The notes under the pieces are model-generated. The model was given only the letters and a program-made list of their open reading frames with translations. It was not told where the DNA came from and did no database searches. Below, piece after piece: positions 1-64,000 of a stretch of DNA of 64,000 nt. The position numbers were made by a program, and so were the translations under genes. Each line of letters opens with the position of its first letter. The stretch's first letter is position 1. Source of the stretch: Candidatus Bathyarchaeota archaeon (GTDB lineage: Archaea > Thermoproteota > Bathyarchaeia > Bathyarchaeales > Bathycorpusculaceae); the NCBI GenBank assembly GCA_963832745.1, contig CAWHVC010000003.1:791451-855450 (forward strand), in the 5' to 3' direction.

Positions 1-423
1 TGACACGTCGGGCAAATCATCCAGTAGCAAAGCTAAACCTCCAAGAGTAAAGAATCTTCCAGCAGTAACTTCAACGGTAGATGAGTCAACCAGAAACAGC
101 CTAAACAGGGAAACCGGAGTAAAAAATATGACAAAAAAAGCTGAGACAAACAGGACTATAAACCCGTAAACGTAATGGTGGAACAGGAGTCGCCCAGTAT
201 GCAATGCCCGGCCTATGCTTGCGCTTGGAAAAATGTTAACCAACCCCGCGATGATTATGAATATGAAGAGGTTGCCGTTTAACGCGTAAGGCGGATATGG
301 TTCAGTTGATGTAGAATAGTAATAGTTGAGGATTCCTATTACGCCGCCGATGGTTATGAGCGCATTTAGGATTAAGGCTATGCTGAAAGTTTTTTTAAGC
401 CACGTCATTACTGTGCCAGCCAT
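1..423 (-). CDS. multi-pass membrane protein, hypothetical (runs off window start)
   Basis: Manual translation from ATG at 423: MAGTVMTWLKKTFSIALILNALITIGG...GRLLFHHYVYG...LLLDDLPDVS, open to base 1, several hydrophobic segments; not in ORF track. Confidence 0.7.
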   Translation of the reverse strand, partial: MAGTVMTWLKKTFSIALILNALITIGGVIGILNYYYSTSTEPYPPYALNGNLFIFIIIAGLVNIFPSASIGRALHTGRLLFHHYVYGFIVLFVSAFFVIFFTPVSLFRLFLVDSSTVEVTAGRFFTLGGLALLLDDLPDVS

Positions 424-608
424 ATATCCTAAATCCCCTTTAATGATGGTTAGCCGTTTTAACGGATTAACTGTCTAGGCACCCAATAATAAACAACGCG
501 CAATTACACGGAAAAAATCCAAGGAAAAAACTATCGCAAACTAATACATAATTTATTATGCATAAATTCTTAAGCTAGAACTCTAAAGGCACAATAGAGG
601 TATCTCGC

Positions 609-1307
609 TTGAAGTTTGAAGTAAAATACAAACCATCCTACGCCCTGCTCGTCGCCAGCCTCGAACAAGGCGAAACAATCACCGCTGAATCCGGCGCCAT
701 GACCTACATGGACCCCACCATCGAAGTCCACACCCGTAAACGCGAAAGAAGCCTACTAGGCAGTTTAGGCTTAAGCATAATTGGCGGGCAATCCTTTTGG
801 GTTAACGATTACACAGCCACAAAAGGACCCGGAGACGCCGCGTTTGTAGCCGCACCAGTTGGAGACATCGAAAAACTTGATGTGGCACCCGGCAAAGGCT
901 ACATTATCCAAAAATCCGCCTACATCGCCTCAACGCCAGACATTAACTTGGACGTTAAATGGGAAGGCTTCACCAAAGGCTTATTCGGTCAAGGCTTATT
1001 CATGCTAAAAGCCACCGGCAACGGACCATTATTCATTAACACTTTCGGAGCCATAGACGTTCACACTTTAGCGGCAGGACAAACATTGATTGTTGACAAC
1101 TTCCACCTTGTCGGCTTCAGCGACACATGCAGCTACAAAGTAACCAAGTTCGGCGGTTTAAAAGAAACCCTGCTTGGCGGCGAAGGCTTCGTAACACAAA
1201 TCACAGGCCCCGGAGACGTACACATCCAAACAAAGAACCTGCAAGAATTCACAGAATGGCTCTGGACACTGCTTGAACCAAAAGTACGCAACACACGAAG
1301 CCGCTAA
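609..1307 (+). CDS. TIGR00266/AIM24 family protein
   Basis: AESGAMTYMDP, GGQSFWVNDY, GGEGFVTQITGPGDVHIQT motifs; TTG start after GAGG. Confidence 0.9.
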   Translation: MKFEVKYKPSYALLVASLEQGETITAESGAMTYMDPTIEVHTRKRERSLLGSLGLSIIGGQSFWVNDYTATKGPGDAAFVAAPVGDIEKLDVAPGKGYIIQKSAYIASTPDINLDVKWEGFTKGLFGQGLFMLKATGNGPLFINTFGAIDVHTLAAGQTLIVDNFHLVGFSDTCSYKVTKFGGLKETLLGGEGFVTQITGPGDVHIQTKNLQEFTEWLWTLLEPKVRNTRSR

Positions 1308-1366
1308 AAAAACAAGATTTAATACCTTCTTTTTATTTTTAAGCCCTAAAAAACTGGTGAAAAAGA

Positions 1367-1732
1367 TTGGGGAGCACACTAACGGGCGCTTTCGTAGGTT
1401 TTGTAGTTATTCTTGCTTTAGCATGGCTTTTCCCAGGCATCGGACACATTATAGGCGGTTTAATCGGCGGCTTCATAGCAGGAATCGTCGCAGGCGGCAT
1501 AATTAAAGGTCCAATCGCAGGCTTTTTAGCAGCTATCGGTGCAGGCATCATATTAGCAATCTTGGCGTTCTTGGGCGCAATTTACATTGGCGGAATCAAC
1601 TTTGGCTTCTTTGGTGCACTATTCGGTGGACTGTCAGGTTTAGGCGCAAGCATAGCTGCTTTGATTTTAGGCGGCATAGAAGGCATCATGGCAGCCATCG
1701 GCGGATTCGTAGGCGGCTTACTACACAGATAA
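1367..1732 (+). CDS. small Gly-rich membrane protein (DUF5518-like)
   Basis: 121 aa, repeated GxxxG hydrophobic helices; GGTGA before TTG. Confidence 0.7.
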   Translation: MGSTLTGAFVGFVVILALAWLFPGIGHIIGGLIGGFIAGIVAGGIIKGPIAGFLAAIGAGIILAILAFLGAIYIGGINFGFFGALFGGLSGLGASIAALILGGIEGIMAAIGGFVGGLLHR

Positions 1733-1764
1733 AAAAGGCAGGCTAAAGTAAGCCCAACATTTTT

Positions 1765-3309
1765 TTATCGATCTAAACTTGTCACTTTATCAGCCGTTGG
1801 TTTTTCTGGCACTTGGTCAAGAATCATTTTCTCTTCAGGCTTTTTGCTTAGTACAATCGGCTGAAGCTCTTTTGCCAACTCCAAGGCTGAGGCAAGCTTA
1901 CTGGCTCTGTCAGCGTGAATCTCAAGCAAAACCCCATCCTTGCGTACGGTATCTCCTATCTTAGCATGAAGTATTACACCTGCGCCTTTCTCTTTGGGCG
2001 TGCCAGCTTCACGTGCAATTCGGACAAGCGCGTCAGTGCTAAGCCAAAGTACTCTGCCAGTTCTGTCTGAACGTAAAACTTCATGGAACTTACCAACCGG
2101 CAAATCTTCAGGCTGAATTGTTGGGTCTCCGCCTTGGGCAGCTATGATTTCACGCATTTTCTTCTCAGCTTTGCCTGAATTTATCATGTCTTCGGCTATG
2201 GCGCGACCGTTCTGGGCGCCTACCATTTCAAAAAGCATTCCTGCAAGGCTAACTGCTTTTTCTCGCAGGTCAGGCGTGCCTGCACCCATCAAGGTTTGCA
2301 GTGCTTCTCTTGCTTCCAAAGCTGGTCCCATACTGCAGCCTAATGGTTGTTCTCCAAACGTTAAAGCGCAGTGAATGTTTAAGCCGAGGCGTTTTCCTAA
2401 GTCAACAAAGTCTGCTGCTAAATTGTAGGCTTCTGTTCGGGTTTTGATTTTGGCGCCCATGCCAGTTGGTATGTCTATTGCTACGTGGGTGGCTCCGATA
2501 GCTACCTTTTTGCTTAAAATCGATGGCAGAAGCAAGGGGTCAATACCCAATGGGTACTCAACTTGGATAAACAAGTCATCTGCAGGAGCTAACTCTAATG
2601 CGCCGCCCCAGACAAGGCAACCGTTGGTTTTTGCTACTACGTCTTTGATTTCGTCAAGTGACAGGTTAACGGGGCACAAGGTTTCGACACGGTCGGCTGT
2701 TCCGGCTGGTGAGGTGATGGCGCGTGAAGAAGTTTTGGGGATAGTGTATCCTGCCGCTGCAACTATAGGCACAACAAGCATGCTGGTTTTATCGCCGGGA
2801 ATGCCGCCGACACTATGCTTGTCAAGAATTGGTCCGGGACCAAAATTAAGCGATTTACCCGTTTCAATCATCGCCTTAGACATGCCCTCAGCTTCGCTCG
2901 TGCTTAACCCATAAATCTTCAAGGCAGTTAGAAACGCGGCGATTTCTACTGAGCTTAAGTGGCGTTCAACTACGTCTTGAACAATAGTTTTTAGGTCTTG
3001 TTCACGGAGTCGGTCGCCTCGTAGTTTGGCTCGTACGTTGATTAGTGACTCTGGTACGGGTGCAAGATTAACGGTGACTGTTTCGTCTCCTTTAACACCC
3101 AAGGCTATAGCGATTTCTTCGTACAGCCCAATGCGGTTCATGGGAAAATTGGCGGCAATGTTAGCAATTGCAATTGCCTCTTGTGTGCCGTAGGTTAAAC
3201 GTATTCTGTCGGAACTGTGCACGCCAAGAAGACTGGCGCTTTGTTCACTGAGAATGGCGATTCTGTTGCCGCCTGTTGTAATGTTTAGTACTTCAGCGAT
3301 GAGCTCCAT
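1765..3309 (-). CDS. deoA: AMP phosphorylase (thymidine phosphorylase family)
   Basis: DKHSVGGIPGDKT, KTSSRAITSPAGTAD motifs and archaeal N-terminal extension; 514 aa. Confidence 0.95.
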   Translation of the reverse strand: MELIAEVLNITTGGNRIAILSEQSASLLGVHSSDRIRLTYGTQEAIAIANIAANFPMNRIGLYEEIAIALGVKGDETVTVNLAPVPESLINVRAKLRGDRLREQDLKTIVQDVVERHLSSVEIAAFLTALKIYGLSTSEAEGMSKAMIETGKSLNFGPGPILDKHSVGGIPGDKTSMLVVPIVAAAGYTIPKTSSRAITSPAGTADRVETLCPVNLSLDEIKDVVAKTNGCLVWGGALELAPADDLFIQVEYPLGIDPLLLPSILSKKVAIGATHVAIDIPTGMGAKIKTRTEAYNLAADFVDLGKRLGLNIHCALTFGEQPLGCSMGPALEAREALQTLMGAGTPDLREKAVSLAGMLFEMVGAQNGRAIAEDMINSGKAEKKMREIIAAQGGDPTIQPEDLPVGKFHEVLRSDRTGRVLWLSTDALVRIAREAGTPKEKGAGVILHAKIGDTVRKDGVLLEIHADRASKLASALELAKELQPIVLSKKPEEKMILDQVPEKPTADKVTSLDR

Positions 3310-3387
3310 AAGCTAACCACCCTTATTTGATTGGTTTTGGGATAGTTAAAGATTTTAAGGCAACCAGATTTAAAAGTAAGCTAGAGT

Positions 3388-4620
3388 GTGACCGTTTTGA
3401 AGTATACGGACTTTGTTGATTTAAATTACAAACCAAAAGAAACCGATTTAATTTGCACATTCACTGTTGAACCCGAAGGCATAAGCCTCAAAGAAGCAGC
3501 AGGCGGCGTTGCAGCGGAAAGCAGCGTCGGAACATGGACCGAACTAACCACAATTAAACCGTATGTTGAAGAACTTGCTGCTCACGTCTTCAGTATCCAA
3601 GAAAACACCATCAAAATCGCATACCCAGTCGAACTTTTTGAAGACTCAAACATGCCAAACATCCTAAGCAGCGTAGCAGGAAACGTTTTCGGCTTAAAAG
3701 CATTAAAAAACTTGCGGCTTCTTGATATTCACTTTCCCAAAGAGCTTCTTGACGGCTTTTATGGTCCAGCTTACGGCATAAAAGGAATACGCAAACTCCT
3801 AAAAGTAGAAAAACGTCCACTTGTAGGTACAATAATTAAGCCTAAACTGGGTCTTAAAACGGTTGACCACGCCAAAGTCGCGTATGACGCTTGGTATGGA
3901 GGCTGCGACATCGTGAAAGATGACGAAAACCTAAGCAGCCAAACGTTTAACCCGTTTGAGGCACGCTTGACCAAAACTTTGGAGAGTCGTGACCGCGCCG
4001 AGAAAGAAACTGGTGAACGCAAGGTTTACATGATTAATGTTACCGCTGAAACTGACACCATGATTGAACGCGCACAAGCCGTGGAGGATCAAGGCGGCAA
4101 ATACGTGATGGTTGACATTTTAACCTGCGGTTGGTCAGCCCTGCAAACGTTGAGAAATCAAGAGTTCAAACTGGTTATTCATGCACACAGGGCAGGTCAT
4201 GCAGCTTTCACAAAGAATCCCCTGCATGGTATCGCCATGAAACCTATCGCCACGGTCGCTCGAATCATCGGTGTAGACCAACTACACGTGGGCACAGTGG
4301 TAGGTAAAATGTCTGAGACCAAAGCTGAAGTTGTGGAAAATATCGAAGCCTGCAAGTCAGAAATGGGCGAGATAAACCCTGTTTTGCCTGTAGCCTCAGG
4401 AGGACTCCACCCGCGATTGGTGCCTGCGCTTCTTGAAACCTTTGGCAATGACGTTGTTTTGCAGGCTGGCGGCGGAATCCACGGCAATCCGCTGGGCACA
4501 GTTTCAGGTGCGAGAGCGATGCGGCAAGCAGTCGACGCCACCTTGGAAGGCAAGACGCTTGAAGAATACGCCAAGACCCATAAAGAGTTGCAGGCAGCTT
4601 TAGACACTTGGAAAGCCTAG
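3388..4620 (+). CDS. rbcL: form III ribulose-bisphosphate carboxylase
   Basis: AAESSVGTWT, GTIIKPKLGL, DIVKDDE, HAHRAGH, loop-6 GTVVGKM, SGGLHP, QAGGGIHG. Confidence 0.95.
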   Translation: MTVLKYTDFVDLNYKPKETDLICTFTVEPEGISLKEAAGGVAAESSVGTWTELTTIKPYVEELAAHVFSIQENTIKIAYPVELFEDSNMPNILSSVAGNVFGLKALKNLRLLDIHFPKELLDGFYGPAYGIKGIRKLLKVEKRPLVGTIIKPKLGLKTVDHAKVAYDAWYGGCDIVKDDENLSSQTFNPFEARLTKTLESRDRAEKETGERKVYMINVTAETDTMIERAQAVEDQGGKYVMVDILTCGWSALQTLRNQEFKLVIHAHRAGHAAFTKNPLHGIAMKPIATVARIIGVDQLHVGTVVGKMSETKAEVVENIEACKSEMGEINPVLPVASGGLHPRLVPALLETFGNDVVLQAGGGIHGNPLGTVSGARAMRQAVDATLEGKTLEEYAKTHKELQAALDTWKA

Positions 4621-4823
4621 CCCGCTTTTCTTTTTTGGAGTAACCTGTTTTTTTAACTTTTTTCGCTATTAGTAATTACCTCATTAAGGATTTTTTTGCT
4701 TTAAGATAAATGGTGAGTTGAATGAATAACAGAAGGTAGAGTTTGTTGTGTCTATACGTCTAACAAGTAGACTTGTGGACTGAAAATCAATAATGTTTAT
4801 TACTATTCACTACAACAAAGGGC

Positions 4824-5456
4824 TTGGCGACCATCATGGAGAAAATTGAAGAAAGTGCACAGTACCTAAAAGGTTGCGCCAGCATTGAAACTCAAACCTT
4901 CAAACTCTACGAAACATTAGCCAAAAAAATTAACCATCCTGAAAGCAGTTTCATTTTAGGCTTTGCTTATGACAGCATAAAAAACGCCAAAATCATCCAA
5001 AGCATGCTCCAAACAATCGATTTGCCAGATGAGGATAACGAAAATAAAAAAACTGTGTCAGTACTTGCCAGCGAAGTCTACGCGTTTTCAAGAAGAATCG
5101 AAAAAACAAATAACGTTGACCAGAGAGGTCTTATTGAAATTTTCAAGGAATTAATTCGGCTTGAGGACCTTATAAGCAAACTTTACTCGGAGTACATGGA
5201 GTCAAGTTACCCTAAAGTTTTAGCTGAAGAAATGTCAAGGTTTGTTAAGTTGGATTTTGGGAATTTCAAGAAAGTTTTCGAGGGCTTTGTTGCTGAAAAG
5301 CAAAGTCACCGTGAAACAATGATTGAAATCGTTTACTGCGTTGAAGCAAAGGAAGCTGAACGACTCAAAAACTCGACGCCGACTGTTAAATACCAGAATC
5401 CTGACGCTTGGATTAACCAGTCATCACTTCACGTGTTCTCAAGAAACAATTACTAA
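4824..5456 (+). CDS. hypothetical protein, ferritin/rubrerythrin-like helical bundle
   Basis: Two E...LY helix repeats (IETQTFKLYETL, LEDLISKLYSEY) and terminal EKQSH; metal ligands partly degenerate. Confidence 0.55.
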   Translation: MATIMEKIEESAQYLKGCASIETQTFKLYETLAKKINHPESSFILGFAYDSIKNAKIIQSMLQTIDLPDEDNENKKTVSVLASEVYAFSRRIEKTNNVDQRGLIEIFKELIRLEDLISKLYSEYMESSYPKVLAEEMSRFVKLDFGNFKKVFEGFVAEKQSHRETMIEIVYCVEAKEAERLKNSTPTVKYQNPDAWINQSSLHVFSRNNY

Positions 5457-5560
5457 ACCCTTTTTTCATATCCAGTTTTTTGCGTGTTCGTTCGTGCGGT
5501 ATTGCCCGTTATAGTTTTATATTGAATCATCGTAAAACACGATAAAGAAGAGTATTTAGC

Positions 5561-7003
5561 ATGTCAGATACTGGAGTAACTGTAAAGAAAAATGTAGACT
5601 TCAGCGAATGGTACGTTGAAGTAGTCTTGAAAGCTGAACTTGCCGATTACGCCCCCGTAAAGGGCTGCATGATTATCCGCCCAGACGCTTACGCGGTTTG
5701 GGAAAAAATCCAAGAAGTGGTCAACCAAAAAATCAAAGCCACCGGCCACAGAAACACTTACTTCCCAATGTTCATTCCCGAAGCATTCCTCAAAAAGGAA
5801 GCTGAACATTTTGAAGGGTTCACTCCAGAAGTTGCATGGATCACACAAGGCGGAGACACCCCGCTTGAAGAAAAACTTGCAGTGCGTCCAACCAGCGAAA
5901 CCATAATGTACGCTATGTTTAACAAGTGGGTACGTAGCTGGCGAGACCTGCCTCTGAAAATTAATCAATGGTGCAACATTGTCCGTTGGGAAACCAAAGC
6001 CACAAAACTGTTTCTGCGAACCCGCGAGTTCCTTTGGCAGGAAGGCCACACAGCACACGCCACCGCCGAAGAAGGGGAAGCCGAAGTCATGTGGGCACTA
6101 AACATGTACAAAGACGTCATAGAAAACACCTTAGCCATTCCAGTATTGATTGGCACGAAAAGTGAAAGCGAAAAATTCGCAGGCGCCCTCTACACAACCG
6201 CGCTCGAGTCCATTATGCCAGACGGCAAAGCATTGCAAATGGGAACCAGCCACAACCTAGGCCAACACTTCGCCAAAGTCTTTGATGTAAAATACATCGG
6301 CGAAGACAAGCAAGACCATTATGTTTGGCAAACCAGTTGGGGCATTACGACACGGTTGATTGGCGCCATGATTATGGTTCACGGAGACGACAAAGGCTTG
6401 ATTATGCCACCAAAAGTTGCGCCAGTTCAAGTCGTTATTATTCCAATTCCATTTAAGGGTCTAGAAGCAGAAGCAATCGCCGCCAAAACAAAAGAAATTG
6501 CGGAGTTACTCAAAGCCAAAGGTGTAAGCGTAATCTTAGATGACCGCAACGAGTACACACCAGGCTGGAAATTCAACCAGTGGGAACTCAAAGGCGTTCC
6601 AGTGCGCATCGAACTTGGCCCACGCGACCTGAAAAACGGTCAAGTAGTCATGGTACGACGCGACACCAAAGAGAAACTGTTTGTCAAAGAAGCAGGCATC
6701 CCCGCCACAATCGAAAAACTGCTCCAAGACATACAAGACAGTATGCTCGCAAAAGCCAAAGCAATCCTTGCAGACAAAACCACAGAAGTACAGACTTATG
6801 ATGAGTTCAAGCAGGTTGTTGAAGGCAAAGGCGGATTCATCAAAGCAGCATGGTGCGGAGACCCAGCTTGTGAAGCAAAAATCAAGGAAGAAACAGGCGC
6901 AACAATCCGCGTTATACCCTTCCAGCGAGAAGAGCCAAAATCGGGTTGCGTGTTCTGCGGCAAAGAAGCAAAAGACACCGCCTATTTCGCAAGGTCTTAC
7001 TAG
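5561..7003 (+). CDS. proS: proline--tRNA ligase (archaeal/eukaryotic type)
   Basis: RPTSET, FLRTREFLWQEGHT, QTSWGITTR, C-terminal Zn site and FARSY. Confidence 0.97.
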   Translation: MSDTGVTVKKNVDFSEWYVEVVLKAELADYAPVKGCMIIRPDAYAVWEKIQEVVNQKIKATGHRNTYFPMFIPEAFLKKEAEHFEGFTPEVAWITQGGDTPLEEKLAVRPTSETIMYAMFNKWVRSWRDLPLKINQWCNIVRWETKATKLFLRTREFLWQEGHTAHATAEEGEAEVMWALNMYKDVIENTLAIPVLIGTKSESEKFAGALYTTALESIMPDGKALQMGTSHNLGQHFAKVFDVKYIGEDKQDHYVWQTSWGITTRLIGAMIMVHGDDKGLIMPPKVAPVQVVIIPIPFKGLEAEAIAAKTKEIAELLKAKGVSVILDDRNEYTPGWKFNQWELKGVPVRIELGPRDLKNGQVVMVRRDTKEKLFVKEAGIPATIEKLLQDIQDSMLAKAKAILADKTTEVQTYDEFKQVVEGKGGFIKAAWCGDPACEAKIKEETGATIRVIPFQREEPKSGCVFCGKEAKDTAYFARSY

Positions 7004-7116
7004 ACCAAAATTTTTTCCATTTTTTTAATTGCTAAAAATTTTAGTCTTCTTGTTTGCGTGGGCAAGATTTATTTTTTTCTCCACTATGTCTCTTGGGTAC
7101 AGGTCGGTAACTACCA

Positions 7117-8349
7117 TTGTCAAACGTTAAAGTAACTAAACGTGCAAGCAACATCGAATACGCCATTCGCGATGTAATAGTTCACACTAAAGACCTAATA
7201 AAGAACGGCAAAAAAATCTATTACCTAAACATCGGCGACCCAGCCGCATTCGACTTTAAAACACCTCCCAGCTTAAAAGATGCATTATGCAACGCCATCG
7301 CCAAAGAGGACAATTATTATTCACCTTCAGAAGGTCTTCCCGAGCTTAGGCAGGCAGTTGCAAATAAAGAGAAAAAAGTAAACAATGTAGACATTACAGC
7401 AGATGATGTCATTGTTACTGAAGGAATCTCGGAAGGCATTCAAATGCTGCTTGGCGCCATCGTTGAGAAAGGAGACGAAATTCTCTTTCCAGGCCCAACT
7501 TATTCACCATACATTTCCTACACCAAATTCTTTGACGGTACACCAGTCTCCTATGAGACAATCGAAAAAGAAGGGTGGCAACCCAACATTGAGGACCTGC
7601 GCAAAAAAATCACCGATAGAACACGCGCTATCGCCATAATTAACCCAAACAATCCCACAGGCGCAGTCTATGACAGCAAAACCATCAAAGCAATCCTTGA
7701 CATCGCAGGAGAACACAACTTACCGGTTATCAGCGACGAAATCTACGACCAACTAACATATGAAAAACCATTTGTTAGCGCAGCCAACGTCACTACTGAC
7801 GTTCCCGTCATCGGTTTAAACGGTTTTAGTAAAGTTTACCAGATGACCGGTTGGCGACTCGGCTACATGTACTTTAAAGGCGAAGGCGACAAGCTAAAGG
7901 CTCTTAAAGATGGTGTCGAGAAAGAGTGCAGAATCAGAATATGCGCTAACACGCCAGTCCAAATCGCGGCAACCGCAGCGCTTAACGGTCCACAGGACTT
8001 TGTCAAAGACATCGTTGAACGTTTAAAGCAACGCCGTGACTACAGCTGGAAACGTTTAAACGAAATCGAAGGCGTATCCACAACCAAACCTGAAGGCGCA
8101 TTCTATATTTTCCCCAAAATTGAAGACATAGGTAAACGCTGGAAAGACGACATGGATTTCGTAGTTTCATTGCTAAAAGAAACAGGCGTTTTAATCGTTA
8201 ACGGTTCAGGTTTTGACCCAGTTTACGGTAAAGACCATGCAAGAATCGTGTTCCTTCCGCCAGTTAACGAGCTTGAAAAAGCGTATGACGCACTTGAAGG
8301 CTTCGTAAAGAATGGGCATAGAGGGCGCGGTCACGTAGGCAAAGGGTAA
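7117..8349 (+). CDS. class I/II PLP aminotransferase (alanine aminotransferase-like)
   Basis: LNIGDP, INPNNPTG, ISDEIYD, NGFSKVYQMTGWRLGY. Confidence 0.9.
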   Translation: MSNVKVTKRASNIEYAIRDVIVHTKDLIKNGKKIYYLNIGDPAAFDFKTPPSLKDALCNAIAKEDNYYSPSEGLPELRQAVANKEKKVNNVDITADDVIVTEGISEGIQMLLGAIVEKGDEILFPGPTYSPYISYTKFFDGTPVSYETIEKEGWQPNIEDLRKKITDRTRAIAIINPNNPTGAVYDSKTIKAILDIAGEHNLPVISDEIYDQLTYEKPFVSAANVTTDVPVIGLNGFSKVYQMTGWRLGYMYFKGEGDKLKALKDGVEKECRIRICANTPVQIAATAALNGPQDFVKDIVERLKQRRDYSWKRLNEIEGVSTTKPEGAFYIFPKIEDIGKRWKDDMDFVVSLLKETGVLIVNGSGFDPVYGKDHARIVFLPPVNELEKAYDALEGFVKNGHRGRGHVGKG

Positions 8350-8410
8350 ACCCTTCAACTTTTTTAGAACTTTTTTGTTTCAACATTGTTTGAAAGAATT
8401 CTTTATCATT

Positions 8411-8460
8411 AGCACCTACCCTCTATAGGTTTCTGCATAGAACCTCTAATAGGCTCCAAA
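8411..8460. repeat. dispersed intergenic repeat family A, copy 1 (imperfect hairpin)
   Basis: 8414-8460 aligns to 15823-15870 at 42/48 columns; TAGCACCTACCC shared with 52631-52642. Confidence 0.75.
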
Positions 8461-8539
8461 AATTCTCTAAATTGAGTCTATTTAGCCATAGCCTGAATTA
8501 GTCAAGAAAGTTTGACGAATAAGTTTTTATCAGTTTCAA

Positions 8540-9088
8540 ATGTTTGAAGGTTCTATGAATAACAAGCGTTTAGGTATCACTATTCTGATATCCGCAGTTT
8601 TGTTGGTAGCTGCGTTTGCTGGCACTATAACGTACTTTCTTTCTGAAATAAACTCTTTAAACAAACAAATAATTGAACGCAACAGCGAAATTTCCGATCT
8701 AAACAGTCAAATAGCAAATCTAACAAAAAAACTGTCAACAGCAAACCTAACCGCTTCTTTAACTGTTGAAGATTACTCTGATTATTTTCTTTCTCTTGAC
8801 GGTTCAGTATCAAATATTGGGAGAGAAACTGCAACGAACGCTGGTTTACATGTAACGGGGTATGATGCACAGGGAGTATTGAAAATTAATGCTACAGTTC
8901 CTCTGGCTTTTCAAGAAGAGTTCAGTAATCCTTTTGGGAACTTGGAGGCAGGGGGCAGTTTAATTGGCGGCAGTCATTCGGTAACAAGTTTAGACGGCGG
9001 GCAGTCTGCTCAAATTCGTTTAGATATTGACCATACAGGGTCGGTTGCAAACTGGACAATTATTCCCATATGGACAACTACGGCTTAG
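8540..9088 (+). CDS. membrane-anchored exported protein (N-terminal TM, coiled coil, Ig-like C-domain)
   Basis: Hydrophobic N-terminus, heptads LNKQIIERNSEISDLNSQIANL, beta-rich tail. Confidence 0.7.
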   Translation: MFEGSMNNKRLGITILISAVLLVAAFAGTITYFLSEINSLNKQIIERNSEISDLNSQIANLTKKLSTANLTASLTVEDYSDYFLSLDGSVSNIGRETATNAGLHVTGYDAQGVLKINATVPLAFQEEFSNPFGNLEAGGSLIGGSHSVTSLDGGQSAQIRLDIDHTGSVANWTIIPIWTTTA

Positions 9089-9209
9089 CTAAAATTTAAC
9101 CAAGCAAAAAGCATCTAAACCCTAATACGCCAAATGGGTAGCACTGGAATTAAGAGTACATGACCAATAAATAATAATTATCCTATGATTTAAAAAAGAA
9201 AGAGAAAGT

Positions 9210-10094
9210 TTAGATTTTTGTGCCCTGACTTGGGTCACAGATTACTTTTTGGAATTCAACCATCAATTTTTTGGTGACTGGCCCCGGTTTGCCGTCGCCG
9301 ATTACGCGTTTGTTGACTTCACGTATTGGAGCCATTTCCATGGCGGTTCCAGTGAAGAATGCTTCGTCAGCAGTGAATAGCATGAACGGTGTCAGGTTGC
9401 ATATGTTGACTTTTATGCCGAGTTTAGCTGCGATTTGTGTGACAACTTCCGCAGTGATACCAGCTAGTGCGCCTGTTGATGTTGGTGGACTGAAGAGTTC
9501 GCCATCTTTAACGATAAACACGTTTTCGCCGACGCCTTCTGCAATGTAACCGTTGTTTTCTAGGCACATGGCTTCGTCAACGCCGTTATTGTTGGCCTCA
9601 ATTTTGGCAAGGATGCTGTTTAGGTAATTGAGTGATTTAACTTCGTGTGTGGTTGCGTCAACAGGGTTTCTTCGAACCCAACTGAACATTGTGGTTATGC
9701 CTGTCTCTTGAGCGTTGCCAGACTTGATTTTAATTGTATCCGCAATTACTATGACTGTTGGTTTGGGACATTTGCGTGGGTCCAAGCCTAAATCGCCGAC
9801 GCCCCTTGAAACCACGAGACGGATGTAGGAGTCTTTCATTTGGTTTTTGCGCAGGGTTTCTACTACGGCTTGAATCATTTCTTCCTTGGTTAATGGCATG
9901 TTTAGCATTATGGCGTGTGCTGAACGGTACAAGCGGTCAACATGCTCTTTAAGTTTGAAGACCACGCCGTTGTATGCGCGGATGCCTTCGAAAACGCCGT
10001 CTCCGTAAAGGAATCCGTGGTCATAAACGGAAACTTTTGCCTCTGATTTAGGATAATATTTGCCGTCTATGTATATTTGCAGTTCATTGGTCAT
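9210..10094 (-). CDS. ilvE: branched-chain amino acid aminotransferase
   Basis: YGDGVFEGIRAY, VKSLNYLNSI, EGVGENVF, LAGIT, DEAFFTGT. Confidence 0.96.
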   Translation of the reverse strand: MTNELQIYIDGKYYPKSEAKVSVYDHGFLYGDGVFEGIRAYNGVVFKLKEHVDRLYRSAHAIMLNMPLTKEEMIQAVVETLRKNQMKDSYIRLVVSRGVGDLGLDPRKCPKPTVIVIADTIKIKSGNAQETGITTMFSWVRRNPVDATTHEVKSLNYLNSILAKIEANNNGVDEAMCLENNGYIAEGVGENVFIVKDGELFSPPTSTGALAGITAEVVTQIAAKLGIKVNICNLTPFMLFTADEAFFTGTAMEMAPIREVNKRVIGDGKPGPVTKKLMVEFQKVICDPSQGTKI

Positions 10095-10187
10095 TTGTCT
10101 TTCACTTCTTGGATGCAGGTTTCTTATTGTTCAATGTTTGATATAGTTTATCACAATGATACGTATAGTTCATTTACGGTTAATTTA

Positions 10188-12101
10188 TTAACCGTGGAAC
10201 TGGGGACGTTTCGAGAGATAAACTGGCAAGGGCAAGGGTTTGTAGGGTTTGCCTGCAATTTTTTCTGTGACTTTGGTGATGAGCTGCTCGGTGGTTAAGG
10301 CTTCTTGTTGACCCTTAAGTTCTCGTACGCGGACGGAAAGAGTGCCTGATTCAATTTCTTTTTCGCCAACAACGATTATGTAAGGTACCCATTCCTGTTC
10401 TGCTTCACGGATTTTCTTCTGCAGAGTAGATGCTGAATCGTCGATGTCAACGCGGATACAGTGACCAGCAATTTGAGTGGCTAATTGCTCAACTTTGTCA
10501 AGGAACTTGTCGGAAATTGGAATCAAACGTACCTGAGTTGGTGAGAGCCAGACTGGAAGCATTGGTGCTTTGCCTGTCATTTGTTCACGGTAAGCCTTTT
10601 CAAGCAATGCGTAAATGTCACGTTCGATGGCGCCGCTTGGGCTACAGTGCAAAATGAGTGGGAACTGTTTTTCGCCCGCCTCGTTAACGTAAGTGATTTC
10701 ATAACGTTTGGCATTTTCTACGTCGATTTGGTCAGTGCTTAATGCTGCGGCTTTGTCTTGGTTGTCAACAAAGTTAAGGTCCCATTTCAAAGCAAAATAG
10801 AAGAACCGTTCATTCCAAACTTCAGCAAGGATTGGCTTGCCGAATGCTTTGGCAAGTTCTGCTATGAAGTCTTTGTTTTCAGCGTAGAAGTCTTTGGTGA
10901 AACGCATTGCAATCTCGTAATCGTCATGTACCAAGCCTATGTTGGCAAGCACGTCGATACAGAGGTTGAAGCGTACCATGAATTCCTTCTTCGCCTGTTC
11001 AAGGTCAGTACAGAAAGCGTGGCAATCAGGCATGGTGAATGCGCGTAAACGTTTTAGGCCGACGACTTCGCCGCTTTTCTCTCGTCTGAAACTGTAACGT
11101 GTAAGCTCGTAAAGTTTGATAGGCATTTGTTTGTAACTAAACTGGGCGTCATGTGCCATCAAGAATTGCCCAAAGCATGCCGCAAACCGCAAAAACAGTT
11201 CTTTATCTTCTGATTTAAGGACGTATTGACGTGCTGGGAACCTGTTTAGGTAGCTTTTGAGGCTTGGATGGTTGAAGTCATACATAATTGGGGTTTCAAC
11301 TTCCATGCCGCCGTAAGCCTGCACGCGGGCTGTAACATATTGTTCGAGCAAGGATTTTATCATGCGTCCTTTGGGATACCAGCGGACGTTGCCGGGGTCA
11401 CTGCCAGGTTCATAATCAGCAATCTCAAGACGTTTCATCAAGGGCACGTGTGGTGGCATGACAGTGACTGCGCGGGTCTTCTTGATTTCATAGTTGGCGA
11501 ATTTTTGCAGGTTAGCATGTCCTTTGAATTTGAATTCTTCGACTGGTACAAGTGAACCGTCAGTTTGCAGGATATGCCAGTAAGACTTCATTGTGTCCTC
11601 GGCTTTAAGCGCCGCTGAAACTGGTTCCTCTTCCTTTTTAGGTCCAAATACGCCTTCGGCTTCCGTTTTCGCTTCTGTTGAGGGGGTTGCTTCTGGAGTG
11701 TAAGCGCGGGCTTGCTCAGCCAACGGGTGGCCTTTGATGGATATTGTGAACTGTTTGTTCCAGCCAAAAGGTGCACGGTAGGTTTCTATGCCTTTTTGTT
11801 TTGCAAAGTCTTCCATTTCTTTGATTACAGGGAAGGCTTCAGAAGGTTTTGATAAGTTGCTGCTTAAATGTGCGAATGGGTAGATGAGTATTTTGTTAAC
11901 TTTTAGTTTACCCAGAAAAGCTCTTGCGTCGTTGATGGCTTTCTGTGCAATTTGGGCGTTGTCGCCTTCTTCAACCGCTGTGAAAAGTACAACGACTTCT
12001 TCTACGCGAACTTCATTTTTTTCTGCTTCTTCAGCTTGCGGAATTTCTTTTTCTACTGGCTTGTAAGTTATAAAGTTAGAGTGTAACTGTAAAATTCGCA
12101 T
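10188..12101 (-). CDS. thrS: threonine--tRNA ligase with archaeal N-terminal editing domain
   Basis: MRILQLHS...YPFAHLSS...APFGWNK, LRFAACFGQF, RLRAFTMPDCH, HCSPSGAIER. Confidence 0.97.
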   Translation of the reverse strand: MRILQLHSNFITYKPVEKEIPQAEEAEKNEVRVEEVVVLFTAVEEGDNAQIAQKAINDARAFLGKLKVNKILIYPFAHLSSNLSKPSEAFPVIKEMEDFAKQKGIETYRAPFGWNKQFTISIKGHPLAEQARAYTPEATPSTEAKTEAEGVFGPKKEEEPVSAALKAEDTMKSYWHILQTDGSLVPVEEFKFKGHANLQKFANYEIKKTRAVTVMPPHVPLMKRLEIADYEPGSDPGNVRWYPKGRMIKSLLEQYVTARVQAYGGMEVETPIMYDFNHPSLKSYLNRFPARQYVLKSEDKELFLRFAACFGQFLMAHDAQFSYKQMPIKLYELTRYSFRREKSGEVVGLKRLRAFTMPDCHAFCTDLEQAKKEFMVRFNLCIDVLANIGLVHDDYEIAMRFTKDFYAENKDFIAELAKAFGKPILAEVWNERFFYFALKWDLNFVDNQDKAAALSTDQIDVENAKRYEITYVNEAGEKQFPLILHCSPSGAIERDIYALLEKAYREQMTGKAPMLPVWLSPTQVRLIPISDKFLDKVEQLATQIAGHCIRVDIDDSASTLQKKIREAEQEWVPYIIVVGEKEIESGTLSVRVRELKGQQEALTTEQLITKVTEKIAGKPYKPLPLPVYLSKRPQFHG

Positions 12102-12115
12102 TTATCTGTAACCTT

Positions 12116-12322
12116 CTACATTCCGTGACGCCATTTGTCAAGGAGTTTATCTTTCTTGGACTTCTTTTTGTATTCTTTATAGTGCTCCTTGCAAAGGTAA
12201 GCACGTTTGTCAGTATTAATTTTTAATCCTGCAGCTTTAACTTTGTCAGCTGAAATTGAACGTTCTGCTTCGTTACTGCAGCCTGACACACTGCATTTTT
12301 CGCCTTTATCTATTCGTCCCAC
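12116..12322 (-). CDS. small conserved archaeal Zn-binding protein
   Basis: GTG start after GAGG gives MGRIDKGEKCSVSGC...YLCKEHYK (CxxxxC...CxxH). Confidence 0.75.
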   Translation of the reverse strand: MGRIDKGEKCSVSGCSNEAERSISADKVKAAGLKINTDKRAYLCKEHYKEYKKKSKKDKLLDKWRHGM

Positions 12323-12370
12323 GATAGTGCGCCTCAAATCTAACTGATTTACTTTTAGTTACATGTATAC

Positions 12371-13297
12371 TTATTGCTTAAGTTCTTTTTCATAAAGGTA
12401 AGTAGCTCTTTTTAGGATTTCTTGCTTTTCCCCAAAATAAGTTGAACCAATTCCTTCCACCACCATCGAAGCGGCAGCAGACCCTACAGAAGCACACCAC
12501 AAAGACGTCTTATCCCGCAGGTACTCAGTTAAGAAACCGCCAATGAAAACGTCGCCTGCACCAGTTGGGTCAACAAGCACGCTTGATTGGCAAGCAGGAA
12601 CATTATACTGTGCCCCTTCAACAGAAAGCAATGAACCTTTAGCACCCATGGTTACAATAACTGTTTCTACGCCAACATCATGTAACGCTTTAATTGCCGA
12701 TTTAAGCTCAGATTGCCCAGTTAAAGCAAAAATTTCGTCTTGTGACGCTTTGCAAATGTTAACCAAGCCCATGATGCGTTTGTCTGCCTGAAGGCTCTGG
12801 GTTACGTTGCCGTTTTGGTCAAAACATCGCAGGAATCCTTGAGGGTCAAGTGATAGGACATCGCAGCATGCTTTTAAGCGTTCTACGGTTTCGTAGCTGA
12901 TTTCGTTAGCTATCGGCGCAATGTGAATGGCTTTAGCTTGCAGGTCGCGTGGGATGTCGTCAATGTTAATTGGGTTGCCTTTGCAGGTTAGTTTTAGTGT
13001 GCGTTCGGAGAAGTCTTGGTTGTAAGCAAGTTCAAAATGGGTTGTTGTTTCTTGCATGTAACGTTTTACGGCTGAAACATCGATGCCTTCTTCTTTTAGC
13101 CACCACAGATAGGCTTCTGGAAAGTCTTCTCCGACCCGTGACACAACTGATACTGCTCCTTCGAGGGTTTTTACTGCAAAAGAAGTGTAAGTGGTTGCGC
13201 CGCCCAAATTGTGAAATGGTTTGTCTCGGGTGGGAACTATTATGGAGTCTAACGAGAAACTGCCGACTACGCAGACGTCACATTTTTGGGTTGCCAT
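12371..13297 (-). CDS. PfkB family carbohydrate/nucleoside kinase
   Basis: LGGATTY, SLDPQG, VTMGAKGS, DPTGAGDVF. Confidence 0.92.
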   Translation of the reverse strand: MATQKCDVCVVGSFSLDSIIVPTRDKPFHNLGGATTYTSFAVKTLEGAVSVVSRVGEDFPEAYLWWLKEEGIDVSAVKRYMQETTTHFELAYNQDFSERTLKLTCKGNPINIDDIPRDLQAKAIHIAPIANEISYETVERLKACCDVLSLDPQGFLRCFDQNGNVTQSLQADKRIMGLVNICKASQDEIFALTGQSELKSAIKALHDVGVETVIVTMGAKGSLLSVEGAQYNVPACQSSVLVDPTGAGDVFIGGFLTEYLRDKTSLWCASVGSAAASMVVEGIGSTYFGEKQEILKRATYLYEKELKQ

Positions 13298-13421
13298 TTT
13301 GCTGTTCCGATTGATTTTATGGTTACAGGTGATATATAGAATTAGCCTTCTTTACAGGATGACTGACTTAAGGTTTTTTGTTGGTAAATTTAATATATTC
13401 CTCAAGCTTGAAGAAGGGGTT

Positions 13422-13486
13422 GGCTATGGCATTAGCCTTGGCGTAGTCCAGAACCGCAAACCATGAGGATGCTGATAATGCCTACC
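13422..13486 (+). ncRNA. fluoride riboswitch (crcB motif)
   Basis: GGCTATGGCATTAGCC...AACCGC...GCTGATAATGCCTAC matches the crcB consensus; P1 GGCTA/TAGCC, pseudoknot GGCATT/AATGCC; directly upstream of crcB. Confidence 0.9.
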
Positions 13487-13507
13487 AGAAAAGGCAGGTA
13501 ATAGACA

Positions 13508-13897
13508 GTGAAGTGGATAGAGTTAGCCCTTTTGGCGGCGGGTGCAGTAATTGGCGCAGGTTTACGTTACAAACTTGTTGAGTCTCCAGCATCAATCTAC
13601 GGGTTACCCCTAAACGTGCTCCTCGTAAACATAATCGGTAGCTTCATACTGGGATTCTTCGCAGTCATGTCCCCAGCACTTAATCTTGACCCAAAATACA
13701 CCCTTTTTATGGGTGTTGGTTTCTGCGGCAGCCTAACAACAATGTCCTCGTTTGCGCTGGAAACAAGCAACCTGTTTGACAACAGCCGATACGGATTAAT
13801 GGCGTTAAACGTCTTAACAAACGTGGGTTTATCGTTGGGGGCAGTTTTCGCGGGCAAAACCATAGCTGACGTGGTAATGGAGAGGTTTATGCGTTGA
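13508..13897 (+). CDS. crcB: fluoride efflux channel FluC/CrcB
   Basis: GAVIGAGLRY, VNIIGSFILG, GFCGSLTTMSSF. Confidence 0.95.
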   Translation: MKWIELALLAAGAVIGAGLRYKLVESPASIYGLPLNVLLVNIIGSFILGFFAVMSPALNLDPKYTLFMGVGFCGSLTTMSSFALETSNLFDNSRYGLMALNVLTNVGLSLGAVFAGKTIADVVMERFMR

Positions 13898-14205
13898 AAC
13901 AAAAAATGTGGCAACTAACCATCCGAATAAAACGCAACGACACTGTAGATGGCAAACGACTTGAACACTTACTGCTGGATTTGCTAAAAAAGGCGGGGGT
14001 TTCAGGGGCAACAGTTTGGACTGGCGTTGACGGCTTTGGAAAACGAGGAAAATCCACCATGCATCTTGAGGGCATCCAAATAAATATGCCTCTAATTATC
14101 GAAGTTATTGATTTAGAAGAAAAACTCGAACCCTTGCTGGTTGAGCTTAAACGGCTTATTGACGACAACGGACTAGTCACGGTTCAAGAAACCTATGTAA
14201 TCTGA
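13894..14205 (+). CDS. DUF190 domain protein
   Basis: GVSGATVWTGVDGFG...PLIIEVID; canonical crcB neighbour, TTGA overlap. Confidence 0.9.
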   Translation: MKQKMWQLTIRIKRNDTVDGKRLEHLLLDLLKKAGVSGATVWTGVDGFGKRGKSTMHLEGIQINMPLIIEVIDLEEKLEPLLVELKRLIDDNGLVTVQETYVI

Positions 14206-14982
14206 TCAGTTTATATTTTCGTTTACTCTTTTGCGGTTCTTTTTTGCAAGAACAACAAGCGCAGCCGCTAAAACCACAACTACAACAAACAAAACGATTG
14301 CAACCTGCTGCCAATCAAAACCAAATAACACTTCAGCCAGAACATTTGATTGTTGAGCTGCTTGTGTGCCATCGGGAATTGTTACATTTTGCGTCTGGCT
14401 CCAACCGCTTGTTTCGTCAATAATGTAAACTTTTCTCTCTTCAACGCCATACTCAGGACCCAACATTGGATGCAAAGGGTGCAATTCGATTTCTGAATGA
14501 CTAACAAATGCTATCACTTGAAAATCGATTTGGGCTTTAAGTGGATACTGGGTGGATACTGAAATGTTTGTGTATTCTGAATTTGATTGGGATGGGTAAT
14601 GGAAGTATTCGCCGCTGGGCGCTTGATAAAGTTCATTCCAGCCTTCTTCAAAATGACCCTTACTGCGAACATTATAACTCAAACTATACGTTATGTTGTT
14701 AGAACTGTAAGCATAGGGCTGATTTTTTATAGATACCTCTATGTCGTAGGCTTGCACATGGCGTCCAGGGATGGTTATGGCTTCGCCAGTATAGGGGTCA
14801 ACAGAAGTTGTTGGAGCAACATCATGTGACTTGTCGATTATGTTTACGGTGAATTCGGGCAAAGAAGGTTTAGGAACCGTTGAAGCAGCATAAACAGTTG
14901 GAGTTAGTACAACCAGAAGTGCAATCAAAGCAATTCCAGTCAGGGTTATGCCGATTTTTCGGTTTCTACCGTGATTGCCCAC
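14206..14982 (-). CDS. secreted/membrane-anchored hypothetical protein
   Basis: Signal peptide, VPKPSLPEFT motif, SGWSQTQNVTIP, C-terminal TM plus basic tail. Confidence 0.75.
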   Translation of the reverse strand: MGNHGRNRKIGITLTGIALIALLVVLTPTVYAASTVPKPSLPEFTVNIIDKSHDVAPTTSVDPYTGEAITIPGRHVQAYDIEVSIKNQPYAYSSNNITYSLSYNVRSKGHFEEGWNELYQAPSGEYFHYPSQSNSEYTNISVSTQYPLKAQIDFQVIAFVSHSEIELHPLHPMLGPEYGVEERKVYIIDETSGWSQTQNVTIPDGTQAAQQSNVLAEVLFGFDWQQVAIVLFVVVVVLAAALVVLAKKNRKRVNENIN

Positions 14983-15179
14983 TTTTAAGCCTCCAAGTCA
15001 GCCCTAAATAAGGCTGGGACAAAAAAGGCTAATAAGGCTTCTTGAAAATCAGCGCAGACAACATAAAATGTCCAAAAAGCAGAATCAACTTTCAAATATA
15101 GTAACCAACAGCAGCCGCCATTCTGCTTTTTAACTAAATTTTAAATCAGAACAAAACAATAGAAATACTAAGATAAGCA

Positions 15180-15799
15180 ATGTGGGCTTTAGCTATCGTT
15201 GACCCAACAATTTACGCGTTACCTTACATTATTATGCATTCGCGTTTATCGCAGTTTTTTCAGGGCTCATCTTAAAGTTTAAGGTTCTTCACAGTTTTCA
15301 CAAAAAACGCAGCCTCGCCTTTTACGCTGTTATGACAGCGGTTGGGGTTTTGCTGGGTTTCTTGGCGTATGATGCAGGTTTAGGTCCAACTCATATCTCG
15401 TACCATTTTGTTTTTGGTTCGGACTCATTTAACCCTGAAGGGGTGAACCAGTTTAACGTTAATTCAATCAACAATGGCATACGAACGGCAAGCTACAATC
15501 TGGTTCTTCACGGCATAAACGCGTCTTTCACCGAAACAAACCCGCCTGAATACGTTAGAATTGACGAGTCAACCATCAAAATGCCTTATACATTCAACAC
15601 TGCCGCAGAAGCAAGCATAAGCAAACCAGTTTTCTTCACTATAAACCAAGGCGCATCAGGCTTTTCAGTTAATATTGACATGGAAACTTCAGAAGGCACC
15701 AACCTACTAGTTACCACTTGTACAGACTCGATGATTTGCACATACAACTCCACGCTTAACAGTTACACAATAAAGTCAATATCATCAGTGACAGCCTAG
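15180..15799 (+). CDS. membrane-anchored hypothetical protein (1-bp frameshift near 15236)
   Basis: ATG 15180 MWALAIVDPTIYALPYIIM joins AFAFIAVFSGLILKFK...VMTAVGV after one base shift. Confidence 0.55.
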
Positions 15800-15822
15800 A
15801 AAAATGTGGAAGCGCCAATTTG

Positions 15823-15870
15823 ACCTACCTCCTATAGGTTTTTGCCTAGAACCACTAATAGGCATCCAAA
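15823..15870. repeat. dispersed intergenic repeat family A, copy 2
   Basis: ACCTACCTCCTATAGGTTTTTGCCTAGAACCACTAATAGGCATCCAAA, 42/48 with 8414-8460. Confidence 0.75.
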
Positions 15871-15934
15871 TAGACGCCAAATAGGTTGGCTGAAAAACTA
15901 AAAATGAATAAAACAAGAAAATGAAATTTTGAGT

Positions 15935-16297
15935 TTAGGAAAGCAGCAAGATTGCTTTTGCCAAGTCGCCGCCGCATTCCTCAAGTGCTTCTTTTGCTTT
16001 CTCGAGGCTTTTGCCGGTTTGGTCTGCTACCAACTGTGCGTCTTCGTCAGTGAATGTTGGTTTTGCTGGGGCTGCTGAGGTGATTTTTCCGGGTGCTTGC
16101 TCGCTGACTTGTCCGCCGATGACTTGGTACATTTTTTGTCCTTGAACCTGCAGAATTGCAACTTCTGGCTCGTCGATGACTATGTCTTTTGTGGCTGTTC
16201 GGATGATTACTTGGTTAACATCTTCAACAGAATCCATGTTCATGCCCATTTTTTGCATCATGCGTTTCTGTTCACGAGGATTCATACGTTTATGCAT
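15935..16297 (-). CDS. nac: nascent polypeptide-associated complex protein
   Basis: MNPREQKRMMQKMGM, QGQKMYQVIG, UBA-like DAQLVADQTG...GDLAKAIL. Confidence 0.95.
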   Translation of the reverse strand: MHKRMNPREQKRMMQKMGMNMDSVEDVNQVIIRTATKDIVIDEPEVAILQVQGQKMYQVIGGQVSEQAPGKITSAAPAKPTFTDEDAQLVADQTGKSLEKAKEALEECGGDLAKAILLLS

Positions 16298-16365
16298 ACA
16301 GCTACACTCTTCAAGTATAGTGTATTCTGCATTAGAACCAAATATACTTAACGACGAACCAACAG

Positions 16366-16497
16366 TTTTGTTTAGTAGTTGTTGCCGCAGAGGCCCTTTA
16401 GCACAACAACAACCAGCGGGTTGTGGGGTAGGTTTTGTTTTTGTGTCAGGGACTGTTTTGGTTTGCTGATTGGTTGTGGGGTTTTCTGTAAGCAGAG
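16366..16497. repeat. dispersed intergenic repeat family B, copy 1
   Basis: TTTTGTTTAGTAGTTGTTGCCGCAGA...TTAGCACAACAAC matches reverse complement of 29505-29552 and 40610 onward. Confidence 0.7.
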
Positions 16498-16524
16498 TTA
16501 AACTGGAACATTTAAAATTAGTTA

Positions 16525-17661
16525 TTACTGGCGTGATTGCGTTTTTGCCGCTTGTATTAGCGGGTAATTGTCTTTGTTGTTTGCATCTATTATGTATGGT
16601 GTGTTGTAGGTGCCAGTGGCGCTGTTTTGTGTGGCATCAGGGTATCGGGTTTGGTAGTCACCCCAATAGTTGCCTACTGTACCGTTATCCCATGAAACTA
16701 AGTCTGTACCATTTAGTTCATTTGGTACCTGATGAGTTGCTGTCGTCTCAACGACCGCTTGCCTTTGATTATCCAACAAGTTGTTACTAAAAAATAGGTT
16801 TCCACTACCAATTGATGGTGTTTCTACGGAATAAAAATAATAATTTTGCACGGAAACTCCAACCGAGCAATTGGTTAAAGAATTAGTGTATACTAAAGAA
16901 TTGTTAGCGCCTTGGTATTGAATTCCATTTTTAAAGCCATTAACATTGTTTTCAAAAACTTCGCAGTTTTTACCAGGACCTAGGACTATGCCCCCATATA
17001 AGTAGTCATAAAGGCCACTATATACTCCGTCATGGGTAACGCCGTTAGAGACCGTGTTTTTTTCAACAATCACATCACTTGCATTGCCCTTAATGACAAT
17101 TCCTCTCTCGCAATTGCCTATATCGTTTTGAGAAATCAAAGTATTGTTGCCAACGCATGTGATGGCATTGCCGCAATTTGCAGAAATACTGTTATTTGTT
17201 ATGGCAATATTTGCTCCAGCAATTGATACTCCTTCACCAAACCCGTTAATTATGTTATTAGTCAATTGACAGTTGGAACATTTTGACCCTAATGTTACTC
17301 CATATGTGCAACCTGTTATTGTGAAGTTAGATATTGATACATCACTTGCGTTAACGATTACATTAACAAAACTCATATATTTTTCATAATGACCATGGAT
17401 TACCGTTTTTTCGGGGTTTTGTCCAATCAGCGTTAGAGGTTTATCAATTACTATTTCTTCAGTGTAATTGCCATTGCGAACATAAATTGTATCACCTGGC
17501 CATGAATTGTTTATGGCTGCTTGTATGGTTGGATAATCGGTTGGGACAACGATTGTTCCTAATGGTGAAGGCCAATGGCGAAGATAATTTAGAAACACAG
17601 TAACCGATGCCGCAAAAAGGAGAATAACCAATAATATTGCCAATTTACGTCTATCCAACAT
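16525..17661 (-). CDS. NosD/right-handed parallel beta-helix secreted protein
   Basis: VVPTDYPTIQAAINNS, PbH1 repeats, WDNGTVGNYWGDY...DNYPL. Confidence 0.88.
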   Translation of the reverse strand: MLDRRKLAILLVILLFAASVTVFLNYLRHWPSPLGTIVVPTDYPTIQAAINNSWPGDTIYVRNGNYTEEIVIDKPLTLIGQNPEKTVIHGHYEKYMSFVNVIVNASDVSISNFTITGCTYGVTLGSKCSNCQLTNNIINGFGEGVSIAGANIAITNNSISANCGNAITCVGNNTLISQNDIGNCERGIVIKGNASDVIVEKNTVSNGVTHDGVYSGLYDYLYGGIVLGPGKNCEVFENNVNGFKNGIQYQGANNSLVYTNSLTNCSVGVSVQNYYFYSVETPSIGSGNLFFSNNLLDNQRQAVVETTATHQVPNELNGTDLVSWDNGTVGNYWGDYQTRYPDATQNSATGTYNTPYIIDANNKDNYPLIQAAKTQSRQ

Positions 17662-17770
17662 GTCAACCGAAAAGTGGTAACCTACGGGTTAGATATTAGG
17701 CTGCCGCTTCTTGCAATGTCAAGCACAATTTTTTCTAAAAAGCAGCATCTAAAATGGGTAAATGGAAAAA

Positions 17771-18247
17771 TTAGTCTTTTTCTTTACTGTTTATGCCATG
17801 GCGCACTTTTACGGCGACGCCTGTTTTGAAGGCTCGGATTTCTGGAGCTGCAAGTGTCGCCCGTCCAACTGCCAAAAGTTGCTTGTTTTCGTCAACAACG
17901 ATAACTTCGTCTTTTGCTCGGATTTCATCATCCACTGAGACTACATGCACCGCGAACACGTCGCCGCCTGCCGCTATGTACTTGGAAACATCGTTTTTTA
18001 GTACAACAAAGCCTTTGGCTTCAGGAATAGTTTCTGTAATGGTTTTTGCGGCTTTGATGCTTAAGGAGAATAAGCCGTCGGTTGGGCGTAGCGTGGCTAA
18101 GCGTTCCCCGTCAAGGTTAACAAACCGTATTCTGCCCGTGCGTTTTGAAAGCTCGAAGGTTACGTTGTCTGGGAACAGTTTTTCGCCTACATTTTTGCCG
18201 AACTGGTAATCAGCTATGCTTCTTATTCTGCCAAGTTGGTTCTCCAC
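17771..18247 (-). CDS. PUA-domain RNA-binding protein (ArcTGT C-terminal-like)
   Basis: IADYQFG, SKRTGRIR, GGDVFAVHV...DEVIVVDE...AVKVRHG. Confidence 0.9.
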   Translation of the reverse strand: MENQLGRIRSIADYQFGKNVGEKLFPDNVTFELSKRTGRIRFVNLDGERLATLRPTDGLFSLSIKAAKTITETIPEAKGFVVLKNDVSKYIAAGGDVFAVHVVSVDDEIRAKDEVIVVDENKQLLAVGRATLAAPEIRAFKTGVAVKVRHGINSKEKD

Positions 18248-18333
18248 GCCTGAACTCCACCGTATTATTTCACTTTTGTTTCGATAAGTATAAACTTATC
18301 ATTCTGAATAAAATGGTTAAAAGGTGAAAGTTT

Positions 18334-18906
18334 ACGGTAAGATGTGAAGTTTGCGGGCGTAAAATTCACAATGACCCAATTCGGGCAAATATTGAAGGCG
18401 CAAAATTAACCGTCTGTGCTGAATGTGCCAAACATGGCAAAATCATTTATCCAGAAGAGGAAAATCGTGCACCTAAATCACCCTTCCTAACCATTGCATC
18501 AGGTTCCACTTCAGCCTCAGTAGCAAAACCCAAGAGGCAACCTCAAATGATGCAGAGAAAACGCAACCTTGTCGCAAAGGTAGAATTCACTCAAGAATTA
18601 ATCGAAGACTACGCCACCCTAATCCGCGTTACAAGAGAAAAACTTGGTTACACCCATGAGGACCTTGGCTTAAAAATCAGCGAAAGAGCATCAGTACTAA
18701 AACATATTGAACTAGGCAAAATGGAGCCAAATAACCTTCTTGCCAGCAAGCTTGAACGCGCACTAAAAATCAAGCTGCTGGTCCCCATAGAAGAAGAAAA
18801 ACCGACCCCGATTGCTTCAACTAAAAATCAAGAGATGACTTTGGGTGATCTTATCGAAATTGACAGTAACGACACGGAGGAACCCAAAGAACGAAAGCAA
18901 TCATAG
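18334..18906 (+). CDS. mbf1: archaeal multiprotein bridging factor aMBF1 (Zn ribbon + HTH), proposed ACG start
   Basis: Zn ribbon RCEVCG...VCAECAKHG lies upstream of the track Met; in-frame TGA at 18325, AGGTGA then ACG at 18334; HTH and TLGD tail. Confidence 0.9.
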   Translation, partial: TVRCEVCGRKIHNDPIRANIEGAKLTVCAECAKHGKIIYPEEENRAPKSPFLTIASGSTSASVAKPKRQPQMMQRKRNLVAKVEFTQELIEDYATLIRVTREKLGYTHEDLGLKISERASVLKHIELGKMEPNNLLASKLERALKIKLLVPIEEEKPTPIASTKNQEMTLGDLIEIDSNDTEEPKERKQS

Positions 18907-20162
18907 CTCAAAGACGCCTAAACCGTGAAGAATCAAGCCTTGAAGAATTAAAGGCACTTGCAGAGTCAGCAGGATACACAGTTGTTGGCACCCTAGAGCA
19001 AACAAGACCGCCTGATTCACGATACCAAATAGGTGCAGGAAAAGTTGAAGAACTCGCCAACATGGTAAAAGAAACAGGCGCAACCAAAATCATTTTTGAC
19101 AACACTTTACGTACAATACAAAACTATAATTTAGCTAAAGCCACAAGAGTCGAAGTCATCGACCGTTTTCAACTTATCCTTGAAATCTTTACACACCGCG
19201 CAACAACCACAGAGGCTCAACTGCAAATCCAGTTGGCAACTCTTAAAAACGAGCTTAAACATGCCCGAGAAAAAGTGCGCTTATCCAAAGGCACCGAACA
19301 ACCAGGTTTTATGGGTTTAGGCGCTTACGAAGCAGACGTTTACCGAGACGCCATCAAACTGCAAGTACAAACCAACTTGAAAAAATTGGCGGCAATCCGA
19401 ACAAAACGCGTTTTGCAACGTGAAAGAAGAATAGAACTCGGTTTCATTTCAATTTCACTTGCAGGCTACACAAGCGCAGGTAAAAGCACCTTATTTAATG
19501 CTTTAACGGAGGAGACCGCAAGAGTTGAAAAATCCCTATTCACTACTTTATCGACCCAAACGCGTATTGTAGAGTTTTCTAACCGCAAATTCCTCTTAAC
19601 CGACACCGTCGGCTTCATTGACCGCTTGCCAATTTCACTTATTGAAGCTTTCCATTCAACATTGGAAGAAACCATTTACTCTGACTTAATCGTCATAGTC
19701 CTTGACCTTAAAGAGCCGTTGGAGTTAATTGAAAAGAAAATCCGCGTCTGCCATGACACAATCAACCGTTTAGGAGCAGGCGGCATCCCACAAATTACAG
19801 CCTTAAACAAGGTTGACAGGCTAAGCCCTGAAGAGACACAACAAAAACTTGAAGCCTTAAAAGAAAAAATCCTCAACCCAATACTAATTTCAGCAAAAAA
19901 ACGTACAAACCTAGATGAGTTAAAACGGCAGATTGTACGTATGCTGGAAAATTATGTGCAAGGAAGCTTTGCTGTTCCATTGAAGGGCGAGTCAATGCCG
20001 TTTATTTCGTGGGTTCATGAAAAAGCTGAAGTTAAAAAAGAAGAATTCTTAGGCGACCGTGTACAGGTTGAATTTGAAGCTAACCCACAAGTTGCTGAAC
20101 AAATAAGAAGAAAAGTGGAAAAACTCAATGGAAAATTCACCCAACCAGTTAATGGCCAATAA
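18891..20162 (+). CDS. hflX: GTPase HflX, proposed ACG start
   Basis: GYTSAGKST, FTTL, DTVGFI, NKVD; conserved EELKALAESAGY...YQIGAGKVEE lies upstream of track Met 19062; in-frame TAA at 18867. Confidence 0.92.
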   Translation, partial: TKAIIAQRRLNREESSLEELKALAESAGYTVVGTLEQTRPPDSRYQIGAGKVEELANMVKETGATKIIFDNTLRTIQNYNLAKATRVEVIDRFQLILEIFTHRATTTEAQLQIQLATLKNELKHAREKVRLSKGTEQPGFMGLGAYEADVYRDAIKLQVQTNLKKLAAIRTKRVLQRERRIELGFISISLAGYTSAGKSTLFNALTEETARVEKSLFTTLSTQTRIVEFSNRKFLLTDTVGFIDRLPISLIEAFHSTLEETIYSDLIVIVLDLKEPLELIEKKIRVCHDTINRLGAGGIPQITALNKVDRLSPEETQQKLEALKEKILNPILISAKKRTNLDELKRQIVRMLENYVQGSFAVPLKGESMPFISWVHEKAEVKKEEFLGDRVQVEFEANPQVAEQIRRKVEKLNGKFTQPVNGQ

Positions 20163-20715
20163 ACCAAAAATTGTCGTGCTAAGATGGGGACACCGTATCC
20201 ACCGCGACAGCCGTCTAACCACGCACTGCGCGTTAACAGCCCGTGCCCTGTGCGCTTCAGGCTTCATACTCGCCGACATTGAAGACAAATCCATCGAAAA
20301 AACCGTCAAAGGCATCACACAGCATTGGGGAGGAGACTTCACCTTCGAAATGGGAACCAGCTGGCGCAGCGTCGTCAGAGATTGGAAAGCACAAGGCGGC
20401 ATAGTAGTACATTTAACTGCTTACGGCGAAAACTTGCAAACAAGCAACGCCATAAATCGCATACGCGAAACGGGAAAAAACATTCTGCTTTTGGTAGGTA
20501 GCCAAAAAGTCCCCGGCGAATTCTACAGCACAGAAGTTTCTGACTTTAACATTGGCGTTGGCAATCAACCGCACAGTGAATGCAGCGCTTTGGCAATTTT
20601 TTTGGACCGCTTCTTTGAAGGCAAAGAATTAACGGTAGATTTTGAAAAAGCTAAAATGAAAATTGTTCCTCAAGAGCATGGCAAAAACGTCTCGTCGATG
20701 GAAGAAAAATCGTGA
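20152..20715 (+). CDS. trm56: tRNA (cytidine(56)-2'-O)-methyltransferase
   Basis: VLRWGHRIHRDSRLTTHCALTARA, VHLTAYG, VGSQKVP, NQPHSE. Confidence 0.95.
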   Translation: MANKPKIVVLRWGHRIHRDSRLTTHCALTARALCASGFILADIEDKSIEKTVKGITQHWGGDFTFEMGTSWRSVVRDWKAQGGIVVHLTAYGENLQTSNAINRIRETGKNILLLVGSQKVPGEFYSTEVSDFNIGVGNQPHSECSALAIFLDRFFEGKELTVDFEKAKMKIVPQEHGKNVSSMEEKS

Positions 20716-20775
20716 ATCTTGTGCGAATAGTTTTATGTATGAATGTGCCATAATTATAGGTATTAACAAGGAAAA

Positions 20776-21294
20776 TTGAGTATGTTGTCAACTATTGATG
20801 ATGCAACTTTAATGAAGGTGGCTTCTGCGTTGGGTGAGGAAGAAGCCGTCAGACTTATTGAGCATTTAAAAGGCGTAGACGAAATAACGGATGATGAAAT
20901 AGCCAACAAAACCGGTATCCGCCTAAACAGTGTCCGCAAAATCCTCTACAAACTCTATGACCACTCCTTGGTTAGCTTACGCAGAACACGCGACCCCAAA
21001 ACAGGCTGGTTCATCTTCCACTGGAAACTTCAGCCAGACCAACTGGAAGGCTTCATCTTAAGCCAAAAACGCAGAGTACTTGAAAAACTCAACGTACGCC
21101 TTGAATACGAGAAAAATCATGACTTTTACTTCTGCAACAGTGTAGGATGTAAACGGGTACCTTTTGAAGAAGCCGTAGAACTTGTATTCCACTGCAGCAC
21201 ATGCGGTCAACCCTTAGTGCATTTTGGAAACGAGCAAATGATCTGCAAGCTTTCAGAAAAAGTGGAGATTCTAAGGAAGGAACTCGGTGAATAA
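20776..21294 (+). CDS. tfe: transcription factor E
   Basis: TDDEIANKTG...VRKILYKLY, RDPKTGWFIFHW, CNSVGC...CSTCG Zn ribbon. Confidence 0.95.
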   Translation: MSMLSTIDDATLMKVASALGEEEAVRLIEHLKGVDEITDDEIANKTGIRLNSVRKILYKLYDHSLVSLRRTRDPKTGWFIFHWKLQPDQLEGFILSQKRRVLEKLNVRLEYEKNHDFYFCNSVGCKRVPFEEAVELVFHCSTCGQPLVHFGNEQMICKLSEKVEILRKELGE

Positions 21295-21814
21295 GCCGCT
21301 TCCCACAAGGGAGCAAGCCATCGAGATTCTGCAAAGAAACGGATGTCACCCCAAAGTAATTGCGCACTGTCAGGCAGTAGCTTCGTTGGCTCTTGAATTG
21401 GCAGAGAGGTTCAAAGCAAAAAATTTTACTGTAGATTTAAGGCTAGTTGAAGCTGGTGCACTTTTGCATGATCTTGGACGCTCCAAAACCCACAGCGTTA
21501 ACCACGCAGTTGAAGGCATGAAACTAGCTCAAGCAGAAGGTTTACCAGAAGAAGTAATATGCATCATCAAACGGCATGTTGGCGCCGGTATCACAGCGGA
21601 AGAAGCAGAATGGCTCGGCTGGCCCAAAGACAATTACATTCCAGAGTCACTGGAAGAAAAAATTGTCTGTTACGCAGACAAATGCATCGGCAGCGACGAA
21701 CGCATCCCAGTGGAAGCAACAATTAAGCAGTTGCATGACCAGAAGCTTTATGACGCTGCCGAAAGAGTTAGAAAACTCCATATAGAAATAACCAGTTATC
21801 TTGAGGCACAATAA
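21287..21814 (+). CDS. HDIG/TIGR00295 family HD-domain protein
   Basis: VIAHC, ALLHDLGRSKTH, IKRHVGAG, EEKIVCYADK. Confidence 0.9.
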   Translation: MNKPLPTREQAIEILQRNGCHPKVIAHCQAVASLALELAERFKAKNFTVDLRLVEAGALLHDLGRSKTHSVNHAVEGMKLAQAEGLPEEVICIIKRHVGAGITAEEAEWLGWPKDNYIPESLEEKIVCYADKCIGSDERIPVEATIKQLHDQKLYDAAERVRKLHIEITSYLEAQ

Positions 21815-21815
21815 T

Positions 21816-22577
21816 TTGACCATTTTAACCTTATTTACCAAAGTGCATAATCAGGGGCAAATAAAACAGATTCAAGTTTCCCTGCAGGCGGCTTTTGAAG
21901 ATTTAGACGTGCAAGTCCAAGTTTTAGGCGCCCCAGTTAATCGGTGGGTAAAAGTTGAAGTCACCGGCGAAGACGAAGGCGTAGCCAAAAGCTACATAAC
22001 CAAACAAATAGGAGTTTGCCCAAACAGCATCAACGACGTCACGGAAGGCTCAGAGCTTAAAGGTTACATTCAAAAAATGGATACTCCCGAAACGTTAACA
22101 GTTGATGTTGGCATTTTGGAACCAAAAATAATCAATGCCACCATTCCGCTATCTACCCTGCAGACACAATTGCTTGCTGGCAGAGAAGTACCGTTGAAAA
22201 AAATTGCGGAACTTTTCGCGCTTAACGCTGATTTGCCGGTAAGTATCAAAATCAAGGAGTTGCATGTTGCAGAGGGCAAGATTGATGCGGAGTTATCGGC
22301 GGTTCAGGTTGAGAAGTTTAAGAATTGGCAGGATTCTTTTTTGGACCGGCTCATAATTTTAGGTACAACAAGTGAGGATGTCACTGTGACGCTTGAGCGT
22401 ACAAGGTTAAATCGTGACGTTATCGACACTGAGGCGTTAGGGTTGTTTGAGCATGTGCTTACTTGTAAGTTGGGTACGGATGCTGCTGGGCTTATCTCCA
22501 AGATTGGTCGTTATATGCGTAATGCCCGGTTTGTGGTGTTTAATCCTAAGAGGATTGCGGGTTTTTTGGATGAATAA
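21816..22577 (+). CDS. DUF2110 family protein
   Basis: VEVTGEDE, VDVGI, ALGLFEHVLTCKLGTDAAGLI; usual tfe-HD neighbourhood; TTG after GAGG. Confidence 0.8.
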   Translation: MTILTLFTKVHNQGQIKQIQVSLQAAFEDLDVQVQVLGAPVNRWVKVEVTGEDEGVAKSYITKQIGVCPNSINDVTEGSELKGYIQKMDTPETLTVDVGILEPKIINATIPLSTLQTQLLAGREVPLKKIAELFALNADLPVSIKIKELHVAEGKIDAELSAVQVEKFKNWQDSFLDRLIILGTTSEDVTVTLERTRLNRDVIDTEALGLFEHVLTCKLGTDAAGLISKIGRYMRNARFVVFNPKRIAGFLDE

Positions 22578-22659
22578 GCATTAACCTTATATTTGGTAAT
22601 AGATAGTTAAACATTTTATTACCAAAAATTTGGTCATAGAAGAGAGGGGGAAAATAGTT

Positions 22660-22827
22660 ACGAGCCAAAATCAACCCGAAGAGGGCAGAGGAAAAAAATA
22701 CCGTATAGACATTGGAGCATACGGCAGCATAGGAATTGAAGCTCCAACCAAAGAAGAATGCCTAGAACTTTTTAAAGAAGTAACAAGAACACGCCGCGAT
22801 TCAAGAATCGACGAAGCAATCAGATAA
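22660..22827 (+). CDS. small hypothetical protein (ACG at 22660 or TTG at 22630)
   Basis: GAGGGGG 9 nt before ACG AGC CAA; YRIDIGAYGSIGIEAPTKEECLELF; T-run downstream. Confidence 0.6.
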   Translation, partial: TSQNQPEEGRGKKYRIDIGAYGSIGIEAPTKEECLELFKEVTRTRRDSRIDEAIR

Positions 22828-22885
22828 GCAATTTTTACGGCACCTTCCATTTTTCAAAAAAAAAGAAAAGAGAAATTTTTTGGTT

Positions 22886-23317
22886 CTAACTTTTGATAGG
22901 TACCCTGCGGTACAAAACAACGCCTACAACACTACCTAACCCGGTACCCAAGACCGCCATAATACCCAAAACAACCCAAATTTCATCATCACCTGATTCT
23001 ACTTGTGCAGAGACAAGGTTTGTTTCACCTGCACCGGGAACTAAAGTGTCACCTGCTTCGATTGTAGAGTTTTGGTTTTGAGCAGTGTAGGGGATTGCGT
23101 CTCCGGAAGATACCGCTGAATCGGGGCCGGCTGATTCGGGGAGGGGTTCGGGTTGGGATACATCGCGTGGGGAATTAGGCGAGTTACCGGTCACTGATTT
23201 AGAGGGAGGTACGGAGGCGGTGGCGGTTCCTGTATCGGCGTTAGCGATGGAGGCAAAAACGGTGCACACCAGCAGGGTTGCCAGCATTGAGAGCACTATT
23301 AGGTTTTTTGTTTTCAT
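22886..23317 (-). CDS. secreted low-complexity protein with C-terminal TM anchor
   Basis: GGAG-preceded ATG, signal peptide, S/P/T-rich linker, TM then YRR. Confidence 0.7.
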   Translation of the reverse strand: MKTKNLIVLSMLATLLVCTVFASIANADTGTATASVPPSKSVTGNSPNSPRDVSQPEPLPESAGPDSAVSSGDAIPYTAQNQNSTIEAGDTLVPGAGETNLVSAQVESGDDEIWVVLGIMAVLGTGLGSVVGVVLYRRVPIKS

Positions 23318-23517
23318 AGTTTTTCTCCAAATTTTTGCAATCATAGAGTTAGAAGGCTGGGTTATTTACAGCCAAGCCTTAGAACCAACCGTCCAAAAAA
23401 TAGAACCATAAAAGTCAGCAAACGAAACTGCCCAAATCAAGTTGTTTAAAGACAAATGCCTTGTTACCGAAAAGTTAAAACAATTATTGCTTCAAAGAGA
23501 CTTTTTGGGAGACAATA

Positions 23518-25206
23518 TTGAAGGACAAGGTTGTAACTTTATTGTTAGTTACTCTTTTAGCTTGCTTGCTATATCCAAGTTTTTCAAACAATCTGAAAAC
23601 AGTGACGGGTGATACTTCAAGTGTCAACACTGATTCCTGGCCTATGTTCCAAAAAGATTTGGCGCATTCAGGATACTCCACAACTTGGGGTCCCCAAACA
23701 AACAATGTTCTATGGACCACTTCGGTGGGTGAAATTGAATCTTCCCCTGCTATAGTTAACGGCGTTGTCTATGTTGGCTCTTATTCAGGGTTTGTTTATG
23801 CGTTAAATGCGTCTTCGGGAGCAATAATTTGGAGTTACGCAGCGAATGAGAATACAGAGTCATCTCCAACGGTTGTAGATAACGTCGTTTACATAGGAGC
23901 AGGAAATTATTCTGCAACTCGAGACAACGGGCACGTTTATGCCTTACAAGCGACTACAGGAGAAAAGCTGTGGAGTTACCAAACAGGCGGTACAGTTGAG
24001 TCTTCTCCTGCAGTAGCGTACGGCAAGGTTTACGTAGGATGCGGTGACGGGAACGTTTACGCTTTTGATGCTGCTACGGGCAACGTTATTTGGAGCTATA
24101 AAACAGATGCAACTATTTTGAAGTCTTCACCCGCTGTAGTCGAAGGAGTAGTTTACATATGCTCAATTGAATATCTTTATGCTTTAAACGCAACCAACGG
24201 CATGAAGCTCTGGAGTCAAACCGGTGACTGGAGAATTCTTTCATCATCCCCTATGGTTACAAATAACATTGTTTACCTAAGCGCTGACGGCGTTTATGCT
24301 TTTGACTCAAAAACCGGTGAATTACTATGGCATCAAATATCTGACAGATATCCAAATTCCTCAGAATCCACTCCTGCTTTAGCCGATGGTGTTATTTATG
24401 TTGGAACCACAGAGGGTAATGTTTTGGCTTTAAACGCTTCGGATGGCTCGAAACTTTGGGCTTTTCCCACAGAGAGCACTGTTGCTGCTTCACCTGCAGT
24501 TGTCCGGGGAGTAGTTTATGTTATTTCATGCAATGGCACCTTTTACGCGTTGAACGCCTATAACGGAACTAACCTATGGAGTTATTCAATAAGTGATATA
24601 CAGTCAGGGGTTTTATCATCTGTTGCAGTAGTCGACGGCATAGCTTACGTAGGCTCAAATAGCGGACTGTACGCTTTTGGTGATTTATCCTACACTCCAC
24701 CTGAGCAATCCACTAATTCAACTTGGACCTTACCAGTCACAACACAAAACGGTACAACAATAAATCTCACAATGAGCGGAAACATAACAATTGAGCAAAT
24801 GTCCAACGTTACAATATCTATGGACATACCCTCTTTAACAGCAAACATCTCTTTCGCGTTAACAGGCGAAAACGGCACCACAGGGTTTAGTAACATAACA
24901 TTACCGAGAAATGAAATTCCAGGGGGAACAACACCCCTTGTCTACATAGACAACTCGCCAGCCGATAATCAAGGATTCACTCAAGACAATAACAACTATT
25001 ACGTATGGTACACAACCCACTTTAGCACACATCAAATATCCATATTATTTGCTTCACCAACTTCTCCGACGGGGGATAATCAATCTACAACGCAACCAAG
25101 CTGGGTTCAAATTATCTATGGAGTAGCAGTTGGAGTAGCCATTGCAGCAGTTATCATTATCGCACTTGCACTATTAATGAGGGACAAAACTAAAGTCCAG
25201 AAGTAA
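23518..25206 (+). CDS. PQQ-like beta-propeller repeat surface protein
   Basis: WPMFQKDLAHSG, ~8 SSPAV..GVVYVG..VYALNA..G...WSY repeats, C-terminal TM. Confidence 0.9.
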   Translation: MKDKVVTLLLVTLLACLLYPSFSNNLKTVTGDTSSVNTDSWPMFQKDLAHSGYSTTWGPQTNNVLWTTSVGEIESSPAIVNGVVYVGSYSGFVYALNASSGAIIWSYAANENTESSPTVVDNVVYIGAGNYSATRDNGHVYALQATTGEKLWSYQTGGTVESSPAVAYGKVYVGCGDGNVYAFDAATGNVIWSYKTDATILKSSPAVVEGVVYICSIEYLYALNATNGMKLWSQTGDWRILSSSPMVTNNIVYLSADGVYAFDSKTGELLWHQISDRYPNSSESTPALADGVIYVGTTEGNVLALNASDGSKLWAFPTESTVAASPAVVRGVVYVISCNGTFYALNAYNGTNLWSYSISDIQSGVLSSVAVVDGIAYVGSNSGLYAFGDLSYTPPEQSTNSTWTLPVTTQNGTTINLTMSGNITIEQMSNVTISMDIPSLTANISFALTGENGTTGFSNITLPRNEIPGGTTPLVYIDNSPADNQGFTQDNNNYYVWYTTHFSTHQISILFASPTSPTGDNQSTTQPSWVQIIYGVAVGVAIAAVIIIALALLMRDKTKVQK

Positions 25207-25244
25207 GGTTGTATTTTTCCAAGCTTTAATCGCTACTAAGAGTT

Positions 25245-25322
25245 TGGTGGGCCGAGCCGGATTCGGACCGGCGACCTTTGGCTCGTAAAGCCAACGTCCT
25301 AACCAGGCTAGACGATCGGCCC
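25245..25322 (-). tRNA. tRNA-Val(TAC), CCA encoded, atypical T-loop
   Basis: GGGCCGA/TCGGCCC acceptor, TTGGC-TTTACGA-GCCAA anticodon arm, GCCGG-TCCGAAT-CCGGC T arm, ACCA end. Confidence 0.93.
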
Positions 25323-25480
25323 ACATTTACCTGTTGCCGTTTGATTAAGACAACGTTTTTGTTTTTAAGGTTGTCTGTAGGATTGTTTGGATACAGATAT
25401 AAATTCGTATTTGTATAGGTCAAACAAAACCTGCACGAACCACAAGCGTCAGGTAAATTGATGGTTAAAGGTGAATCTGG

Positions 25481-26558
25481 TTGGCGAAACGAATTCTTTG
25501 TACTGGTGCCGGCGGTCCAGCAGGCATAAACTTTGTAAAATCCCTAACAGTAGCCCCCGAAAAACTTCATATCGTAGGAACAGAAGCCAGTGAATATTAT
25601 CTACACACAATGCCTGCTGACACCAAATATTTAGTGCCAAGAGCAAAAGACCCCAGCTACATAGACCGCTTAAACGAGATAATTCGTAAAGAAAAAATCG
25701 ATTTTCTGCACGCCCAACCAGATGTTGAAGTCGAAGTGGTTTCTGAGCAAAGAGAAAAACTGGAAGCCCCCGTGTTCTTGCCATCAAAACAAGCCGTGGC
25801 AGCCTGCCAAGACAAACTCGCTTCTGCTAACGCTTGGAAAAACAAGGGCATACCAGTTGCCAAAACCATCGTTATTAAACAGGAAGCTGATATTGATCGT
25901 GCGTTTGCAGAGTTTGGTTCACCAATCTGGATACGTGCTACACGTGGCGCAGGCGGAAGGGGAAGCACACCCGCAAGCAACCGTGAAACAGCCGTTTCCT
26001 GGATAAACTATTGGCGAGCCCGCAATGTTGACTGGGAATTTATCGCCCAAGAAATGCTGCCAGGCCGAAACATCGCTTTCCACAGTTTATGGCAAAACGG
26101 GGAACTCGTCACTTCCATGGCACGTGAACGCCTCGAGTACATTTACTCTTATCTGGCACCGTCAGGCATCATGGGAACACCAGCCGTGCAAAAAACGGTG
26201 CATGAGAACACAGTTAACAAAATCAGCACCGAAGCCGTCCTCGCCATTGACCCCAACTTTACCGGCATTGCAAGCGTAGACCTAAAAGAGAACGCTAAAG
26301 GCGTGCCTTGTGTAACCGAAATCAACCCAGGACGCATGTTCACCACCTCGTTCTTCTTCAGTTACGCCAGCAAAGTCCTTCTTCAACGATTACCGCATCA
26401 ACATCCCCTACCTCTACACCAAACTCGCCTACAAAGAAGCCTTGCCAAAACTGGAAAAATACAATCCGCTCCCCGCCGACGTTTACTGGATACGTCACAT
26501 GGACGCTCCAGCCCGCCTCGTAAAGGACAATAAAGTGTTGGGAGCAATGTATCAGTAA
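25481..26558 (+). CDS. ATP-grasp carboxylate-amine ligase (1-bp frameshift near 26380)
   Basis: TGAGGPAG, CQDK, GAGGRGS, QEMLPG, VTEINPGR; shifted frame NIPYLYTKL...YWIRHMD ends at TAA 26556-26558 abutting next ATG. Confidence 0.8.
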
Positions 26559-27053
26559 ATGATTCGAGCCGTCGTTTTTGATTTAGACGGAACCCTTCTG
26601 GATTTACCCATCGATTACCCTCGTATGTTTGAGGAGTTCAAGCAGTTAATGGGTGTTGATGAGGTTCGGCCTATTTTGAAAACGGTGGCACAAATCAAAG
26701 ACCCCAAAGTGTTACAGCAGGTTTTTGATTGCTGGACTGGTTTTGAAGCGGAAATAATCGACAAAACCACCGTGCATGAGGAAGGCATGCAGCTTTACCG
26801 CCAACACGCCAGCTTGCTAAAAGCGCTGGTGACGATGCAAGGAAAAGAAACCCTCCGCAAAATCTGTCAAAAGTTTGACCTGCAGTTTGATGCTGTTTTT
26901 ACTCGTGAGGATTCTTTTAGTCGAGCAGAACAGCTGAAGATGGCAATTGCAAAGCTTGGCTTCAACCCGACAGACGTGTTGTTTGTCGGCAACATGGACA
27001 ACGACGAGGCTGCAGCTAAACAAGTAGGTTGCCAATTCACCCGCGTAAAATAA
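26559..27053 (+). CDS. HAD family hydrolase
   Basis: FDLDGTL motif I, LFVGNMDND motif IV. Confidence 0.88.
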   Translation: MIRAVVFDLDGTLLDLPIDYPRMFEEFKQLMGVDEVRPILKTVAQIKDPKVLQQVFDCWTGFEAEIIDKTTVHEEGMQLYRQHASLLKALVTMQGKETLRKICQKFDLQFDAVFTREDSFSRAEQLKMAIAKLGFNPTDVLFVGNMDNDEAAAKQVGCQFTRVK

Positions 27054-27057
27054 TAGG

Positions 27058-27455
27058 CTATTGGGGAATAACAGCGGTTGCGTCGATTTCAAGCAGCCAT
27101 TCAGGATTACCTAAACCAGCTACAAAGACCACTGTTATAGCTGGAAGATTCTGGCTTGCCCATTTCTGTTGAAAAACCATAAAACCTTCAGCAGGGTTTT
27201 GTCCTACAAGAATGTAAATGTTGAATTTGACTACGTTTTCAAGTTTGCCGCCGGCCTTTTGCAGGATTTTTTCAATGTTGGATAAAACCTGTTCTGTTTG
27301 TTCTCGTAGGTTACCTTTGCCGATCAGTTCGCCAGTCTGGTTTATGGCGTTTTGTCCGCCTATGTAAACGGTTTTGTGGTTGCCGCTGACGCTAATGGCG
27401 TGTGAGTATCCTTTGGTGCCGCCATGGTTTCAGGGTTAATGGGTTCTATTGGCAT
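27058..27455 (-). pseudogene. RidA family protein with two 1-bp frameshifts (possibly sequencing errors)
   Basis: Joined frames: MPIEPINPETMAAP/GYSHAISVSG..TVYIGGQ..EQTEQVLSNIEKIL../LPAITVVFVAGLGNPEWLLEIDATA. Confidence 0.8.
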
Positions 27456-27550
27456 TTTGGAGCCTCTTGACTGTTTTCAAAACACGGACTATTAACTTTT
27501 GGGAAGACGCAAAAATAAGCTTAATCATTGAATAACGCGCTTCAACGATT

Positions 27551-28270
27551 TTATTTTTCTTTTTTCCGCTTTAATTTTGGATTGGCACTCATCAGTTTAA
27601 ACGTGAAATATTCCCAACCGCGTTCATTTTTTACGCTTTTTAGAATCTGTTCTCTCTTGAACCCGTTTTTTCTTATCAACCGTTTAAAGTACGCTAAATC
27701 TCCAGAAGTTCCAAAAAACATTAACACTCGCCCATCGATAGTCAAGTAATCTCTCACTTTTGCAAGAAAATTTTGCAGAGTCACGTACCCTTCATCGGCC
27801 GAACATATCTCCCAAACATCACGCGGTTTAGTCCATCTAAACGGCGGATCAAAAATCACCAAATCAAATTTGCCCTCAACATTCTCAAACAAGTTGCTTT
27901 CAAGCACTTTCACCCTCGAAGACAAACCGTTCAATTCAACATTCCTCCTGGCGCAATCCACTGCGAAAGGATTCAAATCAACTGCAGTAACATCTTGCGA
28001 TTTAGAAGCAGCAAAAATAGCTTGAACACCACTACCCGTACCCATGTCTAAAATTCTGTCGGTCTCCTTAACTTCCATTAGAACGGTTTGAGCAAGCAAG
28101 TTCCATTTCCAATCAGTCGGAGGCAAGAAAACGTTTTGGGGCACTACTAATTTTATTCCATGAAGTTCAACCGAAGTATCACCAGTTCTTAGATGCTCTT
28201 GATAACATCTATCCTGATGTGCAATCCGTCGTTTCTTATCTTCTTCTGATAACGTTGAGTCATAAGTCAT
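27551..28270 (-). CDS. class I SAM methyltransferase (HemK-like)
   Basis: ILDMGTGSG, AVDLNP, FDLVIFDPPF. Confidence 0.88.
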   Translation of the reverse strand: MTYDSTLSEEDKKRRIAHQDRCYQEHLRTGDTSVELHGIKLVVPQNVFLPPTDWKWNLLAQTVLMEVKETDRILDMGTGSGVQAIFAASKSQDVTAVDLNPFAVDCARRNVELNGLSSRVKVLESNLFENVEGKFDLVIFDPPFRWTKPRDVWEICSADEGYVTLQNFLAKVRDYLTIDGRVLMFFGTSGDLAYFKRLIRKNGFKREQILKSVKNERGWEYFTFKLMSANPKLKRKKEK

Positions 28271-28287
28271 TAACAAAGGCACCTTTC

Positions 28288-28845
28288 TTATTTTTTCCAG
28301 TCTTTTTCAAGGATTGCATAATTAAGTTCATCATGCCATTCCCCTTTGCAGTACATATTCTCTCTAAAATGGCCTTCATATTTCAGTCCAATCTTTTCCA
28401 AAACATGCGCAGACACCAATTTGCTGGGTCGCAGGTGGCAAATATTCGATGCAAATTGAGCTTGTTAAAGCCAAATTCAAGAAGCGCCCGCGCTGTTTCA
28501 GTTGCGTATCCTTGACCCCAAAACTGGCGGTTTAAACAATAACCAATGTACCCTCTCGGTTTTCAATATTCGATAAATATATCGCCGCAAGATCCGATAA
28601 GCCTACTCAGGTCACGAACCACAATAGCTAGCGAATAACGCATCCGAGGTTTCTCACCTGATAGCCAATAGATCTCTGAATAAATCGGTGCGTTTCTTCT
28701 TCCGTATTAGGACCCCAATTCATAAAACGAGCAACCATAGGGTCAGAACCAAACTCATGCACCTCAGCTCAATCGACTCCAAAAATCTCGCAGATCAAGC
28801 GTGCAGTATGAAGAATGAGAGGATTTTGAGAATTTCCTTGTCAAG
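28288..28845 (-). pseudogene. RimJ/RimL-type GNAT acetyltransferase, multiply frameshifted
   Basis: Fragments LHTARLI, RFMNWGPNTEEET, IGYCLNRQFWGQGYATE, LHRIFATCDPAN, LEKIGLKYEGHFRE. Confidence 0.8.
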
Positions 28846-29025
28846 TACCATACGGTGTTAAATACTGACAATAACTAAATAATATTTTCGAGTTTTTCGC
28901 TTGCATAGTATTCAATAAATCAGACAATAACGAAATAGTAGAGTTGAATCATTTGAAGTGTTGTAAAATCGAAGTTTTTAAGAGCTTAACAAGCATTAAT
29001 TCCAAGCAAGGGCACGTATGATACA

Positions 29026-29205
29026 ATGGACAAGTTACCCTACTTGAGTTTGACGGCGACCAGGCAGCATTAATTGAACCTTCTAATTCTAAAGATTGCC
29101 ACCTGTCAGAACACTGCGTTATAGTTTTCTACAACTCGGTCATTCAAAGGCTAAAGCAAGATCAAATGCTTGAAAAAAATTTACGAAATCAAGTCCGTGC
29201 TTCAG
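29026..29205 (+). pseudogene. N-terminal fragment resembling a nucleoside phosphorylase
   Basis: MDKLP/LEFDGDQAALIEPS...EHCVIVFYNSVIQRL; similarity lost after ~60 codons. Confidence 0.45.
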
Positions 29206-29410
29206 ATGACCAGATTTTCAAAGCTGACGAAAAGGTTTCGCGGGTTTTTGAGTACGAAGCTGTTGAGGCGGGCTCGTACGTTCTGGATGCGCATTACCGC
29301 ATCGTGGTTAACGACGTTTCAATTCAATAAAATAGATGACATAATAAAAGTAAGATAAGATAGCGGAAGTCTGCCGCGCAACCCCCCCAACCAATTGTTT
29401 TTAAAAGAAG

Positions 29411-29552
29411 CTCTGCTAACTTTTTTCAGTTTGTGGCAGTTTGCACAACCAGCCTGCAGTTCAAGTTAAGTTTAGAAAGCAATAATCAGCAAGCAGCATG
29501 ACCTGTTGGTTGTTGTGCTAAGGGGGTCTGTGGCAACAACTTCTAAACAAAA
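29411..29552. repeat. dispersed intergenic repeat family B, copy 2 (inverted)
   Basis: Reverse complement TTTTGTTTAGAAGTTGTTGCCACAGACCCCCTTAGCACAACAACC...CTGCAGGCTGGTTGTG...AGCAGAG. Confidence 0.7.
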
Positions 29553-29637
29553 AAACAAGCAGGCAATTTATAGGAAGGCTTAAGAATAAAGCTTAACCAT
29601 GAATTGACAATCGCATTCAACGGGAATTGACACAAAA

Positions 29638-30449
29638 ATGAACGTATGTGTTATTGGTCTTGGACAAATCGGTTTTCCAGTTGCAAAATACATTGCCGCT
29701 AAAGGTTTTGACGTTTACGGTTTTGACATTAACCCAGCCGCGGTTGAACACGGCATCCAAAACGGAAAATTCAAAGCAACCACAGAGTGGAACCAAATCC
29801 CAAAAGCCGACGCTTACATAATCTGTGTCACAACAAGCCAAGTCAACAATCAAGCTGAATTGACTGCGGTTTTTGAGGTCTGCAAAAAAGTTGCTGAAAA
29901 AGCTGACTCAAACACTCTGGTTGCTATTGAAAGCACTATTTTGCCTGGAACTTCAAAAAAGATTTTCCAAGAAATCTTTAATGACAAAGTACAGCTTGTT
30001 CATGCCCCGCACCGTTACTGGGCGGACCAAGAAGACAAATACGGCGTAAACCAAGTTCGTGTAATCGGCGGCGTTAACCAACAAAGCCTTGATGCAGGCA
30101 TGAAATTCTATAAAGACCAACTTGGCATTCCAATGCACACTGTCTCCACGGTTGAAGTTGCGGAAATGTGCAAAATCATCGAAAACAGTCACCGTTACCT
30201 GCAAATCGCTTTTGCAGAAGACCTGAAAATGATGTGCAGCCGTATAGGCATGAACTTTGATGAGTTGCGGGGAGCTATGAATACCAAATGGAACGTTGAT
30301 TTGCCTGAGGCACGCGATGGCATTGGTAGACATTGCTTGCCAAAAGACATACGTTATGTTACTTCTTTGACTCCAAGCATCCTGCTGATGCAGCGATGGA
30401 TGCTGACAAACAGTACCGTGAATGGTTAGCTAAACAGCCAAAGAAGTAG
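29638..30449 (+). CDS. short nucleotide-sugar dehydrogenase (UDP-ManNAc/GDP-Man DH family; frameshift near 30385)
   Basis: VIGLGQIG, IESTILPGT, AEMCKIIENSHR, GIGRHCLPKD; shifted frame ends at TAG 30447-30449. Confidence 0.85.
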
Positions 30450-30691
30450 TGATAAGTGTTTAGTCTTCTTTAGAACAACACCTCTTCTACCCCTTTTGAA
30501 AGCCTTGTTTTTTGCTTCTTTTTTCATTTAGAGCTTGTAACGCTTGCAGGCGGCGTAAAAGAAAGTCGGTAAGCGTCAATAAGCGTCAGCTAAAACCGGT
30601 TCACGGGGCAGTCATGTGTTGACTTTAACAGCCAAGTTTCTGTAAAGATAAACCTTTAATGCCAAACACTTCCTTTCCTACTTTAACACGT

Positions 30692-31727
30692 ATGTCCGAC
30701 CACGTCTGGTTAGACACTGTTACACCTAAAATCAGCATAGCGATTAACAGTTTACTACCTATCTTACATAACAAAGGCTATTCTACGCTCGTTACAGCTA
30801 AAAGGCAAACTCAAACAACTGACATGCTCGATGCGCTTAAAAGTGTCCTATGAAATCGTCGGTGAATACGGAACTACCCTAAAAGAAAAATTCGTTGCCG
30901 AGCAAAAACGTACGTTAGAGTTTTTGGACCTTTTTGATAGAATCGGCTACCCTGAAGTGCTCTGGACACACGGGGATGTTTCAGCCATCCGTACAGCGTT
31001 TGGGCTAAGAATCCCTGTGGTTTACGCTAACGACACCGTTTTCGCTTACGCAGTCGCCAAACTGGCTTGCCCCTTAGTTGATTATCTTGTAACGCCCAAA
31101 TGTTTTGGCAAGTCATGGAGCAGATTCGGCATCTCCAAAAACCGCATAGTCCAGTATGATGGGCTCGAAGAGTTGGCGTATGTTGGTTCAGAATTTGAAA
31201 AACCAGCCTTCCTTGAAGAATTGATTGGTAAGAAGAAACCGGTGATTCTGTTCCGTGACGCAGAATACCAAGCCGTCTACTGCAAAGACGTTAAGGTAGA
31301 GTCAGAAAAATTATTACAGGAACTTGCCAAGTTGGGCACAGTTGTTTGCCTGCCACGGTATGAGTGGGAACGGGCTAAACTTAAGGAGATTCCTAACGTT
31401 TGGGTTTCACCCAAGCCAGTCTTAACGGCACAGCTTATGCCTTACATTGATTTGATGGTTGGCAGCGGCGGAACAGCCTGCCGAGAAACAGCACTCTGCG
31501 GAATCCCAACAATAAACTTCCACTTCTGGGACGTCCAAGCACGTTACCTGCGCAAGAAAGGCTTCCCAATCCAGATTATCCGTAACACCAACCGCATAAT
31601 TGCAGTTGCAAAGAAACTGTTATCTAACCCACAAAAAACGGACACCAAACAAACTCTAAGCAAGCTTGAATCTCCGATACCTGTCTGGGAAAAATATGTT
31701 GAAGAATGTATGAAGTCAAAGCTTTGA
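30692..31727 (+). CDS. DUF354 family (GT-B-like) protein, frameshift near 30840
   Basis: MSDHVWLDTVTPK...YEIVGEYG...GSGGTACRETALCGIPTI; extra A in an A-run joins two track ORFs. Confidence 0.85.
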
Positions 31728-32609
31728 AGCGAATTTTCCCGCTTTTAAATAGCCCTTCATGTAATAGAAACGGACCAGCGGATGAATAACTGCCACTGTT
31801 GCCTCCCTTGTCTTATACGCAACAAACAGGCCGGTGAAGGGCGAGATTATGAAACGGTAAATTATTCCAAACTTTGTTATTGGCGGTGGTTGATGAGTTT
31901 CTTGCTCGATTCGGCTCCAGATTTCGTGCACTTGAGTGCCATACCAGTATTGATGGCTTAATTCATGCTTTAGGTCGCTTCGCATGTGAACTGACTGTAT
32001 GTTGTAGTCGACTATCCAACCGTACCCTGCCTTGTTAAGTCTGTAAGCCAAGGTTGTATCTACACCAGCGTTAACTTTAATTTTTGGGAAACCGCCAATT
32101 TTGCGTACAACCTCAGTCTTGTAAATAGTATTATCAAGTGTGCTTCCTAAAGTGAAAGCAGCCTTCTGCCTACCACGCAGCCAAGCGGCTAAAGCTGCTT
32201 CTCCACGGTATTTGCGTGCTACATACTTCTGGAGGGCTCTAACTCCGGGCGGTTTGTCTGCAAAACGCATGCCAGAAGCGGCGCCAACTGATTCGTGCTC
32301 AAGATAAGCTGGAACCTTGCTCCACCAGTCTTTAGATAAAAGTAAATCCTGCTCAAAACTAACAAAATATTCGGTTTCCACGTTTTTTAAGGCGGTGTTT
32401 GCGCCGTCGCTGATGCCTTTTCCTTCATTAAAGATTACTGTCCAACCGTGGGCTACAGCTATTTCACGTGTGTTGTCTGTGCTTTGGTCATCAACAATCA
32501 AACGTTTATTCACACATTCGGGCGGAATAACAGCGTTGATACGTTTCAAGACGATCGGTAGCGTTTTTGCGCCGTTTTTTGTCCACATTACTAAGTCGAC
32601 TTTGCCCAT
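31716..32609 (-). CDS. glycosyltransferase family 2
   Basis: IVDDQSTDNT, GISDGANTAL, SFEQD. Confidence 0.88.
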   Translation of the reverse strand: MGKVDLVMWTKNGAKTLPIVLKRINAVIPPECVNKRLIVDDQSTDNTREIAVAHGWTVIFNEGKGISDGANTALKNVETEYFVSFEQDLLLSKDWWSKVPAYLEHESVGAASGMRFADKPPGVRALQKYVARKYRGEAALAAWLRGRQKAAFTLGSTLDNTIYKTEVVRKIGGFPKIKVNAGVDTTLAYRLNKAGYGWIVDYNIQSVHMRSDLKHELSHQYWYGTQVHEIWSRIEQETHQPPPITKFGIIYRFIISPFTGLFVAYKTREATVAVIHPLVRFYYMKGYLKAGKFASKL

Positions 32610-32678
32610 CAAGAGTAACCCCAGTACTTTTAATAAGACGGTTAATAAAAATGCTATCACTAACCAAAGGGGAACCTG

Positions 32679-33662
32679 ATGCAGCAAATTGAGCCTAAAG
32701 TCAGCGTGGTTGTTCTCAACTATAACGGCGCAAACTATGTCAGAGGGTGCCTTGAATCACTATTCAAAAATGACTACGGTAACTTTGAGGTAATTTTTGT
32801 TGATAACAATTCCCCTGACAAAAGCGTCGAGATAGCCAAAAAACTGTTTAAAAATGAGCGTCGCTTAAAAATTATTGAAAATAAAGAAAACTATGGCTTC
32901 TCAATAGGAAACAACATAGGCTTCAAAGCTTCAGACGCAAAATATGTGCTCTCATTAAATAATGACACTAAAGTCCAAGAAAATTTTATCAGAACAATGG
33001 TTAACGTGGCTGAAGCAGACGAGAAAGTTGGAAGTGTAGGCTGCAAAATTGTCCAGTTAGATGGCGTTATCAGTTACGGACCAAAATACATGAACTACGG
33101 CTTTATCACTAGTGCTTTAAACAGGCAGTCATACGAAAAGGAAACCTGCAACATAGCTAACTGTGGATGTGCTACTCTTTTCAGAAAATCTTTACTGGAT
33201 AAAATCGGCGGTTTTGACCCTTACTTATGGACCGACTGGGAAGACCACGATTTAGGTTACCGAATAAACATAGCAGGCTACAAATGTCTCTACACGCCTA
33301 AGACGACAGTGCTTCATCTTGGCGGCGGAAACTATCTGGGAATGAGTCCAGAAAGAAGAAGCCGAATAATAAGAAACAAACTCCTTGGACACTACAAGAA
33401 CTATGAAACCAAAAATCTGTTTGCACGGTTTCCACTGGTGACACTTAAAACTTTAACGTGGGATAGTTTGCCTTTACTTAAGGAAGGAAAAATTTCAGCC
33501 GTGATTAAGGCAGTGGCTGGATTTTATGTTCTTTTAGAGCCAATTTCAAAAGAAAGAGCAAAAATTCAAAAGCAAAGAGTTGTCTCGGATAAAGAGATTT
33601 TTAAGAAGTGCCGTGTGCCTGAAAGACAATCCTTCCTCTTCAAAACTCTAAAGAAACTTTAG
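32679..33662 (+). CDS. glycosyltransferase family 2
   Basis: VSVVVLNYNG, VDNNSPD, LNNDT, EDHDLGYR. Confidence 0.92.
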   Translation: MQQIEPKVSVVVLNYNGANYVRGCLESLFKNDYGNFEVIFVDNNSPDKSVEIAKKLFKNERRLKIIENKENYGFSIGNNIGFKASDAKYVLSLNNDTKVQENFIRTMVNVAEADEKVGSVGCKIVQLDGVISYGPKYMNYGFITSALNRQSYEKETCNIANCGCATLFRKSLLDKIGGFDPYLWTDWEDHDLGYRINIAGYKCLYTPKTTVLHLGGGNYLGMSPERRSRIIRNKLLGHYKNYETKNLFARFPLVTLKTLTWDSLPLLKEGKISAVIKAVAGFYVLLEPISKERAKIQKQRVVSDKEIFKKCRVPERQSFLFKTLKKL

Positions 33663-33664
33663 GG

Positions 33665-34645
33665 TTAAGCTATTTCTTTTCCTTTAAACCCAGTAAAGAG
33701 GCTTACAAAGTAACCGTAAGAGACGGCGATGCCACATGGTGAATAATACAAGAACGCAACCAGTCCCCATGTTCGGTGCCTTTTAGACCGCCAAACATGA
33801 TAACACAAGTTAAACAACACATAAGCAACCGCAAAAACGGTTGCAGTCAACCATGGAACAAGGGCGAAAGCAAAATTTACCAGCCAAAGCACGATTATTA
33901 TGGGCAGGGCAAAATAGTAAAGGATTCTAAACAGGTGCGCTTTTGAACCAGCCCTTATCAATTCTCGATACAGGAAAGGTTGACTGGAGTAACACCATTT
34001 TAGCCTGCCACGATAATCCCGCAGTATAGTGCTGAAGCTTGATTTTTTTTCTTTCTTGAGGTGCAAGCAGGGGGTTGAACCGTCAAACTTGATTTGGTAC
34101 CCAAAGTTTCGTGCTCTTGAGAAAAAGTCGGTGTCCTCGTTAACCTTGAGTTTCTCGTTAAATGTGCCGGCTTTCTGGAATACTTCTCGTTTTATTGCGG
34201 TAAAACCCATGCCGCCCAGCACGGTTTCAGACTGCATTATCCGCTCGTACAGCGAAGGGGTCTCTGTAAAATACGGAAAACCAGCGATTGCGGCTGAACC
34301 GTCAATCATTTTTAGAACGCGAGTTAACGCTTCTGGGTCAGGCGCGATTACGTCTGAATCCCAAAAGAAAATCACGTTGCCTTCCATATGGGTGATGCAC
34401 AGGTTTCTTGCATTGGAAATGTAACCGTTTGATTCAGCTTTTAGGAGGTCAAAACCGAAATATTCACTGCCGTATTGTTCTTTCCAGCTTAAAAGTTTCT
34501 CGTAGGTTCCATCGTTGCTTTCGTCTATGATTACTATTTTGGTTTTGTTTTTTGGGTAGGCTTGAGTGTAAATTGAGGATAGGACTCTGTTAATGTAAAG
34601 AAGCCGGTTTCTTGTAGGTATAGCGATTGTAATGAGTCCATCCAA
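33665..34645 (-). CDS. glycosyltransferase family 2 with C-terminal TM helices
   Basis: IAIPTRNR, ARNLCI, FWDSD, EDTDF. Confidence 0.9.
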   Translation of the reverse strand: MDGLITIAIPTRNRLLYINRVLSSIYTQAYPKNKTKIVIIDESNDGTYEKLLSWKEQYGSEYFGFDLLKAESNGYISNARNLCITHMEGNVIFFWDSDVIAPDPEALTRVLKMIDGSAAIAGFPYFTETPSLYERIMQSETVLGGMGFTAIKREVFQKAGTFNEKLKVNEDTDFFSRARNFGYQIKFDGSTPCLHLKKEKKSSFSTILRDYRGRLKWCYSSQPFLYRELIRAGSKAHLFRILYYFALPIIIVLWLVNFAFALVPWLTATVFAVAYVLFNLCYHVWRSKRHRTWGLVAFLYYSPCGIAVSYGYFVSLFTGFKGKEIA

Positions 34646-34694
34646 TTAGTATCACTCCAGTTAAATCCTCGTAATTGGTATTTTTAGATTTAGT

Positions 34695-35639
34695 TTAGGA
34701 TTGATTTGTTAAGGGTTTCTTTAGAAAACAAATTTGCTGATTTCGTTTTCGGTATATTTTTGAAAACTCTCTTAGTCCTGCAATATTACCTTTTACATAA
34801 GAAGGAACAAGGCTTAACTTCTTGTTTCTGGCAAATTTGTACAGTTTTCTGCTCACCTTTTTTGGCTGCTTTAAGATAAACCGTAGCAGTATCTTTGCGG
34901 GCTGATTCTTTATTTTGTAATAGTATTGATTGCGCTCTAACAAGTAAGTCTTGAACGGTGAATCAGTCACAGCAGTAGCTGAACCATAATGATAAACTAC
35001 AGCAGAAGGCACAAACATGCATTTCCAACCTGCCTTCTTTAACCGTAAAGCCACATCCACGTCCTCGTAGAAAGCAAAAAAGTCAGGGTCAAAACCGCCT
35101 ATTTGCTCAATAGCACTTCGACGATAAAGAACCGACGCTGAACAGGCACCTAACAATTCTTTGGGCTTACTATATTGGCCTGTATCTTTTTCTTGAACGC
35201 CTAACTGGTAAGCGTCGCCTTCCCAATTCAAAGCTAAACCAACCGTGTCAATTGTCTGGGGATTTTGCATCGAAAGAATTTTGGGTTGACAAGAACCTAT
35301 GCGTTGGTTGGATTCAGCCATTTTTATTAATTCGCTTAACCAATTTTGGTCCACTGTTGTGTCGTTGTTTAAAGCTATAACATACTTGCTTTTTGAATTC
35401 TCTATACCAGCGTTCATACCAACGCTATAACCAAGATTTTTTGGCAACTGGACAATTTTGACTTCTGGAAAATTTTTTTGAACAAAACCCACTGACTCAT
35501 CAACTGAGCCGTTATCGACCAAAACAACTTCGAAATCATGGTACCTCTGGTTTTTAAGTGAGTTTAGGCAACCTGTGAGATGCTTTTTCCCGTTCCAGTT
35601 AACAATAATTATAGTTACCATGGGTTTGTTCAAAGGCAT
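34695..35639 (-). CDS. glycosyltransferase family 2
   Basis: IIVNWNG, VDNGSVD, LNNDT, FAFYEDVD. Confidence 0.92.
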   Translation of the reverse strand: MPLNKPMVTIIIVNWNGKKHLTGCLNSLKNQRYHDFEVVLVDNGSVDESVGFVQKNFPEVKIVQLPKNLGYSVGMNAGIENSKSKYVIALNNDTTVDQNWLSELIKMAESNQRIGSCQPKILSMQNPQTIDTVGLALNWEGDAYQLGVQEKDTGQYSKPKELLGACSASVLYRRSAIEQIGGFDPDFFAFYEDVDVALRLKKAGWKCMFVPSAVVYHYGSATAVTDSPFKTYLLERNQYYYKIKNQPAKILLRFILKQPKKVSRKLYKFARNKKLSLVPSYVKGNIAGLREFSKIYRKRNQQICFLKKPLTNQS

Positions 35640-35769
35640 CCCTTGTTTTAGTATAAGCTCGTAGTTATTTCATTTTCTATTTAACTGTTTATTAGCCTCA
35701 AAATTGGGTTTTCGTTAAACACATTATTTATTATCAAAGACAACGTTCACTTATGGCAATTGAGATACC

Positions 35770-37248
35770 ATGATTAAACTTAGGCTTGACGTTGATTACC
35801 CTTACCCTTCAAGATACAAAAGTTTCGCTGTAACAGCCCTAGGAATAAAAAGGCCCGGCAGTGGCTACTTAAAATACGCTAAAATCATTGCCAAAATGGT
35901 TAACGAATCACAAAGAGACGTCAAAGCAGTCTGGTTCTTCACACCCTATACAATCCCAGACAAAGAATTACTTGACCTGTTAACAACTGACAAGCATGAA
36001 GTCGGGTTACATGTAGCAACCAACCCGTACCGTGAAATGAACAACATAGAAAAAGCGACAGGTAGAAAACTGAATTATTACACGGTACACGGGACAGAGC
36101 GTTTGCTTGGAAGAATAATTTGGCACAGAAAATTAAGCCAGGCAAAAGTGCCCGTACCAGAAGATTTTCCGCTTCAATCCTACTATGTTTACCATCATCT
36201 TGGATTGGACGTGATAGCTCACACTTGCGCAGTGGAAGAAGCGGTAAAACAAACAGAAGAGGCCATAACCAAAGGTGACGTTATACTAATTCACCCAGAA
36301 TGGCTGTTTCAAAGAGGAAAACACAACCCCCGAGGACCATACTATGAACCATTAAAGCGACTCTTAGGGGTCGATGTCGACCTAAACTATTTAGAGGTTA
36401 GAAAAAAAGGCCTAATTAAACTGGCAGAAATCGTAGACGTCTTTGCTTACCTAAACAGGGTTAACCCAACAGAACGGTTTATTTCGAAAGTTAAAGACCG
36501 AGACGCTGACGCTTTCACATTTATTGAACGAACATGGTGCGACCCCCACATTAACCCAGCCAGTTCATGGGTTAAAGAGCAAGATAACATTGCCCTGCTC
36601 AGCATCAGTACTTACCAAGAATGGTTTGAAAGAGTAGGCAAGAAAACCCGCAATATGATTCGGAAAGCAGAAAAAAGCGGTATAGAAACCAAAATTGTGG
36701 TGCCAGACGAAAAGTTTGCGGAGGGCATCTGGAAAATTTTCAATGAGACCCCGATTAGGCAAGGTCGAGCCTCACCGTATTATGGTATCTCGATAGAGAA
36801 GGTAAAGCAGGATATTTTGAACGATAGAGGCTTCACTTTTGTAGGAGCATACTTGGGGGATGAACTGGCAGGTTTTATCCAACTTGTACACGGCGACCAG
36901 TTAAGCATTATTACTCAGATTTTGGCGCTGCAAAAACACCAAGACAAAGCAGTAAACAATGCTACCGTTGCAAAGGCAGTCCAGTACTGTGCTGAACATG
37001 GCATAGCTAACTTGATGTACGGCAGAATGGAAAACCATCCGTCACTTGACAAGTTCAAAGAAAGCAACGGCTTTATCAAATGTGACTTAAACAGGTACTA
37101 CATACCCTTAACAACTAAAGGCAGTATTGCGATAAAACTGCGGTTACATCGTCCACTCAAAGACACAATGCCTGATAGCCTAAAAAAGAGGTTGTTTGGG
37201 GTTTATAGTTGGGTTAGCCGAACAAAAATGAAGATTAGAAGACGATAA
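35770..37248 (+). CDS. polysaccharide deacetylase-like domain fused to GNAT/FemAB-like domain
   Basis: LRLDVD, HEVGLH, TVHG, LIHPEW; C-half KKTRNMIRKAEKSG...SLDKFKESNGF. Confidence 0.7.
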   Translation: MIKLRLDVDYPYPSRYKSFAVTALGIKRPGSGYLKYAKIIAKMVNESQRDVKAVWFFTPYTIPDKELLDLLTTDKHEVGLHVATNPYREMNNIEKATGRKLNYYTVHGTERLLGRIIWHRKLSQAKVPVPEDFPLQSYYVYHHLGLDVIAHTCAVEEAVKQTEEAITKGDVILIHPEWLFQRGKHNPRGPYYEPLKRLLGVDVDLNYLEVRKKGLIKLAEIVDVFAYLNRVNPTERFISKVKDRDADAFTFIERTWCDPHINPASSWVKEQDNIALLSISTYQEWFERVGKKTRNMIRKAEKSGIETKIVVPDEKFAEGIWKIFNETPIRQGRASPYYGISIEKVKQDILNDRGFTFVGAYLGDELAGFIQLVHGDQLSIITQILALQKHQDKAVNNATVAKAVQYCAEHGIANLMYGRMENHPSLDKFKESNGFIKCDLNRYYIPLTTKGSIAIKLRLHRPLKDTMPDSLKKRLFGVYSWVSRTKMKIRRR

Positions 37249-37252
37249 AAAA

Positions 37253-37522
37253 TTAAAGAAGCAGAACGGCAAGAAGGTCATTTAGGTCTTTCTTGGTTTT
37301 TATGCCTCTGAAAATGATTTTGCCGCTGGCGTAGAAACGAAAAGAATATTGTTGGAAAACCAAGTCGTAAATCATTCCGGCAACTTGGCTTTTCAAAGTG
37401 GCTTTTTTCAATATATTTTGTAGTGCTTGGTCTTTTTTGTCAAATTTTAGGACGACTATGACGTCGCTTTCAGCGCCGCAAGTGCCTTCGATTCTTGAGA
37501 CATAGTCGCCTACCGTTGACAT
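37253..37522 (-). CDS. small hypothetical protein, last gene of Fe-S operon
   Basis: TAATG coupling to sufS; RIEGTCG, FRFYASGKIIF. Confidence 0.7.
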   Translation of the reverse strand: MSTVGDYVSRIEGTCGAESDVIVVLKFDKKDQALQNILKKATLKSQVAGMIYDLVFQQYSFRFYASGKIIFRGIKTKKDLNDLLAVLLL

Positions 37523-38754
37523 TAAAGCGCCTGGAACTCCTTTAGCACTTCAAGGAAACGGTTTACCTCTTCCTTAGTATTATAGAGATAGAAGCTAGCG
37601 CGGGCGCTGGATTGCAACTGGAAGATTTGGTGCAGTGGTTGTGCACAGTGATATCCGCTACGTATGGCTATTCCGTAGCTGTCGCATAAGAGGGCAACAT
37701 CATGTGATGATAAGCCTACAACGCTGAAAGGTATTATCCCACATTTGCTTGAAAGCTCTGTTGGACCGTGAACGGTTATTTTGCTCATGTCTTTCATGCC
37801 TTTCATTGCCTGTTTTGTGAGGGCTTTTTCGTGAGCTAAAATATTTTCCATTTCAACTTGTTGAAGGTATTTTATGGCTGCTGCTAACCCGATTGCACCC
37901 GATATGTTCGGTGTGCCTGCTTCAAACTTCCAAGGGGATTCATTCCAGCTTATGTCGCATTGCTGACTTTGGAAATTGTAAGCTACGTCTTTTATCATTT
38001 CTCCGCCGCCTTGGAATGGCCCCATCTTTTCAAGCAACGTTTTCTTGCCATATAAGACGCCGATTCCTGTTGGAGCAAGCATTTTGTGTCCCGAGAAAGC
38101 CAAAAAGTCAGCGTCAAGATCTTGAACGTCAACTTTCATGTGCGGAACGGATTGAGCGCCGTCTACAAGCATTAAAGCGCCGTTATCATGTGCAATTTTT
38201 GATAAGCGTTTTATGTCGTTTACTACGCCTGTAACGTTTGAAACTTGGCTTATGCAGGTGATTTTTGTTTTCGGTGTAATTTTGCTTTCAAAATCTTTGA
38301 TGTCTAAAACACCCTCGGATGTGACGTTTGCATAGTTTATTTTGAAGCCACGGATTTTAGCGGTAATTTCCCATGGAACAATGTTGCTGTGATGCTCCAT
38401 TAGGGAAACGAGGACTTCGTCACCCTTTTTGAGGTTGTTTAGTCCCCAAGAGTAAGCGGCAAGGTTAATTGCTTCAGTTGTTCCTCTAACAAAAACTATT
38501 TCGGAAGACTCTTTTGCGTTTATGAATTTTGCAACTTGTTCACGGCTTTTCTCATACATTTCAGTAGCTTCTAAAGAGAGCGTGTGTACTCCTCGGTGAA
38601 CGTTAGCGTTATTGTTTTCGTAATAGTCGGTTATGGCTTGTATGACTTGTCGGGGTTTTTGTGTTGTTGCGGCGTTGTCAAAGTAGATGAGGGGGTTATT
38701 GTTTACTTTACGTTTTAGAATTGGAAAATCGTCGCGAATCCGAGTTAGATCTAT
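37522..38754 (-). CDS. sufS: SufS-type cysteine desulfurase, proposed ATA start
   Basis: Upstream in-frame DLTRIRDDFPIL...YFDNAATTQKP...NANVHRGVH; MEHHSN, DGAQS, FSGHK, RSGYHCA. Confidence 0.92.
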   Translation of the reverse strand: MDLTRIRDDFPILKRKVNNNPLIYFDNAATTQKPRQVIQAITDYYENNNANVHRGVHTLSLEATEMYEKSREQVAKFINAKESSEIVFVRGTTEAINLAAYSWGLNNLKKGDEVLVSLMEHHSNIVPWEITAKIRGFKINYANVTSEGVLDIKDFESKITPKTKITCISQVSNVTGVVNDIKRLSKIAHDNGALMLVDGAQSVPHMKVDVQDLDADFLAFSGHKMLAPTGIGVLYGKKTLLEKMGPFQGGGEMIKDVAYNFQSQQCDISWNESPWKFEAGTPNISGAIGLAAAIKYLQQVEMENILAHEKALTKQAMKGMKDMSKITVHGPTELSSKCGIIPFSVVGLSSHDVALLCDSYGIAIRSGYHCAQPLHQIFQLQSSARASFYLYNTKEEVNRFLEVLKEFQAL

Positions 38755-39266
38755 TGGGATTTTTCTTCCTCCGGCTTTAGCCTCTTAGACAGCGTCTTGG
38801 CTAATTCTTCCTCTTCTAAGGCTTGCTTTTCTTCAAAAGTGTTTTCCTTAGGCATCCATGCTGGTTCAGCGCCTTTTTTGGCATCAAAATATTTTCTGAT
38901 TGCACGTTTCAACGCGCCGACGGCGAGAACTCCGCAGTGGAATTTAACGCTTGGCAAGCCGCCGATTGCGTCGGTAACTTTTTTCCAAGTAATGTCATTC
39001 CAAGCAACTTCAAGAGTTAAACCTTTAACCATTTCAGTAACTATGCTTGAGGTTGCAATGTTAGCGGCACAACCGTAGCTTTCGAATTGTGCTTTTTCAA
39101 TAATTTGAGTTTCCTCGTTAATTTTTAGGTAAAAAGTTATCATGTCTCCGCATGCAGGGTTGCCAGCGACTGCTACGACTGTGGCGTCATCCATTTTTCC
39201 AAGGTTTTTGGGGTTGCGGAATAAATCCATAACTTTCGGGTTATAAGGTAAAGGTATACGCGACGT
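38751..39266 (-). CDS. iscU: IscU/NifU Fe-S scaffold, proposed ACG start
   Basis: NPACGD, YGCAA, KFHC; in-frame extension (ACG)SRIPLPYNPKVMDLFRNPKN follows the iscS stop. Confidence 0.92.
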   Translation of the reverse strand, partial: TSRIPLPYNPKVMDLFRNPKNLGKMDDATVVAVAGNPACGDMITFYLKINEETQIIEKAQFESYGCAANIATSSIVTEMVKGLTLEVAWNDITWKKVTDAIGGLPSVKFHCGVLAVGALKRAIRKYFDAKKGAEPAWMPKENTFEEKQALEEEELAKTLSKRLKPEEEKSQ

Positions 39267-39269
39267 TTT

Positions 39270-40493
39270 TTACTCCACTCCTGTTGAACCAACTATCCGT
39301 CTAATACGATTAACAGCTGATGGTAATACTTCCAAAACGTAAGCTATATCTTCTTCTGTAAGATAACGCGTCGTCTTCATAAGCACGCTACCGTGAGCTT
39401 CTTCAAATCTGCGTCCAATAGCTACCAACACGTGACTGGGCTGGAGCAGTCTTCGGCTGCACGCACTTCCGCTTGAAATGTAGACACCTTTGAGGCTCAA
39501 CTCGATTGTTAGAGCCTCACCTTCTGCACGTAGGAAACTGATGTTTGCATTGTCGGGGGAACGCTTTTCGCCTTTTGGACCGTTAAACCGTAAATCAGGC
39601 AGTTCAGTGAATATGCCATCAACCAGTTTGTCTCTTAAAGTGCGCATTTTTGTAGTGTTTGCCTCAAAATCTTCAAAAGCCAACTCGGAGGCTTTAATGA
39701 AGCCAACAATTAAGGGCGTGTTTTCTACGCCTGGCCAAAGTTTTTGTGTACCGATTTGTCCTTCGATTATGCGGTCAAGGTTTATGCCTTCTTTTAGATA
39801 CATGGCACCCATTCCTCGGGGACCCTGGATTTTGTAGCTGCTTACTGTTGCCAAGTCAACGTTTAAGTCTTGTACATTGAAGGGTACTCTACCGTAGGCG
39901 TCGGTTGCGTCTGTATGGAAAAGCGTGTGAGGGTTTTTATCTTTGACAATTTTAACTGCCTCTTTGATGTCTTGAACTGTGCCTAATTCATTGTTTACTG
40001 TTGCGACGCTTACAAGGATGGTTTCTTTGTCGATTGCTTCTTTGAGTTTTTCCATGTTCAAGAAGCCTTCATGGTCAACAGGGATTTTGGTTATGGTGAA
40101 ACCGAATTTTTGCATCATCTCCGCAACTTGCATAACATTTACTGGTTCAATTTCTGAGATGACAATTTTTTTGCCTTTATCTTTCTGGGCAAAACATGAC
40201 CCCATTACTGCAAGGTTGTTTGCTTCGGTTTCGCCTGGGGTGAAGGTGATTTCTTCAAGGATTTTGGCGCCCATGGTTTTGCTGATTTTTTGGAAGCAGT
40301 TCATGATTACTTCGAAGGCTTCCCAGCCTGGTTTGTGGGTGAGAGTTGGGTTGCCGTAAGCGGTCTTGTTAAAGTACGGAAGCATTGCGTCTACGACTTC
40401 TTGGGGAACGATGCTTGAGTTTTCGTTGTCTAAGTAGACCTCGTGTGTGATGCCTTCGTGAAGTTTAAGAAGTTCTTTTACGTTTTCAACCAT
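39270..40493 (-). CDS. iscS: IscS/NifS-like protein with degenerate active-site motifs
   Basis: YGNP, NNELGTVQ, SSYKIQGPRG, SSGSACS, PSHVL; EH changed to EP and IRFS to VLMK. Confidence 0.85.
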   Translation of the reverse strand: MVENVKELLKLHEGITHEVYLDNENSSIVPQEVVDAMLPYFNKTAYGNPTLTHKPGWEAFEVIMNCFQKISKTMGAKILEEITFTPGETEANNLAVMGSCFAQKDKGKKIVISEIEPVNVMQVAEMMQKFGFTITKIPVDHEGFLNMEKLKEAIDKETILVSVATVNNELGTVQDIKEAVKIVKDKNPHTLFHTDATDAYGRVPFNVQDLNVDLATVSSYKIQGPRGMGAMYLKEGINLDRIIEGQIGTQKLWPGVENTPLIVGFIKASELAFEDFEANTTKMRTLRDKLVDGIFTELPDLRFNGPKGEKRSPDNANISFLRAEGEALTIELSLKGVYISSGSACSRRLLQPSHVLVAIGRRFEEAHGSVLMKTTRYLTEEDIAYVLEVLPSAVNRIRRIVGSTGVE

Positions 40494-40609
40494 AAAGTAT
40501 CCTTACCATAGAAAGTGATTAGATAACTCGTCACCTTGCTATATCCCTGTTCAAGTAAAAAAACCTAACCGCTGTAGTGTTTCGAGGTTTTGTCTTGGTT
40601 GTGTGTAAT

Positions 40610-40731
40610 TTTTGTTTAGACGTTGTTGCTTAAAAATTGCTATAAACAATAACCAACATGTTTTTGAAAAGTTTCCTTTTTGGTGCCCGGTTGTTTTGAT
40701 GGCTGCAGGCTGGTTGTGGATTATACCACAA
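40610..40731. repeat. dispersed intergenic repeat family B, copy 3 (degenerate)
   Basis: TTTTGTTTAGACGTTGTTGC...AACCAACA...CTGCAGGCTGGTTGTG...CCACAA collinear with copy 2. Confidence 0.6.
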
Positions 40732-40761
40732 GCTCCATTTCAGGCTACTTACCTATACGGC

Positions 40762-41907
40762 TTATTTGTAAGCATTTTTTACAGGGGGTTCTATATTTCT
40801 CTTTTTTACATGACTCGCTACCAAAAACACTACTGAGGTAAATATGATTAAAGTAAGAGCCACAATTAATAGCCATTGATAAGACAAATCTGAACCCGAT
40901 GAAGTTGGAGTACTGGTCAGTACTGAATTGTTGTTGGCATCTATCACTGAAATCGTGCCATCAAGTAGGTTAGAGACATATGCATATTGCCCATCTGGTG
41001 TGAAAGCTACGCTGTAAGGGGTGGTTCCAACCGAGATAGTCGTATTCACTTCTTTGGTGGCTGTGTTTATCACTGAGACAGAGTTGTTTATGCCATTTGT
41101 AACGTAGATGTATTCGTTGTTTGGTGTTAATGCTATGCTATTAGGGTTGGTTACACCAGTCACTGTCGCTGTCACTGTATTAGTTGCTGTGTTTATGATC
41201 GAAACTGAGTTGCTTGCAAGATTCGTAACATAAACGTAGGTGCCATCCGAAGTTATAGCTAAGCCGTCAGGGTTCATTCCAACTGTTACTGTCGCTGTTA
41301 CTTCATTCGTTTTTGTATTTATCACCGAAACGCTGCTGCTTCCACCATTAGCAACATAAACATATTCGCCGTCGGGAGCTATAGCCAAAGCGTTAGGACT
41401 GCTTTCTACAGTTATCGTCTTCACTACTTCATTGATAGCTATGTTTATCACCCAAACCATGCCCACACCGTTAGTGCCAATGATGGTGCTTCCTGAAACG
41501 TAGGCAAATTCGCCATTAGGTGAAATAGCGACATTTCCGGGGCTTCCGTCCAAAGTTATTGTGGTAGTCACTTTGTTTGAAGGGACGTTAATGACTGCGA
41601 TTGAATTCGACTCTTGGTATGAGCATGTTACGTAAGCAGATTTGCTGTCAGGCGTTATAGCTATTCCGTTAGAGCCTTTAACGTCTATTATTGCTATCAC
41701 TATATTGGTAGCTAAGTCTATTGCTGAGACATTGTTTCCATTTGGAACATATGCGTATTTACCATCAGGAGTTATAGCTACAGCCCAAGGCATACCACCA
41801 ACTTGTATTATGCCCGTACTTGCAGCTCTCGTTGACAATGGCAAGGACACAAAAGCACAAAAAAAGATAATGCAAATTGCTAAAGTAGTTGCTATGTTAC
41901 GCTTCAT
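40762..41907 (-). CDS. YVTN/YncE beta-propeller membrane-anchored protein
   Basis: Seven AITPDG.YAYV.N...VSVINT repeats, signal peptide, C-terminal TM. Confidence 0.9.
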   Translation of the reverse strand: MKRNIATTLAICIIFFCAFVSLPLSTRAASTGIIQVGGMPWAVAITPDGKYAYVPNGNNVSAIDLATNIVIAIIDVKGSNGIAITPDSKSAYVTCSYQESNSIAVINVPSNKVTTTITLDGSPGNVAISPNGEFAYVSGSTIIGTNGVGMVWVINIAINEVVKTITVESSPNALAIAPDGEYVYVANGGSSSVSVINTKTNEVTATVTVGMNPDGLAITSDGTYVYVTNLASNSVSIINTATNTVTATVTGVTNPNSIALTPNNEYIYVTNGINNSVSVINTATKEVNTTISVGTTPYSVAFTPDGQYAYVSNLLDGTISVIDANNNSVLTSTPTSSGSDLSYQWLLIVALTLIIFTSVVFLVASHVKKRNIEPPVKNAYK

Positions 41908-41915
41908 ATTATCAC

Positions 41916-42602
41916 CTATTTTGAGGTATCCTGAATTTTTCCATCAGTTAACCAAAGTATTCGTTCTGCAGATTCGCCAACTATTTGATCATGCGTGACC
42001 ATGATAGTAGTGGTTTTATGGTTTGAGTTCAGATTTGCAAGCAGTTTTACAATCTCATGCTTGTTTTGAGAATCTAAGTTGCCTGTGGGTTCATCTGCTA
42101 AAATGATGGCAGGGTTGTTTGCTAATGCTCTAGCAATGGCTACTCTTTGTTGTTCACCTTGGCTAAGACGATTTGGTCTGTGTTCCTCTCTGCCTTGCAG
42201 GCCTACTGTCGCAAGTAAGTCTTTGGCTCTTTGCTTTCGTTGCCCTTTGAATTTGCCTGCAAGTTCCATGGCTAACTCAACATTTTCTCGGGCATTCAAA
42301 TACGGGAGAAGATTGAAACTTTGAAATACAAAACCAATTTTATCTCGTCTAATCTTATATAGTTGAGATTCTGGCAGGTTTGCGATGTCAATGTCATCTA
42401 TTAGGATTTTGCCACTCGTCGGTTTATCAATGCAGCCCACGATGTTTAGCAATGTAGTTTTACCAGAACCGGAAGGACCCATGATTGCGACTAACTCACC
42501 TCTTTTAATTTCGAGATTAAGATTGCACAAGCAGTGAACATCTCGTTTGCCCAGCATGTAGGTTTTTGAGAGGTCGTCGATTTTAAGCACTAAATCATTC
42601 AT
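41916..42602 (-). CDS. ABC transporter ATP-binding protein (LolD/MacB type)
   Basis: GPSGSGKT, LSQGEQQRVAIARAL, LADEPTGNLD. Confidence 0.95.
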   Translation of the reverse strand: MNDLVLKIDDLSKTYMLGKRDVHCLCNLNLEIKRGELVAIMGPSGSGKTTLLNIVGCIDKPTSGKILIDDIDIANLPESQLYKIRRDKIGFVFQSFNLLPYLNARENVELAMELAGKFKGQRKQRAKDLLATVGLQGREEHRPNRLSQGEQQRVAIARALANNPAIILADEPTGNLDSQNKHEIVKLLANLNSNHKTTTIMVTHDQIVGESAERILWLTDGKIQDTSK

Positions 42603-43890
42603 ATCGCATTGCCTCCGCTGGTCTTATTCTTGCGGCTCTCCAAGCAGGGTATAAACTGCCAATTGCACCTAACAATACTGAAACGCCTAATCCAAATAGC
42701 ACAAGCTCAGGGGTTATGGTGACAGTGATGGAAGTTGTTGTTAGAGATGTAGCTATGTTGCCGTCTGACATTATTAACCCGTTTCCAGTTTGAGTTGGCG
42801 CTGGTAGAAGCATGTTGGCCAATGATGTTGCGCCGAATATGCCAATCGATATACCAACTACACCTGCAATCAAGCTGAGCAAAATGCCCTCAATCATAAA
42901 CTGCCCCAAGATGGTTTTGTTACTTGCACCCATCGCTTTGAGTGTGCCAATTTCTTTGGTTCGCTCACGAACGGTATAGAGCATTATGAACAGAACAATT
43001 GCGCCATCTGCTACTGTTATTATGCCCATTTCTATTAGGCCAGTGCTTTGTATTTGGTTCATTGTGTTTTGGGCTTGTTGAAGTTGCTCGTTGGTTTGAG
43101 TTTGCATCTGGAAAACTTGATTGATTAGCGTCTGAGCTATGGTTGTTGTTAATTTCGGGTATGCACCGATTATTTGCTGGTTGACAGTGTAAACGTTGTT
43201 AACGCTATCTGCAAACACCTTGAATGTCGAGGCTTGACCTGTAGTGTTAGTGATTGCCTGGGCGTCAACTATATTCATTGTAGCGTATGTTGAATTGAGC
43301 GCTTCTTGGCCTTCGATGCCAACTACCTCAAAGTTTCGACCGAAAATGCTTATGGTTCCACCTACTCCAATATTGAAGTGGTTTGCGATGCGTTCTGATA
43401 GAACAACGACTCCACTGTCACCTGCCTGCAAATTGCGTCCATCCGTAATGTTAGCTGGCAGAATTATCGGGTAATTGTTAAGTAAGTCAACGGAGCCTAA
43501 GGGCATGCCATTGATTTGGTATTCCCAACCGTCTCCCTGTTGGAGTATTGCTGGTATGACACGTGCAACATTGGGAATTGATGTAATATTGCCGTAATCA
43601 GTGTAATTCATAAGTGGCTGTTCCATGATGGTCTTGTTGTTTTCGTCGATACGAAATGTCAACGGAAGTTTGCAGTCTATTTCGGTTGCTGCCATATTCA
43701 CTGTTGAACTAACGATTTTGGCGTTAGCTGTGAGTTGGTCTATGGTTTTTTGAGTGGCTTCTTGGCTGGCTGTTATGCTTGGTGGAATAGATACTATCAT
43801 TGCCAGTGCAAGGCTCAATGTTACTATCACTAGCAGAGCTCTCATTTTTCTTCTTGAGATGTTTCGGGTTGCTCTTGTCAATGTTCCCAT
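42595..43890 (-). CDS. ABC transporter permease (MacB/FtsX type)
   Basis: AGGAG-preceded ATG at 43890; VRERTKEIGTLKAMGA, YPAWRAARIRPAEAMRYE. Confidence 0.92.
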   Translation of the reverse strand: MGTLTRATRNISRRKMRALLVIVTLSLALAMIVSIPPSITASQEATQKTIDQLTANAKIVSSTVNMAATEIDCKLPLTFRIDENNKTIMEQPLMNYTDYGNITSIPNVARVIPAILQQGDGWEYQINGMPLGSVDLLNNYPIILPANITDGRNLQAGDSGVVVLSERIANHFNIGVGGTISIFGRNFEVVGIEGQEALNSTYATMNIVDAQAITNTTGQASTFKVFADSVNNVYTVNQQIIGAYPKLTTTIAQTLINQVFQMQTQTNEQLQQAQNTMNQIQSTGLIEMGIITVADGAIVLFIMLYTVRERTKEIGTLKAMGASNKTILGQFMIEGILLSLIAGVVGISIGIFGATSLANMLLPAPTQTGNGLIMSDGNIATSLTTTSITVTITPELVLFGLGVSVLLGAIGSLYPAWRAARIRPAEAMRYE

Positions 43891-43911
43891 TTTTCTGACT
43901 CCTAATTCATG

Positions 43912-44037
43912 CCTACCACTATCAATAGTAGGATTTATAAGACTTACCATAAACGATGGTAGGATTGACGAGAAAGCGAAATCAGCAACAACCCAAATTT
44001 GGAAAACCTTAATTAGCCTACCAACCCCCATGGTACA
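43912..44037. promoter_or_regulatory. three palindromic operators CCTACCAT-N5-ATGGTAGG (probable BlaI sites) flanking divergent TATA boxes
   Basis: CCTACCAC-tatca-ATAGTAGG 43912-43932; CTTACCAT-aaacg-ATGGTAGG 43943-43963; CCTACCAA-ccccc-ATGGTACA 44017-44037. Confidence 0.8.
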
Positions 44038-44050
44038 TGAGGAAACTTAA

Positions 44051-44509
44051 ACGTCAACCGAGAAAAAAAACGCTGTTTCCCAATACAACATTGAAGGAAA
44101 GCAACTAGAAGCATTCTTGGGTCCGCTAGAGGCAAGCATTCTCGAAACGATTTGGTGCTCAGCGAAAAGACCAATTACTGTACGAGAAGTCTTAGAAATT
44201 ATAAAAAAGAAAAAACCTGTCGCTTACACAACAATCATGAATACAATGGACCGCCTTTTCGAAAAAGGACTGCTTGACCGCAGAATTGAAAAAGTCAAAG
44301 GCGGCACCTATCTCTATTATGTATATTGGCCAAAGCTTGAGGAACAGAGCTTTAAAGAAGCTGCAGTGCGTCAAGTGTTAAACAGCCTGTTAGATAACTT
44401 TGATGAACTCGTTACAACTTGCCTTATCGAAAAAGCCGCCACAGATGATAAACAATTGGAGGCACTCAAGGAAAAAATTGACAGAACACTTAAAGAAAAG
44501 AAGAAATGA
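44051..44509 (+). CDS. BlaI/MecI/CopY family repressor, proposed ACG start
   Basis: LGPLEASILETIW, AYTTIMNTMDRLFEKGLLDR; in-frame TAA-ACG at 44048-44053 after GAGG. Confidence 0.9.
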   Translation, partial: TSTEKKNAVSQYNIEGKQLEAFLGPLEASILETIWCSAKRPITVREVLEIIKKKKPVAYTTIMNTMDRLFEKGLLDRRIEKVKGGTYLYYVYWPKLEEQSFKEAAVRQVLNSLLDNFDELVTTCLIEKAATDDKQLEALKEKIDRTLKEKKK

Positions 44510-44515
44510 TCAGAA

Positions 44516-45745
44516 ATGGTAAGCTTAGATGATTTTATAATTCAGTTATTTCAGCCGTATTTCTTCTATTCTTTAGTGTTCCTTTCAATAGCCTTTGTGT
44601 CTGTCAAATTTTTTCTGAAGTTTAACTCTCACCTGTCACGCAAGGGTCAAAGTCTGTTATGGGTGCTTCCGCTTTTTGTTCCAGTAATTGTATTGTTATG
44701 CTTCCATCCGCAAACGCTCATAACTATCACACCGACACTTCCCAACCAATTTTCTCAGGTAAACGATGTGGGAGTAATGTTGTTAGGTTCAGACATTTTC
44801 TCGTTTACTGGCTTGTTATGTATTGGTAGCACAATTGCTGCTGTAGGCTACCTTGTGCTCATGTTAGGTTTCGGGCGACAAATAGCTCTTAAACGGTTCC
44901 ATGTTGTTATGATGGCACAGGACGACTACGCTTCTATTCAGCAAATGGTAAAGAGGACTTCTCGAAAACTTGGCATCTCAGAGCCAAAAGTTGGTTTAGT
45001 GGATGATTTGTTACCCAATGCGTTTACACTTGGCTATGGGCGTAAAGCGGTAGTTGTTTTTTCGTTGGGCCTTTTAGAGATGCTTGATCCAGAGGAGTTA
45101 GAGGCTGTAGTTTCTCATGAATTGGCGCATATAAAAGCTAAAGATTACCTGTTTAGAGCCTTTTCCTATAGCCTGAATGTTCTTTCCTTCTTTAACCCTC
45201 TCTCCTACTTTGCCGCGTCACAAGCTCAAAAAGAGCGCGAGTTGCTTGCAGATGAGAGAAGTCTTACGTTACTAGACAAACCGACACTAATGCAGCAAGT
45301 TCTTAGCAAACTTGAAGCAATGACTCCTATGTCGTCAAAGATAAGCCTCGTTGATCGTTTTTCTTCAAGTCTATTCATTGTCTCCCCTCTTGCCCATAGG
45401 CCGGGAATACTTGCTACCCATCCGAAAATTTCTCAGCGTATGCAAAATATTACAGCAGTCACATCCAAGCAAGCTAAAAAAACAAAAAATCTTCTGCCAA
45501 CTCTACTTCTAGTAGGCATTCTTGTTTGTGTAATTATTATTTCTGGGCATTCAGCCGTGCAGATTGAGCAGACAGTTATTCAAAACCAAAATGCTCATTT
45601 AATTAATCAGTATCAGGTTTTGTTTTATAATTCGACTGTAACTGGTAATTCGAACCCTGGAATGGGTATACTGTTTCAGAGTTGGGAAAGTTTTCTAAAC
45701 TTTACGTCAGGACAACAGGGTATGTACCGATTTGCTGGAACTTGA
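44516..45745 (+). CDS. BlaR1/HtpX-like membrane Zn metalloprotease (M56/M48)
   Basis: TM helices, PNAFT, HELAH, ERELLADE, ATHP. Confidence 0.88.
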   Translation: MVSLDDFIIQLFQPYFFYSLVFLSIAFVSVKFFLKFNSHLSRKGQSLLWVLPLFVPVIVLLCFHPQTLITITPTLPNQFSQVNDVGVMLLGSDIFSFTGLLCIGSTIAAVGYLVLMLGFGRQIALKRFHVVMMAQDDYASIQQMVKRTSRKLGISEPKVGLVDDLLPNAFTLGYGRKAVVVFSLGLLEMLDPEELEAVVSHELAHIKAKDYLFRAFSYSLNVLSFFNPLSYFAASQAQKERELLADERSLTLLDKPTLMQQVLSKLEAMTPMSSKISLVDRFSSSLFIVSPLAHRPGILATHPKISQRMQNITAVTSKQAKKTKNLLPTLLLVGILVCVIIISGHSAVQIEQTVIQNQNAHLINQYQVLFYNSTVTGNSNPGMGILFQSWESFLNFTSGQQGMYRFAGT

Positions 45746-46000
45746 GGTCCTAACACCAAGATAAAGGGGAAGAAGGGCTAAGGGCTGATATATTAGGGAA
45801 GATGAACAGGGGAATGGATTTAGGAACTCAGCCCTTAACCTTGTAATCTACTTACCGTTTTTGGCATAAAGAGATTTGCGCTTACATTGTGAACAGTCAG
45901 GTTGGGCTCTTTCTGTTTGTTTTGTGACGTACAATATGATTTAATTAGGCGGGTTGGCGGAGCGTTTTGGTTTTTCAAACCAAACTTGTTCAACTTGTGA

Positions 46001-46014
46001 TTAACTTAAGTTAA
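46001..46014. promoter_or_regulatory. perfect palindrome next to TATA box of the substrate-binding gene
   Basis: TTAACTTAAGTTAA just upstream of TTTAAATA (46022-46029). Confidence 0.45.
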
Positions 46015-46088
46015 ACCAAAGTTTAAATAATTTTGGCGGCAAACACACAGCAAGGAAACAACCCATTGAAAACAAAGGAGACACTAAA

Positions 46089-47270
46089 TTGAAAAGAGAA
46101 CACCTTATTGTTTTAGGGATAATACTTGCTGCAACGATTACCGGAGCAACCACTTACGGAGCCTACACATTACTAAACCCGCCAGCTTCTCCAGAACCCA
46201 CCACGACCCCATCAGAAACTGCAACATCACCTTCTGCATCACCACCTGCAACTGCCACTCCTGAATCAACAACCAACCAACACCCACAACCAACCCGTCC
46301 AACACCCCTACACCAACCCCTACTCCCACCCCTCAACCCACTAGCGTCGTTGTTGTAGATGCAATGGTGCCCAAGTCAACGTGAGCCTTCCAGTCCACCG
46401 CATCGTCTGTCTTACCTCAGCTGAAATTGTCTACGCAATAGGTGGAGGAGACAAAATAGTCGGTATCGCTGGAATGCTTACCACTGACATAAAGTCTGTT
46501 TTGCCATCTTCGATTTTATCGTTGCCCGTCGTTGGAGACACCGACACTTCGCCTAACTTGGAGAAGATTATAGAGCTTAACCCTGACTTAGTTCTTGCCA
46601 GCCAAAGATTAACTGATGCAAACAGAAAAACGTTGGAAAACGCAGGCATAGCAGTTATTGAAGATTCACAAACAGGCAGCAGAAGAAACTCATACTTGAC
46701 GAATTTGGGCGCAATTCTAAATGCAGAGCAACGGGTAGATGAACTGTTAAGTTATGAAAAGCATTATTGGGATTTAGTCCAAGAAAGAGTAGCAAACCTG
46801 ACGGAAAGTGAGAAACCTTTAGTTTACTTTGAATGGTACCGTGACTGGTTCAGCACAGGTCCAGGGGGGTCATACAGTAAACTGATTGAAGCTGCAGGCG
46901 GAATAAACATCGGTGAAAACGCAACCGTTTCAAGTCCCCAGTTAAGCGCTGAATTTATTGTTGAACAAAACCCTGCCATCATTATCCGCATGTTAGACTA
47001 CACCTCCGGCGAAGATTTAGTAGCCTTCCAAAACTTGTATAACCAAATACTCAGCAGACCAGCAGTACAAGGTTTAACGCAGTCCAAAATAACCAAGTCT
47101 ACGTCATCAAAAGCACGCTCTTAGTTGAAAGAGACACCGTTGGCTTGCTCTATTTTGCGAAATGGTTCCATCCAGACTTGTTTACCGACATTGACCCTGC
47201 CGCTGTGCACATTGAAATGATACAGAAATTCTTCGGAACTACACCAACAGGAGTATACCTTTACCCATAA
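46089..47270 (+). CDS. Fe-siderophore/cobalamin-type ABC substrate-binding protein (frameshifts near 46280-46370 and 47078)
   Basis: TM + P/T linker, PVHRIVCL, PNLEKIIELNPDLV, IEAAGGINIG; shifted tail YFAKWFHPDLFTDIDP...GVYLYP. Confidence 0.8.
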
Positions 47271-47417
47271 AGAAACAACCCCTTTTTCCCTTTCTTTTTT
47301 TGTATTATCGCGTAAAACTCGTTTTTTAGGTAAAATTGCTTCAGATTGTTAAAAAACCCTAATAACCATCAATTCCGCATAAAGTCTTTAAAAATTGTCC
47401 TGACGGCGAAACCATAA

Positions 47418-49682
47418 TTGAAAATTTCCGAATTATCTGTACCACAATCCGTTAAAGATGTTCTTGACGGCTTAGGAATCAAAGAACTTTTTCCACCCCA
47501 AGCAGACACCATAAAGGCAGGACTACTTGAAGGACAAAACATTGTCTTAGCCAGCCCAACCGCGTCAGGAAAAACCTTAATCGCCGAACTAGCCAGTATG
47601 AAACATGTGCTGGAAAACCACGGCAAAGTAATCTACCTTTCGCCACTTCGGGCGCTTGCCAGCGAAAAGTACGAGGAATTCAAAAAATACACTGAGATAG
47701 TCAAGGCTGACGGTAGAAAAGTCTCCGTTGGCATCAGCACTGGTGATTTTGACGACGCCGATAACTGGATGGAACGATATGACATAATCGTCACCACTAA
47801 CGAGAAGGCGGATTCACTGCTTAGGCACCGAGCTAAGTGGATGGAGAGTATCTCGCTGGTCATCGCTGATGAGGTACACCTGTTAAATGAGGGAGCGCGT
47901 GGTCCAACCCTTGAAATTGTGCTTGCAAGACTCATGCAGGTTAACCCGCACATCCAAATTTTAGCCTTAAGCGCAACAATCACCAATGTGGACGAAATAG
48001 CGGGCTGGTTAAACTCTAAATATGTAGTTACCGATTGGCGCCCAATTAATCTTAAGGAAGGCGTTGCGCTTCAGGATGAAATCCAATACAAAGATGGCGA
48101 TTCAAGAAAAGTCGAGCAGGAAACCCGCTTCACATACGTCAATTTAGTACTTGACACGTTAAGGAATGGTGGACAAGCACTGGTTTTTTCGTCCACAAGA
48201 AAGAACGCTGTTTCAGCAGCTAAAACCCTGTCTGGACATATGAATAAAGCCGTGCCTAAAACGGGTTCTAAACTTATCAAGCAAAGTATGGAAGAAGCAA
48301 ACCGAAAACTGCTGGAAAAGGAAGCAAAAAGAATTGCTGACGCAGGGGAAAAGACTCAAATTAGTGATGAATTAGCTGAAATGGTTCGCTGCGGTGTTGC
48401 TTACCACCATGCAGGTTTGTCAGGAGCCCAACGCAAAATTATTGAAGACGCATTTAAGGAACGCAAAATCAAAGTTCTAACTGCCACGCCGACGTTGGCT
48501 TGGGGTGTTAACTTGCCTGCACGTACAGTTATTATTCAGGATTACCGCCGTTTTGAGGCTGGATACGGCAACTACCCTATCCCCGTGCTGGATTACAAGC
48601 AAATGGCAGGCAGAGCCGGACGGCCAAAATATGACAAGTTCGGCGAGTCAGTGCTTATCGCCAAAACCCGCGACGAAGCAGACTACCTGATGGAAGGCTA
48701 CGTGCTGGCCAAAACTGAACGTATTTGGTCAAGGATGGCTGTTGAAAAAATCATTCGTGGACACGTGCTGGCGACGATTGCGTCGGATTATGCGCATTCG
48801 GAAGAGGGCATTTTTGAGTTTTTCGGCAAAACCTTCTACGCTTATCAGTACGACGTGAAAGCCATAAAAAGCATCATTGCAAAAATCTTAGCGTACCTTT
48901 TCCATGAACAGATGATTTCTTACGACCGCCAAGATATTATTGCCACCAAATTTGGTAAACGTATAAGCGAACTCTACATTGACCCACTCTCCGGAGTGAT
49001 TATCCGTGAAGCCTTGCTCAAAAAACCAGATTACCTAACAGATTTTAGCTTGCTGCACATGATTTCGCACACGCCAGACATGGGCCCCATCATGCGACCC
49101 TACGCACGTGAAGTTGACGTATTAAGCCTCCAGATGGAGCAGCACCGAGACGAACTGCTGATTAACCCGCCAAACGAATGGGAAGACCATGTTGGCTACG
49201 AAGAATTCCTTGGAGAAATCAAAACCGCGCTTGTAATGAAGAACTGGATTGAAGAAACAACCGAAGACCAACTTATCACACGTTTCGGGGTTCAACCAGG
49301 CGACCTGTACCGTACAATTGAGAACGCAAAATGGCTTCTACACGCAACACATGAGCTTTCTCCACTTGTCGGCGCCAACAAAGAAGTCAAACCTCTTTCA
49401 GACGAACTTGAAGAACGCGTGTCTAAAGGTATCAAACGTGAACTTTTGCCGATTGTACGGTTGGAAGGTATCGGCAGAGTACGTGGCAGAATAATCTACA
49501 ACGCGGGCTACAAAACCATCGAAGACCTCAAAACGGCATCACTTGAAGACCTAACACTTCTGCCGTCGGTTGGTCCACGTTTAGCCAAAAAAATCAAGGA
49601 GCAAGTCGGTGGCTTCATCAAAAAAGATGAATTAGAAAGATTTGACAAAGAGCAGGAGTTTAAACAAAAAACCCTGTTCTAA
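47418..49682 (+). CDS. hel308: Hel308/Hjm ATP-dependent DNA helicase
   Basis: PTASGKT, DEVH, LSAT, HHAGL, GVNLPA, QMAGRAGRP, C-terminal HhH. Confidence 0.95.
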   Translation: MKISELSVPQSVKDVLDGLGIKELFPPQADTIKAGLLEGQNIVLASPTASGKTLIAELASMKHVLENHGKVIYLSPLRALASEKYEEFKKYTEIVKADGRKVSVGISTGDFDDADNWMERYDIIVTTNEKADSLLRHRAKWMESISLVIADEVHLLNEGARGPTLEIVLARLMQVNPHIQILALSATITNVDEIAGWLNSKYVVTDWRPINLKEGVALQDEIQYKDGDSRKVEQETRFTYVNLVLDTLRNGGQALVFSSTRKNAVSAAKTLSGHMNKAVPKTGSKLIKQSMEEANRKLLEKEAKRIADAGEKTQISDELAEMVRCGVAYHHAGLSGAQRKIIEDAFKERKIKVLTATPTLAWGVNLPARTVIIQDYRRFEAGYGNYPIPVLDYKQMAGRAGRPKYDKFGESVLIAKTRDEADYLMEGYVLAKTERIWSRMAVEKIIRGHVLATIASDYAHSEEGIFEFFGKTFYAYQYDVKAIKSIIAKILAYLFHEQMISYDRQDIIATKFGKRISELYIDPLSGVIIREALLKKPDYLTDFSLLHMISHTPDMGPIMRPYAREVDVLSLQMEQHRDELLINPPNEWEDHVGYEEFLGEIKTALVMKNWIEETTEDQLITRFGVQPGDLYRTIENAKWLLHATHELSPLVGANKEVKPLSDELEERVSKGIKRELLPIVRLEGIGRVRGRIIYNAGYKTIEDLKTASLEDLTLLPSVGPRLAKKIKEQVGGFIKKDELERFDKEQEFKQKTLF

Positions 49683-51016
49683 GCCGATTTGGCAAATCTT
49701 TCTGCTTGTTTAACTGCTGTGCCCAAATAGTTCTTGGGGTTTAATGTGTCTTCGATTTCTTGTGTGCTGAGTTTGCTGCTTACGAGTGGGTCGGTTTGGA
49801 GTGTTTCTTTGAATTCCTGTTTGGCTACGGCGCTTTGGATGGTTAGTTTGCGGAGCATTTCGTGTGCTTCTTGTCGGTTGACGCCTTTGTGTACGAGCGT
49901 CATCATGACGGATTCTGACATTGCACGGCCTTGAGTGAATGCGAGGTTTGAGAGCATACGTTGGTCATCCACACGCAGATGAGTAACTATGTCAACCATC
50001 AAGTTCAAAATGTAGTCGAGCAGAATGTTTGATTCAGGAAGCACAAACCGCTCCGTTGATGATTGGGTTAAGTCGCGTTCATGCCAAGTAACCATGTCCT
50101 CAAGCGCTGGCATGGCGAGGCTGCGTACGATTCGGGCTAAGCCGCAGACGCGTTCGCAGGTTTCAGGATTCTGCTTATGAGGCATAGTTGAGCTGCCCAC
50201 CTGCTTTTTAGCCTCGAAAGATTCAAAGACTTCTGCGATTTCAGGGCGTTGCAGTTCACGGATTTCGGTGGCAAAGTTTTCGAGTGAAGAGGCAATTTCT
50301 GCGTAGATGCAGATGAGTTCGGCGTAGCGGTCTCGTTGGACGATTTGTGTAGAGATTTCCGCTGTACGTAAGCCTAACCGTTTCATGACGAGTTCTTGAA
50401 TCTCTTCGGCATGTTCGCCAAGGCCTGCTTGCGTGCCGACTGCACCACTGATTTTGCCTGCTAAGACACGTTTTTTGCTGTCGTTTAAACGGTCAATGTG
50501 CCGGTTAATTTCGTATCCCCAAACGGCAAACTTGAAACCTAAAGTAATAGGCAAGGCATGTTGTCCGTGGGTTCGGCCAATCATAACTGTTGACGCGTAT
50601 TTGCCGGCTTGGGTTTGGAGGATTTTTTTGAATTTGAATAATTTTTGTTCGAGGATTTCGATAGCATCCTTGAGTTGTAGTGCATTGGCTGTGTCAACGA
50701 TGTCATAACTGGTTGACCCCAAATGCACATAGGCGCCGCTTGAGCCCGCTTGCTCTGACAGAGCGCGGACAAGCGAGGCGATGTCATGTTTGATTTCTTT
50801 CTCAATGGCTTTTACACGTTCAACTTTAACGTATTTAGTTGAAGCCATTTGGGCGATTTTTTCTGCATCCTCTTTGGGAATGTTGCCTACTTCAGCGTGC
50901 GCCAAAGCCAAGGCGGCTTCAACGTCAAGCAGCTTTTGCAGGCGGTTTTCTTCATCGTAAACTTTAAGCATTTCTGGTGTTCCATACCGACCGGTGTCAA
51001 TAGGTAAGATAGGCAA
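49679..51016 (-). CDS. purB: adenylosuccinate lyase
   Basis: TTG after GAGG gives MPILPIDTGRYG; GRTHGQHA, GSSTMPHKQNP, WHERDLT. Confidence 0.96.
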   Translation of the reverse strand: MPILPIDTGRYGTPEMLKVYDEENRLQKLLDVEAALALAHAEVGNIPKEDAEKIAQMASTKYVKVERVKAIEKEIKHDIASLVRALSEQAGSSGAYVHLGSTSYDIVDTANALQLKDAIEILEQKLFKFKKILQTQAGKYASTVMIGRTHGQHALPITLGFKFAVWGYEINRHIDRLNDSKKRVLAGKISGAVGTQAGLGEHAEEIQELVMKRLGLRTAEISTQIVQRDRYAELICIYAEIASSLENFATEIRELQRPEIAEVFESFEAKKQVGSSTMPHKQNPETCERVCGLARIVRSLAMPALEDMVTWHERDLTQSSTERFVLPESNILLDYILNLMVDIVTHLRVDDQRMLSNLAFTQGRAMSESVMMTLVHKGVNRQEAHEMLRKLTIQSAVAKQEFKETLQTDPLVSSKLSTQEIEDTLNPKNYLGTAVKQAERFAKSA

Positions 51017-51113
51017 ATCTTGTTCCTCACGTTGAAGGATACACAGATTAAACATTAATGTTTTACCGAAGCATATGCCATATTGGAACATACCTGTTTA
51101 TGGCGAATAAAAG

Positions 51114-52568
51114 ATGAGGACAACTATTGCAGTGTTAAACAAGAAAGGCCAATCCGCATTACCAACCGTTATTGACGTTTTGAAGAGCAACTGGACTGAC
51201 CAGCCGTTAGAATTCACTGTTGCTTCACCAAAAAAACTGGTTTCTCATAAAAGCCCTAACGTGCTATGCAAACAAGGCATCGACTCAGACACCGTTTTCG
51301 GGTGCGCTTACACTAAAGAGGCAAAAAAAGTCTACAGTTTCCTGCAGGTAGACGATGCCGTGTTGGGTTTTGAAGGCAGAATCTATACGCCAGTAACCAA
51401 AGAAGCCCTCGTGGAACAGGCAACAAAAAACCCTGCTCACTGCGAAGCACAACTACAAACCCTCATTGAAAAAGCAGAAGGTGACTACTCACTTTTCATG
51501 CTAAAAGACAGTTGGATAGCCGCTGCAAGAGACCCAATCGGTGTTCAACCACTCTATTACGGCGAAAACATGGAAATTGCAGCTTTCGCGTCAAACCGCA
51601 AAGCACTCTGGCAACTCGGAATAGAAAACCCATTGTCTTTTCCCCCGGGCAATTTGGGCATCCTGACCAAGGAAGGCTTCAAGTTTAAACCAGTAAAAAC
51701 CTTCACCTATGCAGAACCTAAACAGGTTTCTATGGATGATGCCGCCTTGGAACTGCAAAAGCTTCTTGAGGAGGCAGTAAAGGTGCGGGTTGCGGGATTG
51801 AAAAAGGTTGCCGTGGCATTTTCCGGCGGCTTGGACAGCAGCATAGTTGCGTTTTTGGCAAACAAAAGCGGCGTTAAAGTTGATTTGATTCATGTTAGTC
51901 TCGAGAATGAGCCTGAAACTGAAGCGGCGATTGAGGCTTCAGATAAACTGGATTTGCCAATGCAGATGCACCTGTTTAAAGAATCAGACGTGGAAACTAC
52001 GCTTCCTCAGGTAGTTGACCTGATAGAGGAAGCTGACCCGATTAAAGCAGCTATTGGTGTACCGTTTTATTGGACTGCACAAAAAACCCGTGAAGCAGGC
52101 TACGACGTTTTACTTGCAGGTCAAGGCGCTGACGAACTGTTCGGCGGCTACCAACGGTACGTTAACGAATGCTGCAGTGACGGAAGCGAGAAAGCGCGAA
52201 AAACCATGTTCAACGACGTTGTTAGAATCCACGAAAGCAATTTGGAGCGGGACGAGAAAATCTGCCTTAGTTTTGATGTTGAGTTGCGGGTGCCTTTTGG
52301 CGGTTTTGACTTGGCAGAGTTTGCGTTGGGTTTGCCGGTGGATTTAAAGTTTGAACAAAAACAGGATACGCTGCGAAAGTTGGTGCTTCGTAAGGTTGCT
52401 TTGAATTTGGGTTTGCCAGCGTCAGTTGTTGATAAACCCAAAAAGGCAGTGCAGTATTCTACAGGCATCAACGACGCGGTTAAGAAAATCGCTAAAAAGC
52501 ATGACCAAACCGTAAACGAGTACATAACGGGGCTCTATGAAAGAAGCAGACACGGCTATTCACCTTAA
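51114..52568 (+). CDS. asnB: asparagine synthetase-like protein lacking N-terminal Cys
   Basis: ARDPIGVQPLYY, AFSGGLDSS, GQGADELFGGY, KKAVQYSTG. Confidence 0.8.
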   Translation: MRTTIAVLNKKGQSALPTVIDVLKSNWTDQPLEFTVASPKKLVSHKSPNVLCKQGIDSDTVFGCAYTKEAKKVYSFLQVDDAVLGFEGRIYTPVTKEALVEQATKNPAHCEAQLQTLIEKAEGDYSLFMLKDSWIAAARDPIGVQPLYYGENMEIAAFASNRKALWQLGIENPLSFPPGNLGILTKEGFKFKPVKTFTYAEPKQVSMDDAALELQKLLEEAVKVRVAGLKKVAVAFSGGLDSSIVAFLANKSGVKVDLIHVSLENEPETEAAIEASDKLDLPMQMHLFKESDVETTLPQVVDLIEEADPIKAAIGVPFYWTAQKTREAGYDVLLAGQGADELFGGYQRYVNECCSDGSEKARKTMFNDVVRIHESNLERDEKICLSFDVELRVPFGGFDLAEFALGLPVDLKFEQKQDTLRKLVLRKVALNLGLPASVVDKPKKAVQYSTGINDAVKKIAKKHDQTVNEYITGLYERSRHGYSP

Positions 52569-52570
52569 TC

Positions 52571-52712
52571 TTTTGGAGGGTAAGGGTTAAGACTAGTTTT
52601 TAACATGTTTTTGGCTTGGTTTTTAGCCAATAGCACCTACCCCCTTAGTGATTTCCTCGCCCCTATAGAAAACTAACGATAAGGCGAGGGGTCGAATCTT
52701 ACCCTACCAAAA
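52571..52712. repeat. MITE-like element with imperfect terminal inverted repeats
   Basis: TTTTGGAGGGTAAG ... CTTACCCTACCAAAA; internal CCTCGCC/GGCGAGG stem; contains family A core. Confidence 0.55.
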
Positions 52713-52795
52713 CCGAACCCTACCGCATTATTCTACGCCCAATTCTCAAAATAGAAGGCTGTGTGTATAACCATTTAATGCAAACTGATTGTTGG

Positions 52796-53923
52796 TCAAT
52801 TCTCTGGTGCTGCATCTATGAAACTTACCATTACACCAGCAGCTCGAGGATTCTCAATTGTTATAACCCAAACGTACCTGTACATTACACCGTTTTCAAC
52901 GATAACTGAGTAGTCTGAAGGTATGTTCGTCAATGGACTATTACTTATCAAAGTTCCGTTGGTTGTAGTCTGAAAGAGGTTTAACCTAGCATCAATAATC
53001 GTTCCGTTAACTGACGTTTCGTTAAAACCGGCTTCTTCTAGCGCTGACTGCAAAGCGCGGTACATTGTAACTGGCGGTGTATAGGATGAATTGGTGTTTG
53101 TATATAGGTCTGCAGTTAGTTTGATTTCAATGGGACCCAAAAATGAAATACATCTTTCGTCAAAGTCGTTGAATTGCTTATTAAGATAATTTATAATGTC
53201 CTTCTTTTTTGTGCTGTCATGCAGATTGACATCTAGTCTATTTGCTGTTTGGTTTACACCCGTTGCATCAATTGAAAATTTTATCATGACTCCATCTAAA
53301 GCATCTTGAACAGCATGCAAGCGGGAAAGAGGAAATTTAGCGGTTTCAATAACTATGTCTTTATCGTACTGCGCGTTATACAGATAATTATTGATTGCTT
53401 TTGCGGTTTCGTTATTAGTTAAAATGATATGCCAAACATTAGACTGGTCAATGTAGGCTCCTGCAATTTGGTCAGCGTTTGTAACCTTTTCTCTCTGAAG
53501 TGCAGTATAGTTGTCGGCAGCCTGACTGTGTTCATAAACTGCTACCGCTGAACTTGCAATCAATAGAGCCAATAACAGAAAAGCAACAGGCTTTAAACCT
53601 ACCATAGAATGCCTTTGCCCTTTTGCTTTTGCCTCTTTTTTGGGTGATGCATTTTCTACTGTTTGAACTGTCAGTAGGGCATCTTTGCCTTCATCAGATA
53701 AGCAATACTTTCCATACTCATCGGTCTTTACCAAGCCATTAAGCTTGCTTAGATGATGTTGTAGGTGTCCGCTACTTTCAATGGCTGTTCTCTTTTTTAG
53801 GTCCGCAAATCCGAGAGAACCCTCACTTAGAACTTTTAGAATCAATATTCTTGTTGGATGCCCAAGAGCATCAAATACTTCCGCCTTTTGCCTATCAAGT
53901 TCAACCTGCGTTTGATCTTCCAT
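52796..53923 (-). CDS. ArsR-like winged HTH fused to TM helix and extracellular domain
   Basis: FDALGHPTRILIL...SSGHLQHHLSKLNGLV...YCLSDEG, TM VAFLLLALLIASSAVAV, N/T-rich C-domain. Confidence 0.85.
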   Translation of the reverse strand: MEDQTQVELDRQKAEVFDALGHPTRILILKVLSEGSLGFADLKKRTAIESSGHLQHHLSKLNGLVKTDEYGKYCLSDEGKDALLTVQTVENASPKKEAKAKGQRHSMVGLKPVAFLLLALLIASSAVAVYEHSQAADNYTALQREKVTNADQIAGAYIDQSNVWHIILTNNETAKAINNYLYNAQYDKDIVIETAKFPLSRLHAVQDALDGVMIKFSIDATGVNQTANRLDVNLHDSTKKKDIINYLNKQFNDFDERCISFLGPIEIKLTADLYTNTNSSYTPPVTMYRALQSALEEAGFNETSVNGTIIDARLNLFQTTTNGTLISNSPLTNIPSDYSVIVENGVMYRYVWVITIENPRAAGVMVSFIDAAPEN

Positions 53924-54224
53924 GTTTTGCCCTTCCTTGTTAGAGACTACTCAGTGCTCAATACTATATTTAATACCTATTTTGTAGACATGTGATTAAG
54001 TGGAGAAATCTTAAGTCCAGTTTTGTAGACAAACATTTCTTGAAACTCACATTCAGCAAAAATATGATATTTGACGCATTTGATATCCTTCAGGAAAAAT
54101 ACAGAAGTTCAATATCGAAACTTGAAAGAAATTCAAGAAAAATTGTAATTATAAAAAGGGATATGCTCTCAACGTTGAGAGTTTCTTACACTGGTTTATT
54201 TTGGAAGCTTGCTTAGATAGTCGC

Positions 54225-54404
54225 TTATTCAATTACTTGAATTGCGCCTTCTGGGCATTGAGCCTCACATGCTCTGCAGACAAGGCATTCTTCTACCTTG
54301 ACTGGAGTGGCTTTACCGTCTTTAATCTCGTAAACGCTTACAGGGCAAGTGTTTACGCAGGTTTCGCAGCCAGTGCATTTCTGGTCAACAACGATTTTTA
54401 CCAT
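54225..54404 (-). CDS. 2[4Fe-4S] ferredoxin (59 aa, absent from ORF track)
   Basis: MVKIVVDQKCTGCETCVNTCPVSVYEIKDGKATPVKVEECLVCRACEAQCPEGAIQVIE: two CxxCxxCxxxCP motifs. Confidence 0.95.
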   Translation of the reverse strand: MVKIVVDQKCTGCETCVNTCPVSVYEIKDGKATPVKVEECLVCRACEAQCPEGAIQVIE

Positions 54405-54464
54405 TTGATATACCTTCTGAGTTTTTTTGAATCCTGTTTTGTAAAATAAAAGGATTTAGGTGTT

Positions 54465-56228
54465 TTACGGCATTTTTTCACGTAATCTTAAAAGAATCTC
54501 AGCTATTGTGCTTTCTGCCGCTTCTTTATCTTCTTCAAAATCTCCGACGGTTTCTTTGTAGTCTTCAAGAGTAATTTGGCCATTATTCTTCTGCAGTTCA
54601 AGAGAATTAAGCCGGGCATCGGCTTTGGCTAGGTCGGATTCTGCAAGATTTAACTGCCTAACCAAGTCGGCTAATACAGGGCTTGATTTGAGGAAAACCT
54701 CTTTAGACTTATCAATACTGTGGGTTAAACCTTCAATTCGAACGTCTATGGATCGCTTCTGGTTTTTGTATTGACTTCTGGGAATCCTGCCTTTTTGCAC
54801 TTTCAAATCAAGCGCTTTTAACTCATCGAGTAGTTCTGTTCTTTCATCATAAGCATCAATAAACTTGTCAACCAGTTCTGAGGTTGTCTGTAAAGTTTTT
54901 GCGGGAACAGCTTTAATGGCGCCAGTTTTTGTTTTTGCCGGTTTTGAATCTTCAGTTTTTTTATGACTGTTGTTTGAGGTTTCTTGTGGTTTGCGTTTTC
55001 TCCATGCAACTATGCCGACGCCGCATATTGCTGAAAGCCCAAAAACAATTATTGTTGGTCTAAATGACGCCCATAAAGGGTTATAGCTGTAGTCTATTTG
55101 GATGAAGTCGTAGTCGGGGACTTGGTAGTCAACATAAGTTACATCCTGCCGTGTCACAGTGAGTTTTTGTTCATACCCACTTGTTGTTATTACCGCTGAA
55201 GAATCAGCAGTGGCAACAGATGCGCCTTCCGGCAAAGTTAAGGTAAATGTTGCTTGGTCAACAAAATAGTTGAATGCCGGAAAAAGCACAAAGTTGTAAC
55301 TGTTTCCAGTTACGCTTGGCAGGGTATATTCAGCGATTACCTGTACGGATTGCCCTGTTGCAATATATGAAGACAAAGACGTGTTAACAAGAAGCGTGCT
55401 ACCGGCTACACCTAAAATTTGGTTTGATAAGATGTGCCCTGAAGCATCTCGAGTGGCAACATTCTTTGCGTTAGACGGCAGAGTAAGCATGAACGACGAC
55501 AGATAAGAAATATCCACGTTTTTAAGAACATACTTGTCTGCGCATGATACCTCACCAGATGGGGCAATGCTTACCTCACGATTTAACGTGTTGATATCAA
55601 CCAGTTGTAACAGTCCAATTGGAAGGTCAAATGAAGCTGTTGCTGGAATATTGGTGAATGCTGAAAGGTTACTTTTGGAGTAGGTTGTGCTGTTTGTTTG
55701 GCCATCACTTTTGGAGACGTAGATTGTTGAGGGGTCGGTAGGTAAACTTAGGGTAACTTTACATTGGCTTGCAGTTGTAGTCAAAGCAGGGTACCCTGGA
55801 TAATCAAGCATGTAGTATCCAGCGGAGTATTCGCTTACAAGATTATTTGACAAAACAAACTCTACGCTAAAAGTTTGAGGGTTTTGGCCTTCAAAGTTTA
55901 CTTGGGCAACGTAAAATCCAGATTGACCGCCCAGCTGACTAACTACCTCAACAGGGTAGCCACGGTTGTTATCAAAAGCTACAACCTTTAGGACTGAGGA
56001 AGCATATTTTGAAGGTATACCAATTTGAAACCCGTTAACCACGGAGCCTGAAACTTTAATTTCGTCCCTAACGACGGTGTGGCCTGAAAACATTACTTCA
56101 ATCGTGTGCTCCACGCTTTGGATTGTGTAGCCGCTGCTTTGGGCAGAGACAGAATTTACGTTTAAAACGGTTGGCAGGAAGATAAGTGAAAAAATAATAA
56201 GTGTAGAGACTGCAATTTTCCGGTTCAC
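54465..56228 (-). CDS. type I membrane protein resembling ribophorin I (OST1)
   Basis: Signal peptide, duplicated beta domains, LNREVSI...SFMLTLP..AKNV.TRD.SG...LTLPEGA, TM, cytosolic helical tail. Confidence 0.6.
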   Translation of the reverse strand: MNRKIAVSTLIIFSLIFLPTVLNVNSVSAQSSGYTIQSVEHTIEVMFSGHTVVRDEIKVSGSVVNGFQIGIPSKYASSVLKVVAFDNNRGYPVEVVSQLGGQSGFYVAQVNFEGQNPQTFSVEFVLSNNLVSEYSAGYYMLDYPGYPALTTTASQCKVTLSLPTDPSTIYVSKSDGQTNSTTYSKSNLSAFTNIPATASFDLPIGLLQLVDINTLNREVSIAPSGEVSCADKYVLKNVDISYLSSFMLTLPSNAKNVATRDASGHILSNQILGVAGSTLLVNTSLSSYIATGQSVQVIAEYTLPSVTGNSYNFVLFPAFNYFVDQATFTLTLPEGASVATADSSAVITTSGYEQKLTVTRQDVTYVDYQVPDYDFIQIDYSYNPLWASFRPTIIVFGLSAICGVGIVAWRKRKPQETSNNSHKKTEDSKPAKTKTGAIKAVPAKTLQTTSELVDKFIDAYDERTELLDELKALDLKVQKGRIPRSQYKNQKRSIDVRIEGLTHSIDKSKEVFLKSSPVLADLVRQLNLAESDLAKADARLNSLELQKNNGQITLEDYKETVGDFEEDKEAAESTIAEILLRLREKMP

Positions 56229-56379
56229 TACAGTGCACCCTTAAGATTTTATTACTTTAACCCTACCTTGCTTATTTACTTTTACAAGAATTGTACCCAA
56301 TAGGGCAGAAGCTAAACATAGACACTTGTTAACGAAAATACAAACAATGGGTGAAAAAGACTAAAAAATTAGGGGTTGC

Positions 56380-56778
56380 TTAGTAAATTCCGCCTTCTTT
56401 AAAGTAATAAAACTCTTCCTTTTTTGAACCGAAACCTCTAACGCCGTCCCGTTTAAGCTTGCATTCCAACTCTTTAGCTTGCTCTTCGGTTAATTCGCCT
56501 TTCTTATGCAGATAAGAAATAATCTCCTGCGCCTGCTCGTCTGTATCGCATCGGCGAATAAAATCTACCGCTGAAGGATTAAAATGACGCAGCTTATCAA
56601 TCGGTGTAGTTGGTTCAAGAAACTCTTCTTCGCAAACATCTTCAATTTCCGCGGCTCTTTCTGCAGCTTCAGGGTCAGCACGGACAGCGTCTATAGAGAT
56701 TTTGTTTTCGCCATCCTCTTCGAGTTCGCGGTAAAGGTGTGGAAACATTTTCTTGAGCGATTTTTTATCAATAGCCAT
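56380..56778 (-). CDS. DUF2095 family protein
   Basis: KKMFPHLYREL, NPSAVDFIRRCDT, GVRGFGSKKE.YY. Confidence 0.85.
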   Translation of the reverse strand: MAIDKKSLKKMFPHLYRELEEDGENKISIDAVRADPEAAERAAEIEDVCEEEFLEPTTPIDKLRHFNPSAVDFIRRCDTDEQAQEIISYLHKKGELTEEQAKELECKLKRDGVRGFGSKKEEFYYFKEGGIY

Positions 56779-56855
56779 GGCGCATCAAATATAAAATAAT
56801 AGAAAAGGGGGTTTAAGACCTTTTTGCGGAAAAACTGTTTTTTTTTCAGAAAATG

Positions 56856-57467
56856 TTATGGAAGGAATTGCCGCGTTGGGTGTTCTATGAGTAATTTTTC
56901 AAGTTCACTGGTTTTTAGACCTTTGATTTCGTCTCCGAAGGTTTCGCATTTTCTTTTTTTGCCTGCTTCTTCTGGGCTACGGACAACGATTTCAACATTG
57001 AATTTTGCGTCGGTTTCCGCGTAAATGTGATAAGACGCGTGGGTTACTCCTTGCTTGTTAACTCTTGTCCAACACGCCCGATGCACCTTCACGTTGCGGG
57101 TTTTTAGAAGTTCAAGTACTTGCTCGGGTGGCTCTGCGTAGGCGGCTATGTCAATATCGCTATCAACCTTGATGGTGCCACGCCATACACTGCCAATCAA
57201 CACAGGGCAAAACACATCTAAAATCTTCAAAATTTTAAGCGCTTCTTGACGCATCAAAACAAGCCGTTCTTTTCTTGCCGAACCCTCTTTTTCTTCAGCA
57301 ATTTTATCAAGCTCCAAAGCAACTTCAAGATTGGAAGGTAAAAAGTGGACACCGAAGGTTTCTGCTGCTTTGAGTTTAGCTTGCTTGTATTCTTTTTCAG
57401 CACCAAAATAAAGCAGGGTTGCTGCTTCACGGGCAACTCGGCTTCGCATGTCATCAGCGCTGTTCAT
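56856..57467 (-). CDS. nucleotidyltransferase domain protein
   Basis: VAREAA...EYKQAK, LIGSVWRG...SDIDI. Confidence 0.85.
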   Translation of the reverse strand: MNSADDMRSRVAREAATLLYFGAEKEYKQAKLKAAETFGVHFLPSNLEVALELDKIAEEKEGSARKERLVLMRQEALKILKILDVFCPVLIGSVWRGTIKVDSDIDIAAYAEPPEQVLELLKTRNVKVHRACWTRVNKQGVTHASYHIYAETDAKFNVEIVVRSPEEAGKKRKCETFGDEIKGLKTSELEKLLIEHPTRQFLP

Positions 57468-57484
57468 GCTTTACCAGACATGGT

Positions 57485-58735
57485 TTAGGGTTTAAGGATT
57501 TTCTGGTAGAGCTCAATTGTTTTTTCAGCTATTCGGCTCCAAGTGAATTCGGATAAGACACGGTTTCTTCCGTTTTTGCCAAGCCATCTTGTTTTTTCGG
57601 GGTTTTCAAGTGCACTTACCACGCCCCAAGCGATGTCTGTTGGATTGTTGGGGTCAATGTGGAAGCCGCATTGCTCTTCTCCGCAGCACACGACGATTTC
57701 ACGCATACCGCTGACTCCTGCTCCGCCTACAACTACGGGTTTTTCCATGCTCATGGCTTCAAGGGCTACAATACCGAAGGGTTCGTAGTAGCTTGGGAAT
57801 GCTGCTACGTCGCAGGCTGCGTAGTGGGCAATTCGTTCTTCTTCGGAAACAAAGTCAAAACAGAATTTAACGTAAGATTCCAGCTTCAAGGCTCTTGTCA
57901 GGTTGGTTAAGTATTCTTGCTGGTCCCCAACGCCGACTATTACAAGCTTGATTTTTGGGATTTTAGGCATAATATGTGGCAGGGCCATTATCAGTTTGTC
58001 TACGCCTTTGATTGCTACAAGCCGACCAAGGAAAAGAATCATGTATTCATCGTCTTTAATGTCGTATTTCTGGCGTATTTGCTTAATTTGCTCTTTAGAT
58101 ACATTATCGGGATTATATTTTTGAGGATCTACACCATTGTAGCAGACTTCAATTTTCTCTTTAGGAAAACCAAGCTGAATAAGTTCATCTTTCATGGCGT
58201 AAGAAACGGTAACTATCATGTCAGCCATTTGACCGCCGCGTGATTCAATGTTGCTTACTACGCTGGAGCCGCCTCCGAGGGTTCGTCCTTTCTCGGTTGA
58301 GTGCACATGGAAAGCCAAAGGTAAACCAGTTTCACGTTTTACCGTTAAACCGCCCATTACGGAGAGCCAATCGTGGGCTATTACGATGTCATATTTCATG
58401 CCTTCTTTTTTGATTAACTGGTTAATGAGTTGGGCTGCTGAAAGGTAATTATAAACCATCAGTTTGCCAAATAAATGCAGGCCTCTGCCCCATTTTCTTA
58501 TGTCTTCAGCTATAACGTCAGGCAAAGAATCTGAAATGTCAATGTGTAAGGGACGATGAATTTCTATGCCCCGCCAAATTTCGCGGGTAGGCAAGGAGCC
58601 TTGGTCATCATTCATGGTAAAAACTGTAACGTCGTGGTCCATTAACACGAATTTTCGGGTAATTTCAGCAGCGTAAGTGCCTAATCCGCCCACAATTTTT
58701 GGTGGATACTCGTAAACAAAAACTGCAATCTTCAT
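57485..58735 (-). CDS. GT4 glycosyltransferase (glycogen synthase-like)
   Basis: EYPPKIVGGLG, AHDWL, HVHSTE, YEPFGIVALEAM. Confidence 0.9.
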   Translation of the reverse strand: MKIAVFVYEYPPKIVGGLGTYAAEITRKFVLMDHDVTVFTMNDDQGSLPTREIWRGIEIHRPLHIDISDSLPDVIAEDIRKWGRGLHLFGKLMVYNYLSAAQLINQLIKKEGMKYDIVIAHDWLSVMGGLTVKRETGLPLAFHVHSTEKGRTLGGGSSVVSNIESRGGQMADMIVTVSYAMKDELIQLGFPKEKIEVCYNGVDPQKYNPDNVSKEQIKQIRQKYDIKDDEYMILFLGRLVAIKGVDKLIMALPHIMPKIPKIKLVIVGVGDQQEYLTNLTRALKLESYVKFCFDFVSEEERIAHYAACDVAAFPSYYEPFGIVALEAMSMEKPVVVGGAGVSGMREIVVCCGEEQCGFHIDPNNPTDIAWGVVSALENPEKTRWLGKNGRNRVLSEFTWSRIAEKTIELYQKILKP

Positions 58736-58888
58736 CTAAGGCTCATCTCAGCTACCAATGGGAATTCAGAATACTAAAGCTTTACCTCTATATTAAAAAC
58801 AGTAATTCACGTCTTAAAATAACAAGCTCTAAAGGCAACTTTGATTAGAAGGTGTTTACACTAGCACTAACAAGCAAGGTGCAGTAAA

Positions 58889-59443
58889 ATGAGTTTGTCA
58901 CCAATTAAACTTGAGATATTGGAAACTATGCTTTTAAACGGCAAACCAATGAAAGCCGCGCAGATTGCCAGCGAAAACAAGAAAGAGTTTCCGCCAACAA
59001 TGATGCACCTTTTAAATCTCACCAAAATGGGGTACGTGAGTTCACCTCAAAAAGGCTTATACACGTTAACGGATGGAGGCAAAAAAGCCCTCGGAATCCA
59101 GCTAATCACCAAAGAAACGGCAAAAGCCATAATCGCTTATGCATCGCACGACAAAGCCTTCAACTTTTACGTTGAATTGGATAAACCTCTCCATATGCAC
59201 GCTCACAGCCTGCAAGACTTCGCCAACAAACTGGCTAAGGTAGACATAAAATCTTTAGAGTTTCACATGGGCAGAGGCGATTTTGAAGCTTGGTTCAAAA
59301 GTTTAGGTGACCAGGAATTGGCTAAAAAAGCAGCTTTGATTAAAGAAAAAAAGGTTGCCGGTGAACAGCTTCGAACATTGCTGCATGACACGGTTGAACA
59401 ACGTTGCCAAGAGCTAATTAAACTTACAGAAGCACCTGCTTAG
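58889..59443 (+). CDS. winged-HTH + DUF5752-like domain protein
   Basis: N-terminal HTH with YTLTDGGKKAL; KAFNFY...AHSLQDF...SLEFHMGRGDFEAWF..LGDQELA. Confidence 0.75.
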   Translation: MSLSPIKLEILETMLLNGKPMKAAQIASENKKEFPPTMMHLLNLTKMGYVSSPQKGLYTLTDGGKKALGIQLITKETAKAIIAYASHDKAFNFYVELDKPLHMHAHSLQDFANKLAKVDIKSLEFHMGRGDFEAWFKSLGDQELAKKAALIKEKKVAGEQLRTLLHDTVEQRCQELIKLTEAPA

Positions 59444-60577
59444 TTACCCTTTGAATTCTATAGGTTGGAAGCGTTTCTCCATCTTCTGCAGTACCTGCTG
59501 AATAGTAGTGTATTCCATGTCTTCGGCGCTTAAACGGGCAGGCTCAAACTCTCCCATCCGACGCAACATGCAACCATACTCTACCGCTTCGTGACGTGCT
59601 AGATCAAACGCTGGGTCATCGAACATGTCTGCAATCAACGGTTGCCCTTCATCGTCACAAGCGATTTTTCCGTTAGAGACCTGAAAACCCAAAGCCACAA
59701 TACGCGGTGGGCCATCAAAGGCGGTGCATTTTGAATCTTTGAGCCCGACAGGCATCAATGGTCCCCAATGGCTTCCGCGCATCCAGCCTTGAACAAAATA
59801 GCTATGCATAAAAGGCGCCAAAATCTCGCCAACCGCGGGCAAGCCATGCTGGGCGCGGGTAATCATTACGGGGTCATCTTTTCCAACGTATTTACCAGCA
59901 ATTAAAGACAGTTTCGAAACGCTGCTTGTGGCGCAGATTAGGTCGTCTTTTGCTCGCCAAACGTGACCAACAATGTAGCGTCCAACCGTGCCGATAAGGG
60001 CTAGTAACTCGTACATTTCTGATGGACAGCTTAAAACTGCTGATTTGTCGGCTAAGGTGTCGATGACTTCAAACTTGAAACCGCCAGCCATGTTTGGGTC
60101 AATAACAAGACCAGCACTGTTCATTGGGTCAGCAAACGTTTTGAAAAGCGGAAAATTAAAGGAGCCAGCGGAAGTTTTGTCGGCTGCAAACACGACAATC
60201 GGGTCAGAAGCACGTTCTTCCATTTCCATTTCAGCAACGCCGGGTCCCATGCCTCGCACGTTTCCGGCAAAAGCGTCTTTCAGCAGGTCTTGCCCAGCAG
60301 CATAAAGCTTCAAGGATAAGGCTTTGTTTGAAGCCTGCTTAAACGTGTCCCAAGCAAGTTTGTGGATTTCAGGGTTTTGTTCCCCGTTTTCGTGCGCCAT
60401 TAAGAGTTCAAGGTCGTCGCCAGCGTTGAAAACGTAGTAATTGTTGATTAAACCGTCTTTTTGGGCGGTTTTTAGGTTTTTTTCTGCAACGTCTAGGAGA
60501 GGTTTTGGGACAATGTGGTGACCAGCGAGGGAACCGACGTCACATTTGATAATTGAAATAGTTACTTTTTTTGACAA
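59444..60577 (-). CDS. fbp: fructose-1,6-bisphosphate aldolase/phosphatase
   Basis: IKCDVGSLAGH, GDDLEL, YAAGQDLL, ADKT, YVGKDDP, GWMRGSH. Confidence 0.96.
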   Translation of the reverse strand: MSKKVTISIIKCDVGSLAGHHIVPKPLLDVAEKNLKTAQKDGLINNYYVFNAGDDLELLMAHENGEQNPEIHKLAWDTFKQASNKALSLKLYAAGQDLLKDAFAGNVRGMGPGVAEMEMEERASDPIVVFAADKTSAGSFNFPLFKTFADPMNSAGLVIDPNMAGGFKFEVIDTLADKSAVLSCPSEMYELLALIGTVGRYIVGHVWRAKDDLICATSSVSKLSLIAGKYVGKDDPVMITRAQHGLPAVGEILAPFMHSYFVQGWMRGSHWGPLMPVGLKDSKCTAFDGPPRIVALGFQVSNGKIACDDEGQPLIADMFDDPAFDLARHEAVEYGCMLRRMGEFEPARLSAEDMEYTTIQQVLQKMEKRFQPIEFKG

Positions 60578-60772
60578 AAACAATCCCAATTAAACTGGGA
60601 ACTATAAAACATTTAAACATGCCGAAAATACGAAAAATGCATTTTTTGATATAGAAAATATTGTAAACTATTCAGTTCTCCCTAAATACTCAAGCAGAAA
60701 AGCAGTTGTATGCTATGGGAAAAAATGAAATAGGCAAACCCCAATACTTCTGATAACCCGAGTGATGTTTAG

Positions 60773-61279
60773 GTGAGCGAGGTCCGAATAGTAACAGTAA
60801 AAATTCCTGAAGAGGTCTACAAAGAATTGGCGCTACGCATTCCAGAAGGTGACCGAAGCAGCTTCATCCGTGAAGCCATCAGCGAAAAACTGCAAAAAAC
60901 ACCTAAACCTGACAAAATTTTGGCGCTTGAAGAACGAATGAGCAAGCTTGAAAGTGAGTTTATACAGGTAAGAAAATACCTTGCCGACCTGGAACTTTTA
61001 ACTTTTGAACACGGCAAAGTTAACCCTCACAGTTTCTGCATAGATGAAACCGACCACAAAATCATCGAGTACCTCATGCATTACAAAGGCGCCACCACTC
61101 CTGAGCTTGCAGAGTACCTGAAAAGTAACCGTTGGCTGATTCTAAACAGGCTGCGGAAAATCCAGCGGACCTCCAAGAAGCAGTGTGGCAAATCCGTAAT
61201 CGATTACTGTGGCGGTGAACGGTCTGGAAAGAAGAAGGCGTGGTGGATTAACGAGGAAGTCGTCGGCGAAGACGAATAA
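60773..61279 (+). CDS. ribbon-helix-helix + winged-HTH transcription regulator
   Basis: IVTVKIPEE...RSSFIREAI, coiled coil, DHKIIEYL...TTPELAEYL. Confidence 0.75.
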   Translation: MSEVRIVTVKIPEEVYKELALRIPEGDRSSFIREAISEKLQKTPKPDKILALEERMSKLESEFIQVRKYLADLELLTFEHGKVNPHSFCIDETDHKIIEYLMHYKGATTPELAEYLKSNRWLILNRLRKIQRTSKKQCGKSVIDYCGGERSGKKKAWWINEEVVGEDE

Positions 61280-61315
61280 CCTTTAATTGCGGTGCATGTT
61301 TGTTTTTGCGTTTGT

Positions 61316-61394
61316 GGGCTCGTAGTCTAGCACGGATTAAGGCATCGGCCTCCGGAGCCGAGAATCCTGGGTTCAAATCCCAGCGGGCCCGCCA
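61316..61394 (+). tRNA. tRNA-Arg(CCG), CCA encoded
   Basis: GGGCTCG/CGGGCCC acceptor, TCGGC-CTCCGGA-GCCGA, CTGGG-TTCAAAT-CCCAG, GCCA end. Confidence 0.95.
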
Positions 61395-61450
61395 CCCCCC
61401 AAACGAATTTATCCTGATTTTCCCTCTTTTTTCTCGCTCTAAGCCATATC

Positions 61451-62251
61451 TTAATTTTTCACAGCTGGTTTCTCAGGGAACGCTTCACTAGATACGACAA
61501 ACCTGTAAGCATTTCTGAAAGTCAGTCGGTAATTTGTGTCGTTCACCATGCTTTCATCTGTTATCTCAGTTTTGAACAATCGGATATTATTCCCGATTAA
61601 GGGCTCAGAGAAAATTAGTATGCGAGGTGTCAAAACAAAATTGAACTTCATGTAAGGTTGGCTAAAGCGTTTGTCACTCCGAATAAACTGCTGAACTATC
61701 GGGTCATCAGAAGTCCAAAATGGTGTTTTTGTCTTGTTAACCACTAAAACCCAATTGTTCTTCAAAAGTTGTTTCGTTTCTTCCTCATAAAAGTCAACCA
61801 TTGATAAGAGATGCTCGTTTTGTTCCCAATTATCTATTTTTGGAACAACTTTCCAATCCGTGAATTTGCTATTAACATCATCCAGCCAAATCTTTCGGGC
61901 TTGACTTACGATATCCCTACGTTTTCTTGTTCTCTGCTTAAAAAGCACTAAGAATCCGAGGAATTCAGCGAGCTCAACCTGTGTTAGCACTCGCATATCC
62001 TCAGCGCCTATAACTTTTCTGAATATTCTACTACATTCACCCTCCTGAATGGAAAAGGCCTCTTCAATAGGTTTGTTCGGTTTGTTAGCATTTTCATAGA
62101 AGCCTATTTCACTGCAAAGCGCCTTAACGTTTGTTTTGAATGCCCTTTTGTTTTCCTTGTCATAGCAATAAACGCAATTCCCATTCTTTTCCGTGGAGAA
62201 CAGCTTAAGGTAGAATTGGGGTACATAATGCTGCCTCGCTTTTTCCTTCAT
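61451..62251 (-). CDS. DUF4238 domain protein
   Basis: RQHYVPQFYLKLF, KQRT, PFWTSDDP motifs. Confidence 0.88.
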   Translation of the reverse strand: MKEKARQHYVPQFYLKLFSTEKNGNCVYCYDKENKRAFKTNVKALCSEIGFYENANKPNKPIEEAFSIQEGECSRIFRKVIGAEDMRVLTQVELAEFLGFLVLFKQRTRKRRDIVSQARKIWLDDVNSKFTDWKVVPKIDNWEQNEHLLSMVDFYEEETKQLLKNNWVLVVNKTKTPFWTSDDPIVQQFIRSDKRFSQPYMKFNFVLTPRILIFSEPLIGNNIRLFKTEITDESMVNDTNYRLTFRNAYRFVVSSEAFPEKPAVKN

Positions 62252-62257
62252 GCGCGA

Positions 62258-63250
62258 CTATCGCCCCATCATGAACAGCGCCATCTCAACGTCTGCAAGG
62301 TTGAATGGGTAGCCCTCTTCGTTAAGCACATTGGCGATTATTTCCAAAACCCACATCAGCTTTTGATAGTTAGCACCCCACTCTTCGTTACTGCAGGTGT
62401 CCATTGGGAAAGTCTTTCCTGGTTGTGGTGCTCGACCGGGTATTTTGATTAGCCTTTTCTCGCCATCCGTGAGAGTTTCAAGGGCAAGTCCAACTCGGCT
62501 GTCATAAATAGCAAAGTAGTTCGGGTCTGAAAGCCCGACTATTTTGGATGCACGCGATATTATCAAGGGGAAAGACACGAGTTTGCAGATGGCCTCAGCG
62601 GTTTTTCCTTCGTCAAGCAAGTTAAACGCATCTCTTGTTATTTCCAAGCACTTGTTTGGATCGCGGGGTATAAATTGCGGGTTCCTAGGAAAACCCCAAG
62701 CCATAATTTCGTCCAAAGCAGTTAAGTCAACTCCACCGCTATTCCTTATTCTCGATTGAGCAATTAATCTTGTTAAGCGGTTTCGTTTTTCCAAGGATTC
62801 AGCTAAAGAGCTATTTTTCCAACGATAATTCTTTCGACCTGCGATGAGAGCATCCTTGTGCGCCTTTGCCCAAGAAACAATTAAGGCATTGTATTTTCGC
62901 AGAAAATCATTCTTGGCGTTCTCTTCGGAAGTAGGCGATGCAGCGTTAATTTCAATCAAAGTTGTCGCCGTTATGGGGGCTGAGCCGTTTTGGCGTATTA
63001 GTCGGTATCGTCCGCTACCAAGGAATTCAAAGTGTGGATGATGAACCGGGTAGTGATGATAAGACGGGTGGTTCGGTGCCATCGCAATTACATAGGTCCG
63101 AATACTTGTTGCAGGTACATCGGGTCTGCCTTCCTGAACTTTGTTGACAAGGTCGTTGGCGGTGAAAATTTCCTTGTCTAATTCCTGTGCTGCTCCTAAG
63201 ACGAGTTGCCACCTTGTCAAATTGCCGGACGCATTATCGTAGTTTGGCAT
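62258..63250 (-). CDS. N-terminal HTH-like domain + OGG/HhH-fold DNA glycosylase-like domain
   Basis: SIRTYVIAMAPNHPS...FEFLGSGRYRL; IMAWG, RASKIVGLSDP..AIYDSRV, LADVEMALF. Confidence 0.6.
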   Translation of the reverse strand: MPNYDNASGNLTRWQLVLGAAQELDKEIFTANDLVNKVQEGRPDVPATSIRTYVIAMAPNHPSYHHYPVHHPHFEFLGSGRYRLIRQNGSAPITATTLIEINAASPTSEENAKNDFLRKYNALIVSWAKAHKDALIAGRKNYRWKNSSLAESLEKRNRLTRLIAQSRIRNSGGVDLTALDEIMAWGFPRNPQFIPRDPNKCLEITRDAFNLLDEGKTAEAICKLVSFPLIISRASKIVGLSDPNYFAIYDSRVGLALETLTDGEKRLIKIPGRAPQPGKTFPMDTCSNEEWGANYQKLMWVLEIIANVLNEEGYPFNLADVEMALFMMGR

Positions 63251-63385
63251 AAGTCTCTTTCGGTAATTTAGCGATTTAAAACTTGTTAGCTGCGGGCAAC
63301 ACCTTTACCCCGGTGTTTTGGTGCAAAATAGTTATAAGGTGTGATGGCTGTCTCGTCTGCGTTCTATTAGGGAGTTGGGGAAAGC

Positions 63386-63742
63386 ATGAACTTTAAACAT
63401 CACGCCATATTGGGCGCTCTCGTAGCGGGGGGTCTCTATCTGCTTTGCAAGTCGTCTAAAGACGAAGAAATGAGCTTAAATGAGGCAATTGTAGTCGTGC
63501 TGCTCGGGGCTTTAGCCGGTGTTGCAGCGGATTCGCTGGAGCCTGCGACGAATCCAAACCATCGGAGCATATACCACAGCGGAACAACATTGGCGCTGAT
63601 TCTGCTCTTGTGCCACAAGGGGTCAAAGACAGACAAGCTGAGCGATAGCCAAAAAGCATTCATCATCCCGATTTTAGCCAATTATGCAAGCCACTTGGTC
63701 GCCGACAGCACCTCACCAAAGAGTCTACCCTTGATAGCCTAA
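63386..63742 (+). CDS. membrane metal-dependent hydrolase (YdjM-like)
   Basis: HHAILG, DSLEP, HRSIYHS, YASHLVAD. Confidence 0.8.
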   Translation: MNFKHHAILGALVAGGLYLLCKSSKDEEMSLNEAIVVVLLGALAGVAADSLEPATNPNHRSIYHSGTTLALILLLCHKGSKTDKLSDSQKAFIIPILANYASHLVADSTSPKSLPLIA

Positions 63743-64000
63743 AGGGGTAAAGCGTAAGATAGCAAACATGAACTGAGAGCCACCAAACCCCACCCTTTTT
63801 TGTGCTGAAGAGCCTTTTTAAGAAGCAGAAACAACTATTGACCTTTTTCCATACCAATAAAGCTTAGACTCAGCGCCGCATGGCTCGCACTTATATGATA
63901 TTGGAATAATTGTTCCGCTTGCTGAAGCCTTAGCGTGTTTTTCTTCCAAGGAAGCTATTGGGTGAATGTCCTCTGGTGGAAAAGCTGAATTCTATTTATG

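What the first reader, a model, noticed from the sequence alone, without database searches (positions are those of the whole stretch)
18334..44053. Recurrent ACG start codons in conserved genes: systematic near-cognate initiation or C-to-U editing
Seen: in four genes, N-terminal sequence lies after a nearby in-frame stop with no ATG/GTG/TTG before it, and ACG sits at the Met1 position 6-10 nt after an SD-like motif. mbf1: AGG-TGA-AAG-TTT-ACG(18334)-VRCEVCG. hflX: TAA(18867)...GGAGG-N10-ACG(18891)-KAIIAQRR. iscU: GAG-TAA-AAA-ACG(39266, minus)-SRIPLPYNPK. blaI: GAGG-aaac-T-TAA-ACG(44051)-STEKK...LEAFLGPLE. A weaker fifth case is GAGGGGG-N9-ACG(22660), where an upstream TTG also exists. Flanks differ (tttACGg, agaACGa, aaaACGt, taaACGt, gttACGa), arguing against a motif-linked basecalling artefact. 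About twenty other genes here start with TTG/GTG. Established: prokaryotic starts are nearly all ATG/GTG/TTG, and ACG-to-AUG editing creates start codons in plant organelles. Inference: relaxed start selection (aIF1/aIF2), a variant initiator tRNA, or mRNA editing in this lineage; standard gene callers would truncate these proteins.
Basis: partly seen in the sequence, partly recalled or inferred. Interest (0 to 1): 0.9.

Follow-up and report, generated by a model that had tools for sequence, protein, structure and literature searches.

The report
Conserved ACG start codons in Bathyarchaeia
In this uncultured archaeon and its relatives, a few conserved genes, above all the ribosome GTPase gene hflX, appear to begin translation at ACG instead of ATG/GTG/TTG, a start codon that standard gene finders do not consider.

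Summary
Comparison with relatives shows it is not chance. The genome is a Bathyarchaeia (Bathycorpusculum-like) assembly.

- **hflX:** ACG sits 9-10 nt after an invariant GGAGG in 29 of 30 genomes of the order and in 76 of 79 named Bathyarchaeia records. One record has ATG and one has ATT at that same codon. Genomes outside the order have ATG/TTG there.
- **iscU:** ACG aligns with ATG or GTG in 28 of 28 orthologues.
- **BlaI-like repressor:** ACG is shared by 5 species; paralogues have ATG or TTG.
- **Small ORF at 22660:** its ACG aligns with ATG in a congener.
- **mbf1:** the ancestral start is the next codon, GTG mutated to GTA in two species. ACG 18334 is only a candidate replacement.
- **Outside the window:** dnaG, a polyferredoxin, a PadR regulator and others show the same pattern. 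ATA, ATT and CTG occur at other start positions.

A control supports this: 8 of 92 Shine-Dalgarno-preceded ACG codons align with a canonical start in a congener, against 2 of 329 for the other Thr codons.

The initiator tRNA is an ordinary CAU type. The best reading is Shine-Dalgarno-dependent near-cognate initiation, affecting roughly 0.3-0.5% of genes. C-to-U editing is not excluded, because no RNA data were available. Raw reads of this genome could not be checked.

The parts
18323..18327 (+). Shine-Dalgarno-like GGTGA ahead of mbf1
   Evidence: Read. A GGTG(A) or similar purine motif sits at this place in most of the 30 loci. It is complementary to the 16S 3' end GGATCACCTCCT.
18334..18336 (+). 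ACG, candidate replacement start of mbf1, 6 nt after GGTGA
   Evidence: ACG occurs here only in L001, L002 and L005; other loci have ACA, ACT, TTC and others. It is therefore not a conserved start. It becomes the best-placed near-cognate codon once the next codon is GTA.
18337..18339 (+). GTA at the ancestral mbf1 start position
   Evidence: The aligned codon is ATG/GTG/TTG in 27 of 30 order loci and in 78 of 79 named loci. GTA occurs only here and in the sister species (L002 / L081). L030 has GTC preceded by ATA.
18334..18906 (+). mbf1 (aMBF1) coding region as read from ACG
   Evidence: NCBIfam TIGR00270 aMBF1: residues 3-176 match profile positions 1-158. Pfam HTH_3 also matches. The first ten codons differ from the sister species only by synonymous changes.
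18876..18880 (+). GGAGG Shine-Dalgarno of hflX, inside the 3' end of mbf1
   Evidence: Invariant in the 14-sequence alignment. Present 9-10 nt before the start codon in nearly all loci; a few distant records show GGAGA, GGGAG or similar.
18891..18893 (+). ACG start codon of hflX
   Evidence: ACG in 29 of 30 order loci, ATT in L004. ACG in 76 of 79 named Bathyarchaeia loci, plus L147 off by one base in my extrapolation; ATT in L085, ATG in L154. No canonical start between the upstream stop and ACG in 30 of 30 loci, and a stop directly before ACG in 3.
18891..20162 (+). hflX coding region (423 aa from ACG), overlapping the mbf1 end by 16 nt
   Evidence: NCBIfam TIGR03156 GTP_HflX: residues 8-351 match profile positions 10-350. 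Pfam GTP-bdg_N starts at residue 14. Residue 18 aligns with residue 14 of Sulfolobus HflX 2qtf. The mbf1 stop lies 13 nt after the ACG in 24 of 30 loci.
22644..22662 (+). GAGGGGG, 9-nt spacer, ACG: probable start of a 55-aa protein (CDS to 22827)
   Evidence: The syntenic orthologue in G014 has ATG exactly aligned with this ACG, after GGGAGAGGG. An in-frame TTG at 22630 remains an alternative.
39264..39276 (-). GGAG, TAA (stop of the upstream cysteine-desulfurase-like gene), AAA, then ACG start of iscU
   Evidence: Read. The aligned codon is ATG in 25 and GTG in 3 of 28 orthologues, L032-L059. ACG is found only in this genome.
38751..39266 (-). iscU/NifU-like scaffold gene read from ACG
   Evidence: Pfam NifU_N: residues 8-130 match profile positions 2-124. 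NCBIfam IscU/NifU models start at residue 8.
44039..44053 (+). GAGGAA, spacer with TAA, ACG start of a BlaI/CopY-like repressor
   Evidence: ACG in 5 orthologues (L061-L065, five genomes). ATG in 9 and TTG in 2 distinct paralogues or orthologues at the same aligned codon. No in-frame canonical start upstream in any of the five.
44051..44509 (+). BlaI/CopY-family repressor gene read from ACG
   Evidence: Pfam Penicillinase_R: residues 23-144. The peptide SQYN(I/V)(E/D)GK.LE.FLGPLE upstream of TTG 44117 is conserved. The TTG codon itself is CTA, TTA, CTC or CTG in other copies.

Best explanation
ACG works here as a real translation start codon. The small ribosomal subunit is positioned by a Shine-Dalgarno sequence (GGAGG / GGTGA type, complementary to the 16S 3' end) 6-10 nt upstream. 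The ordinary initiator Met-tRNA (anticodon CAU) then pairs with ACG despite a mismatch at the middle base.

In Bathyarchaeia this weak start is fixed in hflX across the order and in dnaG across the genus and some other lineages. It arises sporadically by ATG-to-ACG or GTG-to-ACG change in other genes. In this genome those are iscU, a BlaI-like repressor, a 55-aa protein, probably mbf1, and about six genes outside the window.

Two of the cases sit at gene junctions, where terminating ribosomes may re-initiate: hflX overlaps mbf1 by 16 nt, and iscU starts 3 nt after the upstream stop.

**Shown:** the sequence anatomy, the conservation, the interchange with canonical codons, and the ordinary tRNA set.

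**Inferred:** that ribosomes actually start at ACG, that the first residue is Met, and that the long conservation in hflX reflects selection for low or regulated expression.
For: 1. **hflX.** ACG in 29 of 30 order genomes and 76 of 79 named records, although ACG is the rarest Thr codon (3,416 of 30,800 Thr codons). ATG (L154) and ATT (L004/L085) occur at exactly this codon. Among 17 genomes outside the order, ATG/TTG/GTG lies at the aligned codon or within 4 codons of it in 16, and ACG at the aligned codon in none. In a 117-column alignment of 14 loci, only GGAGG and AACGA are invariant blocks. There is no in-frame canonical start upstream in 30 of 30, and the first downstream one varies from +9 to +140 codons.
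2. **dnaG.** ACG in 10 of 11 genus genomes and ATG in the eleventh. ACG also in G040, with an in-frame TGA three codons upstream. ATG in 7 other families.
3. **iscU.** ATG or GTG in 28 of 28 orthologues.
4. **BlaI-like gene.** ACG in 5 species against ATG/TTG in 11 distinct copies.
5. **ORF at 22660.** Its ACG aligns with ATG in G014.
6. **Control with synonymous codons.** 8 of 92 against 2 of 329.
7. **Other near-cognates at start positions.** purF has ATA here and ACG in G014, each 6 nt after GAGGGA / GAAGGGA. argG and AMMECR1 have ATA. G014 has four CTG cases. Under the strict filter, 10 of 15 non-canonical cases are near-cognate codons.
8. **tRNA set.** One initiator-type tRNA with CAU, A1:U72 and GGG/CCC in the anticodon stem.
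9. **Literature.** In E. coli, ACG supports initiation at 0.1-1% of AUG, with Met at the N terminus (passages of preprint 10.1101/063800).
Against: - There is no direct evidence of translation. No RNA run was listed, and no proteomic or ribosome-profiling data were available.
- The raw reads of this assembly were not available. The sites unique to this genome (iscU, 22660 and the six genes outside the window) therefore rest on one assembly.
- The interchange of ACG and ATG between relatives is also the signature of C-to-U start-codon editing in plant organelles.
- Other weak candidates lie nearby: GTA 18337 in mbf1, ATC 18900 / ATA 18903 in hflX, ATA 39254 in iscU, TTG 22630.
- In three dnaG loci (G026, G037, G031), in-frame GTG and ATG lie inside the Shine-Dalgarno motif two to three codons upstream, so those three are ambiguous.
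- My first genome-wide screens were noisy. Of 1,241 orthologue pairs with a usable partner start, 139 were scored non-canonical, most of them not near-cognate.
- Relatives are not independent, and the G-handle genomes and the named records overlap.
Confidence: 0.75

Rival explanations
1. The mRNA is edited: a cytidine deaminase converts ACG to AUG in the transcript, as in plant chloroplasts and mitochondria, so the ribosome sees a normal start codon.
For: The genomic ACG lies exactly where relatives have ATG. That is the classical comparative signature of start-codon editing. The CTG starts seen in G014 would also become TTG through C-to-U change. No RNA data were available to exclude it.
Against: ATT replaces ACG at the hflX start in one lineage. 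ATA stands at the purF start here where G014 has ACG. ATA also stands at the argG and AMMECR1 starts. None of these can become AUG by C-to-U change. No DYW-type deaminase was found, but the control genomes also gave nothing, so that search is uninformative. That mRNA C-to-U editing is unknown in archaea is from my own knowledge, not from a call.
Confidence: 0.09
2. The ACG codons found only in this assembly (iscU, the 22660 ORF, and the polyferredoxin, PadR and small genes elsewhere) are consensus errors or very recent start-codon mutations in genes that are decaying. Only the conserved cases are real.
For: The raw reads could not be examined. No public run held more than a tenth of the sampled words of the stretch. 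The laid contigs were relatives, plus short identical pieces that do not cover 39266 or 44051. The genome is a 5-contig assembly whose platform I do not know.
Against: The excess is specific to ACG against the three synonymous codons. The flanks share no motif. The coding regions downstream are intact and conserved; iscU is 95% identical to the sister species. T-to-C substitutions falling exactly on start codons are not an expected error pattern; that is inference. hflX, dnaG, the BlaI-like gene and the mbf1 GTA are each seen in two or more independent assemblies.
Confidence: 0.1
3. HflX is made as an MBF1-HflX fusion by programmed -1 ribosomal frameshifting in the 16-nt overlap, so it needs no start codon of its own.
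For: hflX lies in the -1 frame relative to mbf1 in all informative loci. The overlap is conserved: the mbf1 stop is 13 nt after the ACG in 24 of 30 loci. A purine-rich GGAGG lies about 10 nt upstream, as with known frameshift stimulators (that comparison is from my own knowledge).
Against: There is no conserved slippery heptamer. The overlap reads ACGAAAGC in most loci but ACGAGAGC, ACGAGGGC and ACGAAGGC in others. In L027 and L004 the mbf1 stop overlaps the start as TAACG / TAATT. L154, and the genomes outside the order, carry ATG or TTG at the same codon. dnaG, the BlaI-like gene and others show ACG with no upstream overlapping gene.
Confidence: 0.03
4. The proteins really start at the next downstream ATG/GTG/TTG, and the conserved upstream sequence is untranslated leader.
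For: Canonical codons exist downstream. For the BlaI-like gene, TTG 44117 coincides with position 1 of the Pfam model.
Against: The upstream stretches are conserved as protein. Half of the HflX N-terminal domain would be lost. The DnaG equivalog model begins 9 residues after ACG, while the next canonical start is 27 codons downstream. The BlaI-like N-terminal peptide is conserved, whereas the TTG codon is not. The mbf1 zinc-ribbon codons differ from the sister species only synonymously. The positions of downstream canonical codons vary from genome to genome.
Confidence: 0.03

Closest known systems
Bacterial infC (IF3) with its conserved AUU start codon
   Same: A translation-related gene keeps a weak, non-canonical start codon over a wide phylogenetic range, behind a good Shine-Dalgarno sequence. 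hflX in L004/L085 even has ATT at this position.
   Different: The codon is ACG, which is not in the table 11 start list. The organism is an archaeon, with aIF1/aIF2 rather than IF3. No feedback loop has been shown. The infC facts are from my own knowledge.
ACG-to-AUG start-codon editing in plant organelles
   Same: Genomic ACG lies at the position where relatives encode ATG. The search listings show that this is the usual context in which ACG start codons are reported, in plant plastid and mitochondrial genomes.
   Different: No RNA evidence is available. ATT and ATA occur at the same start positions, which editing cannot repair. No editing factor was found, although that search was uninformative.
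Near-cognate ACG initiation in eukaryotes and their viruses (for example AAV VP2), and measured ACG initiation in E. coli reporters
   Same: Initiator tRNA is thought to read ACG with a mismatch at the middle base. In E. coli, ACG gave product at 0.1-1% of AUG, with an N-terminal Met (passages of 10.1101/063800).
   Different: Here the ACG starts are native, chromosomal, Shine-Dalgarno-led and conserved across an archaeal order. They are not scanning-dependent and not artificial reporters. The AAV example appears only in the title listing and in my own knowledge.
Table 11 alternative starts (CTG, ATT, ATC, ATA) annotated at low frequency in bacteria
   Same: Rare, gene-specific near-cognate starts. 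This genome and G014 also show ATA, ATT, ATC and CTG cases.
   Different: ACG is not among the codons named as annotated starts in the passage on 34 well-annotated bacterial genomes (10.1101/063800; its table and supplements were not seen). It is also not in table 11.

Membership tests
Native near-cognate (non-AUG/GUG/UUG) start codon | No canonical start in frame between the upstream stop and the conserved N terminus | tested here: met
   for the window genes. 30 of 30 hflX loci. All five BlaI-like ACG loci. The 22660 ORF is the exception, with TTG at 22630.
Native near-cognate (non-AUG/GUG/UUG) start codon | Orthologues carry a canonical start at exactly the aligned codon | tested here: met
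   iscU 28 of 28. BlaI-like 11 distinct copies. hflX L154 ATG, and 16 of 17 genomes outside the order at or within 4 codons. dnaG 8 genomes with ATG. 22660. Not met for mbf1 ACG 18334, where the next codon is the aligned one.
Native near-cognate (non-AUG/GUG/UUG) start codon | Ribosome-binding site at functional spacing | tested here: met
   GGAGG, GGTGA, GAGG or GGAG lies 6-10 nt upstream at all five window sites. The 16S 3' end is GGATCACCTCCT.
Native near-cognate (non-AUG/GUG/UUG) start codon | Protein N terminus or initiating ribosome mapped to the codon | not testable with these tools
   No RNA holder was listed. No proteomic or ribosome-profiling data are reachable.
C-to-U start-codon editing (plant-organelle type) | Transcript shows U where the genome has C | not testable with these tools
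C-to-U start-codon editing (plant-organelle type) | All non-canonical start sites are convertible to AUG/UUG by C-to-U change | tested here: not met
   ATT at the hflX start in L004/L085. ATA at purF, argG and AMMECR1.
C-to-U start-codon editing (plant-organelle type) | DYW-type deaminase present | tested here: inconclusive
   PF14432 gave no match in this genome. It also gave none in any of the 14 control genomes.
Dedicated initiator tRNA for the variant codon | An initiator-like tRNA (A1:U72, three G:C pairs in the anticodon stem) with anticodon CGU | tested here: not met
   Aragorn with introns allowed found 47 tRNAs. The initiator-like one has CAU, and tRNA-Thr(CGU) starts G1...C72 like the other Thr tRNAs.
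infC-like autoregulated weak start | Non-canonical start conserved over a wide phylogenetic range in a translation-related gene | tested here: met
   hflX: 29 of 30 and 76 of 79.
infC-like autoregulated weak start | The gene product controls use of its own start codon | not testable with these tools
   This needs genetics or in-vitro translation.
Programmed -1 frameshift fusion (mbf1-hflX) | Conserved slippery heptamer within the overlap | tested here: not met
   The overlap sequence varies (ACGAAAGC / ACGAGAGC / ACGAGGGC / ACGAAGGC). In two loci the mbf1 stop overlaps the start codon.

The most novel reading that the evidence does not exclude
Bathyarchaeia edit their messenger RNAs. A cytidine deaminase would turn ACG into AUG (and CUG into UUG) at the start of hflX, dnaG and other genes. 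That would be the first mRNA C-to-U editing, and the first editing-created start codons, in archaea. The comparative pattern of ACG interchanging with ATG fits this reading, and no RNA data were available to exclude it.
Probability: 0.08. Interest if true: 0.95.

Novelty: new variant of a known kind. Interest (0 to 1): 0.78.

Why it matters
- **Annotation.** Gene finders restricted to ATG/GTG/TTG, or to the table 11 list, cannot call these starts. hflX, dnaG and others in Bathyarchaeia genomes are therefore likely annotated about 10 to 140 codons short, or split.
- **Mechanism.** If confirmed, this would be a native ACG start codon conserved across a whole archaeal order. It shows that archaeal Shine-Dalgarno-led initiation tolerates a mismatch at the middle base in vivo, in an uncultured but globally abundant lineage.
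- **Regulation.** A deliberately weak start kept for so long in a ribosome-associated GTPase recalls the infC AUU circuit. It makes a testable prediction: HflX (and DnaG) levels should respond to initiation fidelity, for example to aIF1 activity or stress.
- **Evolution.** The repeated turnover among ATG, ACG, ATA and ATT at the same codon gives a natural series for studying how start-codon strength evolves.

Tried and rejected
**Reads.** The look-up of sequencing runs listed 10 DNA runs with shares of 0.10 or less, and no RNA holder was listed. I laid four of them. The long contigs are relatives, roughly 88-92% alike by my estimate. A few short pieces are identical to the window (in X5 and X6), but none covers 39266 or 44051. 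The base calls of this genome therefore remain unverified, and nothing can be said about expression or editing.

**Variant initiator tRNA.** Rejected.

**DYW deaminase family.** No match in this genome, but the controls did not ring either, so the search is uninformative.

**aIF1.** There is a single SUI1-family gene, and its product aligns over its whole length with Methanocaldococcus aIF1 (4mo0). I saw no feature I could interpret as relaxed fidelity.

**RNA structure at the hflX start.** RNAalifold predicted no pairs.

**Frameshift fusion and downstream-start readings.** Both rejected; see the rival explanations.

**Genome-wide screens.**
- The first regex screen gave ACG 32 of 466 against a 3.6% background. 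AAA scored as high, so the screen is confounded.
- The reciprocal-best-hit screens were swamped by shadow ORFs and by alignments running into leaders.
- I kept 1,783 of 2,599 pairs after filtering by coding score and overlap. Even then, the list of codons aligned to the partner's first canonical start was noisy: 139 of 1,241 were non-canonical.
- iscU and the 22660 ORF were missed by that pipeline.
- The later control design is the one I rely on.
- GTA and TTA score high there (11 of 106 and 12 of 131). Each is synonymous with GTG or TTG, so they are not evidence of GTA or TTA starts.

**Literature.** The searches found no paper in the held library on native ACG starts in archaea or bacteria. 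For some searches I saw only listings and abstract beginnings. Supplements, including the start-codon tables of 10.1101/063800, were not seen.

Full report
**What the window is.** The window is G000:C3:791451-855450 of a 3.02-Mb, 5-contig genome with 41-42% G+C. The titles of the closest named relatives, found with an HflX alignment, place it among Bathyarchaeia of the Candidatus Bathycorpusculum / 'Bathy-6' kind.

**The observation.**
- In mbf1, hflX, iscU and the BlaI-like gene, an in-frame stop lies 1-8 codons before an ACG.
- No ATG/GTG/TTG lies between the stop and the ACG.
- A Shine-Dalgarno-like purine motif lies 6-10 nt upstream of each ACG.
- The 16S rRNA ends in GGATCACCTCCT, so GGAGG and GGTGA are the expected ribosome-binding motifs.
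- The first canonical codons downstream are 18547, 19062, 39230 and 44117.
- For HflX, 19062 would cut away half of the N-terminal domain: Pfam GTP-bdg_N starts at residue 14 from ACG, and the ATG is residue 58.

**hflX is the key case.**
- I fetched the mbf1-hflX locus from 30 genomes of the genus and order. The codon aligned with 18891 is ACG in 29 and ATT in one.
- None of the 30 has a canonical start between the upstream stop and this codon. Three have a stop directly before it. The first canonical codon downstream wanders between +9 and +140 codons.
- Among 80 named species-level records of Bathyarchaeia, 79 were readable (L132 is cut at the locus edge). ACG occurs in 76, plus L147, where ACG is displaced by one base in my extrapolation. 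L085 has ATT and L154 has ATG at precisely this codon. These records overlap the G-handle genomes and are related to each other, so the counts are not independent events.
- ACG is the rarest of the four Thr codons in this genome, 11% of Thr codons in long ORFs. Yet its third base never varies, while the neighbouring codons vary freely.
- In a 14-sequence alignment of 117 columns, the only invariant blocks are GGAGG and AACGA. No conserved RNA structure is predicted.
- Beyond the order, I looked at 20 more genomes of the phylum.
  - Two further genera of the family have ACG.
  - One order-level genome (G083) has neither ACG nor a canonical codon; AGG is the only near-cognate after the stop.
  - Of 17 genomes outside the order, none has ACG at the aligned codon. 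Sixteen have ATG/TTG/GTG at it or within four codons. One (G078) has only ATA.
- Sulfolobus HflX (PDB 2qtf) aligns its residue 14 with residue 18 counted from ACG. NCBIfam GTP_HflX aligns its position 10 with residue 8.
- Taken together, this codon is the start of hflX. In most of Bathyarchaeia it is ACG.

**The other window genes.**
- *iscU.* The aligned codon is ATG in 25 and GTG in 3 of 28 orthologues. The nearest relative has GTG, and only this genome has ACG.
- *BlaI/CopY-like repressor.* ACG is shared by five species, none with an upstream canonical codon. Nine other copies have ATG and two have TTG at the same codon. The peptide between ACG and TTG 44117 is conserved, while the TTG codon is CTA, TTA, CTC or CTG elsewhere, so 44117 is not the start.
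- *The 'weaker fifth case'.* ACG 22660 aligns exactly with the ATG of the syntenic orthologue in G014. The upstream TTG 22630 cannot be excluded.
- *mbf1 needs a correction.* The orthologues start one codon later. That codon is canonical in 27 of 30 order genomes and in 78 of 79 named records. It is GTA in this genome and its sister species, and GTC preceded by ATA in G030.
- ACG 18334 occurs in only three genomes. The zinc-ribbon codons downstream differ from the sister species only synonymously, so the region is still translated. ACG, 6 nt after GGTGA, is the best-placed near-cognate codon, but that is an inference.

**Beyond the window.** I fetched the whole single-contig genome of a congener, G014, and compared stop-to-stop ORFs.
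- *ACG conserved in both genomes.* Two genes have ACG conserved in both, with no canonical alternative: hflX and dnaG.
- *dnaG.*
  - The gene matches NCBIfam DnaG NF003108.
  - It has ACG 7 nt after GGTG in 10 of 11 genus genomes, and ATG in the eleventh.
  - ACG also occurs in G040, with an in-frame TGA three codons upstream.
  - Three loci are ambiguous, with in-frame GTG-ATG inside the Shine-Dalgarno motif.
  - Seven other families have ATG.
  - dnaG is not overlapped by an upstream gene in this genome, so translational coupling is not required.
- *ACG here against a canonical codon in G014.* Solid cases are iscU, a polyferredoxin (next canonical codon 252 codons downstream), a PadR regulator, and three small or membrane proteins.
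- *Control test.* Among Shine-Dalgarno-preceded codons lying before the first canonical start of ORFs of 60 codons or more, the aligned G014 codon is canonical for 8 of 92 ACG. It is canonical for 0 of 156 ACA, 1 of 83 ACC and 1 of 90 ACT (Fisher p = 1.2e-4). One of the 8 is better read as a GTG start in the next codon, and one is doubtful.
- *How rare it is.* About a dozen genes, or 0.3-0.5% by my estimate, would start with ACG. Five of them lie in this window.
- *Other near-cognates.* ATA stands at argG and AMMECR1, and ATT and ATC at other genes here. G014 has four CTG cases. purF has ATA here and ACG in G014, each 6 nt after a GAGGGA-type motif and followed by Gly-Cys.

**Mechanism.**
- The tRNA set is ordinary. 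There is one initiator-type tRNA with anticodon CAU, A1:U72 and GGG/CCC in the anticodon stem, and an elongator-type tRNA-Thr(CGU).
- aIF1 is a normal SUI1 homologue.
- The most economical reading is therefore Shine-Dalgarno-positioned initiation in which Met-tRNAi reads ACG with a middle-base mismatch.
- In E. coli reporters, ACG initiates at 0.1-1% of AUG and gives an N-terminal Met (passages of 10.1101/063800).
- hflX overlaps the end of mbf1. Its start lies 13 nt before the mbf1 stop in 24 of 30 loci, and the stop and start overlap as TAACG / TAATT in two. iscU starts 3 nt after the stop of the upstream gene. Re-initiation by terminating ribosomes may help at those two sites, but that is an inference.
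- The long conservation of a weak start in a ribosome-associated GTPase suggests selection for low or regulated expression, in analogy to infC. This is hypothesis only.

**Rivals.**
- *C-to-U editing* fits the ACG/ATG interchange and could not be tested, because no RNA holder was listed. ATT and ATA at the same start positions argue against it as the general mechanism.
- *A -1 frameshift fusion* of MBF1 and HflX is disfavoured. There is no conserved slippery site, and ATG, TTG or ATT occurs at the same codon in other genomes.
- *Assembly error* is excluded for hflX, dnaG, the BlaI-like gene and the mbf1 GTA, because each is seen in several independent assemblies.

**Known or new.**
- NCBI table 11 lists TTG, CTG, ATT, ATC, ATA, ATG and GTG as starts, not ACG.
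- My searches of the held library found ACG start codons only in eukaryotes, their viruses and plant organelles, and nothing for native archaeal or bacterial genes (mostly listings and abstract beginnings; supplements not seen). Subscription literature is not covered.
- I file this as a new variant of a known kind, near-cognate initiation, with unusually strong comparative support and no direct biochemical proof.

Noticed in passing
G000:C3:716564 (minus strand; outside the window) and the G014 contig near 359745: purF (amidophosphoribosyltransferase) has ATA in this genome and ACG in G014 at the same codon. In each the codon lies 6 nt after GAGGGA / GAAGGGA and is followed by GGC TGC (Gly, then the catalytic Cys). 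G014 has no canonical start for 92 codons and this genome none for 131.
   Followed up: partly
G000:C3:234034 (minus), G000:C2:48919 (minus); outside the window: argG and an AMMECR1-family gene appear to start with ATA after GGGGGAG / AGGAGGT. G014 has ATG and GTG respectively at the aligned codon, and the next canonical codons here are 17 and 75 codons downstream.
   Followed up: partly
G014 contig (L160-L294), four genes listed: The congener G014 has four genes with CTG, one with ATC and one with ATA at Shine-Dalgarno-led start positions where this genome has ATG/GTG/TTG. Near-cognate starts are therefore not peculiar to this one genome.
   Followed up: partly
L030 (G030), mbf1 start: A second, independent loss of the canonical mbf1 start. 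The aligned codon is GTC, preceded by ATA 5 nt after GGGGTGA. This parallels the ACG-GTA arrangement in the window.
   Followed up: no
L321 (G083), L328 (G078), L315 (G042): hflX starts: Three hflX genes outside the ACG group also lack a clean canonical start. G083 reads TAG ACT AGG ACT, with AGG as the only near-cognate. G078 has ATA 8 nt after GGAGGG. G042 has CTG 5 nt after GGTGG, with an in-frame GTG inside the motif.
   Followed up: no
window 44010-44040 and L066-L079 upstream regions: The BlaI/CopY-like genes form a multi-copy family; G016 has six matches. Each copy is preceded by a short inverted repeat of the CTACTAT...ATAGTAG type just upstream of the ribosome-binding site. It looks like an operator for self-repression.
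   Followed up: no
window 18891-18906: The 16-nt overlap of mbf1 and hflX, with hflX in the -1 frame, is conserved in 24 of 30 order genomes. mbf1-hflX adjacency has been described for Crenarchaeota (passage of PMC3062615).
   Followed up: partly
L026, L044 (G003); L047 (G004); L048 (G019): Some relatives show internal stops in mbf1 or iscU matches: G003 in both, G004 and G019 in iscU. These are probably assembly errors or pseudogenes, so I did not use those rows as evidence of reading frames.
   Followed up: no
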